Positions 1 to 64,000 of a DNA stretch of 64,000 nucleotides are shown in pieces. The notes beneath the pieces are model-generated. The model was given only the letters and a program-made list of their open reading frames with translations, was not told the DNA's origin and ran no database searches. The translations under genes were made by a program, and so were the position numbers. Numbering within the stretch: position 1 is the stretch's first letter; each line of letters begins with the position of its first letter. The stretch comes from Patescibacteria group bacterium (GTDB taxonomy: Bacteria > Patescibacteriota > UBA1384 > XYA2-FULL-43-10 > 1-14-0-10-43-13), in assembly GCA_041666325.1 (NCBI GenBank), contig JBAYHC010000001.1:265708-329707 (forward strand). Direction: 5' to 3'.

Positions 1-569
1 GAGGCGAGGCGTTGCATGGCCGTGGCCATGATTCGCTTTACCTTATCATCGACGTTATCTTTAACATATTTATCAACTTCCCTAAGTTTTTTGACTATCT
101 CCTCCTTACCTTCGCGCTCAATTAAGTCCATCAGAACCTTTTTGGCCTCATCCTTCGTCATTTTGGCGATACGCTCAAGACTCTCCTCCTGCTTCTTGCG
201 AAGATCACGGAGAACGGTCTTAATCTCCTCGATCTGCTTCTCTTTGACTTGTAGATCCTTTTGGTTCTTGCCTAGCTCTTCGAAACGAACATCGATCGAA
301 AGCTCGCGCTTACGCAAGTCCATCTCTGTTTTTTCGAGGTACTTTTCCTTTTCATTGAGCTCCTTGCCAGCTCTCTCCCTCTCCTTCATGGCCTCTGACT
401 GTGCTGCTAACAATACCTCTTTTTCCTTGGTTTTGGCTCGCTCCAAGATCTTCTCGGCCTGAAGCTTTGCATCTGATATCTTCTTAATAGAGAGAACTTG
501 GAAAATAAAATAGCCGAAAACCCCACCAAGCAAAAAGCCGGCGATGATCAATAGACCCGTTAGTAGCAT
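1..569 (-). CDS. rny: Ribonuclease Y, N-terminal part (gene runs off the window start); N-terminal TM helix MLLTGLLIIAGFLLGGVFGYFIF followed by Lys/Glu-rich coiled coil
   Basis: Manual translation of minus strand from ATG at 569..567 gives MLLTGLLIIAG...LAAQSEAMKERERAGKELNEKEKYLEK..., the typical RNase Y N-terminal TM + coiled coil; no stop before window edge; GGAA-type RBS upstream. Confidence 0.7.
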   Translation of the reverse strand, partial: MLLTGLLIIAGFLLGGVFGYFIFQVLSIKKISDAKLQAEKILERAKTKEKEVLLAAQSEAMKERERAGKELNEKEKYLEKTEMDLRKRELSIDVRFEELGKNQKDLQVKEKQIEEIKTVLRDLRKKQEESLERIAKMTKDEAKKVLMDLIEREGKEEIVKKLREVDKYVKDNVDDKVKRIMATAMQRLA

Positions 570-835
570 ACATTCCTTTCATAGACCCAAGTATCATGAT
601 TTCTCAGCAAAAAGTTCCCATCCAAAGTAGTTCACGTAAGCGCAATTTGGGTAACCAAAAATTAATCCGGAAAGATTAACCTGCGTTCTTCTGAGATAGG
701 GAGCTGATTTTTATTCATGATGCGATTTATTGGGAATTTCAATTAATTAAATACAAATTACATGAATTATACTATCTTGCGAAATAAATAGCAACAAGAC
801 ATTAATTATCCAGCGTGTTGGCTCCTAATAACCAA

Positions 836-866
836 AAAGAATTTCAGGCAAGCTGAAATTCTTTTT
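836..866 (-). terminator. Hairpin agaatttcag-gcaag-ctgaaattct flanked by A-run/T-run, downstream of minus-strand tRNA-Glu
   Basis: Perfect 10-bp inverted repeat followed (on minus strand) by TTTTT. Confidence 0.5.
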
Positions 867-940
867 GGTAGCGCCAAAGGGAGTCGAACCCTTCTTACCA
901 CATTGAAAGCGTGGTGTCCTAACCGATAGACGATGGCGCC
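866..940 (-). tRNA. tRNA-Glu (anticodon TTC), CCA encoded
   Basis: Hand-folded cloverleaf: acceptor GGCGCCA/TGGCGCT (G1-U72), D arm GTC..GGTTAGGAC, anticodon stem CCACG/TGTGG loop CTTTCAA, T arm AAGGG-TTCGACT-CCCTT. Confidence 0.8.
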
Positions 941-941
941 A

Positions 942-1016
942 TGGTGGATCGCCTGAGACTCGAACTCAGAACCAATGGCTTAAGAGGCCACTGCTCTACC
1001 ATTGAGCTAGCGATCC
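942..1016 (-). tRNA. tRNA-Lys (anticodon CTT), CCA encoded
   Basis: Acceptor GGATCGC/GCGATCC perfect, D arm GCTC-AATGGTA-GAGC, anticodon loop CTCTTAA, T arm CTGAG-TTCGAGT-CTCAG. Confidence 0.85.
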
Positions 1017-1062
1017 AAATATGTTACGACACTGCTCTACCTCCGCCAACTGGCGGAGAGCT
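1017..1062 (-). repeat. Partial duplicate of the tRNA-Lys 5-prime region (GGATCGCTAGCTC....GTAGAGCAGTG) with an 8-bp hairpin (CTCCGCCA-GT-TGGCGGAG) inserted in place of the D-loop; lies in the leader of the tRNA-Lys/Glu transcript
   Basis: Direct repeat of 13 nt + 11 nt of the adjacent tRNA-Lys; no anticodon/T arm present, so not a functional tRNA. Confidence 0.5.
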
Positions 1063-1211
1063 AGCGATCCACACTTTTTACTTTATGAATAATACCAAAT
1101 TTATGCGAAAACAGCAAGTCTTTCTCCTTGCCGGGCACCAGTCTTGGTAACTCGCATCTGAATTGAGGTAGTAAAACGATGGTGTTTACTATTAACATCA
1201 AAGGAATCAAA

Positions 1212-1430
1212 ATGCCGCGAGGAGTAGGGGGCAAAGGCCCAGCCAATATTATGCAGCACATCGATGGAATAAATTTTCCGGCAACAAAGCAAGACATAAT
1301 CGATCAAATTGAATTAAACCGTGACAAATATCCCCATACGGATGATGTTCTTGAGATAGCCCAACAGATTCCGGGCAAAGAATACCTCTCTTCCAGCGAG
1401 ATTTTGGAAGAGGTGGGCAAAATCGAATAA
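1212..1430 (+). CDS. DUF2795 family small protein
   Basis: MPRGVGGKGPANIMQHIDGINFPATKQDIIDQ... matches DUF2795 pattern (GG..PA.i..yL.Gi.FPA.K.dli); AAAGGAA RBS 5 nt upstream of ATG 1212; terminator follows. Confidence 0.65.
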   Translation: MPRGVGGKGPANIMQHIDGINFPATKQDIIDQIELNRDKYPHTDDVLEIAQQIPGKEYLSSSEILEEVGKIE

Positions 1431-1446
1431 GAAATTATTAATACAA

Positions 1447-1485
1447 AGATAGAGAGCAATCAAAGAATGCTCTCTATCTTTTATG
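1447..1485 (+). terminator. Rho-independent terminator (AGATAGAGAGC / GCTCTCTATCT + TTTT)
   Basis: 11-bp perfect stem, 11-nt loop, T-run. Confidence 0.6.
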
Positions 1486-1710
1486 AAGCCGATCCCGACT
1501 ATTCTAACAATTTATGTGTCAAAAATATGTTGTTCTGGAAATATTATTTTCCTATCAGAATCAATCAGGCGAGTGATGTATCTAATTATCTTGGCCCGAA
1601 CTGGTATTTTCTCAAAAATCAGTCACCCATTAAGAGCTAGGCACGAACTGATTTGTGCGCAATAGTAGAGAGGGGAACAACTCTAAGCACATAGCAGGGA
1701 GGTGATAACA

Positions 1711-1896
1711 ATGGCAGAAAGAAGAATGGCCAACGGCGGCGAAATCTCAGTCAGAGAGGCAGGTCGCCGCGGCGGAAGAAGGACAAGCGAAACCCATGGC
1801 CACGAGTTTTATGAAGAGATAGGTCAAAAAGGTGGGCAACGCGTCCGAGAGTTAATTCAAAGAGGCAAAGACGCTGAAAAAGGCGGACGTCGATAA
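1711..1896 (+). CDS. GsiB-like general stress protein / LEA-type hydrophilin (KGG repeat), paralog 1
   Basis: RMANGGEISVREAGRRGGRRTSETHGHEFYEEIGQKGGQ closely mirrors the B. subtilis GsiB repeat (HDKEFYQEIGQKGGEATS); GGGAGGTGA RBS 7 nt before ATG 1711. Confidence 0.75.
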   Translation: MAERRMANGGEISVREAGRRGGRRTSETHGHEFYEEIGQKGGQRVRELIQRGKDAEKGGRR

Positions 1897-2243
1897 TCAA
1901 TAAACAAACGCTGATTCGATCATAAAATTATTGCAACAACGGTCACGTCTCCGCGAGAAATCGACCAAAAGACGGTAAGGCCAAACGAACTATATAAAGT
2001 AGGGAAACCTCATCCCTGCTTTATATTTTTTAGAAAAGGAGTCCTTTGTCTTTTTCCAGAAAAGATAAATCGACTGTCAATATTACTTACTTTAATTCGA
2101 AACCACTTTCAAATATTCTCATCCCCTGACCCGACATATACGAATGCACTTTTATGCCTCTTTCCTGGTTACAGCCAACGATGAGCGTAAAATATAAGTG
2201 GAGGACAAAAATTATATAACCAATCAGTGGGAGGTGAATTACA

Positions 2244-2480
2244 ATGGAAAAGAGAAGCATGGAAGAAGAGAATGAAATGACCGTCCGCGAAGCCGGCGAG
2301 AAGGGCGGCAAGCGCACACGGGAGACTCACGGCCATGATTTTTACGAGGAGATCGGCAAAAAAGGTGGCGAACGTACCAGCGAGACACACGGTCACGACT
2401 TCTACGAGGAGATCGGTGAAAAAGGTGGAAAACGCGTACGCGAACTAATCGAAGAGGGCAAAGAAGCAGAAGAAAAGTAA
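2244..2480 (+). CDS. GsiB-like general stress protein, paralog 2 (two ETHGHDFYEEIGxKGG repeats)
   Basis: Repeat ETHGHDFYEEIGKKGGERTS x2; GGGAGGTGA RBS. Confidence 0.8.
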   Translation: MEKRSMEEENEMTVREAGEKGGKRTRETHGHDFYEEIGKKGGERTSETHGHDFYEEIGEKGGKRVRELIEEGKEAEEK

Positions 2481-2507
2481 CACCGGACACACTCAGAAAG
2501 GACTACA

Positions 2508-2693
2508 ATGAATAACGATGGCGAGATGACCGTCCGCGAAGCCGGCAAGAAGGGTGGTGAAAAAGGCGGAAAAAAGGGTGGCGAAACAACAAAACAGAGA
2601 TACGGTCACGATTTCTACGAGGAGATCGGTGAAAAAGGTGGAAAACGCGTACGCGAGCTAATCGAAGAGGGCAAAGAAGCAGAAGAAAAGTAA
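2508..2693 (+). CDS. GsiB-like general stress protein, paralog 3
   Basis: MTVREAGKKGGE...YGHDFYEEIGEKGGKRVRELIEEGKEAEEK; C-terminal 25 aa identical to paralog 2; AAAGGA RBS. Confidence 0.8.
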   Translation: MNNDGEMTVREAGKKGGEKGGKKGGETTKQRYGHDFYEEIGEKGGKRVRELIEEGKEAEEK

Positions 2694-2704
2694 TAAATAA
2701 AACA

Positions 2705-2734
2705 CTAAATGGGAGCGCAATGCTCCCATTTAGT
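2705..2734. terminator. Hairpin CTAAATGGGAGC-gcaat-GCTCCCATTTAG between convergent genes (weak T-run)
   Basis: 12-bp perfect inverted repeat directly after paralog 3 stop. Confidence 0.5.
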
Positions 2735-2755
2735 TAATACATTATTTGTGATTAA

Positions 2756-3211
2756 TTAACGAAGGCCAATATTTGTCGTGGTCTTCCAGTTGTTTTGTAG
2801 CCACTTCCACTCATCGTCTGCCCAGTGCGATATACCCCTTCTCTCAAGCTCCTTTTCAACGACTCCACCTTTGTGAGGATGGAGACATCGCCTTGGCAGC
2901 GGAGAGGAAAAACCATGCGTATAGTGGCAAAGTTCATGAGCAATAGTCGCATCAATGACATACTCCGGGATCTTCTTGCTCTGAAAATGCCCATTAATCA
3001 GAATTTGTGTATCAAAGTTATTTCTTAGATCATTGCCCCCGCGACTGCAAATGCTTCCCAGTCTTTTTTTTGCTTTTCGACCAAACCTAATTTGAACATC
3101 GTTCGGCCGTGGCACATCAGGAAAGTGCCTTTCCCAAATAATCTGAAGTCTCTCCTGCAAATAGGAATCATCTCGCACAAACTTCTCCTTATTAATTAAA
3201 TAATATTGCAA
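2756..3211 (-). CDS. DUF45 / YgjP-like (M48-related) zinc metallopeptidase
   Basis: KKRLGSICSRGG (WGSC-like motif) and IPEYVIDATIAHELCHY (HExxH) as in DUF45 family proteins. Confidence 0.6.
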   Translation of the reverse strand: MQYYLINKEKFVRDDSYLQERLQIIWERHFPDVPRPNDVQIRFGRKAKKRLGSICSRGGNDLRNNFDTQILINGHFQSKKIPEYVIDATIAHELCHYTHGFSSPLPRRCLHPHKGGVVEKELERRGISHWADDEWKWLQNNWKTTTNIGLR

Positions 3212-3600
3212 ACCCCTCGAACACTAATTTGCTGGTTTGCAAACCTGACCAGCCATCCAGAGAAAAATACTGCTTCAAATATATCACGACACCTTTTTGC
3301 CGGGCCTATTCCTGCCGCAGAAAAGCTTTGCTTGCCACAATATTCGGTCTCTATTTTTTTACTCTCCACAAGCAGGGTATTTTAAACATTTTTTTCAGCT
3401 CCTGCAAACCAATTTTTATATAGCTAAAGAGGGAACAAAGCACCTGCCAATGCAAGAAACCCTTAAAAGAAATGTTTGATTTATTACCATGACAAATGCA
3501 TTACTCGAGCCTGGCTTGCGCACAATAGCAGTATTACAGCTGCACGATCCAATTTGTTGCTATAATCTAAGAGGAAAGCAACTTAATATTTATTGAACAA

Positions 3601-3903
3601 ATGATAACAGCAGAAGACATTGAAAGATTGCGAATTGAGATTATCAAGCCATCTTCGGGCGAAATTACACTTGCTGACCTTGCAGCTAGAGTAATTAACA
3701 TACTCCTGATACTCGTTGGAGTTCTCGCCTTTATCTATCTCATCTATGCCGGAATACTATATATAACCTCAGCAACCAATCCTGACCAAGCACAGAAGGC
3801 ACAAAAAGCAGTTATCAACGTAATTGTTGGTATAATCGTAGTCGCCCTCGCATACACAATAGTTCGTTTAGCAGCATCGTTCGCTGCGCGGCTTGGCTTC
3901 TAG
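3601..3903 (+). CDS. Small two-TM membrane protein, TrbC/VirB2-like (pilin-like) fold typical of CPR genomes
   Basis: Two hydrophobic helices separated by SATNPDQAQKAQKA loop; no SD sequence upstream. Confidence 0.4.
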   Translation: MITAEDIERLRIEIIKPSSGEITLADLAARVINILLILVGVLAFIYLIYAGILYITSATNPDQAQKAQKAVINVIVGIIVVALAYTIVRLAASFAARLGF

Positions 3904-3966
3904 CTAAACACGCCGCATCACTAAAAAACCGCCCACCTTTTGGAGCGATTTTTTAGGAATGTATTC

Positions 3967-4239
3967 CTATTTTTCTTCCTTTTCCTGCTCGGCCTCTTTG
4001 CCTTCTTCGATTAGTTCACGTACGCGCTGTCCGCCTTTCTCTCCACCCTTTTTGCCAATTTCCTCGTAGAAGTCGTGACCGTGTGTCTCGCTGGTACGTT
4101 CGCCACCTTTTTCACCGATCTCCTCGTAGAATTCATGGCCATATTTTTCGCTTGTTGTTTCACCACCCTTTTTACCAGCTTCACGGACGGTCATCTCGCC
4201 ATCTTCCATCTCCTCGCGCTCTTTTTCGTCTCGGTCCAT
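3967..4239 (-). CDS. GsiB-like general stress protein, paralog 4 (two repeats)
   Basis: MTVREAGKKGGETTSEKYGHEFYEEIGEKGGERTSETHGHDFYEEIGKKGG; GAGGAGG RBS. Confidence 0.8.
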   Translation of the reverse strand: MDRDEKEREEMEDGEMTVREAGKKGGETTSEKYGHEFYEEIGEKGGERTSETHGHDFYEEIGKKGGEKGGQRVRELIEEGKEAEQEKEEK

Positions 4240-4451
4240 GTGGGCCTCCTCGAGTCGATTACAAGGTTAAATTTTGGAAGATACGCCCAAAAGCGTCTCT
4301 CTTCCCTTCCCCTTCTCGTTCTCATAGTAACATCAAGCGGATGACTACACCCGATTAAATTTGAAAAAATTATCTTGCCCACACAACCAAAATTTAAAGC
4401 CAGAATACAAGTTGTTTTTTGCGTTTATCGGAATCAATAACTTTGAAAAAA

Positions 4452-5684
4452 CTAGTATGGTCTCGCCAAGCGCATCGAACGAACCTGTCCCGTGGCATAG
4501 CCTCGACCATCACCCAATGGGTCATGCATTATATATTTACCACCGACCTTGTCCTTGATAACAATGAAGTGCGAAGAACCATCATTATTGATTGCGCCAA
4601 CATCTGGTAAATAAATACTAACTATAACTGGCTGGCCGGTAGCAATCTCCCTATCCACCACACTCCAGTCAATTGACTGGTTTGAGGTCACATTGATTCC
4701 AATTCCAGGAGGAGAAGAAACCATCAGCGCCCCACTACCACTAAAGATTGCTCCATTCGAGGCGATAGTATTTGGTGTAGTCCCATTGCCATAATATTTT
4801 GCAACCATCGCTATTGATGTGATCAGGCACCCGTATTGGTTGATGGTATAGGGAGAGTTGCCTAATCGAGCAAAGTTGCCGGCCTGGGAATAATACCAAC
4901 TTGGGTCATTCGAGGACACAATCTGGTCACCCCACGACCGAGTCACTACAAGAGAGCTGATCCTATTGTCGATCTCAGACATCTTGTCCCTGGCCTCTTG
5001 CTCTTGATGCCTTAGATCAGCGATAGTATTGTGCGTATCGCTAAGAAGTCTATCCTTCAGAGCTCGATCATTCTCTAGGTTTTTCCTGGCACTCTCTTGA
5101 TCATTTCGCAAGCTCTCAAAAATCTCCCTCTGACTCTCCTGTTCGTTACGTTGTCTGATTAAACTTTCTTTCACTTGGCTAATCTTGGCTTGAATCTCCT
5201 CAATCTGCCGTTTGACTGAACCATACTGCTCTTGTGTATCGACAGCGTCGGAAATATTTTCCGAGCCCATCAGGGTCCGAAGCAAACCATCGTCGCCCTC
5301 CATATACCAAGAAGAGACAACTCGCGCCATCTTAACTTTCTCCTGAGCCAGATTGTCCTCTTCGACCCTAACTTTAGCTCCGATATCGTCAATGTTGTTG
5401 CGTACGCGATTGATTTTCTGGTCAGTTGTCGCGATAGCCTTCTCGGTTTGAAAAATCCTGCTGTTGATGATCGCCATGTCGTACTCAATTGCACGTGCTT
5501 GCGACTCTTTTTCGGCCGCCTGTCTCCTCGCCTCCTCGGCTGCTTGCAGATACTGACTACGTTGCTGACGCAGAACGCTTTGACTCTCCGCCATAGCAAC
5601 GTATGGTATGACAATTTGTGATAAAACAGTCATAATGATCAACAGTCGAACAAAAAAACCTATTCCCTTAGAATACTTCTTCAT
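4452..5684 (-). CDS. Secreted coiled-coil protein with C-terminal C39-like (papain-fold) cysteine peptidase domain; PcsB-like architecture
   Basis: Signal peptide, ~230 aa heptad-rich Q/E/R region, then YSQAGNFARLGNSPYTINQYGCLITSIAMVAKYYG (C39_2-type catalytic Cys motif); AAGGAGA RBS. Confidence 0.7.
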   Translation of the reverse strand: MKKYSKGIGFFVRLLIIMTVLSQIVIPYVAMAESQSVLRQQRSQYLQAAEEARRQAAEKESQARAIEYDMAIINSRIFQTEKAIATTDQKINRVRNNIDDIGAKVRVEEDNLAQEKVKMARVVSSWYMEGDDGLLRTLMGSENISDAVDTQEQYGSVKRQIEEIQAKISQVKESLIRQRNEQESQREIFESLRNDQESARKNLENDRALKDRLLSDTHNTIADLRHQEQEARDKMSEIDNRISSLVVTRSWGDQIVSSNDPSWYYSQAGNFARLGNSPYTINQYGCLITSIAMVAKYYGNGTTPNTIASNGAIFSGSGALMVSSPPGIGINVTSNQSIDWSVVDREIATGQPVIVSIYLPDVGAINNDGSSHFIVIKDKVGGKYIMHDPLGDGRGYATGQVRSMRLARPY

Positions 5685-5903
5685 AGTGCCTAAGCAATTT
5701 CTCCTTCTTGACCCTACTGACTAAGCAGGACCACTAATAGAGCATTACAAATGAGGATTATACTACACTTTAGGCACGATCGAGGACACACCAAGACAGC
5801 CCACCCGAATCATGAGCCTGTGCGAGATCAATTGATTGTTTTCGCGATTTTATTCAATCGGGAGCAATCTATCTGCGTAACGTAAATAACAATTAATTTT
5901 TTT

Positions 5904-6554
5904 TCACTGGTCAGAGACATAATTTTTCATAATTGCCACTACCTCTTCATCAGAAACCTGATTGAATTCTTCATAATAGGCACCGACTGCCTCTAGAAAT
6001 GAATCTGGAGCCAAAAGAGTGATGAGTTCCTCAGTTTGACTCCGAATAAGTTCAACAATATCAGGCGACAAAACCGGCACGGCCACAACAATCTTCTTTG
6101 GCCTTTGATCTTTGATCTCCTCGATAGCAGCAAGCATTGTCAGACCGGTAGCAATTCCGTCATCAACAATAATAGCAATCTTGTCCTTAGCTGACACAGG
6201 TGGGCGGCCCCCGAGATACAGTTCTCTGCGCCTCCCTATCTCAAACTTATGTCGTTCAATCTCCCTCTCTAGCCAACCGTCATTAACATCATAGAACTTT
6301 AGCGTGTCGCCAACCTTATGGCCGCTTTCCGATATCGCACCGATAGCGAACTCCGGATTAAACGGATGACCAATTTTTCGAACGAAAATAAGGTCGAGAG
6401 GTAATCCTAGATGCTTGGCAACTTCATCTGCCACAATCACGCCCCCGCGAGGAAGCCCGTATACAACCGCATCCATACCCCTATACTTCTCAAGCTTGTC
6501 CGCCAGCTTTTGTCCTACCTCTTGTCTATTTTTAAATCGGGTATTCGTGTCCAT
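5904..6554 (-). CDS. Phosphoribosyltransferase-domain protein (COG1926-type)
   Basis: VVYGLPRGGVIVADEVA ... IAIIVDDGIATGLTM PRTase motifs; start moved to MDTNT (GGGAGGAG RBS). Confidence 0.7.
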   Translation of the reverse strand: MDTNTRFKNRQEVGQKLADKLEKYRGMDAVVYGLPRGGVIVADEVAKHLGLPLDLIFVRKIGHPFNPEFAIGAISESGHKVGDTLKFYDVNDGWLEREIERHKFEIGRRRELYLGGRPPVSAKDKIAIIVDDGIATGLTMLAAIEEIKDQRPKKIVVAVPVLSPDIVELIRSQTEELITLLAPDSFLEAVGAYYEEFNQVSDEEVVAIMKNYVSDQ

Positions 6555-6661
6555 CTCCTCCCTGCCGGTGTATTCTAGCACTCAACTGTAACACGATACC
6601 CACTCTTTTCAATTGGCTATTCTCAACAAAAAAACGCCATCACGAAGATGGAGTTAATTTG

Positions 6662-6737
<76 letters not shown>

Positions 6738-6738
6738 C

Positions 6739-6815
6739 TGGTACCTCCAGAGGGATTCGAACCCCCGACTTCCACGTCCGAAGCGTGGCGCTCTAATCCA
6801 CTGAGCTATGGAGGC
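6739..6815 (-). tRNA. tRNA-Arg (anticodon TCG)
   Basis: Anticodon stem CCACG/CGTGG loop CTTCGGA, T arm GGGGG-TTCGAAT-CCCTC; G1-U72 wobble in acceptor. Confidence 0.7.
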
Positions 6816-6914
6816 ATGTCGACCAAGCTTGCTCAAAAACCAGGTTTAACTATAACAAAATTTCCCCTCGAGAACAACCCCGGCCAGTATTTTATGTTTT
6901 AAATACAGGCAGCC

Positions 6915-7844
6915 TTACTCCTTGCCACCCTTTCCGTCTGCTCGAAAATCTTCATCAGACAACTTCGGGGTTCCCTTGTATACAGAGTCAAGCAAAGCAG
7001 GAAGTGCTCCAGCCCGTTCTGCCCTTTCGATTGCTTCGTGCGTGATAATCTCTCCGGTGTTCAAGATAATTTCGTCGCTTTCGCTATAGATCACTCTTGT
7101 TGTTGGTCTGCCGAGAGCGTCATTGATGCGCCGCCTACGAGCCTCATCGCTTGTCCTACTCCAGATACTGCCAGCGCTCTGCTTTATTTGATCCCAAGCA
7201 CTGGAAGCACTCTCCTTCATACTGCTCCCGGTTCCTCCCTCTCTGTACTCATGCGCATACTGCTTGGTTTTTTCCTTGGTTTTTTGAATCATCTCCCCCG
7301 TCTTCGATTTGGCCTGCTCAAACACACCCATTGCCCCACCAACTTGCTCCTCGATAATGCTGGCCGTGTCAGCCGGAACAAAAACTACATCTTGGCCAAC
7401 TTTGGTTAACTTTGGCGCAGGAACGAATGACCTACCTTTATAGATATCAGAGAATAGTCCTCCCATCACATCAAAGCCTTCCGATTTTCCACTCTTCTCA
7501 TCGAAAGCTATATCTGTAATAACCCCTAGCTCCTTGCCATCTTCGGTAACAACGCGCTTACCCCGCACATCATACTCTTTGCTGAGTAATGCCTCGATCT
7601 TTGGATGCTTGCCGGCAGCAACAACATCATTTTTGCTGGCAATTGTAACAGCGCTTGGTCCTATCGCCTCTATCTTCTCGAAGGGCACGATCTTAGCCTG
7701 AGCAAAAAGGCTGCCGCCTTCAGCAAGCAGGGCGATTATTCGGCAAGACTCAGGATCAAAAACAACATCGTCTATACGATAAATAATCTTTCCATCATCA
7801 CGAGTGATGATGGGTTTGTTAATTAATTCTTTGGATCGCATCAT
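6915..7844 (-). CDS. PRC-barrel domain protein (two PRC-barrel modules)
   Basis: Repeated pattern I..DG..lG.v.Dv.fD from PRC-barrel fold; AAGGAGGA RBS. Confidence 0.65.
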   Translation of the reverse strand: MMRSKELINKPIITRDDGKIIYRIDDVVFDPESCRIIALLAEGGSLFAQAKIVPFEKIEAIGPSAVTIASKNDVVAAGKHPKIEALLSKEYDVRGKRVVTEDGKELGVITDIAFDEKSGKSEGFDVMGGLFSDIYKGRSFVPAPKLTKVGQDVVFVPADTASIIEEQVGGAMGVFEQAKSKTGEMIQKTKEKTKQYAHEYREGGTGSSMKESASSAWDQIKQSAGSIWSRTSDEARRRRINDALGRPTTRVIYSESDEIILNTGEIITHEAIERAERAGALPALLDSVYKGTPKLSDEDFRADGKGGKE

Positions 7845-8139
7845 CTTTCCTCCTTTCTCTTGTATCTTACGTCTGCGAGATCAACTGTAAAGTCGTTCAA
7901 ATGGCCGGACTTTTCATTCGACTGATTTCCGGGCTATAATTGACATTGTGATGGTTTTTAGGTAATATGAAATCGGTAATGGGCGTGAATTTATGAAGGA
8001 TAAATTCCGATGGATGATAGCGAGTTGTTTTTTAAACTCCTTATTTTGGTGGAAAATCCTATGCTCTATATCTAGATCCGGTTATACGAAATATATTTAC
8101 GCTTAGACATCGGATATTGAGAAGGATTTTTTTAATTTC

Positions 8140-8215
8140 GGGGTGTGGCTCAGTTGGCTAGAGCACCGCGTTTGGGACGCGGGGGTCGTCGGTTCGAGTC
8201 CGACCACCCCGACCA
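8140..8215 (+). tRNA. tRNA-Pro (anticodon TGG)
   Basis: GGGGTGT acceptor, anticodon loop TTTGGGA, T arm GTCGG-TTCGAGT-CCGAC. Confidence 0.85.
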
Positions 8216-8245
8216 GATTGTTTTCCCAAAATTGATATAAAATGT

Positions 8246-8320
8246 GCGGGTATCGTATAGCGGCTATTATGCGACCCTTCCAAGGTTGAGATGCGGGTCC
8301 GACTCCCGCTACCCGCTCCA
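8246..8320 (+). tRNA. tRNA-Gly (anticodon TCC)
   Basis: GCGGGTA/TACCCGC acceptor, anticodon stem CGACC/GGTTG loop CTTCCAA, T arm GCGGG-TCCGACT-CCCGC. Confidence 0.75.
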
Positions 8321-8354
8321 TCCAACTACGCTTAAAGCTACATTGGACAAGTAT

Positions 8355-8430
8355 GGCGGCCATGGTGAAGTGGTTATCACGGCAGTTTGTGGCACTGCAG
8401 TCATGGGTTCAATTCCCGTTGGCCGCCCCA
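8355..8430 (+). tRNA. tRNA-His (anticodon GTG) with extra G-1
   Basis: G(-1)GCGGCC...GGCCGC-C73-CCA; anticodon loop TTGTGGC. Confidence 0.85.
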
Positions 8431-8434
8431 TAAG

Positions 8435-8463
8435 AAAGAGACGGATTTACGCCGTCTTTTTCT
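8435..8463 (+). terminator. Rho-independent terminator after tRNA Pro-Gly-His cluster
   Basis: AAAGAGACGG-atttac-GCCGTCTTT + TTCTT. Confidence 0.6.
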
Positions 8464-8615
8464 TATGGATTAAGTATCAACGAGGAAGCCAAACTATCAT
8501 ATTCCCGCTGTACCCTTCCGAAGCGAAGATTCACCTCTCGAAACTGGAAGATTCGAGGCAAAAGAGAGCAAAGGAGGGTTGGCTGCCTCATAAGAAAAGG
8601 CGCAAAATATTGCGC

Positions 8616-9098
8616 CTACGGCTTCTCAACTACAATACTGAGCTTTGTTTCCTCGCCAAACCAAGTTACACCCTCTTTAACCATTTGTAAGTTCAGGTCG
8701 TATTGCCCCGGTTTAGATGGGGACAGAAGATCAAATGTTATTTCCCAGCTTTTCCCGCTGCAAATTGGGCACTCCGGCACAACAAGTCGATTCTTGCCAC
8801 CAATGAAGCAAAAGTCTGATAACTCGCGACTAAGAAGGAACCGATCAAATACACCCAGAGCCACATAGTGTTCTTCCTTGCGCCAATCATCACTACCCAT
8901 GTTCTTGACGATAATCTTGCATCTAAATGGCTTCCCAGCTTCAACTATTGTCGGCACCGTCAGGCTGATTACGCTGGCCCTAAGGTTTCCCTCCGCTTCA
9001 ACCTTACGATAATGAAGCAAGTGAAACAGATCGGGGCCAGCATACGCTACAATCGGAGCAACAACAGCCAGAAGCAACACAAGAACAACTCTTCTCAT
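8616..9098 (-). CDS. Secreted hypothetical protein (signal peptide MRRVVLVLLLAVVAPIVAYA; possible Ig-like beta-sandwich)
   Basis: Start trimmed to ATG 9098 preceded by GGGAGGAGGA; N-terminal extension in ORF track lacks RBS. Confidence 0.55.
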   Translation of the reverse strand: MRRVVLVLLLAVVAPIVAYAGPDLFHLLHYRKVEAEGNLRASVISLTVPTIVEAGKPFRCKIIVKNMGSDDWRKEEHYVALGVFDRFLLSRELSDFCFIGGKNRLVVPECPICSGKSWEITFDLLSPSKPGQYDLNLQMVKEGVTWFGEETKLSIVVEKP

Positions 9099-9132
9099 CG
9101 GGCATTCCTCCTCCCATCTATGAGATTGATTG

Positions 9133-9160
9133 ATTATATCATCATTAGCTAATTTGACAA
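9133..9160. promoter_or_regulatory. Face-to-face divergent promoters sharing the -35 region: minus TTGTCA-16-TATAAT (for 8616..9098) and plus TTGACA-17-TAACAT (for 9334..)
   Basis: Hexamers read directly from sequence; spacing 16/17. Confidence 0.35.
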
Positions 9161-9333
9161 TCACAGGGCCAATGTCTAACATGGTAAGGTACCGGTAGTA
9201 CGTCCTTTGTTGCGGCAAGGGGTTTCCGGAACAACAAAGAAGCAGCTTCTTGGAGACGAGATAGCAGACCAGAGGGAAAACAAGACAAACGTGTTTTTCC
9301 AATTCAAGCAGTATAAGCAGGGCTTGTTGCACC

Positions 9334-11085
9334 ATGTATCAACGCCACATTGCCTTATATTTTGCGACAAAGGGGGAAGCGGAAAAGAGCGCGCAAAAGC
9401 GACTGGCATTATTCTCAATATGTTGTTTTTGTGCGCTTTATTTCATTTTGGCACAGAGTGCTCATGCCGCAAATAACTCCGTGGTTATAAACGAAGCCTA
9501 TTATAATGTGGATCCAATGTACGGACTAGACCCGAATGACGAATGGATCGAACTATATAATCCATCCGATAACCCCATCGACCTGATCAATTGGAAAATT
9601 TCCGACAATACAACAACTAGAGCAATAATCACACAAACAGCATTATTGCTGCCCAAATCTTTTGCACTAGTTTCCAGAAGCAAAACAACTTGGTCGAAGT
9701 GGGGTATTAAAGCAGACGAAGTCAACTCTGCCCTAGTTCCAATAGAGCTGGGATCAAACATCGGCAATGGACTCGGCAACAATGGCGACAAGCTAGTGCT
9801 TTCTGACAGTAATGGGATGATTATTGATCAAGTGAGCTGGGGCAACAACAAGACGGTTTTTGATATTAAATCTGTGGCCAAAGGTCACTCGATAGAGCGC
9901 AAACATCTTGGAAGTGATTCTGATAACGGCGAAGATTTTATTGATCGGATACTACCTACGCCGGGGACACAGTATGTCCCCCCAACCTTCCCTGATGGCA
10001 TAAGCATCACCGAGATCCTGCCGGAACCAGCTAACGGAAGCGACAACGAGTTCATTGAAATATTTAACGAAAGCACGTCTAGTGTCGACTTGTCGAATTG
10101 GATTATTCAAGACAGAAGCAACACATCATTCTCTTTTCCGGTAGGAACAGCTCTTAATTCAGGCGCATATCATGCCCTCTACAAAACCCAGACCAAGCTG
10201 TCCCTAAACGACAACGGTGACGGAATCCGCTTGCTTGATCCGAATGGCCAACAAAAAAGTTCTGTCTCCTACGAAAAATCGACGAAAGGAAAAAGCTATT
10301 CATTGGTCGATGACTCATGGCAATGGAGCGATACTCCCACACCCGGAAACAAAAATATACTCGCCCAAGTTCAGACAACATACCAAGCTAGTAATAATGA
10401 ATCGGATCTTCCTCTCAGCATAGCTAATGCCAAGCTGCTCGATGACGACCAGAACATAAAGGTTAGCGGCAGTATAACAGCTCCGCCAGGAACACTTTCT
10501 GATCAAAGCAGCTATATCCAAGACTGGTCGGGAGGAATTCAACTCTATTCCTACTATCGAGATTTCCCCGAGCTTAAATATGGAGATTTTATTACAGTCG
10601 ATGGCATACTCTCTACTGCCTTCAATGAACGGCGCCTGAAGATTCAATCAATTCAAAAGTTCGAAAATAGGCCAACCCTCAAACCACACGAAGTGGCACC
10701 AGACAGAATAGGCGAAGAAACGGAGGGAGAGTATATCACGCTCTCGGGCAAGATCACGGCCCGCGCCGGAGACAGCTATCTCATTAACGGCATCCCGGTT
10801 CTCTTTCGTGAAGGAACACGAGCTAGTGGTTTCCGCCCCAAATCAGATGATATAATTCTTGTGAGCGGGATTGTATCTCAATACAAGGACAAATTCAGAC
10901 TCTTGCCATTTAGAGAGGATGATGTTAAAATTTTAGATTCCGAGACACCGTCACCCGGCAACGAAACGCTTCCTTCAACAGGCACCAGTGCGCTGATTCC
11001 CCTTCAGCTATCATTTATAATATTTGCCGCATGGAATACATTAGCCACAACGAAAAAGAAACTTACGCACTGGCGGATAAAATAG
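9334..11085 (+). CDS. Cell-wall-anchored surface protein: signal peptide, two lamin-tail domains (LTD), OB/beta-rich region, C-terminal LPSTG sortase sorting signal
   Basis: VVINEAYYNV...DEWIELYNPSDNPIDLINWKISD and ISITEILPEPANGSDNEFIEIFNESTSSVDLSNWIIQD are LTD signatures; tail LPSTG + hydrophobic stretch + KKKLTHWRIK. Confidence 0.75.
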   Translation: MYQRHIALYFATKGEAEKSAQKRLALFSICCFCALYFILAQSAHAANNSVVINEAYYNVDPMYGLDPNDEWIELYNPSDNPIDLINWKISDNTTTRAIITQTALLLPKSFALVSRSKTTWSKWGIKADEVNSALVPIELGSNIGNGLGNNGDKLVLSDSNGMIIDQVSWGNNKTVFDIKSVAKGHSIERKHLGSDSDNGEDFIDRILPTPGTQYVPPTFPDGISITEILPEPANGSDNEFIEIFNESTSSVDLSNWIIQDRSNTSFSFPVGTALNSGAYHALYKTQTKLSLNDNGDGIRLLDPNGQQKSSVSYEKSTKGKSYSLVDDSWQWSDTPTPGNKNILAQVQTTYQASNNESDLPLSIANAKLLDDDQNIKVSGSITAPPGTLSDQSSYIQDWSGGIQLYSYYRDFPELKYGDFITVDGILSTAFNERRLKIQSIQKFENRPTLKPHEVAPDRIGEETEGEYITLSGKITARAGDSYLINGIPVLFREGTRASGFRPKSDDIILVSGIVSQYKDKFRLLPFREDDVKILDSETPSPGNETLPSTGTSALIPLQLSFIIFAAWNTLATTKKKLTHWRIK

Positions 11086-11474
11086 CCAAAGCATCTCACG
11101 CCGGAGATATTTTTGCCTTATCCGGTGATCTCGGCAGTGGCAAAACTACATTTGTCAAAGCCTTCGCCAAATCAATGAATGTTGGCCAACCAATCACCAG
11201 TCCAACCTTCGTCCTGATCAAGACATACAAGATAGCTGAAGAGCGAATTGAAGCAAACGTTCTGGTGCATGTCGATGCGTATCGACTCCAAGGAGAATCT
11301 GATGTCGAAGCCATCGGTCTCCATGAATTTATGCAAAGAAAAGATACAATCGTACTCATCGAGTGGCCTGAGAGAGTCGAAGGCTCTCTGCCAGACAAAA
11401 CTAAGCATATTTCCTTTGAATATATCGACGAAAACACGAGAAAAATTACCACCGACCCGGAGAACAACCTATGA
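11031..11474 (+). CDS. tsaE: tRNA threonylcarbamoyladenosine biosynthesis ATPase TsaE
   Basis: GDLGSGKTTFVKAFAKSM Walker A at residues 32-44 and YRL/IEWPE motifs; overlaps upstream gene end by ~55 nt. Confidence 0.8.
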   Translation: MEYISHNEKETYALADKIAKASHAGDIFALSGDLGSGKTTFVKAFAKSMNVGQPITSPTFVLIKTYKIAEERIEANVLVHVDAYRLQGESDVEAIGLHEFMQRKDTIVLIEWPERVEGSLPDKTKHISFEYIDENTRKITTDPENNL

Positions 11475-11860
11475 TTTTATTTATCGACACTTCAAACTCA
11501 GAGCTAACCACCCTAAAACTATTCGGCACAGCCTCGAATCTCATTTCGGAAACAACCTGGCAAAGTCGTTATAATCAGTCAGAGGAACTAGTGCAAGAGA
11601 TCGATCAATTTTTAGAAAAAAACAAGTTATCCGCAAAAGATCTCACATCTATTCGTGTTCATCCTGGACCAGGCTCATTCACCGGCGTCCGGATCGGTGT
11701 TACCACAGCGAACTTCTTAGCACTCGGACTAAACATACCGGTCGAAGGGCAGGCTAACGGCAACAGTACTGACAGTAACAAACAGGCAACAGACAACTTT
11801 GACGAGCCGGTTATTCCGATCTATGATCGACCGCCACACATCACTCAACCAAAAAAGTAG
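11471..11860 (+). CDS. tsaB: TsaB (YeaZ) N-terminal-domain protein, short form
   Basis: MILFIDTSN...IRVHPGPGSFTGVRIGVTTANFLALGLNIPV; ATGA overlap with tsaE. Confidence 0.75.
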   Translation: MILFIDTSNSELTTLKLFGTASNLISETTWQSRYNQSEELVQEIDQFLEKNKLSAKDLTSIRVHPGPGSFTGVRIGVTTANFLALGLNIPVEGQANGNSTDSNKQATDNFDEPVIPIYDRPPHITQPKK

Positions 11861-11868
11861 TATTCTTG

Positions 11869-11898
11869 TGGACGATTGTTTGTTGGTTCTGTTATAAT
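11869..11898 (+). promoter_or_regulatory. Putative sigma70 promoter TGGACG-18-TATAAT upstream of LCP gene
   Basis: Perfect TATAAT at 11893..11898. Confidence 0.4.
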
Positions 11899-11979
11899 AC
11901 TTTTGTTGTAATTATTAGTGACAATTCTTAACCAGCGTAATCTACGATAGAAAACGATCAAACAAAACAAAATCAAGAG

Positions 11980-13365
11980 ATGGTCTCCAGTAAGAAAAAA
12001 GCACAAAACACAAAGGCGGCAACACACTCTAAGCGCGGTCGAAAGATTGTTTTTTTTGTGCTCGCTCTTTTTTTTATGCTTGTCATTTCCTTTTTTGCTT
12101 ATATTTACGCCCAAGGCACAAAAATATTTGAAGATGGCTTTGGTGCAAAGACTTCAATTTTCAGAAATATACGGGATAGCATCAAAAACGATGTTCCGCT
12201 CAAGGGTGAAAAAGACGAAAGAATCAACATCCTTTTCATGGGAATAGGTGGTGCCGACCATCCAGGCGGACAGCTTACCGATTCGATCATGATTGCCAGC
12301 TTCAAGCCTGAAGACAATTCGATGGCGCTGCTCTCTGTTCCCCGCGACCTCTACGTTCCTGTAGCAGACCACAAAATAAAGACCAAAATCAACGAAGTTG
12401 TTGCTCTGGGCGAGAGAGAAAAGCGTGGCAGTGGGCTAGCGCTGATGAACGACACCATTGAAGATATTTTTGATATCCCTGTCCACTACTACGTTACCGT
12501 TGATTTTGAGGCTTTTGAGAAAATCGTGGATGAAGTTGGCGGTATCGACGTAGCTGTCGACAAGACAATATATGACCCTTACTACCCTGACAAAGCCATG
12601 AAGGGATACGAACCGTTCTACGTCAAAGCCGGACAGCACCATATGAATGGGGAGATCGCGCTAAAATATGCCCGCTCCAGGCAAACCTCGTCTGACTTTG
12701 ATCGTGCCGAACGTCAACAAAAAATTATTATGGCGATAAAGGACAAAATATTAAGTCTGGGATTTATTGCCAACCCTAAGAAATCTCTGGACATGGCTAC
12801 AATCTTGGGCGACCACGTACGCACAAACATTCAGCCAAATGAACTCAGACGATTTGCTGAGATAATGCAAAAAGTCGATAGCAGCAAAGTGGCCAACCAG
12901 GTACTAACCAATGGCAGCGATGGCCCGCTCGTCTCAGACTCCAGCTCAGGAACATACTACCTAATGCCCAGAAACGATGATTACAGTAGTCTGGCCGAGA
13001 TAGCAAAAAACATATTCGACGATAATAGTTCTTCCAGCGAAAAGGCCACACTTGAAGTATTAAATGGTTCCAGTGTCTCCGGGCAAGCCATCAAACTTGC
13101 AGATACCTTCAAGGATCTCGGATATAAGGTTGTTAATATTGCTAACGCCGAAGAGATATACAAGCAAACAGTCATTCATGACTATACAAAAGGGGCTAAA
13201 TCAAGCACACTAGAGTTCCTCAAAAAGAGGCTAGACGCACCAATCATCGATAAAACAGGCACAAGTGCAAGCGGTGCCGAAATAGTGATCATCATCGGAC
13301 AAGACTACCTAGACGCATCATCAACCGGAACAAGTGCAACAGGCAATTCAGCACAACGAAAATAG
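11980..13365 (+). CDS. LCP family (LytR-CpsA-Psr) cell envelope polymer transferase with C-terminal LytR_C domain
   Basis: N-terminal TM, ILFMGIGGADHPGGQLTDSIMIASF...LLSVPRDLYV, KYARSRQTSSDFDRAERQQKII motifs. Confidence 0.8.
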   Translation: MVSSKKKAQNTKAATHSKRGRKIVFFVLALFFMLVISFFAYIYAQGTKIFEDGFGAKTSIFRNIRDSIKNDVPLKGEKDERINILFMGIGGADHPGGQLTDSIMIASFKPEDNSMALLSVPRDLYVPVADHKIKTKINEVVALGEREKRGSGLALMNDTIEDIFDIPVHYYVTVDFEAFEKIVDEVGGIDVAVDKTIYDPYYPDKAMKGYEPFYVKAGQHHMNGEIALKYARSRQTSSDFDRAERQQKIIMAIKDKILSLGFIANPKKSLDMATILGDHVRTNIQPNELRRFAEIMQKVDSSKVANQVLTNGSDGPLVSDSSSGTYYLMPRNDDYSSLAEIAKNIFDDNSSSSEKATLEVLNGSSVSGQAIKLADTFKDLGYKVVNIANAEEIYKQTVIHDYTKGAKSSTLEFLKKRLDAPIIDKTGTSASGAEIVIIIGQDYLDASSTGTSATGNSAQRK

Positions 13366-13405
13366 ACCAACAAAGAACATCCAATCATAATATTCTGTTA
13401 CCAAA

Positions 13406-13969
13406 ATGGCCTTCTTGTATCATAAATTAACGCGCAGATTGCTACTCAGCTTGATTTTGGTATGGAGTGTGGCATCATTTCTGGTACTTAATCCATTGTG
13501 GGTTGCACGTATTAGCATTCTGGCACTCGGTGCGCTCGGACTTGCCTTGACGTGGGCAGAGATTGCGCCTCTTTTTCTGCTTATTTTTCTTGCGTTCTCC
13601 ACTTCGTACGCTTTCTATGGATTCTTCTTCCAATACAACCTTCCAACATGGCTGATCATGATCTCAATACTTGTCATCTTTGGCTATATTTTTACCTACA
13701 CAGAACAAAAAACCGGAATACTTGGCAACAAGAGACTGATTTATCTGATCTTGTTTTCCTTGGTCGTGCTCGAAGTGTTCCTCGTTTTGAGTTACTTTAT
13801 GATAAACCCCTTGAGTCAGAGCCTGATAATAGCTGCAACTGCCTATCTTTTTGCTGGATTCTGTTTCTCAATATTGGCAAAAAGAGATGACACCAGTCTA
13901 AAAACATATCTGTGGGTTGCAATCTCTGCCATCTCTGCGATACTCTTAACGTCATCGTGGAGCTATTAG
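13406..13969 (+). CDS. Integral membrane protein, ~6 TM, unknown function
   Basis: Hydrophobicity pattern only. Confidence 0.5.
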   Translation: MAFLYHKLTRRLLLSLILVWSVASFLVLNPLWVARISILALGALGLALTWAEIAPLFLLIFLAFSTSYAFYGFFFQYNLPTWLIMISILVIFGYIFTYTEQKTGILGNKRLIYLILFSLVVLEVFLVLSYFMINPLSQSLIIAATAYLFAGFCFSILAKRDDTSLKTYLWVAISAISAILLTSSWSY

Positions 13970-14113
13970 GCCAACTAGATGGATGTTATATGACCAGCAC
14001 CTAGCACGGAACAGACACCTCGAGCGATAAAGCCCGGCTTATAACCATATATTAACCAAGAAGATTTGACCTGAGTACAAGGAACAACTATTGGCTCGCA
14101 GTGAAGCCATGAC

Positions 14114-14143
14114 TTGCCCCAATCACATCAAATCCTCTATAAT
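14114..14143 (+). promoter_or_regulatory. Putative promoter TTGCCC-18-TATAAT for PpiC gene
   Basis: TATAAT 14138..14143, ATG at 14159 with AAAGGAAA RBS. Confidence 0.35.
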
Positions 14144-14158
14144 GGCAAAAAGGAAATT

Positions 14159-15148
14159 ATGAAGAAAATTAAACATCTCGGGAAAAAAGCCAGAAATATC
14201 GCGACTAAACTTGCTCAACGCTTTAGCGCCGTTGCGCCGAAACTGAAGGGGCTTCGTGACAAAAAAGTGTTCCGCGCTCTCATCGCCTCACTACCAGTCT
14301 TGGCCATTATAATTGCCCTGACACAAGTAGTTTTTGCTGTCATGATCTACGGCTTCAAGAAAGAAGACAAGGTTACCAGAGCAGTGGCAGCAGTCATCCC
14401 CTACCCTATAGCCATAGTCAATACACAAACCGTCTCGTACAAAGAGTATCTGAACGAGAAGGATTACATTCGCCATTTCTACAGCACCACCAAACAGGAA
14501 GACGTCAATTTATCAGAGATCGATAAACAAATTCTAGATCAGCTGGTCGAAAATAAGATTATTAATTCTCAAGCGGGACGATATGATGTAAAGGTCACCG
14601 AAGAGGACATCGACAACGCATTGAATTCAATAATTGATCAAAACGGCGGAAAACAAAATGTCGAGAAAGTTCTAAACGATCTCTATGGCATCGACCTGAA
14701 CACCTTCAAGCGACTGATTCGCCACCAGCTCCTACGCGACAAGATCAACAGCGAACTAATAACCCATGTCACCGCTCGCCATATCCTTGTTCGCGTTGAC
14801 AAGGATGCCCCGGAGGACAAGGTCAACGAAGCCAAGACCAAAATTGATGGTTATCTCAACGAAATTAAAAATGGCGCCGATTTTGCCGAAACAGCAAAGA
14901 AGAATTCTGAGGATATTGGAAGCAATGAGCAGGGAGGCGAGTTAGAACCATTCGCTCGAGGCGAGATGGTTGAAGAGTTCTCCAACGCTGCGTTCTCTAT
15001 GGCGGTGGGTGAAATTTCATCTCCCATTAGGACTGAGTTCGGTTGGCACATCATTAAAGTTGAGGCAAAAGAAGGCAAAATTGATAAAAAGTTCACTGAT
15101 TGGATCGACGAAGCCAAAAACAAATCAGTAATCAAAAAGCTTATTTAG
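14159..15148 (+). CDS. Membrane-anchored PpiC-type (parvulin) peptidyl-prolyl isomerase, PrsA/SurA-like
   Basis: HILVRV...GADFAETAKKNSEDIGS..GGELEPFARGEMVEEFSNAAFSMAVGEIS.PIRTEFGWHIIKVE rotamase domain; start moved to MKKIKHL. Confidence 0.8.
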   Translation: MKKIKHLGKKARNIATKLAQRFSAVAPKLKGLRDKKVFRALIASLPVLAIIIALTQVVFAVMIYGFKKEDKVTRAVAAVIPYPIAIVNTQTVSYKEYLNEKDYIRHFYSTTKQEDVNLSEIDKQILDQLVENKIINSQAGRYDVKVTEEDIDNALNSIIDQNGGKQNVEKVLNDLYGIDLNTFKRLIRHQLLRDKINSELITHVTARHILVRVDKDAPEDKVNEAKTKIDGYLNEIKNGADFAETAKKNSEDIGSNEQGGELEPFARGEMVEEFSNAAFSMAVGEISSPIRTEFGWHIIKVEAKEGKIDKKFTDWIDEAKNKSVIKKLI

Positions 15149-15278
15149 ATGCCAACCAAACGAATTATTATCTTAGTGATAGCTATATTGGCTATAACCG
15201 TAGCACTGTTTGGTGTATCTGACATTTTTTCATCTTTGCACCCACAACCAATACGCCAAAGTAAGGAGATTAGATAAA

Positions 15279-16256
15279 ATGGACTATCAAGCGATACTGA
15301 CAAGGGCCTTCAATATCATTAAGAGACATCGCTTCCTGTGGCTACTTGGCCTGTTTACCGGCGGTGCAGTGCCTAATTGGCAATTTGGCAACACTAACTA
15401 TACCCCCACCGAATCTGATCTTGAGAAGCTAAGGAACTGGCAAGAGAACATTCCCATCAAACTACCCTCAACCGACTTGGTTCGAGCTGATGGCGCTGAA
15501 AGTCTGGGAAAAGTACTTGGTGATTCAGCTCAGTCCATAGTCGGTACGGACTTTTTTTGGCCGATCTTAGTTACTCTGCTCATAATATCAGGGATCGCAA
15601 TCTACCTCTCGACTACCGCCCGAAGCGCAATAATTAGGTCTGTATACCTTATCGACAAGGGCAAGGCGATTACGCTCGGTGAGTCTTGGCGCATAGGGCA
15701 CAAATACTTTTGGCGTCAACTTAGCCTTTCTGTCATTGTTTCCGCGCTGATCGTATTGCCGCTGCTCCTCATGGTAACACCGATCGTGCTGCTCGCTATC
15801 TTTGTTCCCAGTAACTACGCTCTGATACCGTCAGTTATCCTGTTTGCCATCATCATGATTGGCTTCATGATTTATGTGAGCCTAGTAACACCCTACGCCC
15901 AAAGAATGCTTATAATAGAAAACAAACGACCGCTTGAATCCATAATTGCTAGTATTAAGTTCTTTAATCAGTCATGGTTGCAATTTGTCGGACTCTATTT
16001 CATCTTGATGGCACTCAACATTGCCGCCGGCATTGTCTTTGTCCTGGCTCTCCTCGTTGCCATTGCGATACTTTTCGCTATTGGTGCAGCCATCAACACA
16101 ATGAGCTCAATTGCATTAGCAGTTTACGCATCAATTGCAGTTGTCGCGGTTATCGTCACCCTGTTGGTTTATGGCGGAATTATAAGTGCATTCTCCTCCA
16201 CCAGCACAACCCTCGCCTTTCTCGATCGTAAAAAAAGCACCAAAACCGCCTCTTAA
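15279..16256 (+). CDS. Polytopic membrane protein, unknown function
   Basis: Start moved to MDYQAILT (AAGGAGA RBS); multiple TM helices. Confidence 0.55.
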   Translation: MDYQAILTRAFNIIKRHRFLWLLGLFTGGAVPNWQFGNTNYTPTESDLEKLRNWQENIPIKLPSTDLVRADGAESLGKVLGDSAQSIVGTDFFWPILVTLLIISGIAIYLSTTARSAIIRSVYLIDKGKAITLGESWRIGHKYFWRQLSLSVIVSALIVLPLLLMVTPIVLLAIFVPSNYALIPSVILFAIIMIGFMIYVSLVTPYAQRMLIIENKRPLESIIASIKFFNQSWLQFVGLYFILMALNIAAGIVFVLALLVAIAILFAIGAAINTMSSIALAVYASIAVVAVIVTLLVYGGIISAFSSTSTTLAFLDRKKSTKTAS

Positions 16257-16277
16257 CACCGAAACATTGACCTTATA

Positions 16278-16306
16278 TGCCACCATTGACAATACGATGG
16301 TTTTGT
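16278..16306 (+). promoter_or_regulatory. Consensus-like promoter TTGACA-17-TATAGT
   Basis: Read directly; precedes GC-rich small ORF. Confidence 0.55.
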
Positions 16307-16358
16307 TTTATAGTAGCGACAATATCCCAGTCGTTTGCCCAAGAACGGAGGTGCGGTG

Positions 16359-16586
16359 ATGGGATGGATAGGAGCGCTCTGGACCATGATCTTCGGCCAG
16401 AACACGCCCGAACAGGCATTGCCTGCGGCAACGCGGCAGCCCACAACACAAAATCCTCGCGATGTCGGCTACACGGCCGACGGCGACACATTCAGTGTCC
16501 CTGAGATAAGCGCAGTCGAGCTGACAGAGCGACGAGCTGCGATTATCCTACTATCCGACGCAGAGATGTGCGAGGGTGTCGGATAG
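16359..16586 (+). CDS. Hypothetical 75-aa protein in GC-rich islet
   Basis: GGAGGTG RBS 5 nt before ATG 16359; local GC ~58% versus ~42% background. Confidence 0.4.
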   Translation: MGWIGALWTMIFGQNTPEQALPAATRQPTTQNPRDVGYTADGDTFSVPEISAVELTERRAAIILLSDAEMCEGVG

Positions 16587-16661
16587 GCCCCACACGGCCA
16601 GGACTGGACCTAGTCTACCAAGACGAAATCCACCTGGCCTGATTTTTATCCCGGATCAAGG

Positions 16662-16690
16662 TTGAATTTTATACTCAATAATGCTAGAAT
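16662..16690 (+). promoter_or_regulatory. Promoter TTGAAT-17-TAGAAT for tRNA-Asp
   Basis: Read directly. Confidence 0.5.
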
Positions 16691-16732
16691 TATTTGTGTT
16701 AATATTCCAGAAGTGAAAGACCAGTCAATTGC

Positions 16733-16809
16733 GGGGGCGTAGCTCAGTTGGTTAGAGCGCCTCCCTGTCACGGAGGAGGTCGCCGGTTCGAGCCCGGTCG
16801 CTCCCGCCA
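16733..16809 (+). tRNA. tRNA-Asp (anticodon GTC)
   Basis: GGGGGCG acceptor, anticodon stem CCTCC/GGAGG loop CTGTCAC, T arm GCCGG-TTCGAGC-CCGGT. Confidence 0.85.
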
Positions 16810-16832
16810 GTTGACTGATTTTCAGCAGAGAG

Positions 16833-16859
16833 AATGAAGCTTCCAAGCTTCATTTTTTG
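16833..16859 (+). terminator. Rho-independent terminator AATGAAG-cttccaag-CTTCATT + TTTTTG
   Basis: Read directly after tRNA-Asp. Confidence 0.6.
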
Positions 16860-16912
16860 TTTGCAAAGAAAATAAATCGCTGGTTGAACTAATTACAATT
16901 TTAGGCGCTATC

Positions 16913-16941
16913 TTGACTTTTCATCTGTTGTGTGCTATAAT
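16913..16941 (+). promoter_or_regulatory. Consensus promoter TTGACT-17-TATAAT
   Basis: Perfect -10; shows the annotated ORF start at 16913 is upstream of the TSS. Confidence 0.55.
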
Positions 16942-16996
16942 CATGGATGTCTTGTTTGGTGGGAGCGTTCAATCTGCCGACAGAGGGGATATCGCA

Positions 16997-17470
16997 ATGA
17001 GAAACATCGCCAGAACCACTGCCGTCGTACTGATCTTCGCCGCCGGCTTCATCGCCGGCACCTATCACGGTTTCTGCTACGACGACTACACCACGCTCAG
17101 CATACTTGCCGGATCACCGGACAAGATCGAGCATGAGTGGTGGACAAAGGTCCCGCAGGCCTGGTACACGATCGCCACCCTTGCTCTGCTTGCCTTTGCT
17201 GGGCTGATCTACGCTCTGACGCGCAAGCCGAAGGATCAGGAACATACCTGCACGTGCACCGGCGGTGGATGCGGCAAGTCGGCACAGGTTACTTTCTCGA
17301 TGAAAGAAGCCGTCCAGCCAGAGTTCAGGGACGAGCATATCACGAGCATCACGTACGAAATGCTCAACGAATCGACCCGGGCAGCTATCAGGGCGGCCGG
17401 GCACGGAAGCATCGTCGCTCATGGGCACGGGCTGGAAACGCGGAAAACGATCTGCCCGCCGAGCACATAG
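16997..17470 (+). CDS. Hypothetical two-TM membrane protein with Cys/His-rich motifs (HTCTCTGGGCGKS, HGSIVAHGHG), GC-rich
   Basis: Start set at MRNIARTT downstream of promoter; GAGGGG RBS; several overlapping antisense ORFs are GC-driven artefacts. Confidence 0.45.
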   Translation: MRNIARTTAVVLIFAAGFIAGTYHGFCYDDYTTLSILAGSPDKIEHEWWTKVPQAWYTIATLALLAFAGLIYALTRKPKDQEHTCTCTGGGCGKSAQVTFSMKEAVQPEFRDEHITSITYEMLNESTRAAIRAAGHGSIVAHGHGLETRKTICPPST

Positions 17471-17499
17471 GACAGAAACAACCCTTGAGCACCAGCTCA

Positions 17500-17531
17500 C
17501 CGGCGTCCCCCGTGGATGCCGGCTTTTTTTA
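17500..17531 (+). terminator. Terminator CCGGC-loop-GCCGG + 9 T
   Basis: Read directly. Confidence 0.55.
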
Positions 17532-17566
17532 TTTTTTATCAATACTTTACTCTACTAACCCAAGTA

Positions 17567-17740
17567 GTTCTTCGCGAACTTTGCCGTTTGAGATTAATGC
17601 ACTATTTATCTCCGTGTCATAGCGCTGATCCTTGCCAAAGAAATCCATCGCTCTTCCTCCTGCCTCTTCGATAATTACCTTTAGGGCAGCGACGTCATAG
17701 AAAAAGCTTACCCAAACAGAACTTTTGTTGACAGCTCTTT
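17567..17740 (-). pseudogene. C-terminal remnant of an inositol-monophosphatase (IMPase/SuhB) family gene, 5-prime truncated
   Basis: Minus-strand frame reads ...YDVAALKVIIEEAGGRAMDFFGKDQRYDTEINSALISNGKVREELLGLVE*, matching the IMPase C-terminal WDxAAG..ivEEAGG motif; upstream in-frame stop, no N-terminal part. Confidence 0.5.
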
Positions 17741-17798
17741 TTTTATTTGCTACGCTCGAGAGTCACCGATTTGGTTTATTATTGTCGAAGGAGCAACA

Positions 17799-18086
17799 AT
17801 GAATCCAGCATACGGCGGCAGTATGACTGTCACCGAGAGTGCTGGAAACTTTGTTTCCGGAGTTCAATTTAACAATAAGATCGTATCTCTTGGTGATATC
17901 ATCATTTCGGCAGGGAACTCAACGGCGGTTCCCCCGAAAGGCTCCCGGGCAGTAGTCTTTGGGATCGAGCGCGAAAAAAGCGCGCCAGCCAGCTACATCA
18001 TCGTAGCTCGCTGCCGCGACGGAGCGGTTTACCGCTTCGCACTCGACCAAATTGACTTCTCGTCCAGGGCCTGCCACCTTCTTTAG
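17799..18086 (+). CDS. Hypothetical 95-aa protein
   Basis: GAAGGAGCAACA RBS; followed by strong terminator. Confidence 0.5.
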   Translation: MNPAYGGSMTVTESAGNFVSGVQFNNKIVSLGDIIISAGNSTAVPPKGSRAVVFGIEREKSAPASYIIVARCRDGAVYRFALDQIDFSSRACHLL

Positions 18087-18104
18087 CCGTTTTCCCGTAC
18101 CACA

Positions 18105-18131
18105 GGGGCCTGCACAGGCCCCCTTTTTTTG
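18105..18131 (+). terminator. Terminator GGGGCCTG-ca-CAGGCCCC + TTTTTTT
   Basis: Read directly. Confidence 0.6.
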
Positions 18132-18205
18132 TCACATGCATGACAGTATAAACTCGGTGTCTAGAAAGAGTTTTCAACTCGTAACAAAGGGCACAATGCC
18201 CTTTG

Positions 18206-18544
18206 TTATGCAGCCAGTTCGACGATACTCGTCTGGTCCCTGGCAGAAATAACAGCGCCCATCAGGCGGCCATCGTCATCTTCAATAGACTGAATTTCTT
18301 GCGGCGACTCAATATAGTGGAAAAGATTGTCCGGATTATCCCCTTCCTCCCCGGTAACGATCTTGACACCCTGAACTATATCCCCGGAACAGTCACCTTC
18401 AAAAGCTACCAATGGCTGTTTGCTTAGCAGCTTCTCGCCTTCCTGGGGAGTTTGCACAGTAAGCTTAACTCGCTTCCCCTCATTTTCTTTGGCAAAGCGC
18501 ATCAGAAAATCGACCCATCCACTTTGCGGGATATCCTTACGCAT
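18206..18544 (-). CDS. Hypothetical 112-aa acidic protein
   Basis: ORF only; GAGGAGGA upstream but spacing short. Confidence 0.4.
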   Translation of the reverse strand: MRKDIPQSGWVDFLMRFAKENEGKRVKLTVQTPQEGEKLLSKQPLVAFEGDCSGDIVQGVKIVTGEEGDNPDNLFHYIESPQEIQSIEDDDGRLMGAVISARDQTSIVELAA

Positions 18545-18573
18545 CACTCCTCCTCATTGGACTGTTTATGGTA

Positions 18574-18744
18574 CTATTTTTTCTTTGCACTGTATTCCTT
18601 GACCTCAACGCCACCCGTATAGTCGTTCTCCTCAACCTCGACAACATGATGATCCGGATTATTGTCCATGTGATTCATTGCTTCCGCTGGTGATGTGCTC
18701 ATGAAGGAACAAGTTTCCTCAGCGCATGCATACTTTTTTGGCAT
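18574..18744 (-). CDS. Hypothetical 57-aa protein (Cys-containing N-terminus, acidic C-terminus)
   Basis: Start set to MPKKYACAEETCS with AGGGAGAG RBS. Confidence 0.4.
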   Translation of the reverse strand: MPKKYACAEETCSFMSTSPAEAMNHMDNNPDHHVVEVEENDYTGGVEVKEYSAKKK

Positions 18745-18861
18745 ATAACCCACTCTCCCTGCTACACAGATTGATTTATGCAACAGAATTGAATATTAAT
18801 ACTTGCGCCACAAAACATCTTAATTATATCAAGCAAAGGGAAAAAATAGTTTTGAAAGCTA

Positions 18862-20212
<1,351 letters not shown>

Positions 20213-20228
20213 CCGACTTGCAAAAACC

Positions 20229-21743
20229 ATGAAAAACAAACAGGTTGTCCTGATTGTTCTCGATGGCTGGGGTCACCGAGAAGAACAAGATCACAATGCC
20301 ATAGCCAAAGCAAAAACTCCCTTTTTTGATTATCTATGGGAAAATTTTCCCCATTCCTTGCTTGAGGCAAGCGGCGAACATGTCGGTCTGCCAGTAGGAC
20401 AAATGGGCAACTCGGAAATCGGCCATCTGACAATCGGCGCCGGTAAGATTATTGCGACCGATCTTGTCAGAATTTCCCAAGCCGTAAAAAACAGAGAGCT
20501 TTCTAATAACCCAGCCTTTTTGGAGTTGTTTGACCATGTCAGGAAACACAACTCGACACTTCACATTAAGGGCTTAGTCGGCCCGGGCGGCATTCACAGT
20601 CATTCTGAACACCTCTACGGCTTTCTCCACGCAGCCAAAGAGGCTGGCATTACCAAGATTGCCATCCATGCCTTTACTGACGGCCGTGACACTCCGCCCC
20701 AAAGCGCCACTCACTACCTAAAAGAATTAGAAGACTTAATTGAACACTTAGGAATTGGATTTATCGCCACCGTCTCAGGCCGATTTTATGCCATGGACCG
20801 TGATCATAACTGGGACCGACTGGCCAAGGCAGAAGAAGCTATTTTTGATGGTAAGGGAAAGACTGTTCGAGGCAAAAAACCTTCCCAAGTTCTAAAGGAT
20901 CTTTATCAGGAAGGTATACTTGATGAACACCTAGAACCGGTAATTTTTTTAGATGAGAACGGCCAAGATTACCAAGTACAAAAGAATGATGGCATCTTCT
21001 TCTTTAATTTTCGAGCAGATCGTGCTCGAATGCTAAGTCAGAGAATCTTTGAACGCAAGGCCGATTTAAATCTCTGCTATGTTTCTTTAACTGAGTATGA
21101 CCCAACGCACAATAGTCTTGTTGCTTTTCCACCAACCAGTATTGAAACTACCCTGGCAAAGGAAATTGATAGAGCAGGTTTAAACCAAGTACATATTGCT
21201 GAAACCGAAAAATTTGCTCACGCCACTTACTTTCTTAACGGCGGGCAAGAAAAACCTCACAGAAATGAGGAGCACATTCTCATTGAGAGTCGAAAGGACA
21301 TCAAAACTCACGATCAAGCGCCAGATATGAGAGCTGAGGAAATTGCAGACAGCATCATCGAATTTATTAGCAAGGACACAGATTTTATTTTTGCCAACTT
21401 TGCTAATCCTGATATGATTGGCCATACTGCCAATAGAGAAGCAATTATTCAAGCGATTGAATGTGTTGACCGGCAACTTGAGCGCATTGTTGAGAAAGCT
21501 TTGCAGCACAGGACAACAATGATAATCACCGCTGACCACGGAAATGCTGAAGTTAATTTTGACTCAGAAACGAGCGAAAAGCACACTGCACACACCACAA
21601 ACCCAGTGCCATTCATGGTCACTGATCCTAACTATGCATTAAGAAATGGCAACCTTGCAGACATTGCTCCGACAATATTAGAGATATTTAATTTGGCGAA
21701 GCCAAAACAAATGTCTGGAAAAAGCCTTCTAACTAGTCCCTAG
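20229..21743 (+). CDS. gpmI: 2,3-bisphosphoglycerate-independent phosphoglycerate mutase
   Basis: VVLIVLDGWGHRE...GNSEIGHLTIGAG...ITADHGNAE motifs. Confidence 0.9.
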   Translation: MKNKQVVLIVLDGWGHREEQDHNAIAKAKTPFFDYLWENFPHSLLEASGEHVGLPVGQMGNSEIGHLTIGAGKIIATDLVRISQAVKNRELSNNPAFLELFDHVRKHNSTLHIKGLVGPGGIHSHSEHLYGFLHAAKEAGITKIAIHAFTDGRDTPPQSATHYLKELEDLIEHLGIGFIATVSGRFYAMDRDHNWDRLAKAEEAIFDGKGKTVRGKKPSQVLKDLYQEGILDEHLEPVIFLDENGQDYQVQKNDGIFFFNFRADRARMLSQRIFERKADLNLCYVSLTEYDPTHNSLVAFPPTSIETTLAKEIDRAGLNQVHIAETEKFAHATYFLNGGQEKPHRNEEHILIESRKDIKTHDQAPDMRAEEIADSIIEFISKDTDFIFANFANPDMIGHTANREAIIQAIECVDRQLERIVEKALQHRTTMIITADHGNAEVNFDSETSEKHTAHTTNPVPFMVTDPNYALRNGNLADIAPTILEIFNLAKPKQMSGKSLLTSP

Positions 21744-21761
21744 GGAACGTACAACCAAAAC

Positions 21762-21797
21762 AAAAGAGTCCCAGTGCGTCGGGACTCTTTTGTTTTG
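21762..21797. terminator. Bidirectional terminator AAAGAGTCCC-agtgcgtc-GGGACTCTTT flanked by A/T runs
   Basis: Between convergent gpmI and ABC permease. Confidence 0.6.
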
Positions 21798-21805
21798 TGG
21801 CTCAA

Positions 21806-23005
21806 TTACTCGTAGCGCAAAGCGTCCAGCGGATTAAGCTTAACCGCTCGTTTGGCTGGATACCAGCCAGTTACAAAACCAATCAGAAGAGAAAAAATTG
21901 CAACCGCTACAGCAAACTGCCATGGAGTAGCAAAAACTGACACGGCTTCGCTGCCTGCCCGTTCGGCCAGCATGGTCAAAACACCATTGGTGGTATAGCC
22001 CAAGGCCTCGCCTATGGCCAGACCAAGCAAACCGCCTGCGACACCGATTATAAAAGATTCGGTGATGAATAACTTGTAAACATCTCTGTTGCGCATGCCA
22101 AGAGCTTTAAACAAGCCAACCTCGCGCATCCGCTCAAGCAGGCTTATAGTTAGAGTATTGAAAGCACCAAGAGCAGCAACCACTAGAGCGATTAAACCAA
22201 AGGCACCCAGAATCATTCTGAACAAGGAAAACACTTGAGCGATCTGGTTAACTGTATCCCCCACGTACTCACTCGACAAACCAATATTTTCCAGCTGCTG
22301 TCTAATACCGGCCACGCTATCGCGGTTGTCCGCTTTAAGCTTTAATGATGAATATTTGGTTGCATCATTTTTTGCTAAAAGCTCCAGAGGAACCAAAATT
22401 ATCGGCGTTTTGTCATCTTTGATTACACCGACCACCGTCGCCTGAATTCCTTCAGCCACCTTAATGCCGTCGATCTCATTGCTCCGAAGTTCTTTTGGAA
22501 TTATGATATCCAGGCTCAATTTTTGACCAATGATTGTGTCGGCACTTTCCCCCACCAGGCTAATAATTGATTGATTTACCGACACTTCGCTATCGCCGGC
22601 AGGAAGTTTTCCTTTGTCGGCATAGATGTCAGAGAGTTTCCAGTAATCAGCATCCGCACCTACAATTACCGTCTCAGTCGATGATGAACTATCGACTTTC
22701 TTGAGACGGCCAGCCAGATTAACAACTGGCGCAATCTTCTCAATGTGACCGAAATTTTGAACTTTTTCAACGATGGTTTGATTAATGCTCAAGGTTTTTA
22801 AGTTGGCCGAAGGGACATCAATGACGGTAAAGGCGTTAAAATTCGCCACCTGATTGGTCACCAACTGCTCAAGGCCATAACCAAGCGAGACCAAAAAGAC
22901 AATTGCGCCAATACCAATCGTTACACCCAGAACCGTCAAGGTTGTCCGCAACCTGTGCGACCAAAGATTCTTGAAAGCAATTGTAAAGATTATTCTTAGC
23001 CTCAT
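21806..23005 (-). CDS. ABC transporter permease, FtsX/MacB family (large extracytoplasmic domain + 4 TM)
   Basis: N-terminal TM, ~230-aa extracellular domain, C-terminal FtsX-type TM bundle (LLERMREVGLFKALGMRNRDVYKLF). Confidence 0.85.
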   Translation of the reverse strand: MRLRIIFTIAFKNLWSHRLRTTLTVLGVTIGIGAIVFLVSLGYGLEQLVTNQVANFNAFTVIDVPSANLKTLSINQTIVEKVQNFGHIEKIAPVVNLAGRLKKVDSSSSTETVIVGADADYWKLSDIYADKGKLPAGDSEVSVNQSIISLVGESADTIIGQKLSLDIIIPKELRSNEIDGIKVAEGIQATVVGVIKDDKTPIILVPLELLAKNDATKYSSLKLKADNRDSVAGIRQQLENIGLSSEYVGDTVNQIAQVFSLFRMILGAFGLIALVVAALGAFNTLTISLLERMREVGLFKALGMRNRDVYKLFITESFIIGVAGGLLGLAIGEALGYTTNGVLTMLAERAGSEAVSVFATPWQFAVAVAIFSLLIGFVTGWYPAKRAVKLNPLDALRYE

Positions 23006-23745
23006 AGCACCCCTTTTAGTTCTTCTTTGATTGCTTTTTTAATTTCTGATTCCCCGCCGGCCGCAATTACGCCATCACGCATTGCAATTTTTTTGGTTGC
23101 CATTGGCAAATAGATTAAATTGTGAGAAACCATAATAACTGTGCGTTTACTTTTTACTTGAAGAGATTGAAATAGATTCATTATTTCATCGGAGCTATGC
23201 GAGTCAAGATTGCCAGTTGGCTCATCCGCGACTATAATCCAAGGATTATTAACCAAGGCCCGAGCCAAACCAACCCTTTGTTGCTCGCCACCCGAAAGCT
23301 GCATCGGGCGCTTGCTCCAATATTTTGCCATCCCGACTTCTTCGAGAGATTTTATCGCCCGATTTTTCGCCGCGCTGGTTTTCTCGCCAGCAATCAATAG
23401 TGGCATCGCCACATTTTCCCAGACTGTTAGAGCTTTGATCCAAAAAGGTGACTGGTAGACCATGCCAAACTTCTCGGCGCGAAAAGCCGCTCGCTCCTCT
23501 TCTTTGAGTTTATAAATATCCGTTCCCCGGATTTTAACACTGCCATCGGTCGGCTTTTCTAAACCAACAATGGTGTGCAGCAGGGTTGATTTGCCGCAAC
23601 CAGACGGTCCATAAATTATAGCGAAATCTGTCGCCCTGATCTCCAAATCAAGACCAAGCAAAACCGGTGCCTTACGGCCGCCATCCAAAATATAGTCTTT
23701 CTTCAGACCAGAGATCTTGATAATTGTATCGTGAGACCCTTCCAA
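23002..23745 (-). CDS. ABC transporter ATP-binding protein (FtsE/MacB-type)
   Basis: GPSGCGKST Walker A, LSGGEQQRV signature, IIVADEPTGNLD Walker B; ATGA overlap with permease; TTG start. Confidence 0.85.
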   Translation of the reverse strand: MEGSHDTIIKISGLKKDYILDGGRKAPVLLGLDLEIRATDFAIIYGPSGCGKSTLLHTIVGLEKPTDGSVKIRGTDIYKLKEEERAAFRAEKFGMVYQSPFWIKALTVWENVAMPLLIAGEKTSAAKNRAIKSLEEVGMAKYWSKRPMQLSGGEQQRVGLARALVNNPWIIVADEPTGNLDSHSSDEIMNLFQSLQVKSKRTVIMVSHNLIYLPMATKKIAMRDGVIAAGGESEIKKAIKEELKGVL

Positions 23746-23771
23746 AATCCCTCCCAGCGGAAAACTTATAC

Positions 23772-26700
23772 TTATTGTAATTTTGTTCCAAAGGCACCAA
23801 AGATCCAGCCCAGCGAGCGCTGTAGCGAATTGAGAATAATATCGATAACTGATTTCTGGACTTTCCCTGTGATGGTGGTCGTATCCTCTGAAGCACCAAG
23901 GTTGCCGGCATTGTCATGGGAAACTGCCCGCAGATGATAAATCTTGCTGGGATCAAGTTCGGAGACAATTACCACGTGGCTGGTTGAGTAAGCCATATCC
24001 TCTTTGGTCTTGTTGGGGTAATCCTTGCCGGAAATGCCGGGACCATATTCAATCTGGCTGGTCGCCGGTTCATCAGTTTCCCAGGTAACAATAATCTGGG
24101 CTTTTTGAGCATCACTAATACCCGAAGCCTTGACCTCGGTTGTCATATTGTTAATCTTGGGCGGTCGGGAATCAAGGGGTGTTTTAAAGGTGTTTACATC
24201 AGAGGTAGCCTGATTACCAAACTGATCGCGGCTGATCGCCTGCAACTGGTATGTTTGTTGATCTACGAGACCCCTAATCACGATTTCGTGATCAGTCACA
24301 AATTGTGAAGTTGCTGACTCCTTTTTTTCTGCTTTGTCAGAAACGTAAGTCACCGCAGATGAGGCCGGAACGTTTGTTTTCCAGCCGACTTTGATTGAGG
24401 TTAGGGCTTCCTCGTTGGCCGTTTCAAAGCGCAAGTCAGAGATGCGAGGTTGAGCAATGGTCGTGAAGGCATGGCCTGGCGAGACTACTTCGTTATTATC
24501 AGCGTCTCTGATCGTAACCTTGACCTGGTAGGTTGTGCCATCTTGCAGATCAGACATCCGAACAACATGCTTGGTCGTCCCACCACCTGAGTCATCTTTG
24601 ATCGTCTGCCCATAATCCGTGGTCGCGCCATATTCAATGGTCGATGAAGATGCTTTGTTTGTATCAAAACTAAGAATCGTGGAATTTGTTGAAGTATCAC
24701 TGAATATAACATTGGCCAAAGCGGGAGCAGCAGTAGTTGTAAAAGTGTAATCAGCCGAGTAGCCAAGAGACTGGCTGTAGTCACGCAAGTCACCGGGATC
24801 CAAACTCTGGGTCTTGAAGTGGTAGAGTGTGCCGGGGGCCAAGCCGGTAATTTTGACCGAATGATCAGTTTTTTCTTCACGGGCGCCCAAACTTAGACCA
24901 TAACTTGTCGTCGTGCCATACTCGACAAAGGCATCTGATTTGCGATCAGTGGTCCAAGTAATCTCGGCACTGGTTGCCCCAGCGACTGCTTCGACGCTAT
25001 CAGCATCAATCGTCGGCGGTGCGGTGTATTTGCCGGTTGGCTGTTTACTAACAATGCCGCCGGCTCCCGGATCTGCCGATACGGCTCCGGCTGAATCCTT
25101 GGCATATATTTTATAATAATAGGTTGTCTCTGAGGATAAATCGGAATCAATATAGCCGGTTGAAGCAACGCTGCCAACCGAAGAAAAGCTCGTTCCATCG
25201 GTTGAACGATGGACAATATACTGAGAAACATCTCCGCCCGATGATGGTGCGGACCAGGTCAATGTTAAGCGGTATTCGCTCGTTGCCCGGCTTGAGCTGT
25301 CAGTCAAGAGAATACTTGTGGGAATCCCCGGGGCAGTTGTGCTGACATAAAAATCCACACTACCATACAAATTGTAGTTAATCTGCTCCGTTTCATCCTC
25401 GGCCACCACGTAGAACGTGTTCTTCCCCTGCTGGGTAGCATAAGCATCGGTCGCGAGCGAGGTAGCTGTCGTCACAGTTGTATTGGTAGCCGTTGGCAGA
25501 GCGTTAATTGAATAACGATAACGCTTGATCGAACCACTATAGGTCTGAGGAATGGCCCACTGAAAGGAAACATCGTTGGCTAGAAGCGGAGCGCCCTCAC
25601 TGCTTGCCGGCAGGGCACTTACTGCCGTTGGCGCCGAGGCGCCCTCACCAGCGTAGTAGTACGAAACTGATGCCTCAGATGATGTATTGCCGGCATTATC
25701 AACCACTCGCAAGTAAAATGTGTTGACGCCGCTTTGGTATGCGGCTCCAGAAAGTGCGACCTGGGTTTCGGTTGTTGTGCTTGACCAATTTGAATAGCTG
25801 CCAGATGAGGCACCAGTCTTGTATTGATAGCCGGCAATACTCGAGCCAGTCGTTGGCGCTCCTGGGTCGGTGGCTGCCGAACTGCCGCCATTGGGCCAGA
25901 GAAAAGTAAAAGTCGTGCTGGTAGTAAAGCCGGAGGGCGAGGCTGACACGATTGATGGAGGCGTCGGTGCCGCTGCATCATATTTGTAAGTGAAAGCAGC
26001 ATAAGCACTCTCGGGATAATTTTCTGCCCTGTCTTTAGCCAGAACCCGCAGATAGTAAGTCGTGCCGTTAGCAATAGCCGCGGTGTCAGTGCCAATAATT
26101 ATTGCGGTACCGCTTTGGAAATGAATGCCGGTTCCGCCCACTTCGGTGGCGATGCCTCGGGTTGTCCTTGGGTCAGCACTGTCGGAAGTACCGAAGTAAA
26201 CCCAATACCCTTCGATTCCACTACCAGCATCTGAGCCGTCGCCCCAAGTAAACTTAGGTGCTGCGTAATTGTACCAATTTCCGCTTGTAAGCTCTGTTGA
26301 GCCGCCATCGGCGTTAATTGCAGTTAAAGATGCCGGATTCGTCGGATTGGTAGTATCTGCCGTATATTGAACCTCAACACTACTCAAAACAACTTGCTGA
26401 CTACCACTACCAGTCAAAATCGCCTGCCACAGCAGTCCAACGTTAGATACGGAAAAAGTGGCAATATTAGCGTGAATATCCGCCTCACTATTAGCATTAG
26501 CCAGCGAGTTTGATGCTACCCAAGCTGAACTATTCCAATATTTCCAGCTTGTTCCGTTGTCATCAGATAATCGATAAGTAATCGTGCCACCATTGAGTGT
26601 TTCTTCGGCCACAAAACCGCTCCAGGCACCGACGTCTGAATCATCAACCGCACTCGTTGGCTGAATGGTTTGAGCCGAGTTAGTATAAGGGCTGGTTGTA

Positions 26701-29700
26701 AATGAAGTCCTTGCAGTATTGCTTATCCGGACTTCATCGATCATTCCAGCGAGTTTGCCAAGAGTTAATCCTGCCCCGGTGGTGCCCTGAGCGCCACCAA
26801 TATAGAGTGAATATGCGCTGTCTGCTAAAGTAACCGAACCAAAAGCAGTTGCAGAATCCTCTAATCCATCCACATAGATTTTGGCCGTCGCGCCATCGTA
26901 GGTGGCAGCGATGTGGTACCAACCAGCATCCCAGCTAGACCTAGATGATGCAGCAATCTTGTTGTCACCATACGACCAGATCTCGCCATCACCGGCCCCA
27001 GTGCCAAGACCGGCAATAAGTTTGCCATTGTAAACGGTCATTGATTGAACATCTTCATAATTACCGGTCACCCAACTGACGCCAACAGTATCTCCCCCAA
27101 CTTTTGTCCAGCTTGAACCATCGTATTTCCAGATTTCAGCGTCGCCAGCAGAGCTGCCCAAACCAGCATAGAGCTCGCCATTATAGCTAACTAGAGAACT
27201 CACTTTTTCATAGTCGGTATTCCAGCTATTGTTTAAACCATCGCCCCCTATCTTGGCCCAGGCAGAACCATTCCAAGACCAAACCTCTGCTTCACCGGCA
27301 CTACCCCAGCCCAATCCGGCATACAATACCCCTTGATTGATCGCCAAAGAAGCCACTCCTTCATGAGGGCCATCGGACCAGGTATCATTAAGTCCGTCTC
27401 CACCAAGCTTAGTCCAAGTAGAACCATTCCACTTCCAGACTTCCGGATCAGTAGTATATGCACTGCCTAACCCCACTAAAACATTAGAGCCAGAGACTAA
27501 AATAGTATCGATGATTTCATAGGTAGCATCCGCCCAGCTAGAATTGACGGTGTCGCCGCCAATTTTGCTCCAAGTCGAGCCGTCCCATTTCCAAAGCTCA
27601 GCCTCCCCAGTCGAATAACCAAGACCGGCATACAAATTCGTTCCGTCAGAGGCAAGGGATCGGGCTCGTTCATAGGTAGTATCCGCCCAGCTAGAATTGA
27701 CGGTGTCGCCGCCAATTTTGCTCCAAGTCGAGCCGTTGTAGCGCCAGACCTCGGCATCACCAGCACCATCGCCCAACCCAGCATAGAGATAAGTTGCGTC
27801 CGAGGTCATCGAGAAAACAGTCTCATAGGTGGAATCCGCCCAGCTAGAATTGACGGTGTCGCCGCCAATTTTGCTCCAAGTCGAGCCGCTCCACTTCCAA
27901 ACCTCCGCTTCACCGCTACTGGTACCCAAACCAGCGTATAGATTACCCCCAAAATAATTCATCGAACTGACAGAATCATAACCGGAATTCCAACCAGAAT
28001 TGGTGTTATCACCACCAATCTTGGTCCAAGCAGATCCACTCCAAGACCAAACTTCTCCGTCGCCACTACCAGTACCCAAACCGGCATATAGATTAGTACC
28101 GTCACCCACCATCGAAATAACATATTCATATCCAGTACTCCAACCCGAGTTCAAGCCATCGCCACCAATCTTGGCCCAAGAAGTGCCATTGTAGCGCCAA
28201 ACCTCGGCATCTCCCGATGTCTGGCCCAAGCCTGCATAGAGATAAGTAGCATCCGCGTAGAGTGAGTAGACCGATTCATAGGTAGCTCCCGCCCACGATG
28301 AATTGGTGCCATTTCCCCCAATCGGAGTCCAGGCACCGGTCGAACCGTCATATTCATAAACAACCGCATCGCCAGGCGATGTTCCATGAAGACCAAAATA
28401 CTGTTTATTATTATAATTAGCCGAAGACATAACATCGCTCTCATAACCAGGCCCCCAGCTTTTATAGGCGCTTCGTCCACCAATCATCTCCCATGCTGAG
28501 CCATTGTAGCGCCAAACCTCCGCATCCGTGTACGACGTTCCTCCTGAACCATACAGAGCGACGTATAAAAATTGATTATCAGTAACAGCATTAACAACAT
28601 AAAGCGTAGTGTTCCACGATGAATTTGCTCCATCGCCGCCAACTTTGGTCCAAGCCGAGCCGTTCCAGGACCAGACTTCTCCATCGCCGCTGCTTATGCC
28701 ACCAACTCCGGCATATAGGCTTCCCTGGAAATTAGCCAGGGTTTTAACGTTCCCGTATGTGCCTGCATTCCACGATGAATTTGCTCCATCGCCGCCAACT
28801 TTGGTCCAAGCCGAGCCGTTCCAGGACCAGACTTCGGCGTCTTGACCCGCAGTCCCAGATGTTCCTACATATAGAGCACCGCCCATTTCCTGGAGAGAGC
28901 TAATAGCATCAATAGTCTCGTCCCACCCTCCATTAATACCGCCGCCGCCAATCATTGACCAAGACGTACCGTCGTATTGCCAGACACTTGCTTGCTTGCT
29001 AGCAGATCCATTGCCCCAAATACCAGAGCCGGCATAGAGTTTACCATTCCCCACCGTAATAGCATCTATCTCTACCAGCTGCGGCGCGAACCAGGAATTT
29101 GTATCACGACCTCCAATGGCTGCCCAGCTAGACCCGTTCCACTTCCACACCGTACCCTCATTGACATCGCCACCCAACCCAGCATAGAGATCAGTCCCGA
29201 TCACGCTCATGCTATAAACTCTATTTTCTATCCCTGTCCATCCGGAATTAGTATTATCGCCGCCAATCTTAGTCCAGGCGGAACCGCTCCAAGACCAAAC
29301 CTCAGCATCACCGCTCGAGTCACCAAGGCCAACAACCACAGAGCTACCTAGGGCAGTAATTGCATAAACACTTTCGTAATTGGTAGTCCATCCGGAATTG
29401 ATACTGTCGCCACCGATCTTAGTCCATGTTGTGCCATCATAAATCCAGACTTCAGCATCATTACCACTAGTTGAAAGACCGGCATAAAGAGTAGTACCTA
29501 TATATGCCAGCGAGGTTATTTGTTCATAAGTAGCATCGGCCCAGGAGCTATTAGCAGCGTCACCGCCGATTTTTGTCCAGGTGGTACCGTCATAGCCCCA
29601 GACTTCAGCATCGCCAGCTGAAGCGCCAAGACCCGCGTAAAGCGTGGTGGACCCATTGGTAGCAAGCGACCAAACACTTTCATAACTCGTGGCCCAGGAA

Positions 29701-30893
29701 GAGCCTACCCCATCACCGCCGATTTTTGTCCAGGAACTACCATCATAACTCCAAACTTCGGCATCTCCAGCATAGGCAGAATATATTGAAGCACAAAGAG
29801 TATTGGCATAAACAACGAGATCCCTTACTAAATAATAGCTGTTAGAGGCCGAGCTCCAACTACTGTTTTGACCATCACCACCGATTTTGGTCCAGGATGT
29901 GCCATCATACTTCCACACCTCACCGTCATAAGAGCTGCTCCCCAAACCTGAATAAAGCTCATTATTATATACTGCGAGGCCATAAACCCCTTCATAATCA
30001 GCCCCATTCCAGGAGCTGCGGACACCATCTCCGCCAATTTTTGTCCAGGATGACCCACTCCCGCTATATTTCCAGACTTCACCTGCACCAGCAGCACCGA
30101 CCAATCCAGCATAGAGCTCGTTGTTCCAGACGACTGTTGAGCTTACATAGTTTGTGCCGTGATCAGACCAATCACCATTCCCCACCCCCTCAGCAAGCTT
30201 ACTCCAGCTTTTGGCCGTATTGGGGGTTAAATCAAATTTTAACTTACCATCTGTATCGTCAAAATATAGCTTATAGTTGCCCTTATCAAAGACGCTAGCA
30301 GGAACACTTTGGGTACTGTCAAAGGCACTATTAAACTTAACATAGGCTTCGAGTGTCATAGCACCAGAGAGAGACGTGGTGCTTGAGTCAGCTACCGTAG
30401 CAACACTGCCCAAGCCACTGCCAGTAAATGATGTTCCGTTACCAGCCTTTCCTGAAGCAAAGCTGGCGCCGCTGCCGAGAGTAGCAGTGTTACTATTACC
30501 AGATGAATCAGTTGCGCTTGTCCCCTCCGTCTCGTCAAAGTGCCAAAGCGCGTTAGTGTTGTCATCGTCGCTTAGCTGCTGCAATTTATGGCGGGCTGAA
30601 TTGGACACAATCTCAAGATTGGAGCTGTTATAGGTGTAGTCAGACGAATTGCCAAATGTCCAAGTATTGGCAGCTGCATAAGCGTTTGTACTGCCACCAA
30701 AAAACGACTGGAACAAAATAGAAGTTATCAAGAGGACATAAATTGCCAGTGCCCCAAAATGAACCCTTTGGTGGTGTGGATTATGATGCCAATTATGATA
30801 GAGGGTTGATTTAGATAGCAAAAAATCATGCGCTTTGCTTAAGTGTCTGATCCTAGTCTTAGAACAGTTTGTATGCAAACACTTCCCCAACAT
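23772..30893 (-). CDS. Giant (2373 aa) cell-surface protein. Order: N-terminal signal anchor; LamG/concanavalin-like domain; ~30 tandem ~50-aa Kelch/tectonin-like beta-propeller repeats (consensus AEVW.YDGS.W.KIGGDG.NSSW...YE.V.S....LYAGLG.S.GD); second LamG_3-like domain; several Fn3/PKD-like domains
   Basis: Single uninterrupted ORF; repeats visible at protein and DNA level; start site uncertain (GGAGGG immediately abuts ATG 30893). Confidence 0.8.
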   Translation of the reverse strand: MLGKCLHTNCSKTRIRHLSKAHDFLLSKSTLYHNWHHNPHHQRVHFGALAIYVLLITSILFQSFFGGSTNAYAAANTWTFGNSSDYTYNSSNLEIVSNSARHKLQQLSDDDNTNALWHFDETEGTSATDSSGNSNTATLGSGASFASGKAGNGTSFTGSGLGSVATVADSSTTSLSGAMTLEAYVKFNSAFDSTQSVPASVFDKGNYKLYFDDTDGKLKFDLTPNTAKSWSKLAEGVGNGDWSDHGTNYVSSTVVWNNELYAGLVGAAGAGEVWKYSGSGSSWTKIGGDGVRSSWNGADYEGVYGLAVYNNELYSGLGSSSYDGEVWKYDGTSWTKIGGDGQNSSWSSASNSYYLVRDLVVYANTLCASIYSAYAGDAEVWSYDGSSWTKIGGDGVGSSWATSYESVWSLATNGSTTLYAGLGASAGDAEVWGYDGTTWTKIGGDAANSSWADATYEQITSLAYIGTTLYAGLSTSGNDAEVWIYDGTTWTKIGGDSINSGWTTNYESVYAITALGSSVVVGLGDSSGDAEVWSWSGSAWTKIGGDNTNSGWTGIENRVYSMSVIGTDLYAGLGGDVNEGTVWKWNGSSWAAIGGRDTNSWFAPQLVEIDAITVGNGKLYAGSGIWGNGSASKQASVWQYDGTSWSMIGGGGINGGWDETIDAISSLQEMGGALYVGTSGTAGQDAEVWSWNGSAWTKVGGDGANSSWNAGTYGNVKTLANFQGSLYAGVGGISSGDGEVWSWNGSAWTKVGGDGANSSWNTTLYVVNAVTDNQFLYVALYGSGGTSYTDAEVWRYNGSAWEMIGGRSAYKSWGPGYESDVMSSANYNNKQYFGLHGTSPGDAVVYEYDGSTGAWTPIGGNGTNSSWAGATYESVYSLYADATYLYAGLGQTSGDAEVWRYNGTSWAKIGGDGLNSGWSTGYEYVISMVGDGTNLYAGLGTGSGDGEVWSWSGSAWTKIGGDNTNSGWNSGYDSVSSMNYFGGNLYAGLGTSSGEAEVWKWSGSTWSKIGGDTVNSSWADSTYETVFSMTSDATYLYAGLGDGAGDAEVWRYNGSTWSKIGGDTVNSSWADTTYERARSLASDGTNLYAGLGYSTGEAELWKWDGSTWSKIGGDTVNSSWADATYEIIDTILVSGSNVLVGLGSAYTTDPEVWKWNGSTWTKLGGDGLNDTWSDGPHEGVASLAINQGVLYAGLGWGSAGEAEVWSWNGSAWAKIGGDGLNNSWNTDYEKVSSLVSYNGELYAGLGSSAGDAEIWKYDGSSWTKVGGDTVGVSWVTGNYEDVQSMTVYNGKLIAGLGTGAGDGEIWSYGDNKIAASSRSSWDAGWYHIAATYDGATAKIYVDGLEDSATAFGSVTLADSAYSLYIGGAQGTTGAGLTLGKLAGMIDEVRISNTARTSFTTSPYTNSAQTIQPTSAVDDSDVGAWSGFVAEETLNGGTITYRLSDDNGTSWKYWNSSAWVASNSLANANSEADIHANIATFSVSNVGLLWQAILTGSGSQQVVLSSVEVQYTADTTNPTNPASLTAINADGGSTELTSGNWYNYAAPKFTWGDGSDAGSGIEGYWVYFGTSDSADPRTTRGIATEVGGTGIHFQSGTAIIIGTDTAAIANGTTYYLRVLAKDRAENYPESAYAAFTYKYDAAAPTPPSIVSASPSGFTTSTTFTFLWPNGGSSAATDPGAPTTGSSIAGYQYKTGASSGSYSNWSSTTTETQVALSGAAYQSGVNTFYLRVVDNAGNTSSEASVSYYYAGEGASAPTAVSALPASSEGAPLLANDVSFQWAIPQTYSGSIKRYRYSINALPTATNTTVTTATSLATDAYATQQGKNTFYVVAEDETEQINYNLYGSVDFYVSTTAPGIPTSILLTDSSSRATSEYRLTLTWSAPSSGGDVSQYIVHRSTDGTSFSSVGSVASTGYIDSDLSSETTYYYKIYAKDSAGAVSADPGAGGIVSKQPTGKYTAPPTIDADSVEAVAGATSAEITWTTDRKSDAFVEYGTTTSYGLSLGAREEKTDHSVKITGLAPGTLYHFKTQSLDPGDLRDYSQSLGYSADYTFTTTAAPALANVIFSDTSTNSTILSFDTNKASSSTIEYGATTDYGQTIKDDSGGGTTKHVVRMSDLQDGTTYQVKVTIRDADNNEVVSPGHAFTTIAQPRISDLRFETANEEALTSIKVGWKTNVPASSAVTYVSDKAEKKESATSQFVTDHEIVIRGLVDQQTYQLQAISRDQFGNQATSDVNTFKTPLDSRPPKINNMTTEVKASGISDAQKAQIIVTWETDEPATSQIEYGPGISGKDYPNKTKEDMAYSTSHVVIVSELDPSKIYHLRAVSHDNAGNLGASEDTTTITGKVQKSVIDIILNSLQRSLGWIFGAFGTKLQ
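27531..27910. repeat. Three intragenic copies of a 56-nt identical DNA segment (atccgcccagctagaattgacggtgtcgccgccaattttgctccaagtcgagccg) at ~145-160 bp spacing; a second pair (ccacgatgaatttgctccatcgccgccaactttggtccaagccgagccgttccaggaccagacttc) at 28615 and 28775
   Basis: Exact string identity seen in sequence; reflects recent homogenisation between propeller blades. Confidence 0.7.
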
Positions 30894-30938
30894 CCCTCCA
30901 TAGAATCAAAAAACGATCCGCACAAATTGCTATCTACT

Positions 30939-30947
30939 ATTCTACCA
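30939..30947 (-). promoter_or_regulatory. Extended -10 (TGgTAGAAT) upstream of the giant gene
   Basis: Minus-strand reading tTGgTAGAAT ~45 nt upstream of ATG. Confidence 0.3.
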
Positions 30948-31056
30948 AAACTTTCAGAAAACACAAAGGTTGGATCTCGATGAATAAGCGCCGGAAAAAA
31001 ATTCCATCCCCACCGTCTCTTGCTTCCCCTCTACTCTATCTTCTAGCGGCAAATAG

Positions 31057-31875
31057 TTAATCAAAAACCAGAAATGCCTTTTGGCCATTGTTGATATTCT
31101 GTGGATCCCAATCATGAATGGCGTCAAAGAGATCTTCATACTTATAGAGATAGCCCTCACCGTTTTTCGTGCCGGGATCGTTTGTAATAAATTCATCTTC
31201 ATCGTAACCAACTATCACCAACATGTGATATTTGGGGCCGCCGTTACGAAAATTAGGGTTAGGAAGCGCTTTGCCTGATGCAGGGATAATTACAGGTCGG
31301 CCGGCGGCAATTTCTTTCTTCAAATCATCGACCGTAAAGTCATATACGATACGGCTACCGCTGATTGAGAAGTAATCATCAGCGGCTATTGATAGTTCTC
31401 GCAACGTGATTGATCCACCGTAACCGGCTCGCTCTTCGTAAGCGACCATTTTCTTGATCTCTTCGTCACCATCAGCACGAGATATTGTCGATTTGTTATC
31501 TAAAAAATGCCTCACCATAATCAAACTCGCCTCCTCGCATGCATCTTCGTGTAGAGCATCCCAATTGGCAGATGGAGCCTGAGACAAAAACGGCACTTTA
31601 ATGAGCCAGGTCATGGGCAATGCAGCATTCGAGAAGCTCTCTGCGACCTTCTTCTCGTCTGGATCAAGCGCATCTCCTTTATCCGAGATACTGGGTACCA
31701 TCTCAGCGCTCTCCTGTAGCTCAGATGTCTCAGCTGATTGATTTTGTTCCTCTTCCAGAGTCGAGATCTTCTCGGTCTCCCTTCCTTCCAAGAAGATAAT
31801 TACGCCTGTTGCCAAAATAATAGCGGTTACGATTGCAAACATAATCCTGCGCCATTTTGGGAGTTGTTTTGCCAT
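31057..31875 (-). CDS. Membrane-anchored C39-like (C39_2 family) cysteine peptidase domain protein
   Basis: N-terminal TM, VPFLSQAPSANWDALHEDACEEASLIMV catalytic-Cys motif, later HMLVIVGYDEDEFITNDPG His region. Confidence 0.7.
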   Translation of the reverse strand: MAKQLPKWRRIMFAIVTAIILATGVIIFLEGRETEKISTLEEEQNQSAETSELQESAEMVPSISDKGDALDPDEKKVAESFSNAALPMTWLIKVPFLSQAPSANWDALHEDACEEASLIMVRHFLDNKSTISRADGDEEIKKMVAYEERAGYGGSITLRELSIAADDYFSISGSRIVYDFTVDDLKKEIAAGRPVIIPASGKALPNPNFRNGGPKYHMLVIVGYDEDEFITNDPGTKNGEGYLYKYEDLFDAIHDWDPQNINNGQKAFLVFD

Positions 31876-31886
31876 ATCCTTGTTGA

Positions 31887-32744
31887 TTATTTAGATTGAT
31901 TTAATAGCAAGCCTACCCTCTCCTCCCGGACTCCTCGACCCAACTTAAATAGAAGTACACCGGCGAGCAAAGTCAACACTGTCTCAGCAATTAAGAGAAT
32001 CTTTAGCTCTTCAAATATTATATGGATTATCTTATCAAGACCGATCAGCAGCTTCTGATCAGTAATACCCCAAACTCCAATTTTGCTTGAGAGAAAATTT
32101 GGCAATACAAGATAGACAAACAGCGTGAGGCCCAGGAGAATCAAACCGACAAAAAATATATCGATCCCCACCCACGAGAAGCGCTTGGAAGCAGTCTTTC
32201 CGGAGAGCAAGAACAGTGATAATGTCGACAAAACTACAATCAAGAATTCAATGATAATTAGCAAATTAATATTTGATAATAACCTAATAACCAGACCGTT
32301 TCCCAATACTGTTTTCTTCTCCCCACCAAAAACACCGTCGTAGCCAACCTCCGCCAATGACAACCCTGTCTTGCTGTTAAATTTTTCTTGAACAGTACTA
32401 TTAATAGAAGTGAAAGAGATCATAATAGACGAGTCAGCACTAGGGTTGTCAATAACCTGGAAAAACTGATCTATCGCCCCCTCTGACAACTGCCGGATCA
32501 CGTCAGGGGTAATTGACTCTGATAAAACTTCAACAAACACACCATCTCCAGCTTTCATGTCAACTTCCTTGGAGAAGGTCTCTCTCATGCTGGCAGCTGT
32601 GAATTCGTAGGCATTACTCTTAAGTGCTATTCCCTTCAGTTTTTGGGGAGAAAGAAATGAAGCCTTCAGGTCTAGGGCTAGAATTAGTATCAGAGAATTA
32701 AAAAGGAGAAGAAAGAAAAATAGGGCGGCAAAAATTTTTCGCAT
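31887..32744 (-). CDS. Integral membrane protein, unknown function
   Basis: N- and C-terminal TM segments flanking a soluble domain; 11-nt gap to downstream gene. Confidence 0.55.
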   Translation of the reverse strand: MRKIFAALFFFLLLFNSLILILALDLKASFLSPQKLKGIALKSNAYEFTAASMRETFSKEVDMKAGDGVFVEVLSESITPDVIRQLSEGAIDQFFQVIDNPSADSSIMISFTSINSTVQEKFNSKTGLSLAEVGYDGVFGGEKKTVLGNGLVIRLLSNINLLIIIEFLIVVLSTLSLFLLSGKTASKRFSWVGIDIFFVGLILLGLTLFVYLVLPNFLSSKIGVWGITDQKLLIGLDKIIHIIFEELKILLIAETVLTLLAGVLLFKLGRGVREERVGLLLNQSK

Positions 32745-32745
32745 A

Positions 32746-32898
32746 CTAGCCTTTCTTAGCCCGTCGGAAAATTATGGAGGCTCCCAAGACGATAAACAGA
32801 ACTGGCCAGATAACATCCCACGAGTCAGCCGGCAATAGTCCGAGATTTTGAAGCAGAAGAACAACTCCCACGAGCAATAAAGTAATACCAAACCACAT
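32746..32898 (-). CDS. Small (50 aa) two-TM membrane protein not in the ORF track: MWFGITLLLVGVVLLLQNLGLLPADSWDVIWPVLFIVLGASIIFRRAKKG
   Basis: AGGAGCGGAT RBS 6 nt before ATG 32898; stop 1 nt before next gene start (translational coupling). Confidence 0.45.
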   Translation of the reverse strand: MWFGITLLLVGVVLLLQNLGLLPADSWDVIWPVLFIVLGASIIFRRAKKG

Positions 32899-32925
32899 AT
32901 CCGCTCCTATTTTAATTACATGCAC

Positions 32926-32954
32926 ATTCTAACAAAAATTACTCACATGCACAA
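32926..32954 (-). promoter_or_regulatory. Operon promoter TTGTGC-17-TAGAAT with TG extension
   Basis: Minus-strand reading tttTTGTGCatgtgagtaatttttgtTAGAATg. Confidence 0.5.
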
Positions 32955-33023
32955 AAAAACACACAAACAAAAATAGGGACTCCTGAACTCCGGCCGGATG
33001 CCGTTATTCAAGAATCCCAATGA

Positions 33024-33557
33024 CTAAGCCGCTGACCCTGCCACAAGAGGACAGGAAATTGCGGCCGGAATCGCCTCTGCTTGGTGCACGTCCCGTGCAT
33101 CCCTAGGAATGACGAATGCCAGACTACCTTCTGCCAGACGCCAGTGCCTCCAACAGAGAAGAACCTTTGCGAGAAACACTCCGCGATGGTTTTCCTCGTT
33201 TGTCGACGCCAGCTCGAGTGCTTTATCAGCAGCCTGATAGACCTGCAAGACAGCTGAGTGGAACCTATCCTCGCTATATCCATCCGATCGGACCGAGACA
33301 AATAGGTTGCCCCTCCACACTGTCATGGCCACGGTAACGATATAGTCGCCGTTGTGCCTGAAACAGTTGGCGACAATCTCGCTAAGACCGAGAACGATGT
33401 CCCCGATCCTCTCCTCTTCCCAGTGGCGGGACAGGAGGAGTGCCCTGATTGCTTGACGCATGCGACCCAAGTCGCCCGCGCCTGATAGCACTACCTTCTT
33501 CACCTCATACCCCCCTCTGTGAACCGAGCACAGCCACAACGAATAGCAGTAGATCAT
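33024..33557 (-). CDS. GHKL/HATPase_c-like ATP-binding protein resembling RsbW/SpoIIAB anti-sigma factor kinases; GC-rich (about 57%) orphan
   Basis: GDIVLGLSEIVANCFRHNGDYIVTVAMTVWRGNLFVSVRSDG resembles HATPase_c_2 N/G1 boxes; no STAS/sigma partner nearby; start codon uncertain. Confidence 0.45.
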   Translation of the reverse strand: MIYCYSLWLCSVHRGGYEVKKVVLSGAGDLGRMRQAIRALLLSRHWEEERIGDIVLGLSEIVANCFRHNGDYIVTVAMTVWRGNLFVSVRSDGYSEDRFHSAVLQVYQAADKALELASTNEENHRGVFLAKVLLCWRHWRLAEGSLAFVIPRDARDVHQAEAIPAAISCPLVAGSAA

Positions 33558-33634
33558 TTCTCTTGATTGTTAATCTATCAAGAAAGTTATTGTAAGTAAA
33601 TGCACCCTGGCGCGGTCCAGAATAACATATGAGA

Positions 33635-33663
33635 TTGAAAAATAGCCTCAAGTATAGTAGAAT
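33635..33663 (+). promoter_or_regulatory. Promoter TTGAAA-17-TAGAAT for tRNA Gln-Gly-Thr cluster
   Basis: Read directly. Confidence 0.5.
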
Positions 33664-33684
33664 CACAAAAGATGCCTAACCCTC

Positions 33685-33758
33685 TCCGAGATCGTCTAAT
33701 GGCAGGACAGCGGCCTTTGAAGCCGTGAATCTTGGTTCGAATCCAAGTCTCGGAACCA
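33685..33758 (+). tRNA. tRNA-Gln (anticodon TTG)
   Basis: U1-A72 acceptor TCCGAGA/TCTCGGA, anticodon loop CTTTGAA, T arm CTTGG-TTCGAAT-CCAAG. Confidence 0.8.
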
Positions 33759-33909
33759 ATTGGATAGGTTCATCCCCAGGCCAGGCCGTCAGATCAGTAA
33801 AATTTCTTAACTCCTTGCGGTTTTGAATTCAGACAACTTCGCAAGATGGTACCAACAGTTAGCGCATCTCCTTAACGCAGACAAGAATAACCGGGTAGCG
33901 CCCTCTCTG

Positions 33910-33983
33910 GCAAGATTAGTTTAGTGGTAAAATGCGTCCTTCCCAAGGATGAGTCGCCGGTCCGATTCCGGTATCTTGCTCCA
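33910..33983 (+). tRNA. tRNA-Gly (anticodon CCC)
   Basis: GCAAGAT/ATCTTGC acceptor, anticodon loop TTCCCAA, T arm GCCGG-TCCGATT-CCGGT. Confidence 0.8.
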
Positions 33984-33984
33984 A

Positions 33985-34060
33985 GCCGATATAGCTCAGT
34001 TGGTAGAGCAGCACTTTCGTAAAGTGAAGGTCGCCAGTTCAAATCTGGCTATCGGCTCCA
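33985..34060 (+). tRNA. tRNA-Thr (anticodon CGT)
   Basis: GCCGATA/TATCGGC acceptor, anticodon loop TTCGTAA, T arm GCCAG-TTCAAAT-CTGGC. Confidence 0.85.
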
Positions 34061-34179
34061 TAGATTTCGGCAACACAACCCCTCGCTCTGGTTAACGAAT
34101 ACCGCTAAAAGGTGTATCGTATTATTAATACAAGTGCTGCTCGGGCCATAAAACTAATTTATCAAAATATTTTAGAACT

Positions 34180-34512
34180 ATGAGAAGAAATTACGATACT
34201 GCCCTCTTGATTATCAACAAGTTTCTTTCTGACAAAGAAGATGTCTATCTTTTTTTGGCATCCATACTCCTAACAGCATTCGACCTTGTTCTCTGGAAAA
34301 TGTATCAGTTTAGCGAGACCACAGCATTCTTGTGGCGTTTGTCGCTATCTCCGATTTACTTCTTGCTGATCACAATAGGAATCAACATTGTTCTCTCACT
34401 CTTTGCTAGCGACAAAGATGAAAATATCAGCCACTTGCTTCTTGCGGCAAATATTTTTATCGCTACCCTAATACTAATTTTAGAAATCTTCTATTCTGCC
34501 ACATTACAATAA
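34180..34512 (+). CDS. Small integral membrane protein (3-4 TM), unknown
   Basis: Hydrophobicity only. Confidence 0.45.
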   Translation: MRRNYDTALLIINKFLSDKEDVYLFLASILLTAFDLVLWKMYQFSETTAFLWRLSLSPIYFLLITIGINIVLSLFASDKDENISHLLLAANIFIATLILILEIFYSATLQ

Positions 34513-34519
34513 GGCAACT

Positions 34520-36028
34520 ATGAGCACATGGAAATACAAACGACTGTTTGAAATATTACCCGGAGCTTGCTCTTGGACAATAATCCTCTTGCCAATTATT
34601 CTTTCTTTTGTGGCACCAAAGGTTCTAGCAACCTACATGATTTTTTTCCTGAGCTACTGGCTCGTAAAGACCTTCTTCATGTCGTACCGCCTGATAGTCG
34701 GATATAAAAATTATCGCCATGACCAAATAGTTGATTGGCGCAAGAAACTGGATAATCTTGCCCCGCAGAAGTCATGGCAAGACATCTATCACCTTGTCGT
34801 TGTCCCGACATATAAAGAAGACATCTCTATTCTTGAGTCCTCTCTTGAATCAGTTGTTAATTCAGACTTCCCTAGCGAAAAGGTAATTTACGTTCTTGCA
34901 ACAGAGGAAAGAGACAAAGAACGAGCAGAGGCAAACAGTTCTATCCTGAAGAAAAAATATCAGGACAAGCTGGCTGATTTTATTTCAATAATGCATCCCA
35001 AAGATTTACCGGAAGAGGTTATCGGCAAGGGACCCAATATTACATATGCTGGCCAACATATGATCTCATACTTCCAGGAGAAGGGCATACCCTTTGAAAA
35101 TGTTATTGTCACCAATATGGATGCGGACAATCTCATGGACAAAAAATATTTATCATGTTTGACCTACTGCTATCTCACAGATCCAGATCCAGTTTACAAG
35201 AGCTTCCAGCCGTTACCGATGTACTTCAATAATATCTGGGACGTGCCTATGCCCATGAGGCTTATCGCCATGGGTTCATCATTCTGGCAAATGATTGTTG
35301 CCACTAGACCTTCACGGTTGCGCAACTTCTCTGCTCACGCCCAAAGCTTGGAGGCACTCATAAAAGTTGACTTCTGGTCCAAGACAACAATAGTTGAAGA
35401 TGGACACCAATTTTGGCGCACATATTTCAGCTTCGACGGCAGACATGAAGTCGTTCCCATGTATGTTCCGATTTATCAAGATGCAGTTTTGGCCGGCAGC
35501 CTTTGGGACACAATGAAAGAACAATACCTACAGAAGAAACGTTGGGCTTGGGGCGCCTCGGACATCCCATTCGTCATGGAACACACCATTGGCAACAAAA
35601 ATATTCCATTCATTGATCGCTGGGCAAATGCACTCATTTTACTTGAGGCTCACATTACCTGGGCAACAACATCGATCGTTCTGGCAACCTCCTCGTGGTT
35701 ACCTCTCGTGCTTAACCCCGAATTTCGCAACACCGTACTAGCCTTCAACTTTCCAATCATATACGCCAGACTTCTAACCATAGCATGGGTCGGAATGATC
35801 ACAACGCTCATAATTTCCTCTCTGCTAGTTCCTCCGCACCAAGGCAAAAAACCATCCAGGCGAATTTTCTTTGACTGGATATTGACGCCGCTAGTTCTGC
35901 CAATCAGCAACATTATCTTTTCCTCTCTTCCTGCTCTCGAATCACAAACAAGGTTGATGCTCGGAAAATACCTTGGCTATCGAGTTACGGTCAAATCAAC
36001 AAAGCGCTCATTCGCATCAGACCAATAA
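34520..36028 (+). CDS. Membrane-embedded processive family-2 glycosyltransferase (cellulose/chitin/hyaluronan-synthase-like)
   Basis: TNMDADN (DxD), QKKRWAWG (QxxRW) motifs, N- and C-terminal TM bundles. Confidence 0.8.
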   Translation: MSTWKYKRLFEILPGACSWTIILLPIILSFVAPKVLATYMIFFLSYWLVKTFFMSYRLIVGYKNYRHDQIVDWRKKLDNLAPQKSWQDIYHLVVVPTYKEDISILESSLESVVNSDFPSEKVIYVLATEERDKERAEANSSILKKKYQDKLADFISIMHPKDLPEEVIGKGPNITYAGQHMISYFQEKGIPFENVIVTNMDADNLMDKKYLSCLTYCYLTDPDPVYKSFQPLPMYFNNIWDVPMPMRLIAMGSSFWQMIVATRPSRLRNFSAHAQSLEALIKVDFWSKTTIVEDGHQFWRTYFSFDGRHEVVPMYVPIYQDAVLAGSLWDTMKEQYLQKKRWAWGASDIPFVMEHTIGNKNIPFIDRWANALILLEAHITWATTSIVLATSSWLPLVLNPEFRNTVLAFNFPIIYARLLTIAWVGMITTLIISSLLVPPHQGKKPSRRIFFDWILTPLVLPISNIIFSSLPALESQTRLMLGKYLGYRVTVKSTKRSFASDQ

Positions 36029-36077
36029 GAGTAACTGCGTGCGCACTACGACGTCTCCTAATATTTAGAATATATCT

Positions 36078-37913
36078 ATGAATTTCTTCGGAGGGTTTAT
36101 GCTTGAAAAATTAAAAACAAACTCATATTTTTCCTCAAACCTTTTGGCTGCAGGAATTTTACTGACCATGTTTCTCGTTGCCCTCCTCTCTTCAAAGGGT
36201 GCGTTTGGAATTCCCGGAGACTCAGGAACAGTAGATGAGATTGCTCATATTCCATCAGGCTACTCTTATATGGAATATTTTGACTACCGCCTCAACCCGG
36301 AGCACCCACCTCTTGCAAAAGCCTTAGCAGGTTTGCCACTAGCGATCGGCAACTTTGATGGTCCAGAAAAAGACTGGAGCTGGAATTCCATCAACCAATG
36401 GGAGGCAGGATGGTATATGCTCTACGAAACAAGCAATGATCCGGCAATAGTATTGCTATGGTCAAGATTGCCGATGATGCTCTTAATGATCGCACTGGGG
36501 GCATTTCTCTTCAAATGGTCACGAGAACTCTTTGGACCTCGAATCGGATTGGTGGTTTTAACTCTTTTTGCATTTTATCCTGACGTAATCGCACACGGAC
36601 GCCTCGTTACGACAGACGTCGCTGCCGCGCTAGGATACGTAATCACTCTCTACTATTTTGACAAAGCGATTACAACCAAAACAACAAGGTCACTACTAAT
36701 TGCTGCGCTTGCTTTTGGCATAGCACAACTGCTCAAGTTTTCTGCCCTCCTCCTCTTCGGCGTATTATTTATCCTTGTCATCGCGAAATCAGTGCAGGGC
36801 AAGGAGATGGGATTTTGGAAGGTATTCAAATCAAATTTCAGAGTCTATTTTCTGGTCGCGCTCTTATCACTTGCAGTTGTCTGGATTGTTTATCTTCCCT
36901 TCGTCTGGCAGACCCCAGCCGAAATCGAACATACTGTGATTGAAAAGAACATGACGACCGACCCTGGAACGCTTCCTTTGCGCAACTTCCTGCACCTATT
37001 CGAGAACAATCCGTTTAGTAGAGCGATCGGTCATTATCTCCTTGGTCTGATGCTGGTCATCGCCAGGGTAGCAGGCGGAAACGCCACTTTCCTGATGGGC
37101 GAGGTGGCAGAGAAGACCATTCGTTCATATTTCCCAATTGCCTGGCTGATAAAAACTCCCCTACCAATAATTTTGCTCTCCATCCTCTCCTTCATCTTTC
37201 TGTTGACCAAAAAGAAAGGGAGTGGCGAAAAATGGCTACTCTGGATAATACTTACCCCAATAGCAGTCTACTGGGCGTTTACCCTCAAGGGCTCTCTCAA
37301 TATAGGCATACGCCATCTTCTTCCAACGATTCCATTCGTACTATTGCTTATTGGCTGGACCCTCTCAAGAATTCAGTATAATGCCTGGAAATATTCCTTG
37401 GTTGTTTTTCTGGTGGTTTTTGAGGCTGTTCATACACTTGCGTACTATCCGCAGTTCATCGGCTACTTCAATGTCCTCGTACCAAAAGAACAACGCTTCA
37501 AATACATGACAGACTCTTCGCTAGACTGGGGGCAAGATTTACTCAGATTGAAAAAGTACATAGATGAGAATAATATCAATGAGATTAAAGTTGACTACTT
37601 TGGCGGATCGGTCCCCAGCTACTACATCCCGCAGGCTCAATCTTGGCATAGCTCATACGGGCCAACAACCGGATGGCTGGCTGTTTCTGCCACATTTTAT
37701 CAATCTTCCAAGCTCTACGGACCCAAAGAGGGTAAGTGGTCTTATCACTGGCTAGACAAGCGGAAGCCAAACGCAATTATTGGGGGATCGATACTTGTCT
37801 TCAATATCACCGATGACGACTTAATCGAAAACCCACCTGAATCACCATACCCAATAACGAAGGTTGAATACCAAGATTATTTGCAAAGCAGCACGCCTCA
37901 AATTCAACTTTGA
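36078..37913 (+). CDS. PMT/ArnT-family (GT39/GT83-like) polyprenol-phosphate-sugar-dependent glycosyltransferase
   Basis: EHPPLAKALAGLPLAIGNFDGPE loop motif typical of PMT_2; ~12 TM. Confidence 0.75.
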   Translation: MNFFGGFMLEKLKTNSYFSSNLLAAGILLTMFLVALLSSKGAFGIPGDSGTVDEIAHIPSGYSYMEYFDYRLNPEHPPLAKALAGLPLAIGNFDGPEKDWSWNSINQWEAGWYMLYETSNDPAIVLLWSRLPMMLLMIALGAFLFKWSRELFGPRIGLVVLTLFAFYPDVIAHGRLVTTDVAAALGYVITLYYFDKAITTKTTRSLLIAALAFGIAQLLKFSALLLFGVLFILVIAKSVQGKEMGFWKVFKSNFRVYFLVALLSLAVVWIVYLPFVWQTPAEIEHTVIEKNMTTDPGTLPLRNFLHLFENNPFSRAIGHYLLGLMLVIARVAGGNATFLMGEVAEKTIRSYFPIAWLIKTPLPIILLSILSFIFLLTKKKGSGEKWLLWIILTPIAVYWAFTLKGSLNIGIRHLLPTIPFVLLLIGWTLSRIQYNAWKYSLVVFLVVFEAVHTLAYYPQFIGYFNVLVPKEQRFKYMTDSSLDWGQDLLRLKKYIDENNINEIKVDYFGGSVPSYYIPQAQSWHSSYGPTTGWLAVSATFYQSSKLYGPKEGKWSYHWLDKRKPNAIIGGSILVFNITDDDLIENPPESPYPITKVEYQDYLQSSTPQIQL

Positions 37914-37945
37914 TTAAATAAGTCATCTGTCAAAGAAAGGACTAA

Positions 37946-38674
37946 ATGGATAAAGAATATTATCTGTCGATTGTTGTGCCGGCATACTGCGAGGAAGAGA
38001 GAATTCATCTTATTCTTGATGCCATTACCCAATACCAAAAGAAAAAAGAGTTTAATATCGAAACAATCATAGTGATTGACGGCTCTCCAGACAGAACAGC
38101 TGAGGTGGTCAAATCCTACAAAGATAAAATGGAGGGACTCAGACTAATCGACCGAAAAGAAAACCGCGGCAAGGGGTATAGCGTAAAAGAGGGCGTGCTA
38201 GGAGCAAGGGGAAAATATATTCTTTTTGCCGACGCTGATAATTCCACTCCGGTCGAACAAGCTGATAAATTGCTTAAATTCACCGAGTCTCACAAGGTGA
38301 TCATTGCATCTCGCTACTGTCAAGGAGGAAGATTGGCAAGGCCTCAACCTATTCACCGCGTTATCGGGGGAAGAGTTCTAAATATTATTATTCAGCTGCT
38401 GGCCGCTCGCGGCATCAAGGATACGCAGTGCGGATTTAAGCTCTTCGAGCGCGATGCTGCGCAGGAAATATTCAAGCGACAAACGTTTGACAGATGGTCG
38501 TTTGATATCGAACTGCTGGCAATCGCCCGAAAACTTGGCTACAAAGTGAAAGAGATCGGTATTACATGGTATGACAATCCGCACTCAAAAGTCAATCCAA
38601 TCAAAGACGGCCTACGCATGATTAAAGATTCTTGGGTGGTTAGAAAGAATATTATTGCCGGTAAATACCGCTAG
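37946..38674 (+). CDS. GT2 polyprenol-phosphate glycosyltransferase (DPM1/ArnC-like)
   Basis: LSIVVPAYCEEERI, IVIDGSPDRT, ILFADADNSTP (DAD) motifs. Confidence 0.8.
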   Translation: MDKEYYLSIVVPAYCEEERIHLILDAITQYQKKKEFNIETIIVIDGSPDRTAEVVKSYKDKMEGLRLIDRKENRGKGYSVKEGVLGARGKYILFADADNSTPVEQADKLLKFTESHKVIIASRYCQGGRLARPQPIHRVIGGRVLNIIIQLLAARGIKDTQCGFKLFERDAAQEIFKRQTFDRWSFDIELLAIARKLGYKVKEIGITWYDNPHSKVNPIKDGLRMIKDSWVVRKNIIAGKYR

Positions 38675-38706
38675 TGTCTAATTACTTTAACGATATTATA
38701 CAACAT

Positions 38707-39474
38707 TTATTGTACCGGTATGGTCATTATCTCTCGGCCCTCGACCACCCTGCTCAGTGCCGCATCATAGTCACCCAGGAAGTCATGGGTCAGAAAAAAG
38801 TCTCGGGCATTATCCCTTTGTTGCAGAAAATTAATCATATCATCAGTGGCTGAGTTAATTGAATAAGATTTTACTTTTGGATTTGTGAAAAAATCATCCA
38901 TTGCTTCTAGAAAATGATCAATGTCAATAATATCTCTAAAAAAATGAATGTAGCGCCAGACAGAAATTATCGGCTCCGTTTTATCGATAAAATGAAATTG
39001 TTTAACCTCTGACCTTGAACGATCAGCCAGAGCAGAGATGGCAAACAAGAATCTCTGTTTCATATCCTGATCCAAGCTATCCGCAATAATTGAATTTGCA
39101 AGGTCTTCCTCGACTTTTAAGTCACCATCAACGCGCCCAAACAACGCTTTTCCTTCGGTATAATCCGGAATATCCCCAATGACTGATTCTGCCAAGTCGT
39201 GAAAAGCAATAAAATCAGAGAGCAAATGATCGCCTGTCATGCAACCGATGACCTCGTTAAAAATATCAGCATCATAGGCCAATTGAAGCAGGTGGTCATA
39301 GATAGACTGCTTGGGTAGATTCAGGCAAAAATTATCGATTCTTGCAGCCTTGCCGGAACGTGGCGACCTCTTGAGGTCATCGATTATATTAAGTCGAACG
39401 CCGCTCCCCAAATTGACACTAGCTTTCCTTAACCCAGAAAGAGTTTTTTGGGTTATGTTATAAATATTTGGCAT
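38707..39474 (-). CDS. HD-domain hydrolase (YfbR-like)
   Basis: FHDLAESVIGDIPDYTEG HD motif. Confidence 0.55.
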   Translation of the reverse strand: MPNIYNITQKTLSGLRKASVNLGSGVRLNIIDDLKRSPRSGKAARIDNFCLNLPKQSIYDHLLQLAYDADIFNEVIGCMTGDHLLSDFIAFHDLAESVIGDIPDYTEGKALFGRVDGDLKVEEDLANSIIADSLDQDMKQRFLFAISALADRSRSEVKQFHFIDKTEPIISVWRYIHFFRDIIDIDHFLEAMDDFFTNPKVKSYSINSATDDMINFLQQRDNARDFFLTHDFLGDYDAALSRVVEGREIMTIPVQ

Positions 39475-39480
39475 GTTCAG

Positions 39481-40551
39481 TTAGACAATTAGCATGGCGT
39501 CGCCATACGAATAAAAGCGGTATTTCTCCCGTATAGCCTCTTCGTACGCTCTAACAGTTAGATCTCGACCAGCAAAGGCGGCAACCAAGACCAAGAGGGA
39601 CGACTTTGGCAAATGAAAGTTTGTGATGAGGCCATCAATGCACTTAAATTTGTATCCGGGGTAAATATAAATATTAGTATGACCGCTTGTAGCTCGTAGC
39701 TCGTAGCTCGCGTCCAGGAGCAAGTGGTTGGAAAATACATGTTCGAGAACCCTGGTGGTGGTTGTGCCAACAGCGACAATGCGTCTGTTTTCTCTTTTGG
39801 CCCGAGCAATCTGTTCTAGCGTTTCTTTGTCAACCGAAAAATACTCTGAATGAATTTTGTGTTGTTCAATCTCCTCCTCTTTGATCGGAGTAAAAGTTCC
39901 TAGACCAACATGTAGCGTAACCTCGGCCACCTCAACACCCATTTCTTTAATTTTCTTTATTAATTCGGGCGTGAAGTGCAAACCTGCCGTAGGCGCTGCC
40001 ACACTGCCCCTGTCTTTAGCGTAAACCGTCTGATACCGCTGCTTGTCTGGTTCAGTTTGTGTCGCCCTCGTATCTAACTCCTGTCGCTTCTTCACGATAT
40101 ATGGGGGCAATGGAACCTCGCCTATATTTTCTATCTCACAGAAGAAACGATCACCAGACATGTTGAAGCGCACAGAAAAAATATTATCATTTTGCTTTTC
40201 TACCCCAGCCTGTAATGCAGAGCCTTCAAACACCACCCTCATGCCCACCTTAAGCCCCCGACCGACGACTTCCCATAAGCCAGGCCCCACCTCTTTGTTA
40301 AGAAAAATCTCTACTCTGCCGCCCGTAATCTCTTTCTTGCCTATCAATCTGGCCGGGAATACTTTGGAGTTGTTGACAATAATAACATCGCCAGGCACAA
40401 GATGGTCGATTAAATTAAAAAAACAATCGTGAGAGACAGTGCCATCATGACGATTGAGAACCAATAGCTTTGAGTGGTCACGAGGCTCAATCGCCCTGTC
40501 AGCTATCAGTTCGCTTGGTAAATTGTAATCAAAGTCGGTAAGCTTCATCAC
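39481..40551 (-). CDS. queA: S-adenosylmethionine:tRNA ribosyltransferase-isomerase
   Basis: MMKLTDFDYNLPSELIA...SKLLVLNR...VAAPTAGLHFT hallmark motifs. Confidence 0.85.
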   Translation of the reverse strand: MMKLTDFDYNLPSELIADRAIEPRDHSKLLVLNRHDGTVSHDCFFNLIDHLVPGDVIIVNNSKVFPARLIGKKEITGGRVEIFLNKEVGPGLWEVVGRGLKVGMRVVFEGSALQAGVEKQNDNIFSVRFNMSGDRFFCEIENIGEVPLPPYIVKKRQELDTRATQTEPDKQRYQTVYAKDRGSVAAPTAGLHFTPELIKKIKEMGVEVAEVTLHVGLGTFTPIKEEEIEQHKIHSEYFSVDKETLEQIARAKRENRRIVAVGTTTTRVLEHVFSNHLLLDASYELRATSGHTNIYIYPGYKFKCIDGLITNFHLPKSSLLVLVAAFAGRDLTVRAYEEAIREKYRFYSYGDAMLIV

Positions 40552-40557
40552 TGGCCA

Positions 40558-41373
40558 TCAAAAATCTATTATCTCGCCTTCCTTCATTTCCCCGCTCAAT
40601 TTATCACTACCGCTGTCAGATCCTTTTAGTCCAGAACCACCGAAATACTCTGCTACATGATCTCCTGCGTCTCCTGCTTTGGTATCGGGGTGTTTTTTGC
40701 CTGTGTGGTGAAGGAGTGGTTGAACATTCGCTGAATGATCTACATAATCATGAACTCGTGGCGGCGGTTCCTCCATATGCTCATAGAATTTAGAAAGGCC
40801 GGACGAGTTCCTCACAGTCTGCCTGCAACGCTCAAGGATTTTTTCCGACTTAGTCTTCTGTGCTTCCTGTAAATCGAGTATCAGCTGAGCTAATTTATAG
40901 GGCTGGGCTACTGATTTAAAAAGAAAGTTTTCCTTATTACCGGCCGTCTGAATGTGGAGATCGCCAAAATGAATGGTCGTAGGGAAAAATCCATCGACAT
41001 GTGCGCTGACATCCTCAATCTGGCCGAGTGTAAGCTCTGATACTCTCCTTCTAAAAAAACCATTCTGTTCGATGTCGATGATACGATGATTGGTGACTAT
41101 GTCCACATCAAGATAAAAATCTATAAAACCATACAGCAACACAGCAAACATAAGCAGAATATAGCATGTAATAAAAACAATCAGGAAACTCTGTGTCATG
41201 GACGATATATCGCTTGCATAACCCTGAACCAGAAAGAGAGCAATTAAAATGGAGGCTGCAACACCGGCTGCAAAGAAAAAAAACGGCAGATAGACAAACC
41301 AGTGCTTGCGTATATAAAGGAAGACCTCTTCGTCATCCCTTTGATTTGGAAACAGTTTTCTTTTTTTGTTCAT
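40558..41373 (-). CDS. Membrane protein with bacterial PH (bPH_2/YdbT-like) domain
   Basis: Two TM then IVTNHRIIDIEQNGFFRRRVSELTLGQIEDV. Confidence 0.55.
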   Translation of the reverse strand: MNKKRKLFPNQRDDEEVFLYIRKHWFVYLPFFFFAAGVAASILIALFLVQGYASDISSMTQSFLIVFITCYILLMFAVLLYGFIDFYLDVDIVTNHRIIDIEQNGFFRRRVSELTLGQIEDVSAHVDGFFPTTIHFGDLHIQTAGNKENFLFKSVAQPYKLAQLILDLQEAQKTKSEKILERCRQTVRNSSGLSKFYEHMEEPPPRVHDYVDHSANVQPLLHHTGKKHPDTKAGDAGDHVAEYFGGSGLKGSDSGSDKLSGEMKEGEIIDF

Positions 41374-41382
41374 TTTGATCCT

Positions 41383-41580
41383 TTAGGCAGAAAAGCTTTG
41401 AGATAAAAGCAAAACGATTGATACAACAATAACCACAATAGAGGCCAATGAGTATACTACTGCGGCAGCCTTGGTCAGATCGCCGACATAACCAAACCGA
41501 AGTAGATGGTATACTCCCATCGCACTATAGACAGCAAACGCAAAGAGGAAGACCAGGTAAAAAATCATTAGATAAGTCAT
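41383..41580 (-). CDS. Small (65 aa) two-TM membrane protein
   Basis: Start trimmed to MTYLMIFYL to avoid overlap with queH; 4-nt gap to queH stop. Confidence 0.4.
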   Translation of the reverse strand: MTYLMIFYLVFLFAFAVYSAMGVYHLLRFGYVGDLTKAAAVVYSLASIVVIVVSIVLLLSQSFSA

Positions 41581-41584
41581 ATTA

Positions 41585-42148
41585 TTACTCCAAATAATCG
41601 CTGCAAAAGGCCGGGATCGAAAAACCGTACTTCTTGGCAACATTTCGTCCCATCCAGTAGCCCTTCCTAAAGTCCTTATAGTGGAATTCAACTCCACCGT
41701 CTTTTGACAGATGAGAACCAACGTCCCAGATTGTATTGTGATCGCGGTAAGGTGAACAAAGCATCGAGGAAGTGAAGACCTTGATGCCCAGATCCTGTGC
41801 TTGCTTCTTGGCCCTTTCCAGAATTAGATTGATTAGTATCTCTCTGCATCTGCGCTCAAATCGAACAGGGTCGCCAATAAACTTAATCGATTGTTTGTCC
41901 CGATAAGGAGCAATGAGCACTTCGTATTCAATCCTCTCGTATGCAGGAGCAATTAATTCTACTTCTTTGAGCTGAGACAAACCCCTGGCACCCTCAAGAC
42001 GTAACGTATGCTCTTGCATCGAGAAGTTAGGATTGAAGAAAAATAAAACCACCTCGCGCCCCTCCTTGTCTAGCTCCATAAGGAGATAGGCCGTACATGC
42101 AGCACAGCACGAATGGAGCAGTATTTTTTTGTCTTCTTTATCCTTCAT
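41585..42148 (-). CDS. queH: Epoxyqueuosine reductase QueH (DUF208)
   Basis: KILLHSCCAACTAYLL N-terminal Cys cluster and conserved C-terminal region. Confidence 0.7.
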   Translation of the reverse strand: MKDKEDKKILLHSCCAACTAYLLMELDKEGREVVLFFFNPNFSMQEHTLRLEGARGLSQLKEVELIAPAYERIEYEVLIAPYRDKQSIKFIGDPVRFERRCREILINLILERAKKQAQDLGIKVFTSSMLCSPYRDHNTIWDVGSHLSKDGGVEFHYKDFRKGYWMGRNVAKKYGFSIPAFCSDYLE

Positions 42149-42178
42149 AACCCTACATACTAGCACTCACTGACTAAT

Positions 42179-43198
42179 TCATAGTAATTTATTCTCCTTG
42201 TCAGGAGTATTGATACATAAATGATGATATGCAGCGGGCATTGATACTCTGCCCTGTTTTGTTCGAGAGATAAATCCCAATTGCAAAAGATAGGGCTCGA
42301 TCACATCTTCTATCGTGTCTTTGTCCTCAGCCATTGCCGCAGCAATTGTGTCTAGCCCAACCGGCCCACCTCGAAACTTATTTATTACCGTGCGAAGGTA
42401 TTCCCTGTCGCTCTGGTCCAATCCAAGATCATCGATATCAAGCTGATTTAACGCTTCCTTAGCGATATCTTCAGCAACAATACCAGAATGTTTGACTTCG
42501 GCATAGTCACGAACTCGGCGCAACAATCTATTTGCGATTCTCGGGGTACGTCTCGATCTTTTGGCAATCTCATCCACGCCACCCTTATCAACCGAAACCT
42601 TGATAATTCTAGATGATCGTCTCACGATTTTGCTTAATTCTGCATCGCCATAAAACTCCAAGCGATAAACAGCACCGAAACGATCGCGCAGAGGAGAGGA
42701 TAATAGCCCGATACGTGTCGTAGCACCAATCAGAGTAAAGCGCGGCAGCTCTAAGCGCATCGTTCTTGCCGACGGCCCCTTTCCCACAACTAAGTCAATC
42801 GCAAAATCCTCCATGGCAGGATACAAAACCTCTTCAACATGACGATTGATGCGATGAATCTCATCAACAAATAAGATGTCGCCTTCTTCCAGGTTAGTAA
42901 GAATCGATGCCAAATCTCCAGCACGCTCTATTGCGGGACCAGAGGTAATTCGAATATTTCGGCCCATCTCATTGGCGATGACATGCGCCAGAGTCGTCTT
43001 GCCCAAACCTGGGGGACCATAAAGCATAATATGCTCTATGGGATCGTTGCGTTGCTTAGCTGCCTGAATTAAGATACCCAGGTTTTCCTTGGCCTTTTCT
43101 TGACCAATGTATTCTGCTAACAACCGAGGACGAAGAGTTTCCTCGAATTCATCTTCGACATAAGATGGACTCGTTATTTTTTTGTCTATTTCAGGCAT
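42179..43198 (-). CDS. ruvB: Holliday junction branch-migration helicase RuvB
   Basis: [11 protein letters not shown] Walker [11 protein letters not shown], full-length RuvB similarity. Confidence 0.9.
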
Positions 43199-43396
43199 AA
43201 AGTTTTATCGTATTATTAGATTTAGATATTCACAAAATCAATGCCCACAGGGACCCTTCTGGTCGTAACAAGCTGGTGCTTTCAGCTTATTACAAGATAT
43301 AAATAGTCGTAGCATCAGTGCGCAAAAGGAGTGAAACGACTATTACAAGATACAGATAGTCACAAAATCAATGCGTAACAAGCTGGTGCTTTCAGC
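43199..43396. repeat. Intergenic cluster of the dispersed repeat family (two copies each of TCACAAAATCAATGC, GTAACAAGCTGGTGCTTTCAGCTTA hairpin unit and ATTACAAGATA-core)
   Basis: Exact and near-exact direct repeats read from sequence; same motifs recur at 43964-44256, 47285-47355, 53640-53670 and (reverse orientation) 58512-58677. Confidence 0.6.
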
Positions 43397-43963
43397 TTAC
43401 TTTGCCAGATGCTTCAGGCACCATCTAATTTTCTCTTCAGCAGTGTCAACCTCAACCGGAACCCTGGCCAAGGCCTTTGATATCTCAAACTTCTTGTACC
43501 CTAGACCAACAAGCGCTCCAACAACATCAGAGGCCTCACCGGCACTGCTAATTATTCCCGCTACATCAATATCAGACATTTTTGATTTAAGTTCCAGGAT
43601 AATTTTTGCAGCGACCTTCTGACCAATGCCTGGGATCCCGGTAAAGAAGGAAACATCCTCGGATGATATCGCCTGTAAAATTCTCTCCGGATCGCCAATT
43701 CCGATTATCGCCATTGCCGCCTTTGGTCCAACACCATTAACAGTAATGAGTTGCTCAAATATCTCCATTTCAGTAAATGTAGGGAAGCCGTAAAGATCGT
43801 CCGTGTCCTCACGTATGTGCTCGTATACAAAAAAAAATTGCTCTGATCCGACTAAATAGTCAGAGTCCTTGACTAAGCTTAGACGATAACCAACACCGCT
43901 GGTTTCAATAATAGCATAGCCAGGGCGAGAAACGATTATTTTTCCTTTGATGTAACCAATCAT
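43397..43963 (-). CDS. ruvA: Holliday junction DNA helicase RuvA
   Basis: MIGYIKGKI...HhH motifs GIPGIGQKVAAKIILEL. Confidence 0.85.
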   Translation of the reverse strand: MIGYIKGKIIVSRPGYAIIETSGVGYRLSLVKDSDYLVGSEQFFFVYEHIREDTDDLYGFPTFTEMEIFEQLITVNGVGPKAAMAIIGIGDPERILQAISSEDVSFFTGIPGIGQKVAAKIILELKSKMSDIDVAGIISSAGEASDVVGALVGLGYKKFEISKALARVPVEVDTAEEKIRWCLKHLAK

Positions 43964-44256
43964 ATTGTGATGAACAAATCCAAAGTTAAACGGGCCTTTG
44001 ACCGATTAATCGTATTATAACAAGGTATTATAGTAATTTTCCAGTGCGTAAAAGGAGTGAAGCGACTATTGCAAGATATAAAGCAATGAAGCTTAGATAC
44101 AAAGCGCAACAAAGCCAAAGGCTTTATAACAAGATACGAGGCAATGTGACAACGATACACTGCCCACAGGGACCATTTGGGTCGTTAAAAAAACGAAGTG
44201 ACTATACATTAAATAGGCTCGTTTGCTAGAGCCAAAGATTTTCCAGGCAAGTTATC
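43964..44256. repeat. Second locus of the dispersed repeat family (CAGTGCGTAAAAGGAGTGAAGCGACTATTGCAAGATATAAAGCAATGAAG ... CTTTATAACAAGATACGAGGCAATGTGACAACGATACAC ... GCCCACAGGGACC)
   Basis: Sequence identity to copies in 43199-43396 and 47285-47355. Confidence 0.55.
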
Positions 44257-44904
44257 TTACCGACCCAGGCTGAGCCCGTCTATCTTAAAAAAATCTGATT
44301 GCAAAGCGTTGATTATCCCGCGAACGGCCAGGTCCTCCTTGTCGTCACCAACGAATATTGGATTTCCGTTGGGCAGTGCTCTGATTTTTTCATCAATCTT
44401 CTCCAGTGCGAACACCTTATCTCTCAAGAAAGGCTCGGCGCCACCAACGATTATTGCAGGCATGCCGCTTTCGAAGATCATACTATAATCTACGGCGCCA
44501 TCACCCGCTACCACTCCAGAAAAATCCAACTGCTTCTGTAAATAGAGTGCGGCGAGATTTTTATCGGAAAGTTGCGCGTGATCTGTGTCTTGCAGATATC
44601 TGCCATTCAACTGCCTTACATAAATTTCACTCCCCAAAGAAACAGCCATGACATCGAATTGCGGTAACGACTCGATGCCCTCCACCATTTCCCTCCTTCT
44701 GCCAGTGATGTACACAAGACCCCAACACAAATACTGAAGATAATTATATAACCGCCACATGTCATCGACTGTCTCTGGGCTATAGAATGTGTTGTCAATA
44801 TCCGTCAGAAGCACGGGAAAAGCTCTTTTTTGTTTCTTGTGCCCCTGACTCTTGTGCCAAATCACACTCTCCCTGTAAGCCTTAGGAATCATGAACTTTG
44901 TCAT
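44257..44904 (-). CDS. HAD-IIB family phosphatase, sucrose-phosphate-phosphatase-like
   Basis: LLTDIDNTF (DxDxT), GDGAVDYSM...IIVGGAEP motifs. Confidence 0.7.
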   Translation of the reverse strand: MTKFMIPKAYRESVIWHKSQGHKKQKRAFPVLLTDIDNTFYSPETVDDMWRLYNYLQYLCWGLVYITGRRREMVEGIESLPQFDVMAVSLGSEIYVRQLNGRYLQDTDHAQLSDKNLAALYLQKQLDFSGVVAGDGAVDYSMIFESGMPAIIVGGAEPFLRDKVFALEKIDEKIRALPNGNPIFVGDDKEDLAVRGIINALQSDFFKIDGLSLGR

Positions 44905-45947
44905 CCCTGCTCTCCCAGCGCCATCTGGTAGGCCCCAAGATAGCCTGAGGCCATCGATTCAGTAGAAAACCTCATGGATACATCATCGCGACATGTCCTG
45001 CGCTCAAGTCCTTCCACATCATACATTTTTCGTAGCATCTCTTCTGGTGTCGTACAAACATATCCCGTCTCTCCATTCCGTATCACCTCGGGAGTGGATC
45101 CTCTTTTGTATGCAATAACGGGAGTACCACAAGCAAGTGCTTCGATGAAGTAGAGGCCAAAAGGCTCCTCCCACTGAATAGGAGCCAACAATGCCTTAGC
45201 GCCTCCTAACAATTTGTTCTTCACGCCATGATCAACCTCACCTATAAATTCAATCTGATTGCCGTCTATAAGCGGTGCGACTTCCCGCTCAAAGAATTTC
45301 GTATCCGCTTGGTCTACCTTTGCTGCCATAATAAGTTTCACTCCAGCTTGTTTTGCCAAATTAATAGCCTGTACTGGACCTTTCTCGGGTGACATTCGAC
45401 CCAGAAATACATAATAATCTCCAGATCTCCCCTGATAATCGAACTCCTCAACCCTTGTGCCATTATAAACGTTGGCGACGTAATTGAGTTGGGGCAAGGG
45501 CTTGCGCTGACTCTGACTAATACTTATGTACGATGCGTCGGCATACGCCCTATACAAAGACTGCTGGTGCGCCACTCCGAGAGGGCCGTGCAATGTATTA
45601 ACTACTGGCGCATCGATGAGCTTTAAGAATGGCAACAACCGCCACCCCAAGTGGTTATGAACAATGTCGAATTTCTCATCTGTCAGATATTCCAGCGCTC
45701 TTCCCAAACCGATGAATTTATTAGTATCACGCACCTTCGGGTCAACATTTAAAGGATCGGAGCGCAAAGATCTCGAAAAAACCGGTTTAATCTTTGCGCT
45801 GGTGATTGAATCACCGGTCGCTACAAGAGTGACGTCATGTCCTCTTCTTACTAACTCTTCTGTCAAAAAATGAACAACTCTCTCAGTTCCTCCATACTTT
45901 TTTGGCGGGACAGGCTCCTCAAAAGGGGCCAGCATCGCAATTTTCAT
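44901..45947 (-). CDS. GT4 family glycosyltransferase
   Basis: EPFGLYFIEALACGTPVIA C-terminal GT-B motif. Confidence 0.8.
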   Translation of the reverse strand: MKIAMLAPFEEPVPPKKYGGTERVVHFLTEELVRRGHDVTLVATGDSITSAKIKPVFSRSLRSDPLNVDPKVRDTNKFIGLGRALEYLTDEKFDIVHNHLGWRLLPFLKLIDAPVVNTLHGPLGVAHQQSLYRAYADASYISISQSQRKPLPQLNYVANVYNGTRVEEFDYQGRSGDYYVFLGRMSPEKGPVQAINLAKQAGVKLIMAAKVDQADTKFFEREVAPLIDGNQIEFIGEVDHGVKNKLLGGAKALLAPIQWEEPFGLYFIEALACGTPVIAYKRGSTPEVIRNGETGYVCTTPEEMLRKMYDVEGLERRTCRDDVSMRFSTESMASGYLGAYQMALGEQG

Positions 45948-47191
45948 AGCATCTCCTTCCTGTTGGTAAATTCCTCAAAGAACTCGGCATACTCACGAGA
46001 GATCTTTTCCCAGTTAAAGTGACGATTAATTCGAGACAGACATGCAAGCGAATAGTGTCCTCTGGCCTTGGCAAGAACTAGTTTTAGCTTCTCTGCAAGA
46101 TCGATGTGATTTCGAGGCTCCGCCAGATGCCCAGTAACACCGTCCCTAATAGTGAACTGAAGACCGCCGGTACGAGAAGCAACCACCGGCGTACCGCAAG
46201 CCATAGATTCTAGCGGAACAATACCAAAAGGCTCGTAATACGAGGGGACCACAACCACATCTGCAGCATTGTAGTAGCGAAAGAGTTGCTTTTGACTAAC
46301 CGGACCGACATAGACTACTTGCCCCTGTATGTTCAGCTCGGAAATTAGTTTTGATTGCCTTTCAAGCTCTTCCGCTTCGAGCATTTTTGCTGACTGGTTT
46401 GTGCTTCCGCCAACGACATATAGTTTACTGCTGGGATATTCTTTTTGCGCCAGAGCGAATGAACGCAATAGCGTTCCAATTCCCTTGCGCCATTCGAGCC
46501 GACCGACATAGAGAATATTTTTCTCGTCAGGCGACATCAATAACTTCGATTTAGGAGAAAAGGTAGTTGGTCGAAAAATCCTCGTATCAACTCCGATTGG
46601 TATGACCTTAATCTTCTCCTCGGCGACCTTAAAAATATCCATTATTGTAGCTTTTTCGACCGGGCTCGTTCCAATAATCCTGTCAACACTGCCAGTGATT
46701 GCAGCTTCTGATTTTAACCTCTCGGCAAACAAATCTGGGTTTGGGATTTGGTCAAACCGCTGAAATGTTTGAAGTCTAACCTGCCCGATCGAATGGAAAA
46801 CAAAAAAGTGGGGAAGATTAAGCCTTTTGCTTATCTCCATTCCCACTAAACCCGAGAGCCAGTAGTTAGAGTGAACTAAATCGTATTGTGTTTCTTCCTG
46901 CTCAATTCTTCTGAGTATATTCGCCGTGAATTCGGGAAGAAGAGATATAAACTCTTCCTTTGGCACATACCGCCTTGGTCCTGCTTTAACCCTTATCACG
47001 CGTATGTGATGATTAACCTTGGCTACTTCGATTTTATTAAGTCGATCCCACCTGGTAAAGATATCTACGAATATCCCAAGCCGCCCCAAGTACCGCGCCA
47101 GATAGTAGACGTAGATATTTTGCCCTCCAGCCTCTTTTGAGCCGATCTCCGCCAGCGGGTCGGAGTGATCGGAGATTAGTAATATTCTCAT
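45944..47191 (-). CDS. GT4 glycosyltransferase of the MshA / sucrose-phosphate-synthase-like subgroup
   Basis: MRILLISDHSDPLAEIGSKEAGGQNIYVYYLARYL (GGQNVYV hallmark), EPFGIVPLESMACGTPVVA; start set to MRILL (no SD; upstream TTG alternative). Confidence 0.75.
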   Translation of the reverse strand: MRILLISDHSDPLAEIGSKEAGGQNIYVYYLARYLGRLGIFVDIFTRWDRLNKIEVAKVNHHIRVIRVKAGPRRYVPKEEFISLLPEFTANILRRIEQEETQYDLVHSNYWLSGLVGMEISKRLNLPHFFVFHSIGQVRLQTFQRFDQIPNPDLFAERLKSEAAITGSVDRIIGTSPVEKATIMDIFKVAEEKIKVIPIGVDTRIFRPTTFSPKSKLLMSPDEKNILYVGRLEWRKGIGTLLRSFALAQKEYPSSKLYVVGGSTNQSAKMLEAEELERQSKLISELNIQGQVVYVGPVSQKQLFRYYNAADVVVVPSYYEPFGIVPLESMACGTPVVASRTGGLQFTIRDGVTGHLAEPRNHIDLAEKLKLVLAKARGHYSLACLSRINRHFNWEKISREYAEFFEEFTNRKEML

Positions 47192-47284
47192 GGTGTGCCG
47201 ACTGCGGCACACCACCTTAACACAGCGGCAAGAACGTGGCAATCAGATTTTTGTCACACACAAAAATTACCCAAATTAGAACTA

Positions 47285-47355
47285 TTTATTACAAGACACA
47301 AAGCAATGAAGTACGATACGGGTCGTAAAAGGAGTGAAACGACTATTACAAAACT
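47285..47355. repeat. Third locus of dispersed repeat family (TTATTACAAGACACAAAGCAATGAAG...GTCGTAAAAGGAGTGAAACGACTATTACAAAAC)
   Basis: Near-identity of the AAAAGGAGTGAA(A/G)CGACTATT(A/G)CAAGATA core to the other loci. Confidence 0.5.
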
Positions 47356-47360
47356 AGTAT

Positions 47361-48314
47361 TTAGCCGACAAGCGATGAATATGATTGACCGGCTCGCCTT
47401 AGATATTCTATCCATTGGTGCTTCTCAGCAGATAGAACCTTGTGCCAACCATTGCCGACAACGAGTCGTATCAGGCTTGCCCGAAAACACTCCTCGTCAT
47501 CCTTGGTTTTTATCCCCAGGCCAACCAGTTCCTTCTGCCAAACTGGATAGCGATAAAGATAGAGCCAAAGCTGGGCGATATCCATCATAAAATTGTCGAA
47601 TGTAAACCACTCGAAATCAGTCAGAACAAGAGATGAATCTTCTTTGATAATAATATTTGTTGGAACCAAATCACCGGTAATCACGCTCAATCTCTCACGA
47701 CTAAAGTATGTCTCAGAATAGGAATTATAGAAATCTAATTGTGGCTGGAGAGAAAAACCGATTTCTGATTCAATCATTTTGATATCATAAGTAGACAGAT
47801 CTCTGGGAAATTGAGGTCGCAAAAACTCATTAGAAAAATCAACACCCTTTGCCTCCGGATCATGCTCTCGAATCGAATCCAAGAAGCTTATTGTATCACC
47901 CAAAATCTGAACGTAGTCCCCAAGAAACTTATCCTTAATCAGACTATATTCGTAAACAAGGGGGCGTCCGGGCGTTTGGGAATATTGCGCGAGAGTCTCT
48001 CCAGGACAGTAGCTTCGAAGGACCCAGAAAAAATCACCAGACTCCCCCGAGCCAATTACTGCTGGAATTTTGGAAAACAACTCATTTCCAGAGGGGAAAA
48101 GCTTTTTCATTGCGTCAAAAGAGGCTATTTCCCTACGAAATTTGTAAAGAGTCCATGTGTCGGATTTGGCGGTAATCTTTAGGAATACTTTCTCTGATCC
48201 AATCAAGCCCTGGGCGAGAAACCGGCCGCCAGTCTGGTCATCATCAAGAAATACCTTTTCAATAATCAGGCTAAGCTTGTCGCATATATCTTGATAACCG
48301 GTTTTTATTGGCAT
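47361..48314 (-). CDS. APH-like (aminoglycoside/choline/sugar kinase fold) phosphotransferase
   Basis: ITGDLVPTNIII (HGD-type catalytic loop), LTDFEW (DFG-equivalent). Confidence 0.6.
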   Translation of the reverse strand: MPIKTGYQDICDKLSLIIEKVFLDDDQTGGRFLAQGLIGSEKVFLKITAKSDTWTLYKFRREIASFDAMKKLFPSGNELFSKIPAVIGSGESGDFFWVLRSYCPGETLAQYSQTPGRPLVYEYSLIKDKFLGDYVQILGDTISFLDSIREHDPEAKGVDFSNEFLRPQFPRDLSTYDIKMIESEIGFSLQPQLDFYNSYSETYFSRERLSVITGDLVPTNIIIKEDSSLVLTDFEWFTFDNFMMDIAQLWLYLYRYPVWQKELVGLGIKTKDDEECFRASLIRLVVGNGWHKVLSAEKHQWIEYLRRAGQSYSSLVG

Positions 48315-48328
48315 AATAAATTAAGTGA

Positions 48329-50521
48329 TTAGCTTTTAAACGATAGATAAGCAAGGAGATAAGTCACGATTGATTCAGCACCCTGATTCTGATTTACTCC
48401 ACGCCGCGTTACAGCGTCGAATACTCCGCGAGAAACATTGTCGTACACAATTGCGCCATTGATGTTGTTGCCAAAATACCACCCCATCCACTCGTGCGCT
48501 CTCTCCTTGTATTTCTTTTCGCTGGTCAAACGATAAAACTCATTATACATCAAGGCCATATCTCCAGCCTCGATTGATTGCTGGTCAAATATCGCTTTGC
48601 GCTGATTTTGGACATACCAACCATCCTGACCAATCGGAAGGGGGATCCCTTTGTAATGGCAGTTTTCACGCAAGAAATTGGCCGAGTCAATCGCAATCTT
48701 TAAATATTCTTTGTTGCCAATAATACCATAAGCCTTAGCAAGAGCATAAGGCACAATTCCGTTGGCGTATGTTAACGCCCCCTCAAACCATCGCCATTTC
48801 CCACTATCAGAGTTTTCTTTATACCTCTCAACTAATATGCCGGACAAGCGTTCGACTTCCTTTTTATTGCCAAGATAGCAATAACCGAGCAAATTATAAG
48901 CAATTGATTTTACAAAACCACATGTAATGTTTTTCTCATAAATTGGCAGAAGTTTTTTTGCCTCGCTTGTTATGACGGGATCTATTCCAGCAACAGAGGC
49001 GACATAAGACAGCGCCCAGAATGCTCTGGCTACTGAATCATCAGACGCAACAGAATCAACAAAATTTCTGTCCTTATCAAGAAAGTTGTGTATCAGACCA
49101 TTTGAATCGACAGCCTTGTGGAGGTAATTAAGATAGATCTTAGCTAGGACTTCCGCCTCTTCATTTCTAGTGCTTGATAGAAAATTGGCCGTCACGATCA
49201 GTGCTCGGGCCTGATCATCGAGACTATAACCAAAATCATAATTTGGCGCAGTGAGAACACAGTGCTGAACGATGCCGAACTCATCAGTTAGGTTTCTCAG
49301 ATATTTCAATGATGGCTTGTCTGCAAAATTTGGCATACGCTGCTTCCAGCGGTCCTTTTTTATAAAAAGATTAGACTCTAAAACTTTTAAATACTCAAGA
49401 CCAACCTTCGGCCAAATCATATCGCGGGCAAACTGGTAGCCCTTCAGGCACATCTTCTCGAAATTCGGTGACGATAGCAGTTTGTTTATCTCAGACGATA
49501 TTAGCTCCGGCTCCGGCAGAGTGATAATTCCCCTCCCCTTGGACAGAACCTCATTAGCATAGTTTGTTGGGGACGAAATTGCAGCACAGCCACAACCCAA
49601 AGCGTAGGAAAGAGTGCCGGAAAAAGCCTGCTTAAAATCAACCTGCGGAGCAAGATATATATCTGTTGCCTTTAGATAGTCGACAAGCTCACTATAGTCC
49701 AGATACTTGTTCACAAATTTTACATTGTCGCTAACGCCCTTCGTCTTGGCAAGATCAAGTAAACTGTTCCTGTAACTCTCACCCTCTCTCTTGAGGATAT
49801 TTGGATGCGTCGCACCGATTATCAGATAAGTGGTCTTGGGATATTGAGCTACAACCTTAGGCAGAGCTTCGATCGCATTTTCAATTCCTTTACCGCGATT
49901 AATTAAACCAAAAGTTGAGAGAACGGTTTGACCCTTCAGCCCAAGTCCTGCTTTTGCCTTTTCGCGCTCATCGAAGCGAACATTAGGTACGCCATGAGGA
50001 ACGATTTGAATTTTCTTGGAATCAACCCTGAACGTCTCGGTTAAAATCTTCTTGGCACTGTGGGTCATGACCACAACTGAGTCAGATAAATCCAGTATTC
50101 TCTGGGTTAACTTATAGCGATGCTCGCTATGCTCGCGCAGGACAGAGTGCAAGCTGGTAACAACCGGCTTGTTGAGGTTCTCCAATAAGCCTAAAACAAA
50201 CTTGCCGTCTTCACCACCATATATGCCGTACTCATGCTGAATGCTCACAACCTCAATTGAGCTATTGTTGAGAAATTCTGCTGCTTTGACGTATGATTGC
50301 TCGTTGTATTGATCGATCTCAAAAATTATCCTGCTAGAATATTTATATTTGCCCTTCTCGTCGCTTACGGCCACAATCTTCGTTTGGTTTCTAACATACA
50401 TTTCATCAAAAATCCTAACGAATGACTTGGTAAATGTGGCAATCCCACACTCGCGTGGAGGATAAGTTGAGATAAAGGCAATTTTAATCTTTGATTTGTC
50501 CATCGAGCTCCGTCCTTTCAA
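48329..50521 (-). CDS. Fusion protein: N-terminal GT4 glycosyltransferase + C-terminal ~330-aa alpha-helical (alpha/alpha)6-barrel glycoside-hydrolase-like domain
   Basis: N-terminal GT-B pattern (KIAFISTYPPRECGIATF...); C-terminal domain assignment is inference from helix-rich W/Y/G pattern. Confidence 0.6.
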   Translation of the reverse strand: MKGRSSMDKSKIKIAFISTYPPRECGIATFTKSFVRIFDEMYVRNQTKIVAVSDEKGKYKYSSRIIFEIDQYNEQSYVKAAEFLNNSSIEVVSIQHEYGIYGGEDGKFVLGLLENLNKPVVTSLHSVLREHSEHRYKLTQRILDLSDSVVVMTHSAKKILTETFRVDSKKIQIVPHGVPNVRFDEREKAKAGLGLKGQTVLSTFGLINRGKGIENAIEALPKVVAQYPKTTYLIIGATHPNILKREGESYRNSLLDLAKTKGVSDNVKFVNKYLDYSELVDYLKATDIYLAPQVDFKQAFSGTLSYALGCGCAAISSPTNYANEVLSKGRGIITLPEPELISSEINKLLSSPNFEKMCLKGYQFARDMIWPKVGLEYLKVLESNLFIKKDRWKQRMPNFADKPSLKYLRNLTDEFGIVQHCVLTAPNYDFGYSLDDQARALIVTANFLSSTRNEEAEVLAKIYLNYLHKAVDSNGLIHNFLDKDRNFVDSVASDDSVARAFWALSYVASVAGIDPVITSEAKKLLPIYEKNITCGFVKSIAYNLLGYCYLGNKKEVERLSGILVERYKENSDSGKWRWFEGALTYANGIVPYALAKAYGIIGNKEYLKIAIDSANFLRENCHYKGIPLPIGQDGWYVQNQRKAIFDQQSIEAGDMALMYNEFYRLTSEKKYKERAHEWMGWYFGNNINGAIVYDNVSRGVFDAVTRRGVNQNQGAESIVTYLLAYLSFKS

Positions 50522-50626
50522 AAAAACAGCTTATGCCGGTTACCACACAATTTATTCCCAAGCATAAGCAAAATTATATGAACATACCATAACCGCAAAA
50601 GCGCCATTTGTCAATGCTAAAAGACG

Positions 50627-51574
50627 CTAAATATTGCCCTTAGCAGCCACCATTCCGATCGAATGATAAACCTCATCTCTGTCCGAAACGGCCAATCCAA
50701 TACCCTGATCACCTGCACCATAATATGTTAAAAATTTATCGTCCACTTCGATTAAGCCTGTTGGAAAAACCACGCTATCTACCAACCCTCTCTGCTCATA
50801 TATCCGCTCTGGCTGAAAGATAGGCTCATCGCTACGAGCAATTACGTGGCTCGGGTTAACTAAGTCTAGCAACATCCAACCTGTGCGATATGTTGGTCTA
50901 GTATCTACGCCATGATATACAAGAAACCAACCAAACGGAGTCCTTATAGGTGGTGCACCTGCCCCAATCTTAACACTATCCCAGAGGTCCTTGCGAGGCT
51001 TAGCGATAGAAACATGACCAGACCAATCGCGAAGATTATCAGAAAAGGAGATCCAAATATCAGGATAGACTCGATGCAACAGAACATACTGTCCTGCCAC
51101 TTTTTCTGGAAACAATACCGCGTCCTTTGAGTCAAATTCCGGCAAAACAACACCGAAATCAACGAAACTCTGAAAATCAGTTGTCTCTGCTAAAGCCACT
51201 CTCGTTCTCCAAGGGGGCTCAGATAATTCACCGATCAATTCTTTGACCGGGTACACAGAGGCAAGGGTGTATGTTATAAGAAACCTGTCCTCAATTCTGA
51301 CAACGCGAGGATCCTCGCATCCCAGGCGACCATCGATGTTACCGGGGGTCGTCTCAAAAACAGGCAGTTCTGAACGTTCTCTGAAGTCAATTCCATCCGG
51401 TGAGCAAGCATAGCCAAAACGAGAGATACGATCAATGCCCATTGCCCTGTATAGCATATGTATCTTGCCTGCATCACAAACTACTCCCGGGTTGAAGACT
51501 GACTGTGCCTCCCACCACTTCTCTGCCCGCGGCGCCAGAATGAGGCTATCGGTAGATCGGTTAAGTTTAAACAT
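50627..51574 (-). CDS. GH130 family glycoside phosphorylase/hydrolase (beta-mannoside phosphorylase-like, DUF377)
   Basis: WEAQSVFNPGVV...GKIHMLYRA...GCEDPRVV...FLVYHGV motifs. Confidence 0.75.
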   Translation of the reverse strand: MFKLNRSTDSLILAPRAEKWWEAQSVFNPGVVCDAGKIHMLYRAMGIDRISRFGYACSPDGIDFRERSELPVFETTPGNIDGRLGCEDPRVVRIEDRFLITYTLASVYPVKELIGELSEPPWRTRVALAETTDFQSFVDFGVVLPEFDSKDAVLFPEKVAGQYVLLHRVYPDIWISFSDNLRDWSGHVSIAKPRKDLWDSVKIGAGAPPIRTPFGWFLVYHGVDTRPTYRTGWMLLDLVNPSHVIARSDEPIFQPERIYEQRGLVDSVVFPTGLIEVDDKFLTYYGAGDQGIGLAVSDRDEVYHSIGMVAAKGNI

Positions 51575-51583
51575 CTTGGTAAT

Positions 51584-52588
51584 TTAACGCGGTTCGCCCG
51601 CCAGAGCAACACCTATCTCGTCAAGATTGAGAGTCTGATTTTTGAGATCAAGTAATCTCGTTAGCATTTGATAAAAATAGTTAAAGCCTTCTTTGACAAC
51701 GCTCATTTCATAAGGGTTCTTCTCTGGGTTCTCCATAGAGTAAGTCCAGTGCTGAAGCTCTCTTGATATTTGGTAAACCAACATTGGCAATAGTGTTTGG
51801 ACAAGCTGGTCCGAGGCAGAAGTACTTAAACCTGCCTTGAATCTCTCGGCTAATAATGTTTGCGCCTCCGGATAACGCCAGGACGTAGCCCAAATATGAA
51901 CAAAATCCTCAACACAACTCCCCAAATGGGCAGATTCCCAATCAGTCACCAAAACAGCCTTATCAGCGAATACTATGTTTCCAAAGTGAAAATCACCATG
52001 AACAAGTCCTTCGCCCGCCATCAAGTATTTGGTAGGCCCAGAGATTATTTCACTTACCCTGGAAAGAAAGTTCGGAATATATTTGTGAAGTCGAGCAGCG
52101 CACTCTTCCATCGGCTTTAAATAATAAAATGGTGAAATTTCTTTTAATGACAACGGTGCACGGAATGAGTCCAGCTCGAAGATAACATTGATGGCATTGA
52201 TACACCGATCTCGCAGATTGGCTTGATTGTCCAAGATGAGATGAACATCACCAACAACATCTCCCTCGACATATTCCCTGAGGTACCAGGAAAAATCACC
52301 AGTTTCACAGTCAACAATTTTCGGAACGACGAATGATCTGAAAGAGATTTCTCCAAGCTGTTGATTTAGCCCAATCTCCTTCTTGAACGGCTGAGACCGA
52401 TTGTCCCCCTCAAAAACCAAGGCCTTAAAAAAGTATCGTTTGCCGTCTTTTCCGTCACAGATTGTTTTAAAAAACTTTTTGCCCGAGATCTCAGCATCGC
52501 TAAGATATTGGTCGGGAGCCAGACCAGGAACCAACTGCTTCTCTGCCAGAAGACCACTAATTTTTTTATCAATTTCTGGTATCAACAT
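51584..52588 (-). CDS. APH-like phosphotransferase (second paralog)
   Basis: LVHGDFHFGNIVF, LVTDWES motifs. Confidence 0.6.
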   Translation of the reverse strand: MLIPEIDKKISGLLAEKQLVPGLAPDQYLSDAEISGKKFFKTICDGKDGKRYFFKALVFEGDNRSQPFKKEIGLNQQLGEISFRSFVVPKIVDCETGDFSWYLREYVEGDVVGDVHLILDNQANLRDRCINAINVIFELDSFRAPLSLKEISPFYYLKPMEECAARLHKYIPNFLSRVSEIISGPTKYLMAGEGLVHGDFHFGNIVFADKAVLVTDWESAHLGSCVEDFVHIWATSWRYPEAQTLLAERFKAGLSTSASDQLVQTLLPMLVYQISRELQHWTYSMENPEKNPYEMSVVKEGFNYFYQMLTRLLDLKNQTLNLDEIGVALAGEPR

Positions 52589-52597
52589 TTATTCACC

Positions 52598-53620
52598 CTA
52601 TTTCTTTAAAACAAATTTGTCTGCACTTTCGGCCTTCTTCTCCTGTAAATATCCCGCAGCAGCCTCTGGTGCCATGACATTGATTATTACATCACTGCCA
52701 AGCTCGAAGCCACCATAATTAGCAATCCTTGGCACAATTTCAATATGCCAATGATAGGAGGCGGAATCATCTAGAATCGGTGGCAAGGTATGAACATAAA
52801 AATTTAGAGGCGGATTTCCAAGAGTCTCATCCAACATGTGAAAAACGTTTTGCGATATCTCAGCCAGAGCAGACATGCTTACCCTCGACGTTAACTCGAA
52901 CTGACTTTCGTGGCGCTTGGGTATTATCCAAGTTTCAAATGGAAAACGCGATGCAAAAAAGTTTATGGCAATATAATGATCATTCTGCCATATTATTCGA
53001 ATTTTTTCCCTCATTTCATGCTTAACAATATCACAATAAACACAAGCACCGTTTATTCCGTAGTACCTATCTGACCCATCCATCTCTCGCCCAACCGTAT
53101 TGGCCACTATTCCGGACGCAAATATCTGAGCATGAGGATGCTCAATTGATGCGCCTGCTTCAGCGCCATGATTGTAGATTGGCATAATAGACACGACGTT
53201 CTCGTGCTTTTTCATCCACAGATACCTTTCCCTGATTGTCTCGAACAATTCAGCGAGAACGACTCTTGGAAACTTCATCAGTGAAAGATCGTGATCCTTC
53301 ACAATCACAACCTCATGATCTCCAGTCGAAGGACGTGCACGATAGAAGCCCTCCTCTGGGTAAAAACTCCTCGTGCTATTCGGAGTTTTGCCCTCCTGAA
53401 AAGCAGGAAAACGGTTCTCAATTACATAAACATTTTCAGTGGACGATCCCCGCACCCTGTCGTTGTCCTTATATTTGTCCGAACCCTCACAAAATGGACA
53501 TTCACATTTGGGCACTACCTTTTGACTTTTGGGAATCAAAAAATCTTGGGGCCTCTTTGCTCTTTCGGGAGCAACAACAACCCAGTCTCCGGTAATAATA
53601 TTTTGGCGAAGTTGCGGCAT
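52598..53620 (-). CDS. Galactose-1-phosphate uridylyltransferase-type HIT enzyme (GalT family; could be ADP/UDP-sugar phosphorylase)
   Basis: CPFCEG zinc site, HPHAQIFA (HxHxQ) active site; start set to MPQLRQNI. Confidence 0.7.
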   Translation of the reverse strand: MPQLRQNIITGDWVVVAPERAKRPQDFLIPKSQKVVPKCECPFCEGSDKYKDNDRVRGSSTENVYVIENRFPAFQEGKTPNSTRSFYPEEGFYRARPSTGDHEVVIVKDHDLSLMKFPRVVLAELFETIRERYLWMKKHENVVSIMPIYNHGAEAGASIEHPHAQIFASGIVANTVGREMDGSDRYYGINGACVYCDIVKHEMREKIRIIWQNDHYIAINFFASRFPFETWIIPKRHESQFELTSRVSMSALAEISQNVFHMLDETLGNPPLNFYVHTLPPILDDSASYHWHIEIVPRIANYGGFELGSDVIINVMAPEAAAGYLQEKKAESADKFVLKK

Positions 53621-53689
53621 CAAACCCTCCAAAAGGTATCGTTTTTTATTACAAGATATTATAGACAAGAACTCGGTGCGCAACAAAGG

Positions 53690-53787
53690 GTTAATACCCC
53701 ACAGCTTGCTGCGGAACCCTGGGCCTGGGGCTTCCTTTAACCACGAGCAGCCCAGGATCGAGCGGTGCCACGGGGTATTGTACCCAT
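53690..53787 (-). ncRNA. Candidate structured GC-rich RNA element (~100 nt; outer helix GGGUACAAUACCCC / GGGGUAUUAACCC closing internal CCUGGGC/GCCCAGG and GCUGC/GCAGC helices); possibly a small SRP (4.5S)-like RNA or a ruvC 3-prime structure
   Basis: Local GC >60% in AT-rich intergenic DNA; nested inverted repeats read by eye; contains AGGAAGC reminiscent of SRP helix 8 but no clean GGAA tetraloop. Confidence 0.25.
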
Positions 53788-53797
53788 TATAAGAGTA

Positions 53798-54310
53798 CTA
53801 GATTCTACTTTGTGCATTGATCATCTGGCGACTTGATTGAGCGTGGCAAATTGCAATAGCAAGCGCATCAGCTGCATCGTCAGGCTTCGGAATAGTATCA
53901 AGGCAACAGACCATCTTGACCATCTCTTGTATCTGTCTCTTTTCGGCACGACCATATCCGGTCAATGCTTGTTTGACTTGGAGAGGGGTGTATTCAAAAA
54001 CAGGACGACCGCTTTTTACTGCTGAGAGTACCGCAACACCACGAGCTTCCGCCACCTCCATCACCGTTTTCTGATTTTTAAAAAAGAAAAGTTTCTCAAT
54101 CGCCACCTCATCAGGAGTATTCTTTTTTATTATAACACGTAGCTCTTCATATATAGCAATAAGTCGGTCGGGCAAGTACGAATTTTTTTCCGTCACAATA
54201 CAACCATAATCTAGGGCACGGATAGTTCCCCTATCCCTCTCGACTAGGCCCCATCCCAAAAGATTGATTCCAGGATCAATGCCAAGTACTTTTATTGGTT
54301 TCGAGCTCAT
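53798..54310 (-). CDS. ruvC: Crossover junction endodeoxyribonuclease RuvC
   Basis: KVLGIDPGINLLGWGLV...DAADALAIAICHA motifs. Confidence 0.85.
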   Translation of the reverse strand: MSSKPIKVLGIDPGINLLGWGLVERDRGTIRALDYGCIVTEKNSYLPDRLIAIYEELRVIIKKNTPDEVAIEKLFFFKNQKTVMEVAEARGVAVLSAVKSGRPVFEYTPLQVKQALTGYGRAEKRQIQEMVKMVCCLDTIPKPDDAADALAIAICHAQSSRQMINAQSRI

Positions 54311-54392
54311 AATCCCTCTGCAGCATAAGCAAATAACTGATCAGACTTGTTAGTCATTGGGTGCGAAAATTTTTGTCGCCCACCTCAGACTA

Positions 54393-55121
54393 CTATGCCA
54401 TATTAGTGTATACATTAGTCACATCCTCGAGCTCTTCGATTTTTTCAATTAAGTTTGAAACTGAGTCTGCTTTCTCGCTGGGAAGCAGAACAGGAGTTGT
54501 TGCAACTTGAATAATCTCTGCGGAATCAACAATAACACCCTTTTCTTCAAGGGCGCTTTTTACTGAGTGAAGGCTACCCGGTGCTGTCCGAACGACATAG
54601 AATCCATCCTCAGAATCAAAATCATCGGCACCCGAATCAATAATCACCATCTCAAGTTCTTCCCCTTTAGCATTGCTCTTGCTCTCGCTGAGTGCTATCT
54701 CTCCAACTGTCCGAAACTGATACAAAACACTGCCACTCCCAGCCATGGATCCACTATACTTGTTTAGTATTGCCTTTATATCAGAAACAGTGCGATTGCG
54801 ATTATCTGTCAACGTTTCTATGAGCATCGCAACCCCCGATGGGCCGTATGCCTCATAAGTTACCTCTTCAATCTTTACGCTGTCGCCGCCCTCGCCTAAT
54901 CCGCGCTTAATAGCGCGTTCTATGTTTTCCTTGGGCATGCTAACTGCGCGCGCGTTATCCATTGCCATGCGAAGAGAGGGATTAAAGTTAGGATCGCCAC
55001 TTTTACCGTCTCTGGTAGCAATCGTTATGAGTCCGGCCAGCTTGGTGAAGATTTTCGCCCTCTTCGAGTCAATTGCAGCTTTTTTCCTTTTGGTTGTTGC
55101 CCATTTGCTATGTCCTGACAT
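54393..55121 (-). CDS. yebC: YebC/PmpR family DNA-binding transcriptional regulator
   Basis: MSGHSKWATTKRKKAAIDSKRAKIFTKL canonical N-terminus. Confidence 0.85.
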   Translation of the reverse strand: MSGHSKWATTKRKKAAIDSKRAKIFTKLAGLITIATRDGKSGDPNFNPSLRMAMDNARAVSMPKENIERAIKRGLGEGGDSVKIEEVTYEAYGPSGVAMLIETLTDNRNRTVSDIKAILNKYSGSMAGSGSVLYQFRTVGEIALSESKSNAKGEELEMVIIDSGADDFDSEDGFYVVRTAPGSLHSVKSALEEKGVIVDSAEIIQVATTPVLLPSEKADSVSNLIEKIEELEDVTNVYTNMA

Positions 55122-55279
55122 TCTGCTCCTTTCTGGTACGATTCAACATACTTCTCGTCTCTCTAGTTCATTTTAAGCTGAAACAGGCTCGCTTGGCAAG
55201 AGAAGAGACTTGCTCTTGAACTTTATGGCCAGATTAGAGATAATCCTTCCAGTATTAACAAACCTTAGATGGGGAAAAG

Positions 55280-56032
55280 ATGAATAATATATTTGAGGAA
55301 AGTCTAAAAACACTCGAGGGCAAAACTGCTGTAATAACTGGTGGCACCAGTGGGATAGGGCTCTCAACCGCCCTCAATCTCGCCTCTCTGGGTTGTAAAA
55401 CACTTGTCTTCAGTCGAGACAAGGACAAAGTATCTGCAGCACTAAAAAGAGTGGGCAACCCGAAAAACATTATTGGAGCCAGTGCAGATGTGACAAAGTA
55501 TGATGAAGTCAAAGATGTTTTTGATCAGGCAGAGCGAGAATTAGGCAGAATTGACATACTTATAAACAATGCGGCTATCCCGGCAGGAAATGTTGTCGAC
55601 AGTGAATATCCGGACTGGCAAAACGCAATCAACACGATGCTAATCGGATATATGTCATGTGCCAGAGAAGCAGCTCTTCGAATGAGAACACAAGGAAAGG
55701 GACATATTGTCAACGTGGGATCACTCAGTGCTGAAGTATTTGACCATAATAGTGATATTTATGTTGCAGCCAAATCAGGAGTTAGAGGATTCACCTTCTC
55801 GCTGCGTAAAAAATTAACGAAAGACAACATCAAGGTAAGTCTAGTTGAACCAGGCCTGGTTGCTACAAACCTCCACACATTAACCCAAGAAGAAAAAGAA
55901 AAGTTAGAAACATCCGGAAACATTCTTCAGCCCAATGATATTGCGAGAAGTATCATCTTTATCCTAACTCAATCTTGGTATAGTGACATTACTATGCTTC
56001 AGATCAGGCCACACGGCCAGAGCACCCTTTAG
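55280..56032 (+). CDS. Short-chain dehydrogenase/reductase (SDR) family oxidoreductase
   Basis: TAVITGGTSGIGLSTA (TGxxxGxG), NNAA, YVAAKSG (YxxxK) motifs. Confidence 0.8.
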   Translation: MNNIFEESLKTLEGKTAVITGGTSGIGLSTALNLASLGCKTLVFSRDKDKVSAALKRVGNPKNIIGASADVTKYDEVKDVFDQAERELGRIDILINNAAIPAGNVVDSEYPDWQNAINTMLIGYMSCAREAALRMRTQGKGHIVNVGSLSAEVFDHNSDIYVAAKSGVRGFTFSLRKKLTKDNIKVSLVEPGLVATNLHTLTQEEKEKLETSGNILQPNDIARSIIFILTQSWYSDITMLQIRPHGQSTL

Positions 56033-56033
56033 T

Positions 56034-56909
56034 TCATTTGTAGAGCACAGTGCCGTTCTTGTCCAGCCTAAACATAACAGTTCCTTCTCTGTCAGTCCGA
56101 AGTACAGTGCTTCCCTTTCTTTGTGCTAAATCCAAGGATTCTTGATGCGGGTGTCCATACTTATTGTCATCCCCAACTGATATTATGGAATATTTCGGTA
56201 ATACTTTTTCATACATTGCCTCATCTGCTCCATTGCTAGAGCCGTGATGTGAGACCTTCAGTATATCGGAAGCCAAACTTGATGATTCTCCTCCGGGATA
56301 ATCATCATAATGCGCCAACATCTCATCTTGCTCCTCTCTCTCTGCGTCCCCTAGAAATATTGCACACCGTTCAAAATAACAGAAACGCGTAATTTCTGAC
56401 GCATTATTCAGGTTCTCTGCGCTCTGCTCCTTAAATTTATCGCCGGGCCAAAGAAATTGAAGTTGACCATTCTCAAATGGGACAATCTCATCGAACACAG
56501 CAGGAACGAAGAGTTCTATTTTTTTGTCCCTGACCTTCCGCAGAAACTCAAGATACGCATCGCTCGTGTGTAAAACTCCAGGAGAATAAACGGCACCAAC
56601 ATCAAAGCGATCAAAAACCTTGTTTAATCCAATCAGGTGATCGGCATGGGGGTGGGTCAGAACAATAACCTCTATCTTTCTGTCAGAGAGCGGCATAGCA
56701 GCACCAAGATCAGCCATAATGCTGTCGTCAGGACCACCATCTATCAATATTTGAAAGTCTTTTTTTGATATCAAGGCAGCGTCTCCCTGACCCACATCAA
56801 AAAAATGCAAACTGACAGCGTCGCTAGCAGGGCCCTTAGCAATTTCTGTCCAAAGAAAGAAAAGAGTAGAAATCAGAACGGTGAAAATAATTTTGGTCGA
56901 GCTTTTCAT
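56034..56909 (-). CDS. ComEC C-terminal metallo-beta-lactamase domain protein (separate ORF)
   Basis: FFDVGQGDAALI...VLTHPHADH motifs; ATGA overlap with upstream ComEC membrane part. Confidence 0.75.
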   Translation of the reverse strand: MKSSTKIIFTVLISTLFFLWTEIAKGPASDAVSLHFFDVGQGDAALISKKDFQILIDGGPDDSIMADLGAAMPLSDRKIEVIVLTHPHADHLIGLNKVFDRFDVGAVYSPGVLHTSDAYLEFLRKVRDKKIELFVPAVFDEIVPFENGQLQFLWPGDKFKEQSAENLNNASEITRFCYFERCAIFLGDAEREEQDEMLAHYDDYPGGESSSLASDILKVSHHGSSNGADEAMYEKVLPKYSIISVGDDNKYGHPHQESLDLAQRKGSTVLRTDREGTVMFRLDKNGTVLYK

Positions 56910-58432
56910 CTTTTTTGCAAATGAGTCCGAAAATTACTTCTCTTCAACATGTATAGCACTATGACAAACAGCGCCAAAACAATCATGCCAAAAATGACTA
57001 TACTACCCCCTCCGATCTCGACTGCTGCGAATGGAACCTTGGAAAAAAGTTGTACCGTCTTAAGTATGTACGTTATTGGTGCGTATGCCAGCAGAGCGAA
57101 AGTAATTCCGAGAGGTTTCCATATTAATCCAAAAAAGATAATAAGTGCGATGAAGAGCATTGAAATTGGTACCACCCACAATACAGCAATATTAGCCACA
57201 GGCGCGATGAGCGAAATTTGACCGAAATTGTAAGCAATGATCGGCAAAACCGCCACCTGAGCACCGAGTGTGTCAGCTAACGGAGCAGAAATAAATTGGG
57301 GAATTCGCTTTAATCTCCCCCTCTCAAAGAAGGTTTTGATTACTGGCGAGACATAGACTAGTCCAGTAAATGCCAAGAAAGAGAGCTGAAAACCGATGTC
57401 ATAGAAGAGCAAGAAAGGGTTCACTAATAGCATAGATACTGCCGCCAATAAAGTCAGATTTGCCTGATGAGGCTGGCGGCCAATATTTCGCCCAAAAACA
57501 ATCAATAGAGAAAATATTGCTGCTCTCACAATACTTGGCGCCGCCCCCGTCATAACTACAAACAACAACACAACGGCACCGCTAGCAAGAAACACGATCT
57601 TTCGGCCAAACCACAACAATAACAACTCCGACAGGGCGACAACTATGATTGTGACATTGAACCCACTCAGGGCCACAATATGAGTTAGTCCGGTCTTGGC
57701 AAGATCGTCCCTGAAGACTTGGGGGATCGACCTCTTCTGCCCCAACAGTATGCCTGAAGCTAGCGACGAGTGTGGTTCCGGTAAGGAAAAATTAAGAACA
57801 TAGTCCATGCGGTCAATAATTCGATACAACCCTCGCCAGACCCGCTGCTTCAATCCGCGTGCTCGGTGAGCGCCAAGAACTGCTGGCCTCTCCATTGTGC
57901 CATAGACCGGATATTTCTTTAGATATCTTCCGTAATCAAAATCGCTATACTTCTCTGGCTTGCTGATCTGACCCCGAAGCGATAAATCGTCACCATACTG
58001 AATATCATGCTTCCCAGGCAGACTGACTAGCAACATCCTGCCACGGTATCCCTCTGATAGTCCATTTTCTATGTTATCAACAGAGACAATTATCTTCTGC
58101 AAGCCCTCATCTCTTTGGGGCTTTGAGACTACCCTTGCCAGTATTGTCGTTTCGGTACCGTACGCCCAAGTAGCACTCGTTTTTCGCTCAAAATCAGCCA
58201 GATAAAAGACGCCCAGTAAAAAGAACAAGACGGAGACTGTGACAAGTATAAGTACCCCATTCCTGAGCAAAACATTGGCAAAGAGAACAACCAAAATCCA
58301 GCAGAATATATTCAAAAACAAGATTCGAGAAAACTGAAAGTTGTCTCCTAATGCCGAAGCAACGACAATTCCACTCAAAAAGAAAAGGGCATACAACATA
58401 AATTGAAGTGCTTTTGGCATAGATTTTGTCAT
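56906..58432 (-). CDS. comEC: ComEC/Rec2 DNA-uptake channel, membrane (DUF4131 + competence) part
   Basis: LTHIVALSGFNVTII core motif, ~10 TM. Confidence 0.8.
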   Translation of the reverse strand: MTKSMPKALQFMLYALFFLSGIVVASALGDNFQFSRILFLNIFCWILVVLFANVLLRNGVLILVTVSVLFFLLGVFYLADFERKTSATWAYGTETTILARVVSKPQRDEGLQKIIVSVDNIENGLSEGYRGRMLLVSLPGKHDIQYGDDLSLRGQISKPEKYSDFDYGRYLKKYPVYGTMERPAVLGAHRARGLKQRVWRGLYRIIDRMDYVLNFSLPEPHSSLASGILLGQKRSIPQVFRDDLAKTGLTHIVALSGFNVTIIVVALSELLLLWFGRKIVFLASGAVVLLFVVMTGAAPSIVRAAIFSLLIVFGRNIGRQPHQANLTLLAAVSMLLVNPFLLFYDIGFQLSFLAFTGLVYVSPVIKTFFERGRLKRIPQFISAPLADTLGAQVAVLPIIAYNFGQISLIAPVANIAVLWVVPISMLFIALIIFFGLIWKPLGITFALLAYAPITYILKTVQLFSKVPFAAVEIGGGSIVIFGMIVLALFVIVLYMLKRSNFRTHLQKR

Positions 58433-58511
58433 GTACCACCGGCCATTGCCTTTAATTTGAAGTTAGGGTAATATTTTTCTGAAATCAGATAAATGCTAAC
58501 TATAAGCAAAG

Positions 58512-58677
58512 CCTTTAACGCCGTGTATCAAGTCACATTACTTTATATCTTGTTATAGTCGACCAGGGGCCTTCTTTAACGCACTGTATCAAGCTGCATT
58601 ACTTTATATCTTGTTATAGTCACTTCGTTCCTTTAACGCCGTGTATCAAGTCACATTACTTTATATCTTGTTATAGG
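58512..58677. repeat. Three tandem ~59-nt copies of CCTTTAACGCCGTGTATCAAGTCACATTACTTTATATCTTGTTATAG(TC); reverse-complement relatives of the ATAACAAGATATAAAG dispersed repeat; last copy ends 10 nt before grpE ATG
   Basis: Read directly. Confidence 0.65.
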
Positions 58678-58687
58678 ATAGTAAAAA

Positions 58688-59188
58688 ATGAACAAAAAAG
58701 ACACATCCTCCATGAATGAACAAAGTGAACCCAAAACCAGCCCCGAGATAGAAGAACTCAAGAACAAGATCGACGACCTAACCACCGGCTGGCAAAGAAC
58801 TCAGGCCGACTTTATTAATTTCAGAAACCAGACAACCCGAGAACGCTCGCAACTGGCCAAGATCGCCAAAGCAAGTCTGATCGAAGAAATTTTGCCGGTT
58901 CTCGATAACTTTGCCCTAGCCGCAAAACATCTCCCCGAAGAACTTAAGAACAATAGCTGGGCTCAAGGGGTACAGCAAGTCGAAAAACAGCTGGAGGCAA
59001 TTCTGACAAATGAGGGCTTGGATAAAATTAAAACTATTGGCGAACAATTTAATCCTGAGCTTCATGAGGCCATCGAAGAAGTTGAATCAGACAAGGCCGT
59101 AGATGAAATTATTGAAGAAATTGCAGCTGGATATAAATTTGACGACCTTATTGTTAGGCCAGCAAAGGTGAAAATCTCAAAAGGCTAG
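58688..59188 (+). CDS. grpE: Nucleotide exchange factor GrpE
   Basis: Coiled-coil N-terminus + LPVLDNF...GYKFDDLIVRPAKV. Confidence 0.85.
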   Translation: MNKKDTSSMNEQSEPKTSPEIEELKNKIDDLTTGWQRTQADFINFRNQTTRERSQLAKIAKASLIEEILPVLDNFALAAKHLPEELKNNSWAQGVQQVEKQLEAILTNEGLDKIKTIGEQFNPELHEAIEEVESDKAVDEIIEEIAAGYKFDDLIVRPAKVKISKG

Positions 59189-59517
59189 TAAAATTCCCCT
59201 ATTGCATAGTAGGCCTGACGCCATGTCGTTGCTGTCATTCCTGCTAACAAAAAGAAGTGGACGGGTAAAACTAAGTACCGGCTGCTTTGTTTTGATGTTT
59301 CTACCAACACATGTGCAACCACGTCACCGCTTGCCACGCTTGATCAAGAAAAGACAGCGATTGTGGTCGCAGCCGAGATTTTTAGCTACAATCCAACCCG
59401 GACGATCACATAGAGGCAAAAATTTCATTGAAAAACCAGAAGACCAGAATTGTTTTAGCTAATATTCAGCGCATCAATGTTCACGCACCGAATAATAACC
59501 TGAAGCGAAGACGGGGG

Positions 59518-59552
59518 TTGACAAGATGTAAAGTTTACTTTACATTTGTAAT
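59518..59552 (+). promoter_or_regulatory. dnaK promoter TTGACA-17-TACATT with a perfect 8+8 inverted repeat ATGTAAAG-ttta-CTTTACAT embedded in the spacer/-10 (candidate heat-shock repressor operator, not CIRCE/HAIR/CtsR consensus)
   Basis: Read directly; 58-nt leader to dnaK ATG with GAAGGAGAG RBS. Confidence 0.45.
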
Positions 59553-59610
59553 GAAACTATCGGACTTGTACGTCCTGTAGGCATAATTAGTCCTAGAAAG
59601 AAGGAGAGCA

Positions 59611-61476
59611 ATGGGTAAGATTATTGGCATAGACTTAGGCACAACATTCTCTGCCGTGGCCGTAATGGAAGGTGGCGAAGCAAAGATAATTCCCTCTACC
59701 GAGGGGACAAGAACCACACCATCGATGGTAGCAGAAACAAAAAAGGGAGATAGATTGGTTGGCGTTCTGGCTCGCCGGCAGGCGGTCACAAATGCCGAAA
59801 ACACGGTTTACTCAATCAAGCGCTTTATCGGACGAAATTTTAGCGACAAAGAAGTTCAGGATGAGATAAAAAGAGTTCCTTATCAGGTCAAGAAGGCATC
59901 AGACAGCTCTGTTCGGGTCGTAATGAACAACAAGGACTATAGCCCGCAGGAAGTTTCTGCCTTTATTCTGCAAAAACTTAAAAACGACGCCGAAACATAC
60001 CTTGGCGAAAAAGTTACCGAGGCTGTGATTACTGTTCCTGCGTACTTTAACGACTCACAACGTCAGGCGACCAAGGATGCAGGAAAGATTGCTGGCCTTG
60101 AGGTTAAGAGAATAATCAACGAACCCACAGCCGCAGCACTCGCGTATGGCCTAGACAGGAAAAAAGAAGAAAAAATTGCCGTCTATGACCTTGGCGGGGG
60201 CACATTTGATATTACTATCCTTGAACTGGGTGACGGAGTATTCGAGGTAAGATCAACCAGTGGTGATACGCACCTTGGTGGAGATGACTTTGATCAAAGA
60301 ATAATGTCTTATGTCATCGACGAATTCAAGAAAGATCAGGGTATAGATCTTCATAACGACAAAACAGCGATCCAGAGAGTCAAAGAAGCAGCCGAAAAAG
60401 CGAAAATTGAACTTTCCACAACCAACGAAACAGAGATCAATCTACCCTTCATCACAGCTGACGCCTCTGGTCCAAAGCACTTGCAAATGACAATTACTAA
60501 GGCAAAGTTTGAAAGCCTTGTTGCTGATTTGGTTGAACGAACTCTGAAGCCATGCGAGACAGCCCTCAAGGATGCTGGACTATCAACGTCTGAAATCAAT
60601 GAGGTAATTCTGGTGGGGGGACAAACGCGAACACCGGCGGTCCGAGATGCAGTTAAGAAATTCTTTGGCAAAGAACCAAATCAATCAGTCAACCCTGACG
60701 AAGCTGTGGCATTGGGAGCAGCCATCCAGGGCGGTGTCTTGGGCGGAGAAGTCAAGGACTTGCTTCTGCTCGATGTCACACCACTCTCTCTTGGCATAGA
60801 AACCCTCGGCGGAATTGCGACTAAGATCATTGAGAAAAACACCACTATCCCTACCTCAAAATCACAAGTTTTCTCTACTGCGGCCGACAATCAAACTCAG
60901 GTGGACATCCATGTCTTACAGGGTGAGCGAGAGATGGCTGCCGACAGTAAAACTTTAGGGCGCTTTATCCTCGACGGCATTCCTCCTGCACCGCGAGGCG
61001 TTCCTCAAGTTGAGGTCAGCTTTGACATTGACGCCAATGGCATCGTGCATGTTTCAGCACGAGACAAAGCCACGGGGAAAGAACAAAAAATTACCATTAC
61101 GAGTACCTCGGGTCTTTCAGACGATGAGATAAAGAAGATGACCGAAGAAGCAGAGATTCACGCCGACGAAGACAAGAAGAAAAGGGAATTAATTGAGGCT
61201 CGCAACCAAGCCGACTCTCTGATCTATACCTCAGAAAAAACAATTAAGGACATTGGAGACAAGGCTGATTCCAACTTGAAATCCGACGTTGAAGAGAAAA
61301 TCAAGACACTCAGGGAAGTCAAAGATCGCGATGAAGTAGAAGAAATTAAAACCCAAACAGAAAACCTGAGCAAGTCCCTTTCTGAGCTCGGAGCACAGAT
61401 GTATCAACAATCTGGCAATGCGCAAGCAGAGAACACTCCAGAGAACCAGGGAGAGGAAAATAAAGATCAAGAGTAG
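59611..61476 (+). CDS. dnaK: Molecular chaperone DnaK (Hsp70)
   Basis: [24 protein letters not shown], full-length Hsp70. Confidence 0.9.
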
Positions 61477-61582
61477 CAGCGCCAGACCACAACGCCAGTA
61501 GACAATCTGCCCCCTTTAGTTTAGTATACAAGTAATTAAATGGAGGGGACCGATCCTGTCTGCTGGCAGGTGGTTCTGAGCT

Positions 61583-62245
61583 ATGGATAACTCTAAGCGC
61601 CCAGTTTTCTTAGGAATTCTCGGCATTGCAATAGTTATTACTATCGTCTGGCAAGTAGTTAATCGACGGTCAGACGAAGCAAAACAGACCGACACCACTG
61701 GAGAGACAGCAACCCAGCAAATTCTGAATATTACAAACGTAGATCCGGCAGACTTTGACTCCATCATCGAACAAGAATTATCCCTAGCGAATATTAAGGC
61801 AACAAACGACAACCCCAAAAACAAATTGGCCGCGGTGATTATCGAGCTACCGGCAGATTTGGCACCGAACAATGGCACAGTACGCTATATATATTCATCA
61901 GATGATGACCAAGAAAACAACTGGATGATTACGATCAGTCAGGCTAATAGCAGATACATCCGTGCCAGTATCCCCAAGGAAGATTACCTGGGCGACCTTC
62001 GCTCAATAAATCTCCAATTATGGAAATTTAACTATGTTACCGCCCTAAAAATTGCCGAGAATAACGGCGGATTGAAATGGCGTGAAAGCAACGACCTGTC
62101 CGGTATCAAATTATCACTACAACACCTTGCGCCCCAAAACTGGCTACAATGGATAGTCGAATATAGCGGCCCCACTGGCACGTTTGTCAAGAACATTGAT
62201 GCCAACTCAGGACAGGTCATCGAAGCAACAACCGAGAATCAGTAA
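61583..62245 (+). CDS. Membrane-anchored hypothetical protein (N-terminal TM, 190-aa extracytoplasmic domain) located between dnaK and the J-protein gene
   Basis: ORF with AGGTGG RBS; no recognisable domain. Confidence 0.5.
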   Translation: MDNSKRPVFLGILGIAIVITIVWQVVNRRSDEAKQTDTTGETATQQILNITNVDPADFDSIIEQELSLANIKATNDNPKNKLAAVIIELPADLAPNNGTVRYIYSSDDDQENNWMITISQANSRYIRASIPKEDYLGDLRSINLQLWKFNYVTALKIAENNGGLKWRESNDLSGIKLSLQHLAPQNWLQWIVEYSGPTGTFVKNIDANSGQVIEATTENQ

Positions 62246-62260
62246 GAAATATTTCTATCG

Positions 62261-62887
62261 ATGACAAACAACAAAGACCCCTACGCAATATTGGGCGTTT
62301 CAAAAAACGCTACTGCAGAAGAGATTAAAAAAGCTTATCGCAAACTAGCACTACAACATCATCCTGATCGCGGCGGCGGCAAAGAGGCTGAAGAAAAGTT
62401 CAAGGCAATTAATAATGCCTATGAGGTTCTCTCTGACCCGCAGAAACGAGCACAGTATGACCGTTTTGGTGATGCTGCGTTCAATGGTGCTGGCCAGGGT
62501 GCAGGCGGTTTTGATTTCTCTGGCTTTCAAAGAGGATCCTCTGATTTCTCCTTCTTTGGAGGATTTGGGGATATTTTTGAAGATTTTTTCGGACAAACTC
62601 TTTCGCAGGTTCAAGCCGAGATTCACATTACACCTGCACAGGCAGTACTGGGTGAGAAAATAGATATGTCTATAGGCGGCGAGAATATTTCTATCACAAT
62701 TCCACCAGGGACTCAATCAGGCACCTCTTTTCGCATTCCCGGAAAAGGGCGGGTTTTCCGTGGAACACAACGCGGGGATTTAATTCTGACGATTAAGATC
62801 GATCTGCCAAAGAACTTATCCAAAGAGCAAAAAGAGCTCTGGGAAAAGTTGCGCCAAGCCGAGAAGAAAAAGCGCGGCTGGTTCTAG
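62261..62887 (+). CDS. J-domain co-chaperone, DnaJ/CbpA-like but lacking the CxxCxGxG zinc-finger region (J domain + G/F region + single C-terminal substrate domain)
   Basis: [35 protein letters not shown] (HPD), GF-rich linker, [22 protein letters not shown] tail. Confidence 0.75.
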
Positions 62888-62896
62888 AGCAGAAAA

Positions 62897-62930
62897 AAAA
62901 GAGAGCAGCAGAGAGCAGGCTCTCTTTTTT
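62897..62930 (+). terminator. Rho-independent terminator AAAAGAGAGC-loop-GCTCTCTTTT + TT
   Basis: Read directly. Confidence 0.65.
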
Positions 62931-62978
62931 CATTTACAGTCAACATCTTTTACTCCATAATTACCCGCCGCCATCTGG

Positions 62979-63007
62979 TTGACAGGTCTCAACTAATCAC
63001 CGATAAT
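62979..63007 (+). promoter_or_regulatory. Putative promoter TTGACA-17-GATAAT
   Basis: Read directly. Confidence 0.4.
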
Positions 63008-63065
63008 AGAAAGTGAAAATAAAAAGTAGAGCCATGGCAATTATACCTTGGCTTAGGAGGGTTGG

Positions 63066-63566
63066 ATGCCACTTCCCACATGGGATGTCTTTATAGGCTT
63101 GATATTTCTAGTTGGCATTGCCTATGGTTTTATTTTACGTCGTGACAAAACCATAGCGACTCTCTGCTCTGTTTATATCGGCCTGGTCATCGCAACGAAT
63201 TTTTCGCAAACACTCTTTGACTTTTTCAATGGCAACAAGGTAATAGCCAACCAGCTCTGGATCCGATCCAGCACACCACTACCAATTATTGCTATTATTC
63301 TATTTTTGATCTCAATCATTTTCGTCTCCGGGGCAATCAACTCCTCCAACAATAGAGGTGGCGACATTTCTCCGATCGAAGTTTTTGTTTACAGTACGCT
63401 AACAGTGGCACTGATCATATCATCAGTCCTTAACTTCATGCCAGAAGAGATGCGCCTCAGTTTTTTGAAGTCATCTCACGTCGCAAATCTACTTTTCCGA
63501 TACCACTCGCTCATGGTGATGATTCCACCAATTTCCCTCGTAGTGCTTAATTTCAAAAGAAAGTAA
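63066..63566 (+). CDS. Integral membrane protein (4 TM), unknown
   Basis: AGGAGGG RBS; hydrophobicity. Confidence 0.5.
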   Translation: MPLPTWDVFIGLIFLVGIAYGFILRRDKTIATLCSVYIGLVIATNFSQTLFDFFNGNKVIANQLWIRSSTPLPIIAIILFLISIIFVSGAINSSNNRGGDISPIEVFVYSTLTVALIISSVLNFMPEEMRLSFLKSSHVANLLFRYHSLMVMIPPISLVVLNFKRK

Positions 63567-63690
63567 CCTATTAGCGAATTATGCAGATAAGCAAGTAAGT
63601 TATAATTAGTTAAACGAACCGTAAAAGTATAAACTACTACTTAGTTACTTGTCTGCCTAATAATTTTAAATAAAATATAGAGGAGATATT

Positions 63691-64000
63691 ATGGGATTCT
63701 ATGTTCGCTGGCTTATAAATGCCACTTTTTTAGCGATTATTTTTTATCTTACTCCAAGGGTCGCCTTTGAGGGCTCCGCCTCGCTCGTTGCCCTGGTTTT
63801 GGTTCTTGGGTTCATTAACGCCTCCACAAAGAGATTGCTCAAGAGCGCCTCAGTACCAACTGGCCTCCATTTCATTGCTCTTGCAGCGCTATTGGGCAAT
63901 GGCCTGTTGCTTTGGCTGGCTAGCACTGCTGGTTGGATAAGCATAGAAAATTATTCAGGAGCTCGTTTTGGACTAATCGTCTACTGGGTAATAGTGCTTA
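63691..64000 (+). CDS. DUF360 / phage-holin-family-4-like membrane protein, N-terminal part (runs off window end)
   Basis: MGFYVRWLINATFLAIIFYLTP...VLVLGFINASTKRLLK..P.GLHFIALAALLGNGLLLWLAS fits DUF360 pattern; AGGAGATATT RBS. Confidence 0.55.
   Translation, partial: MGFYVRWLINATFLAIIFYLTPRVAFEGSASLVALVLVLGFINASTKRLLKSASVPTGLHFIALAALLGNGLLLWLASTAGWISIENYSGARFGLIVYWVIVL

Follow-up and report, generated by a model that had tools for sequence, protein, structure and literature searches.

Eleven units of a short intergenic repeat occupy five spacers between 43.2 and 58.7 kb of the window, the 64-kb stretch of Patescibacteria DNA analysed here, and a degenerate copy is found at a sixth locus at 9.3 kb. 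The unit count covers ~70 kb of the 687-kb contig, and the 5.5 kb by which the contig was extended leftward of the window contains no further copy. The spacers lie between ruvA and ruvB, between a HAD-phosphatase gene and ruvA, between a kinase and a GT4 gene, between ruvC and GalT, and between the divergently oriented comEC and grpE.

Array v (43199..43399, minus strand) fills the 198-nt ruvA-to-ruvB spacer. Its first unit, v0 (43337-43399; covariance-model (CM) match 43337-43383), begins at the ruvA stop codon and the hairpin module TAAGCTGAAAGCACCAGCTTGTTAC, and is followed by v1 (43284-43344; CM match 43284-43330) and v2 (43205-43291). The hairpin module recurs in v2, together with 20 nt of inserted GC-rich sequence and a degraded core, TCTAATAATAC, directly before the ruvB ATG (43198). 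A 13-bp hairpin (-15.8 kcal/mol, z -5.7) spans v1 and v2. Array u (43964..44256, minus strand), which also has CM matches, lies in the 293-nt HAD-phosphatase-to-ruvA spacer and consists of u1 (44122-44207), containing the 20-nt insert ACCCAAATGGTCCCTGTGGG, u2 (44063-44128) and u3 (44013-44070). The terminal core of this array, TGTTATAAT (44022-44014), is a perfect extended -10 positioned 50 nt 5' of the ruvA ATG, and the promoter scan reads it as TGGAAA-18-TATAAT with TG.

The kinase-to-GT4 spacer holds array w (47283..47350, minus strand; CM match 47283-47333, E 7.5e-12), formed by a partial unit, w0, with the core TTTTGTAATAG and the module GTCGTTTCACTCCTTTTACG, and a full unit, w1, that terminates in CTTGTAATAA. 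A single unit (53643..53688, minus strand; CM E 1.3e-7) in the ruvC-to-GalT spacer runs from the arm CTTTGTTGCGC through TGTCTATAAT to the core CTTGTAATAA, ~27 nt 5' of the GalT GGAGG-ATG (ATG 53620, the start being that of the ENA gene calls). Array g (58501..58677, plus strand) occupies the divergent comEC/grpE spacer with three units that have CM matches, g0 (58501-58561), g1 (58554-58622) and g2 (58615-58679), and ends 10 nt before the grpE ATG (58688). Tandem Repeats Finder delimits it as 58512-58676 with a period of 61 and 2.8 copies; in the repeat search, the start-to-start spacing of its units is 61 and 57 nt. Meanwhile, the diverged sixth copy (9314-9373, plus strand; nhmmer E 2.8e-5) is located at the 5' end of an LTD/OB-fold gene, so assigned by Pfam. 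Its CM E-value is 1.1e-10, for a copy that was itself in the CM training set. The annotated start codon of the gene (ATG 9334) sits inside the copy, within nTGTATC, and the orthologues are without the 17-residue N-terminal extension. The copy retains the TGTATC and CATTGC blocks and has lost the -10.

Allowing one mismatch at most, the core TATWRCAAGATA has 10 matches where 1.3 are expected, a number reached in none of 100 shuffles, and all 10 fall within 43288-58675. The 21-mer AAAAGGAGTGAARCGACTATT has three exact matches against 0.01 expected, one in each of three spacers. The claim of the earlier note that repeats recur at these sites above chance is therefore borne out, as is its count of 'five or more loci', the diverged sixth copy lying outside the region that it described. 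Its several dispersed motifs do recur, but they are not separate, all being parts of one 51-61-nt head-to-tail unit. Two that it treated as dispersed families, the 'hairpin' and GCCCACAGGGACC, have only two copies each and are modules within units; both copies of the hairpin motif are in the ruvA-ruvB spacer. All copies do lie upstream of genes, as stated, but four of the five arrays are situated between co-directional genes and are thus as much downstream as upstream. That the ruvA, ruvB and GT4 arrays are not assembly artefacts follows from their presence, at 99.98% identity, in a Logan contig from a different sequencing run (L002). The assemblies of the same strain are identical except for one SNP.

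Units are 51-61 nt long and stand head-to-tail, in a single orientation, within every array. They share a common plan, with an arm (CTTTWRCG), ~27 nt of conserved sequence (TGTATC..CATTGC..TTATAT) and then a core (CTTGYWATAG). The strong copies are all intergenic, and at six of six loci, four on the minus and two on the plus strand, the units are co-oriented with the downstream gene (one-sided p = 0.016 if the loci are independent). As the GC skew has no sustained change of sign across the window, this orientation follows transcription rather than replication. Unit types are common to different arrays more than they are within one array: u2 is 73-80% identical to the grpE units and 52% identical to its neighbour u3, which in turn is 80% identical to v1. 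Units g0 and g2 are 100% identical over 47 nt. Judged by this identity and by the 21-mers in three spacers, the units are related by descent and not by convergence. Mini-ORFs in the arrays yield junk-like peptides only, and an in-frame 'MYxxxIALY' mini-ORF was discarded, as it is accounted for by DNA identity and its start codon is missing in several units.

No member of the family occurs in the orthologous spacers of five relatives (L025, L026, L030, L031 and L033), which keep synteny and have spacers of 0-148 nt with no unit. Their HAD-ruvA spacer measures 0-11 nt, compared with 293 nt here, and L025 and L026 have no repeat families of their own at these sites. In the closest relative, L030, whose GrpE is 68% identical, the comEC/grpE spacer is 68 nt; it is identical to the window across nearly all of the 30 nt spanning the grpE start codon, and the ~172-nt array has no counterpart there. 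A presence/absence difference between orthologous sites, which the earlier note had named as a sign of mobility, is thus clear for grpE, the array being cleanly absent between well-conserved flanks. Among the GTDB species genomes there were nine single matches in unrelated taxa, approximately the number estimated for chance, and the JGI metagenomes gave 11 single unrelated matches, several within a coding repeat. Two unit patterns had no match in IMG/VR, and blastn found none in PLSDB plasmids or INPHARED phages. Six-frame translations of the arrays, aimed at spurious ORFs called over other arrays, returned nothing at E<=10 among 5.8 billion predicted proteins. The literature searched describes neither repeats like these nor promoter motifs for Patescibacteria. 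As far as these genomes and collections reach, the repeat family is lineage-specific and absent from relatives.

Each unit reads as an imperfect palindrome in which the arm (CTTTWRCG) can pair with the core (CTTGYWATAG). In this register 79% of cells are paired, and sliding the partners lowers the figure to 32-50%. Covariation scores 0.227, where shuffles give 0.149 and one in 500 of them attains the observed value, for a structure that was derived from one sequence of the family. The compensatory pairs, UA/AU (columns 9-47) and AU/GC (columns 10-46), represent only two or three independent events. The minimum-free-energy folds of g0, g2, u2, the LTD copy and the GalT unit all show the long hairpin, or at least the outer stem of it, whereas u3, v0, v1 and w1 do not adopt it. 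The stem has no unique register, since pairing of the arm with the upstream core is just as good. The unit hairpins are weak (-1.7 to -13.6 kcal/mol) with mostly non-significant single-unit z-scores, whole arrays are no stabler than shuffles, and RNAalifold predicts no consensus structure for the units. The best-folding unit is g2 (-10.4 kcal/mol, z -2.6), in which UCCU is paired with AGGA 10 nt before the grpE ATG. It is the only unit with such Shine-Dalgarno-like sequestration, and its UCCU-AGGA pairing would be the basis of any likeness to fourU/ROSE thermometers, weak hairpins in which a U-rich strand is paired to the Shine-Dalgarno sequence of a heat-shock gene. Terminator-like U-tracts are absent from the units, and neither ruvA nor ruvB has a Shine-Dalgarno sequence.

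The core also matches the usual extended -10 promoter of this genome (TGnTAnnnT); the other intergenic promoters of the window follow the pattern TGnTAnAAT. The -10-like boxes in the units are TGTTATAGT and TGTAATAGT, twice each, TGTTATAAT and TGCAATAGT, and three of the boxes are flagged by a consensus promoter scan. The extended -10 consensus (TG at -15/-14 and, one base further on, a TATAAT-like hexamer that includes A(-11) and T(-7)) is present in six of the 11 units. The remaining five are without T(-7) (TATAAA, AATAAG, AATAAA twice and TATAGG), and the conservation of every unit therefore cannot be put down to promoter function. Conservation is highest in the blocks TGTATC and CATTGC, which flank the -35 position and do not occupy it. 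The core (CTTGTTATAAT/CTTGTTATAGT) resembles extended -10 sigma-70/sigma-A promoters in fitting both the consensus and the promoter type of the window, whereas the units as a whole differ from them in being conserved ~40 nt past any promoter element, in often lacking T(-7) and in having no conserved -35. The promoter activity of the units is predicted from this match to the consensus. The sequence before grpE reads TGATAAATT in L030 and CAGATAAATGC in the window, an alignment that suggests decay of the ancestral grpE promoter in the latter.

The reading that we favour, with somewhat less than even confidence, is that of a lineage-specific mosaic family of 51-61-nt units that were inserted into the spacers of a single Patescibacteria genome, were exchanged between them and act in cis on transcription. 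Units would have been inserted and exchanged among spacers, and the core, being an extended -10 (TGnTAnnnT), would give at least the gene-proximal ones promoter activity. The arrays may have broken up the ruvC-sugar-cluster-ruvA-ruvB operon, compact in the ancestor, so that its parts are driven separately, and array g may have taken over from the decayed original promoter of grpE. The weak AT-rich hairpins, located in leaders or inter-cistronic RNA, could modulate stability or translation, for example through the UCCU-AGGA pairing of g2. Overall, the units probably supply promoters and weak hairpins, as far as can be told from their sequence. A bolder version, which we regard as a long shot, is a self-propagating ~55-nt promoter/hairpin cassette of candidate-phyla-radiation bacteria, oriented with transcription, that inserts at -10-like TATAG sites, multiplies and rewires operons. 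If so, the ruvC-sugar-ruvA-ruvB operon would have been split and the grpE promoter replaced by it, and repair, chaperone and sugar genes might share a temperature- or stress-sensitive leader.

Patescibacteria have very small, tightly packed genomes and, to our knowledge, almost nothing is known of their transcription control. Here, four or five spacers have recently been enlarged by 50-290 nt through the repeat family. If functional, it would offer a concrete case of a reduced genome whose operons were rewired by repeats, and a way into promoter mapping in an uncultured lineage; if functionless, it would be one more lineage-specific intergenic repeat.

Among known systems, compared here by their described features, REP/BIME or NIME mosaic repeats come closest; the family is of an ordinary bacterial type and not a new system. 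REP/BIME elements are typical of enterobacteria and pseudomonads, whose genomes carry them in copy numbers of tens to hundreds and encode a cognate RAYT (Y1) transposase. They are, as the units described here appear to be, short imperfect palindromes. Both are confined to spacers, often cluster as mosaic arrays with variable linkers and are lineage-specific; both are found inside operons or at their ends, where they would be transcribed together with the neighbouring genes. The present units, however, are longer (a palindrome of ~50 nt), AT-rich and equipped with a -10-like box, and are strictly head-to-tail in every array where REP/BIME alternate in orientation. No sequence similarity between the two is known, and no RAYT transposase was seen among the annotated ORFs of the window. 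NIMEs are neisserial RS units separated by dRS3 repeats, and the pneumococcal BOX has the form boxA-boxB(n)-boxC. With both, the family shares a short conserved element alternating with a few interchangeable variable modules, spacer arrays of 2-4 units and module types common to several loci. It differs in its unrelated sequence, in a conserved element that is an arm/core pair rather than a 20-nt inverted repeat, in not being tied to phage integration sites or surface-protein genes, and in its host, a Patescibacteria genome of ~0.7 Mb or more. Correia elements and other promoter-delivering MITEs are similar with regard to presence or absence at orthologous sites, insertion just 5' of genes and -10-like sequences able to create promoters. 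These differ from the ~55-nt tandem units in their size (100-400 nt), their MITE-type terminal inverted repeats and their parent IS element, and no clear TA or other target duplication is present here.

The strongest competitor, though in our view rather unlikely, takes the units for palindromic repeats of a REP- or MITE-like kind, selfish or neutral and without a cis role, spread by a transposase encoded at another locus or by recombination and surviving only in harmless sites, namely spacers, with the -10 likeness a by-product of AT-richness. The presence/absence difference at the orthologous grpE site, the near-identical copies, the mosaic exchange of unit types between arrays and the imperfect palindromes all agree with it, as do the unconserved T(-7) and the relatives' want of a conserved motif before the same genes. 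However, strict co-orientation with transcription at six of six loci on both strands is unexpected of a neutral element, and equally so of strand-specific single-stranded-DNA transposition, which would track replication. The best -10 boxes, moreover, are in gene-proximal units (TGTTATAAT for ruvA). The ends of the grpE array, TAAGCAAAGCC... and ...CTTGTTATAGG, are not inverted repeats, its junctions show only TATAAG/TATAGG, the unit boundary itself, and no transposase is found among the annotated genes near the arrays in the 64-kb window. Without terminal inverted repeats, a clear target-site duplication or a transposase, the family is not a strict MITE. Of the identities that the earlier note had offered, a MITE-like or dispersed repeat nevertheless comes closest to the evidence: descent, sharing between arrays and the clean absence at grpE speak for it, and the missing terminal inverted repeats against it.

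Less probable still, and improbable overall, is an array of operators for one DNA-binding regulator, defining a lineage-specific stress regulon of ruvA, ruvB, grpE, two sugar-cluster operons and the LTD/OB gene. A stress, repair and chaperone theme is plausible among the downstream genes. The conserved blocks TGTATC-N6/7-CATTGC-N-TTATATCTTG lie outside the canonical -35/-10 hexamers and persist in the diverged LTD copy, where the -10 is lost. Yet the 92-100% identity over 21-47 nt includes non-core positions, a sign of recent duplication more than of constraint from protein binding, and the A-U/U-A and A-U/G-C swaps between arms fit base pairing better than half-site recognition. The motif is absent before the orthologous genes of relatives, the clade's conserved heat-shock-type operator is a different palindrome that is found at dnaK and not at grpE, and no regulator gene is linked to the arrays. 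No known operator matches: the CIRCE/HrcA operator TTAGCACTC-N9-GAGTGCTAA, which would stand before grpE/dnaK, was rejected for want of a match at up to three mismatches, and DnaA boxes fare no better, as described below. In a comparison by eye, neither LexA, CtsR, HAIR and IHF sites nor the CTTG/ATA nick site of pC194/phiX174-type replicons appear to fit the units.

A role played chiefly at the RNA level appears slightly more doubtful again: transcribed hairpins in leaders or between cistrons would serve as stability elements, attenuators or, at grpE, a fourU-like thermometer. This would account for the arm/core complementarity maintained by compensatory changes, for the fold of g2 near the grpE ATG and for the placement of the grpE array between the ancestral -10 position and the start codon; since each arm can pair with either neighbouring core, alternative structures would be permitted. 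Against it stand the lack of a consensus fold, arrays no stabler than shuffles, the different folds of u3, v0, v1 and w1, the absence of terminator-type U-tracts, and Shine-Dalgarno sequestration confined to one unit, with ruvA and ruvB having no such sequence to hide. Rfam gave no match in 43-59 kb even at E<=5, and across the whole window the gathering score is reached by tRNAs alone.

Small-RNA genes, a DnaA-box or origin-type cluster and a degenerate CRISPR array are together very improbable, their likeness to the arrays (a 57-61-nt period with a conserved and a variable part, and TTATnACAAG) being superficial. The small-RNA family suggested by the earlier note finds neither an Rfam match nor an RNAalifold consensus structure, and the core that it called loosely DnaA-box-like fails on numbers, with 14 boxes in the window against 14.8 expected and none in the arrays. 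An oriC with TTATCCACA-like boxes was likewise discarded, the GC skew having no turning point and dnaA and dnaN not being nearby. In the CRISPR comparison, it is the supposed repeats that vary and the supposed spacers that recur between arrays, and cas genes are absent nearby.

In the Logan assembly, the contig covering grpE begins inside the grpE array, and the repeats of this array offer an explanation for the breaks of short-read assemblies at grpE.

Read along the direction of transcription, all of the motifs picked out in the earlier note reduce to a single intergenic unit of 51-61 nt that is repeated head to tail. Each unit starts with [T/A]ATA[G/A], followed by a variable module of 10-20 nt, the arm CTTTWRCG(C) and an optional 20-nt GC-rich insert, and then by nnTGTATC, 6-7 nt of any sequence, CATTGC, TTATAT and the core CTTGYWATAG, which is also the start of the following unit. 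There are a few types of variable module, and they are shared among loci: GTCGYTTCACTCC is found in the arrays of the ruvA-ruvB (v), HAD-ruvA (u) and kinase-GT4 (w) spacers, GTCACTTCGTT in array u and in the comEC/grpE array (g), and a short hairpin type, either GCTGAAAGCACCAGC or AGCCTTTGGCT, in v and u. The 'hairpin' and 'GCCCACAGGGACC' motifs described earlier are present, though in only two copies each and as modules within units. The ruvA-ruvB and comEC/grpE spacers hold three units apiece, the HAD-ruvA spacer three full units plus a terminal core, the kinase-GT4 spacer about 1.5 units, and the ruvC-GalT spacer and the LTD/OB gene one each. Unit u2 has 73-80% identity with the grpE units and 52% with its neighbor u3, which in turn is 80% identical to v1. 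With such mosaic identities, the arrays are not simple local tandem duplications.

The repeat family is real by several measures. The core TATWRCAAGATA, allowing up to one mismatch, is found at 10 sites (1.3 expected), all within 43288-58675, and the 21-mer AAAAGGAGTGAARCGACTATT at three (0.01 expected). Tandem Repeats Finder and a repeat search put the grpE array at 58512-58676 and its copies 61 and 57 nt apart. A ten-unit profile recovers its own ten units and one diverged copy at 9314-9373; an unfiltered covariance-model search of the 64 kb adds unit u1 and nothing further. The arrays before ruvA, ruvB and GT4 are also present in an independent assembly of the same strain from another sequencing run (L002), which differs from the window by one base in 4.9 kb. 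This base, 43260 (T here, G there), is the sole difference from L002 and from a second assembly, L001, over the 4.9 kb and 20.5 kb compared; it sits in the 20-nt insert of v2, within a small hairpin whose GACCC/GGGTC stem is perfect with G. A short-read Logan contig carrying grpE (window 58647-60060) starts inside unit g2, indicating that the tandem array breaks assembly.

The window lies in a 687-kb metagenome contig (ENA ERZ27249449 k141_115123), of which the window plus 5.5 kb was read. RuvA and GrpE searches place it in the Patescibacteria near Berkelbacteria-like MAGs, the closest RuvA being only 55% and the closest GrpE 68% identical. The minus strand carries comEC, a metallo-beta-lactamase-fold gene, yebC and ruvC, then a sugar cluster, then ruvA, ruvB and queH; on the plus strand are an SDR gene between the metallo-beta-lactamase gene and yebC, and grpE, dnaK, an unknown ORF and a dnaJ-like gene, divergent from comEC. 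The eight genes of the sugar cluster encode a GalT-like protein, two APH-type kinases, a GH130 enzyme, three GT4 glycosyltransferases and a HAD phosphatase. Relatives keep this gene order, including the sugar cluster between ruvC and ruvA, which is a conserved, unusual interruption of the ruv operon in the clade. The content of the cluster (44257-53686) differs among the relatives' loci L025, L026, L031 and L033, and the GalT-like gene is always first after ruvC in these and in the window. Between comEC and grpE, one relative carries a gene of the Trp-repressor family (PF01371; L031 4428-4847), absent from the window and from L030, the locus of the closest relative.

Five relatives (L025, L026, L030, L031/L032 and L033/L034) have no unit in their orthologous spacers, which are compact. 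In relatives, ruvA is separated from the preceding gene by 0-11 nt, compared with 293 nt in the window, and the ruvA-ruvB spacer measures 101 nt in L025 versus 198 nt here. In L030 (SRR22387874), the comEC/grpE spacer is 68 nt long and aligns to the window on both sides, with identity over nearly all 30 nt spanning the grpE start codon. The ~172-nt grpE array is wholly missing between ...TAACTA and ATAGTAAAAAATG, the presence/absence difference at an orthologous site that would mark mobility. This close comparison covers the comEC/grpE locus, and for that one locus it is decisive. Searches of GTDB species genomes, JGI metagenomes, IMG/VR, plasmids and phages gave chance-level or no matches to the unit, and a six-frame peptide search of 5.8 billion proteins gave none. 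The family is well delimited and private to one lineage; it entered the spacers and was exchanged among them. Most likely it is a lineage-specific mosaic intergenic repeat, resembling the general REP/BIME, NIME or BOX kind, a known kind of bacterial repeat whose function here we can only infer. It is the first such family documentable in this group.

Every unit runs in the direction of transcription of the downstream gene, at four loci on the minus strand and at two on the plus strand, and all lie in spacers apart from the copy at the LTD gene, where the unit overlaps the annotated start. GC skew shows no sustained sign change across the window, so orientation tracks transcription, not replication. 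One rival reading takes the units as a functionless selfish palindromic element; their orientation speaks against a strand-specific single-stranded-DNA transposition mechanism and favors a transcription-linked role or selection. At the LTD/OB-fold secreted protein (9334-9384, plus strand), the ATG start lies inside the repeat unit, and the protein has a 17-residue N-terminal extension, MYQRHIALYFATKGEAE, that its orthologues in L025 and L026 lack. Since there is no alternative canonical start before the signal peptide, the start codon seems to have come with the repeat.

The unit core resembles an extended -10 box of the TGnTAnAAT kind. Such boxes, with weak -35 elements, occur in other spacers of the window, for example before tRNA genes. 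Among the units, TGTTATAGT occurs in two copies before grpE, TGTTATAAT lies 50 nt before ruvA, and TGTAATAGT and TGCAATAGT are found in others; a promoter consensus scan flags three unit -10 sites. The L030 grpE spacer has the extended -10 TGATAAATT where the window reads CAGATAAATGC, which would fit a replacement of the ancestral -10 box by those of the array. The repeat may now act in cis on transcription: gene-proximal units, at least, would supply promoters, driving grpE and splitting a once compact operon into parts with promoters of their own, and leaders would gain weak hairpins from the units. As judged from sequence, this is a likely case of repeat-driven promoter gain. T(-7) is missing in five units, and the best-conserved blocks, TGTATC and CATTGC, flank the -35 position without occupying it; promoter function is therefore not the constraint that conserves all units. 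An operator array for a regulator is a second rival to promoter supply.

A third rival is a role at the RNA level alone. The arm and the core ~30 nt downstream of it are complementary, and the sequence that separates them is partly self-complementary. In the ten-unit alignment, 79% of cells are paired in a 17-pair hairpin versus 32-50% after sliding the partners by 1-3 columns. Covariation scores 0.227 versus 0.149 in shuffles (reached by 1 of 500), with compensatory pairs in columns 9-47 (UA five times, AU three times) and 10-46 (AU six times, GC and GU twice each), although these amount to two or three independent events and the tested structure derives from one alignment member. In g0, g2, u2, the LTD copy and the GalT unit, minimum-free-energy folding yields this long hairpin, or its outer stem at the least. 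Single-unit hairpins have weak energies and mostly non-significant z-scores, whole arrays are no more stable than shuffles, and RNAalifold predicts no consensus structure for the units. Together with the lack of any Rfam hit at E<=5 in 43-59 kb, this RNAalifold result contradicts the small-RNA family suggested previously. The arm pairs equally well with the upstream core, strongly so for v1>v2 (13 bp, -15.8 kcal/mol, z -5.7) and u1>u2 (-9.8 kcal/mol, z -3.6). Arm/core complementarity is maintained; it may serve in RNA or in DNA, or may be a mere trace of unit origin. For the RNA-level role, a predicted thermometer-like hairpin in g2 pairs UCCU with AGGA before grpE (-10.4 kcal/mol, z -2.6). 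The 'DnaA-box-like' reading of the core in the earlier note is contradicted by DnaA-box and GC-skew analysis of the window, and a CRISPR reading is likewise contradicted.

Other elements were seen in the window. A perfect 20-nt palindrome overlaps the dnaK promoter (59518-59545, plus strand; TTGACA-NN-ATGTAAAGT-NN-ACTTTACAT), its one occurrence in the window. It recurs at L030 2408-2435, L031 5568-5595 and L033 6696-6723, base-for-base identical in all four lineages, whose GrpE proteins are only 60-68% identical. The palindrome is not CIRCE and probably serves as operator for the heat-shock repressor of the clade. A GC-rich hairpin of ~100 nt (53690-53790, minus strand; -49.5 kcal/mol, z -2.4) immediately follows the ruvC stop codon, ahead of the GalT unit. 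It matches no Rfam family at E<=5, neither the window nor any other locus examined holds a second copy, and the ruvC-GalT spacers of relatives lack it. An extended 11-bp hairpin, GGUGUGCCG/CGGCACACC (47190-47215, minus strand), holds the AU of the GT4 start codon (47191) and part of a Shine-Dalgarno-like AAGGUGG. This hairpin could be a translational control element; the 61 nt from 47180 to 47240 have a folding energy of -22.6 kcal/mol (z -2.2). A KGG/LEA_5-like small stress-protein gene family (1750-4210) comprises several copies, direct and inverted, that are 70-90% identical and contain internal coding repeats of 60 nt. Finally, a very large gene (27050-30120, minus strand) includes 17 or more coding repeats in tandem, each 150-156 nt (about 50-52 residues) long, with 60-100% identity.

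Follow-up and report, generated by a model that had tools for sequence, protein, structure and literature searches.

A lineage-inherited, content-variable sugar locus between ruvC and ruvA of a Patescibacteria bacterium, with candidate operons for sucrose-type sugar synthesis and phosphorolytic turnover

Gene content of the region between ruvC and ruvA

Within the 64-kb window (the whole stretch of DNA that was analysed) of this tiny-genome Patescibacteria bacterium, ruvA (43397-43963) and ruvC (53798-54310) are both located on the minus strand and are separated by a gap of 9.8 kb according to the gene coordinates, in agreement with the separation of about 10 kb given in the original prediction. 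Outside this gap, ruvB lies on the ruvA side and yebC on the ruvC side. The gap holds eight intact minus-strand sugar-metabolism genes that span positions 44257-53620, and the domains previously listed for them were recovered in all eight ORFs. These genes look like two co-directional operons, operon 1 running from 53620 to 47361 and operon 2 from 47191 to 44257. The features of the region and its surroundings are the following:

43204-43399, minus strand: repeat units between ruvB and ruvA, upstream of ruvB
44042-44190, minus strand: repeat units upstream of ruvA, at one edge of the region
44216-44233, minus strand: terminator-like hairpin, 24 nt past the HAD stop codon (consensus match only)
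44257-44904, minus strand: HAD-IIB phosphatase of the S6PP (sucrose-6F-phosphate phosphohydrolase) family, last gene of operon 2
44901-45947, minus strand: GSS-like GT4 (348 aa), operon 2
45944-47191, minus strand: SPS-like (MshA/SPS-like) GT4, a sugar-phosphate glycosyltransferase, first gene of operon 2
47279-47355, minus strand: repeat unit(s) in the kinase A/SPS-like spacer, inside the region, marking the start of operon 2
47361-48314, minus strand: APH-fold kinase A, last gene of operon 1 (Pfam APH, 1.5e-5; GDxxxxN and DFE motifs)
48329-50503, minus strand: GT4-(alpha/alpha)6 fusion (724 aa), N-terminal GT-B/GT4-like domain plus C-terminal (alpha/alpha)6 barrel (Pfam)
50627-51574, minus strand: GH130, beta-1,2-mannoside-phosphorylase-like (Pfam GH130, 2.7e-54)
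51584-52588, minus strand: APH-fold kinase B (Pfam APH, 7.8e-13; HGDxxxxN and DWE motifs in the translation)
52598-53620, minus strand: GalT-fold hexose-1-phosphate nucleotidyltransferase / NDP-hexose phosphorylase-like, first gene of operon 1
53647-53690, minus strand: degenerate repeat copy upstream of the GalT-like gene, at the other edge
53690-53780, minus strand: GC-rich stem-loop of ~87 nt that separates the stop codon of ruvC from the promoter region of the GalT-like gene
53798-54310, minus strand: ruvC, right flank, followed by yebC (54393-55121)
58505-58683, plus strand: three repeat units in tandem, oriented oppositely to the other copies, the array stopping 5 nt short of the grpE start codon

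A sequence scan for hydrophobic or membrane segments found none in any of the eight locus proteins, which are predicted to be soluble, cytoplasmic enzymes. Four KGG/LEA_5-like hydrophilin genes were also present in the window.

Enzymes of the two operons

The best PDB match of the SPS-like GT4 was 6kih, the sucrose-phosphate synthase Tll1590 (TeSPS; 1.3e-77, 39.5% identity), compared with 1e-52 for MshA. The protein keeps H158, E331, P332, E339, R178, R249 and R253, with R105 replaced by K, and it scored below the NCBIfam SPS equivalog cutoffs. The GSS-like GT4 matched TeGSS (PDB 7fg9/8x3q) over its full length (7e-96, 48% identity). It keeps the equivalents of TeGSS Y18, R179, K184, W254 and E256; it lacks W10, which in TeGSS stacks against the fructose moiety of sucrose, and it differs at five rim residues. 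S6PP was the sole Pfam family matched by the HAD phosphatase (3e-10; 40.5 bits against a cutoff of 20.3), in its N-terminal part only, and the motifs DIDNT (35-39), TGR (67-69) and GDDKED (186-191) were identified. In other CPR genomes, orthologues of the SPS-like GT4 (51-52% identical) are paired with a GSS-like gene with an identical 4-nt overlap, once adjoining an MscS channel. Tll1590 (SPS) and Tll1591 (GSS) are themselves adjacent in Thermosynechococcus, with neither the fusion nor GH130 nearby. As judged from these sequence matches, operon 2 matches the cyanobacterial sucrose/glucosylsucrose pathway. The gene combination had been regarded as not assignable to any described pathway, and this no longer holds for operon 2, given the Tll1590 and Tll1591 matches and the S6PP-family HAD. 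The glycosyl-glycerate and maltose-1-phosphate routes that had been suggested were not borne out, no GpgS/MpgS-type or GlgE/Mak-type match being found; GlgM appeared only as a distant structural or sequence neighbour.

In operon 1, the longest ORF of the GalT-like gene reaches position 53686, and the ATG at 53620 is the likely start. The protein carries the Pfam GalP_UDP_transf N and C domains together with the motifs CPFC (63-66, CxxC) and HPHAQ (183-187, HxHxQ). Its best solved relative was 1z84, the Arabidopsis At5g18200 GalT-like protein (6.6e-53), classical GalT scoring ~1e-23, and it fell below the NCBIfam equivalog cutoff; it may be described as GalT/ADP-glucose-phosphorylase-like. The two APH-fold kinases are only 23% identical to each other, and searches revealed no characterised relative and no match by sequence to any solved structure for either of them. 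The best NCBIfam match of the GH130 protein was beta-1,2-mannobiose phosphorylase (288 bits, below the 450-bit cutoff), and its best PDB matches were 9fj8 (1,2-beta-oligomannan phosphorylase, 1.6e-68) and 7fip (beta-1,2-mannobiose phosphorylase, 1.8e-63), against ~1e-28 for entries labelled putative glycosidase or glycoside hydrolase. It is closest to Teth514_1788/1789, and its residues N28, D88 (in EDPR) and D289 correspond to the catalytic N28/D92/D281 of Teth514_1788. The APH-fold anomeric kinase NahK converts mannose into alpha-Man-1-P (PMC4264767). The make-up of operon 1 is that expected of a phosphorolytic salvage route.

The fusion protein is identical (100%) to NCBI MFA5927018.1. In its AF2 model (pLDDT 93), the predicted N-terminal domain matched GT4 structures, and the predicted C-terminal domain matched 7tem first and then epimerases and isomerases of the AGE superfamily; no functional study of 7tem was found among the papers searched. 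In the GT-B domain, canonical residues for donor binding and catalysis are missing (EX7E is replaced by QX7Y, and the Arg of GRxxxxKG by Leu). The His pair of the AGE-family enzymes is missing from the (alpha/alpha)6 domain, whose invariant residues are instead DD (in GY[ST]LDD[NQ]ARA), DQQ, D and E; this set looks more like a glycosidase or binding cleft. Among 80 distant bacterial and archaeal loci with the fusion, a GH130 gene lies within 3.5 kb of the fusion in 58, and a GSS-like gene in 20. The carriers of fusion plus GH130 have very different lifestyles and include Acidobacteriota, Chloroflexota and Bathyarchaeia; their recurrent neighbours are mostly devoid of transport genes. An NTP_transferase (GMPPB-like) adjoins the fusion in Omnitrophota, and GHMP and ROK sugar kinases are found in some distant loci. 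Fusion and GH130, with the GSS-like GT4 as an additional member, form a conserved and widespread core module; no characterised member of the fusion+GH130 pair was found.

Repeat elements and inheritance of the locus

The repeat unit is ~55 nt long (TAT[TA]ACAAGATA...CA.TGCG.AA). Every copy precedes a gene start and has the orientation of that gene; the starts concerned are those of ruvB, ruvA, both sugar operons and grpE-dnaK (grpE at 58688-59188, followed by dnaK). In the 53647-53690 copy, inspection of the gene strand revealed TTGTTG, a 17-nt spacer and TATAAT, followed by GGAGG and ATG; a consensus scan did not list this site. We read the repeat as a putative promoter or regulatory element rather than as the scar of an insertion. 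The description of the region as bounded by the repeat family is only partly correct: both edges have copies, but others occur inside the region, before ruvB and before grpE. The hairpin at 44216-44233 is the probable end of operon 2. The 53690-53780 stem-loop has a folding energy of -49.1 kcal/mol (z = -2.85; 0 of 200 shuffles folded as well), with no Rfam match and no recurrence of its stem sequence within the window.

One important question is whether this region is an inserted island, as had been proposed. Four related Patescibacteria contigs (L001, L003, L007 and L008) showed the order yebC-ruvC-GalT-(APH)-GH130-fusion-...-ruvA(-ruvB-queH). Identity to these relatives was 49-68% for GalT, 50-66% for the fusion and 43-48% for GH130, and 65-74% for ruvB, 38-55% for ruvA, 42-63% for ruvC and 44-70% for yebC, so that the core genes have diverged about as much as the flanking genes. 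In all four, the GalT-like gene adjoins ruvC or sits at the locus edge. Since relatives share both the genes and their position between ruvC and ruvA, the arrangement is ancestral in the lineage, and the repeats do not mark the borders of an insertion. The GC content is 0.42-0.47 throughout, GC3 and codon usage are indistinguishable from those of the remaining window (r = 0.82; split-half control, 0.76), and neither an adjoining tRNA nor a mobility gene, integrase or transposase was found in the locus. The sugar locus is, hence, old and lineage-inherited rather than a recent insertion. A horizontally acquired island with the dispersed repeats as its boundaries could be proposed from the contiguous ruv genes of many bacteria and from the repeat copies at both edges; for the locus as a whole it is already contradicted by these data and we regard it as highly improbable. 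What varies among the relatives is the accessory part: the SPS-like/GSS-like pair, the HAD and kinase B differ between them, their closest homologues being at other loci in other CPR genomes, so that genes have been gained inside the locus, a further point in favour of the island reading. Homologues of kinase A (27-30% identity) occur in the corresponding locus of L003 and L008, and none of the HAD phosphatase was found in the relatives' loci. The original prediction had stated that relatives with the same genes in the same place, together with clear orthology to one well-known pathway, would speak against it; the former was observed, and a part of the gene set is assignable to a described pathway.

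Proposed pathway and comparison with known systems

The reading we prefer, to which we give about an even chance, is a vertically inherited, content-variable sugar locus whose two operons, preceded by a common promoter-region repeat, combine sucrose-type sugar synthesis with phosphorolytic turnover. In operon 2, the SPS-like GT4 would couple an NDP-hexose with a hexose phosphate. Judged by the closest relative of known function, the reaction would be UDP-Glc + Fru-6-P to sucrose-6-P, with a GDP-Man-using mannosylfructose-phosphate synthase as an alternative. The S6PP-family HAD phosphatase would take the phosphate off this product and the GSS-like GT4 would add an alpha-1,2-linked hexose, yielding a non-reducing protective or reserve sugar of the sucrose/glucosylsucrose type. 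Operon 1 would act as a phosphorolytic turnover and nucleotide-sugar regeneration module. GH130 may catalyse the reversible phosphorolysis of a beta-(1,2)-mannoside to alpha-Man-1-P and a free sugar, the APH-fold kinases may re-phosphorylate free hexose, and the GalT-fold enzyme may convert hexose-1-P into NDP-hexose by nucleotidyl exchange or reverse NDP-sugar phosphorolysis, with no NTP spent. The fusion would use or reshape the glycoside handled by GH130. Because retaining GT4s make alpha-linkages and GH130 acts on beta-mannosides, a metabolite common to both operons is not required. The analysis establishes the gene content, the domain families, the conservation of catalytic residues, the synteny and the conservation of the fusion+GH130(+GSS-like) module, whereas every substrate is inferred, as are the flux direction and the role in physiology (as stress solute or as reserve); a stress context was counted in favour, the repeat also preceding grpE-dnaK and hydrophilin genes being present in the window. 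The general idea of synthesis plus recycling of a cytoplasmic glycoside, already put forward for this region, is retained without its glycosyl-glycerate and maltose-1-phosphate examples.

Two other functions were weighed. The locus might serve a surface or envelope glycan, scavenged host mannosides being phosphorolysed and converted into nucleotide sugars from which the GT4s build a cell-surface glycoconjugate instead of a soluble solute. For CPR bacteria, a dependence on host-derived sugars is generally assumed. The variable segments of the relatives hold GT2 glycosyltransferases, a GT2-HAD fusion, DUF218 and His_Phos_1, and in L093/L094 the SPS-like/GSS-like pair adjoins a Polysacc_synt flippase, GT2 genes and a radical SAM gene; the automatic names in the source annotations ("glycosyltransferase involved in cell wall biosynthesis") point the same way. 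However, membrane segments are absent from all eight proteins, the locus of the window contains no flippase, polyprenyl-phosphate transferase or polymerase, phosphorylase, kinases and sugar-phosphate phosphatase form a combination typically seen in the cytoplasmic metabolism of small sugars, and the closest characterised relatives of two of the GT4s make soluble sugars. We consider a surface-glycan role unlikely, although it is the stronger of the two. Purely catabolic use of imported beta-mannosides, as for Teth514_1785-1796, with SPS, GSS and HAD as an unrelated neighbour operon, is less probable still. It agrees with the closeness of GH130 to Teth514_1788/1789, with the GH130, sugar-1-P nucleotidyltransferase and GT4 that the Teth514 cluster likewise contains, and with the separable nature of the two operons, the SPS/GSS pair occurring elsewhere on its own. 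Against it stand the lack of a transporter or secreted glycosidase in or beside the locus, the conservation of fusion plus GH130 across dissimilar lifestyles mostly without recurrent transport neighbours, and the recurrence of the GSS-like GT4 as third member of the module.

The preferred reading, synthesis combined with phosphorolytic turnover, can be compared with several known systems. In mannan catabolism, GH130 is known to work together with cellobiose 2-epimerase. The predicted fold of the fusion C-terminal domain is that of the AGE superfamily (cellobiose 2-epimerase, YihS, mannose isomerase; TM 0.68-0.74) and, more closely, that of the uncharacterised YPO2471 (PDB 7tem; TM 0.79, profile match 1.4e-21); identity to these proteins is only 11-18%, and the conserved catalytic His pair is absent from the fusion. 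In the Leishmania mannogen cycle, GT108 mannosyltransferase/phosphorylases, which are relatives of GH130, likewise carry out reversible beta-1,2-mannoside synthesis and phosphorolysis with a five-bladed propeller enzyme, and all characterised beta-1,2 GH130 phosphorylases are also weak GDP-Man transferases. The window enzyme is GH130, not GT108, and a beta-1,2-mannan reserve is not known from any prokaryote carrying the fusion+GH130 module.

The bifidobacterial LNB/GNB pathway consists of GH112 phosphorylase, NahK, GalT and GalE. Its logic is alike in that genes for a disaccharide phosphorylase, for an APH-fold anomeric kinase and for a GalT-type nucleotidyl transferase are grouped, but here GH130 replaces GH112, neither an epimerase gene nor a transporter is present, and no similarity of the kinases to any solved kinase was detected. 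The Thermoanaerobacter sp. X-514 cluster Teth514_1785-1796 (GH130, Man-1-P guanylyltransferase and GT4), a proposed GDP-mannose salvage route, also places a GH130 beta-1,2-mannoside phosphorylase beside a hexose-1-P to NDP-hexose enzyme and a GT4. In the window, by contrast, the nucleotidyl step is of the GalT/HIT fold instead of NTP_transferase, two APH-fold kinases are present, ABC transporter and GH5 are absent, and the GT4 carries a fused (alpha/alpha)6 domain. The cyanobacterial sucrose/glucosylsucrose (sucroglucan) pathway, with SPS (Tll1590), SPP and GSS (Tll1591/alr1000), is alike in its adjacent SPS-like and GSS-like genes, here followed by the S6PP-family HAD, and in the catalytic His/Glu, the UDP- and phosphate-binding Arg and Tyr18/Arg179/Lys184. 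It differs in that the host of the window is a non-photosynthetic CPR bacterium, the gene order is reversed (SPS then GSS, with a 4-nt overlap), TeGSS Trp10 and the five rim residues are replaced, the phosphatase matches S6PP in its N-terminal part only and the SPS lies below the NCBIfam cutoffs.

Organization of the sugar-metabolism locus

With the exception of one SDR gene on the plus strand, all genes from queA (39481) to comEC (58432) were located on the minus strand, in the order queA, a bPH-like ORF, queH, ruvB, ruvA, eight sugar-metabolism genes, ruvC, yebC, the SDR gene, an MBL-fold gene and comEC. Gene and domain calls bore out the list of eight sugar-metabolism genes given in the original prediction. 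The longest ORF of the GalT-like gene extends to 53686, and its start was placed at 53620 on the basis of homologues and a GGAGG-ATG arrangement.

Genes of the ruv region, in window positions
42179-43198, minus: ruvB
43397-43963, minus: ruvA
44233-44216, minus: terminator-like hairpin at the end of operon 2 (consensus scan)
44257-44904, minus: S6PP-family HAD phosphatase
44901-45947, minus: GSS-like GT4, 348 aa
45944-47191, minus: SPS/MshA-like GT4, 415 aa
47361-48314, minus: APH-fold kinase A
48329-50503, minus: GT4 plus (alpha/alpha)6 fusion, 724 aa
50627-51574, minus: GH130
51584-52588, minus: APH-fold kinase B
52598-53620, minus: GalT-like
53798-54310, minus: ruvC
54393-55121, minus: yebC

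The eight genes form two operons, operon 1 from the GalT-like gene to kinase A and operon 2 from the SPS-like gene to the HAD phosphatase, and all eight proteins are predicted to be soluble and cytoplasmic; the substrates, the direction of flux and the stress or reserve-sugar role of the locus discussed below are those that we infer. A repeat unit of ~55 nt (TAT[TA]ACAAGATA, ~20 nt, CA.TGCG.AA), with a 28-nt core that would never be expected by chance, occurs at five places.

Copies of the ~55-nt repeat
43204-43399, minus: three units, upstream of ruvB
44042-44190, minus: two units, upstream of ruvA
47279-47355, minus: upstream of the SPS-like gene
53647-53690, minus: degenerate copy, upstream of the GalT-like gene
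58505-58683, plus: three units in tandem, oppositely oriented, upstream of grpE-dnaK

Because all copies stand upstream of the next gene and in its orientation, often as 2-3 tandem units, the repeat appears to act as a common promoter or operator element that would link heat-shock, DNA-repair and sugar operons. On the gene strand, the copy preceding the GalT-like gene contains TTGTTG-17 nt-TATAAT, a site recognized by eye that the consensus scan did not list. Read in this way, the repeat splits the region into a GalT-like to kinase A part and an SPS-like to HAD part. The locus had been described as repeat-bounded, which holds for its two edges and fails for the copies inside the locus and for those before ruvB and grpE. 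In all loci compared, the core motif was found only in the related Patescibacteria contig L003, where one copy, equivalent in position and orientation, precedes the second fusion gene, and as one match in the distant fusion locus L057.

Two further features of the window were observed. Directly 3' of the ruvC stop codon (53690-53780, minus) lies a GC-rich stem-loop of ~87 nt, with a folding energy of -49.1 kcal/mol (z = -2.85; none of 200 shuffles folded equally well). It has no U-tract, no Rfam match and no second copy of its stem sequence in the window, and might be a structured RNA, a site bound by protein or an atypical terminator. The Rfam scan of 40-60 kb returned a sub-threshold ssnA match as its sole result, and no known riboswitch or RNA. 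The other feature, at 23772-30893 (minus), is a gene for a 2373-aa protein with ~20 tandem repeats of ~50 aa (150-153 nt) in addition to fn3, Laminin_G and purple-acid-phosphatase-N domains. This is probably a surface protein of giant size, and its internal repeats make up most of the direct-repeat families of the window.

Origin of the split ruv cluster

One important question is whether the sugar genes were inserted between ruvA and ruvC, as had been claimed. The GC content across the region was flat (0.42-0.47), and in GC3 and codon usage the eight genes correlated with the other genes of the window at r = 0.82, compared with a mean of 0.76 between random halves of the remaining genes. No tRNA was present within 9 kb of the locus, and domain searches of the locus and its surroundings gave no integrase or transposase domains. 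The same architecture was found in four contigs from other samples, with fusion proteins 50-66% identical to that of the window.

Gene order in the four related contigs
L001: comEC-MBL-yebC-ruvC-GalT-APH-GH130-fusion-GT4-ruvA
L003: yebC-ruvC-GalT-GH130-fusion-(GT2/HAD, His_Phos, GT4, GT2, APH, second fusion)-ruvA-ruvB-queH
L007: ...yebC-ruvC-GalT-GH130-fusion-(GT4, DUF218, GT2, GT2, GT4, APH)-ruvA-second fusion-queA
L008: GalT-(GATase, ATP-grasp x3, APH-like)-fusion-ruvA-ruvB-queH...queA

Among these CPR relatives, the core locus genes have diverged about as much as the flanking housekeeping genes. This, together with the shared architecture, indicates that the ruv genes were already split in the ancestor of a subclade and that the accessory content forms the variable part of the locus. 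A horizontally acquired island was therefore rejected, given the native composition, the lack of tRNA or mobility genes and the occurrence of the locus in four relatives. Ruv synteny in relatives was the first half of the refutation test set beforehand for the island: the genes proved to be in the same place, with the accessory genes varying, and 'conserved, variable glyco-locus' is a better description than 'island'.

The fusion gene also occurs alone, at a different locus, in a Berkelbacteria genome (L005/L006, 12193-12942), where the next gene downstream of it encodes a heliorhodopsin. A second fusion paralogue, 51-59% identical to the window protein, is present at the same locus in L003 (10971-13160) and L007 (18936-21200), the copy of L007 being situated beyond ruvA.

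The SPS-like and HAD genes were absent from the loci of the ruv-locus relatives. The adjacent SPS-like and GSS-like genes, overlapping by 4 nt, were found in the window and, at unrelated loci, in two other CPR contigs (L091 and L093), where the SPS-like proteins are 51-52% and the GSS-like proteins 57-63% identical to those of the window. Hence, the pair is a movable cassette, held here inside the ruv locus.

SPS/GSS gene pairs outside the window
L091, 5721-8104: SPS-like/GSS-like pair, order SPS, GSS; beside an MscS channel gene
L093, 5760-8047: SPS-like/GSS-like pair, order SPS, GSS; beside polysaccharide flippase and GT2 genes
L095 (Thermosynechococcus), 10001-12498: GSS/SPS pair (tll1591/tll1590), order GSS, SPS

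Enzymes encoded by the two operons

The 348-aa GT4 of operon 2 matched over its full length (7e-96, 48% identity, 337 aligned residues) the Thermosynechococcus glucosylsucrose synthase TeGSS (Tll1591; PDB 7fg9/8x3q), a UDP-Glc:sucrose alpha-1,2-glucosyltransferase that makes cyanobacterial glucosylsucroses (PMC9909042). Tyr18, Arg179, Lys184 and Glu256 of TeGSS correspond to Y18, R184, K189 and E261, and Trp254 is also kept. The acceptor site differs from that of TeGSS, both at the tryptophan that stacks on the fructose of sucrose (W10->E) and at five rim residues (Y70->P, E74->K, R117->P, T119->V and N122->Q) (PMC9909042). Because these six residues are replaced, the acceptor of the GSS-like enzyme may differ from that of TeGSS. 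GSS-like GT4s abound in Moranbacteria, Saccharibacteria, Doudnabacteria and Portnoybacteria; the single functional study found on this family describes it as cyanobacterial.

The 415-aa GT4 was closest to the Thermosynechococcus sucrose-phosphate synthase TeSPS (Tll1590; 6kih; 1.3e-77, 39.5% identity), with MshA behind (1e-52). Among the NCBIfam models, neither sucr_P_syn_N (137 bits, cutoff 576) nor the best match, MshA (271 bits, cutoff 462), reached its cutoff. His158, Glu331, Arg178, Arg249 and Arg253 of TeSPS are found as H150, E337, R175, R248 and R252, Pro332 and Glu339 are also kept, and Arg105 is replaced by K95. Identity as the mycothiol enzyme MshA was rejected, since its score was below the cutoff, TeSPS was closer and the partners are GSS-like and S6PP-like genes. 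For the HAD protein, the sucrose-6F-phosphate phosphohydrolase family S6PP was the sole Pfam match (40.5 bits, cutoff 20.3), aligning at residues 31-98 only; DIDNT, TGR and GDDKED represent HAD motifs I, II and IV, and the match to NCBIfam HAD-IIB was below the cutoff.

In the scheme that we propose, the SPS-like protein would act as a sugar-phosphate synthase, the HAD protein as the phosphatase and the GSS-like protein as an alpha-1,2 extender, the most economical reading being that operon 2 would yield a sugar of the sucrose/glucosylsucrose type. Given the replaced acceptor residues and the NCBIfam scores under their cutoffs, the actual sugars may differ from these. As an alternative, the SPS-like protein could be a GDP-Man-dependent mannosylfructose-phosphate synthase (MFPS) with mannosylfructose as product; Agrobacterium has a mannosylfructose pathway with such an enzyme.

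In operon 1, the GH130 protein scored 184.7 bits against PF04041 (cutoff 26). Weak GDP-Man transferase activity is known for all characterised beta-1,2 GH130 phosphorylases (PMC12814180). In the comparison with the beta-1,2-mannoside phosphorylases of subfamilies GH130_4 and GH130_6, the closest structures were Teth514_1788 (9fj8; 1.6e-68) and the beta-1,2-mannobiose phosphorylase 7fip (1.8e-63), whereas matches named putative glycosidase/glycoside hydrolase (~1e-28) and beta-1,4 enzymes trailed well behind. N28, D88 and D289 correspond to the catalytic N28, D92 and D281 of Teth514_1788, and the NCBIfam model for beta-1,2-mannobiose phosphorylase gave 288.5 bits, below its equivalog cutoff of 450. 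The GalT-like protein contains the half-domains PF01087 and PF02744, with the nucleotidylated-His motif HxHxQ as HPHAQ at 183-187 and the CxxC metal site as CPFC at 63-66, and fell marginally under the cutoff of TIGR00209 galT_1 (101.9 against 102.1). Its nearest structure was 1z84 (6.6e-53), from Arabidopsis At5g18200, which we take to be an ADP-glucose phosphorylase; classical GalT was much further off.

Kinases A and B share 23% identity and retain the Asp motifs for catalysis and Mg binding. The solved-structure search gave no relative of either at E < 0.01, and thus no basis for assigning them as Mak, NahK or MTR kinase. A maltose-1-phosphate (Mak/GlgE) route, suggested originally, found no support, and the glucosyl/mannosyl-glycerate routes suggested with it were dropped, as Pfam and NCBIfam gave no GpgS/MpgS-type (GT81/GT55/GT78) or MpgP signal.

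The fusion protein has the same sequence as NCBI MFA5927018.1, which comes from the MAG of a Patescibacteria group bacterium, and the pLDDT was 93 for both AF2 models. Its N-terminal half is modelled as a GT-B/GT4 fold. In the family alignment (48 homologues from Bacteria and Archaea), the consensus shows Q292-X7-Y300 instead of EX7E, and G199-L200...K205-G206, with Leu for the Arg of GRxxxxKG; the domain thus lacks both marks of a canonical GT4 NDP-sugar transferase. The EX7E Glu and the GRxxxxKG Arg are required in TeSPS and TeGSS. Because they are replaced, the donor of the fusion protein may not be a standard NDP-sugar, and the GT4-like domain could, for example, use a sugar-1-phosphate, or could be non-catalytic. 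For the C-terminal half, an (alpha/alpha)6 barrel, the nearest structure was that of YPO2471, an uncharacterised protein (7tem; profile E = 1.4e-21, TM 0.79), followed by the AGE superfamily, with Foldseek TM scores of 0.68-0.74 for cellobiose 2-epimerase, YihS and mannose isomerase. A pair of histidines forms the catalytic residues of the AGE family. The barrel shares the fold of these 2-epimerases and isomerases, but in alignments of 25 or 48 homologues no His pair was among the invariant positions; the invariant residues are DD, DQQ, D and E, with one near-invariant His. The barrel family comprises 1,282 clusters at 50% identity (E <= 1e-30), and its best 150 members are about equally divided between stand-alone (~350 aa) and fusion (~740 aa) proteins.

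Spread, possible role and known systems

In the fusion family, over 7,900 clusters at 90% identity, a lower bound, were scored, and an alignment-based scan gave matches in at least 600 GTDB species representatives. Carriers include Bathyarchaeia, Woesearchaeota, Altiarchaeota, Promethearchaeota, Brocadiaceae, Chloroflexota, Acidobacteriota, Planctomycetota and the cultured Bacteroidota Pedobacter, Parapedobacter, Dyadobacter, Pontibacter, Lewinella and Maribellus. GH130 was encoded in 62 of the best 80 distant fusion loci (34-40% identity), and 58 had it no more than 3.5 kb from the fusion gene; it was the next gene downstream on the same strand in 30 loci and the next gene upstream in 6. In a quarter of the loci (20/80), a GSS-like GT4 sharing 37-44% identity with TeGSS was encoded within 2.5 kb, and no other neighbour recurred in more than 8 of the 80. 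Among the rarer neighbours were sugar kinases of the GHMP and ROK families and a GDE_C/GH100 (invertase-clan) protein, and in an Omnitrophota locus a GMPPB-like nucleotidyltransferase adjoins the fusion gene. The GalT-like, APH-fold kinase, SPS-like and HAD genes were specific to the CPR relatives. This shows that a module of fusion and GH130, with or without the GSS-like GT4, is widely conserved. No functional study of the fusion/GH130 pair or of 7TEM/YPO2471 was found in the literature, nor any characterised member of the module. What matters here is a strongly conserved unit of two to three genes in hundreds of bacterial and archaeal species, whose function is directly testable because cultured carriers exist (Pedobacter, Dyadobacter, Pontibacter).

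Four paralogues of KGG-repeat/LEA_5-like hydrophilins (stress-induced acidophilic repeat) are encoded at 1702-1896 (plus), 2244-2480 (plus), 2508-2693 (plus) and 3967-4239 (minus) and are the source of the inverted and direct repeats at 1.7-4.2 kb. Hydrophilins and non-reducing sugars are the classic desiccation-tolerance pair. These genes, the repeat shared with grpE-dnaK and the MscS gene beside the L091 cassette are weak hints of a stress role. The main rival explanation is that salvaged sugars feed a locus for surface glycans; the GT2 genes in the relatives' loci and the flippase neighbourhood of the L093 pair point this way. A bolder proposal, which we consider rather unlikely, is that fusion and GH130, often with the GSS-like GT4, constitute an ancient, widespread prokaryotic pathway that makes and phosphorolyses a cytoplasmic reserve or stress oligosaccharide, coupled here to a GalT-fold NDP-sugar phosphorylase (sparing NTP) and anomeric kinases. 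Its product could be, for example, a mannogen-like beta-1,2-mannoside on an alpha-glycoside primer, and it would be spread over more than 600 species representatives of Bacteria and Archaea, with CPR, DPANN, Asgard, Bathyarchaeia, Acidobacteriota and Bacteroidota among them. Patescibacteria (CPR) have a minimal metabolism, and to our knowledge little is known of their carbon storage or their osmotic and desiccation survival; if true, such a pathway would provide an energy-conserving carbohydrate buffer for these ultra-small cells.

With regard to known systems, there are two precedents for the logic of operon 1. One is the bifidobacterial LNB/GNB operon, which combines a phosphorylase, NahK and GalT. 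The other is a Thermoanaerobacter cluster (GH130s, a Man-1-P guanylyltransferase and a GT4), for which an ATP-sparing GDP-mannose route has been proposed, in a study that also used the APH-fold kinase NahK to convert mannose to alpha-Man-1-P (PMC4264767). On these precedents, operon 1 would proceed by phosphorolysis, anomeric re-phosphorylation and nucleotidyl transfer, and by analogy this half appears to be a phosphorylase-centred salvage variant built around a widespread, uncharacterised enzyme pair. Neither fusion nor GH130 was found at the Thermosynechococcus GSS locus. Operon 2 resembles the cyanobacterial SPS/GSS/SPP system in its gene families and their adjacency, whereas the cyanobacterial gene order is reversed. 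Judged by its sequences, this half would be a further member of the cyanobacterial kind, and a sucrose/glucosylsucrose-type pathway would carry the cyanobacterial stress-sugar system into non-photosynthetic, ultra-small bacteria.
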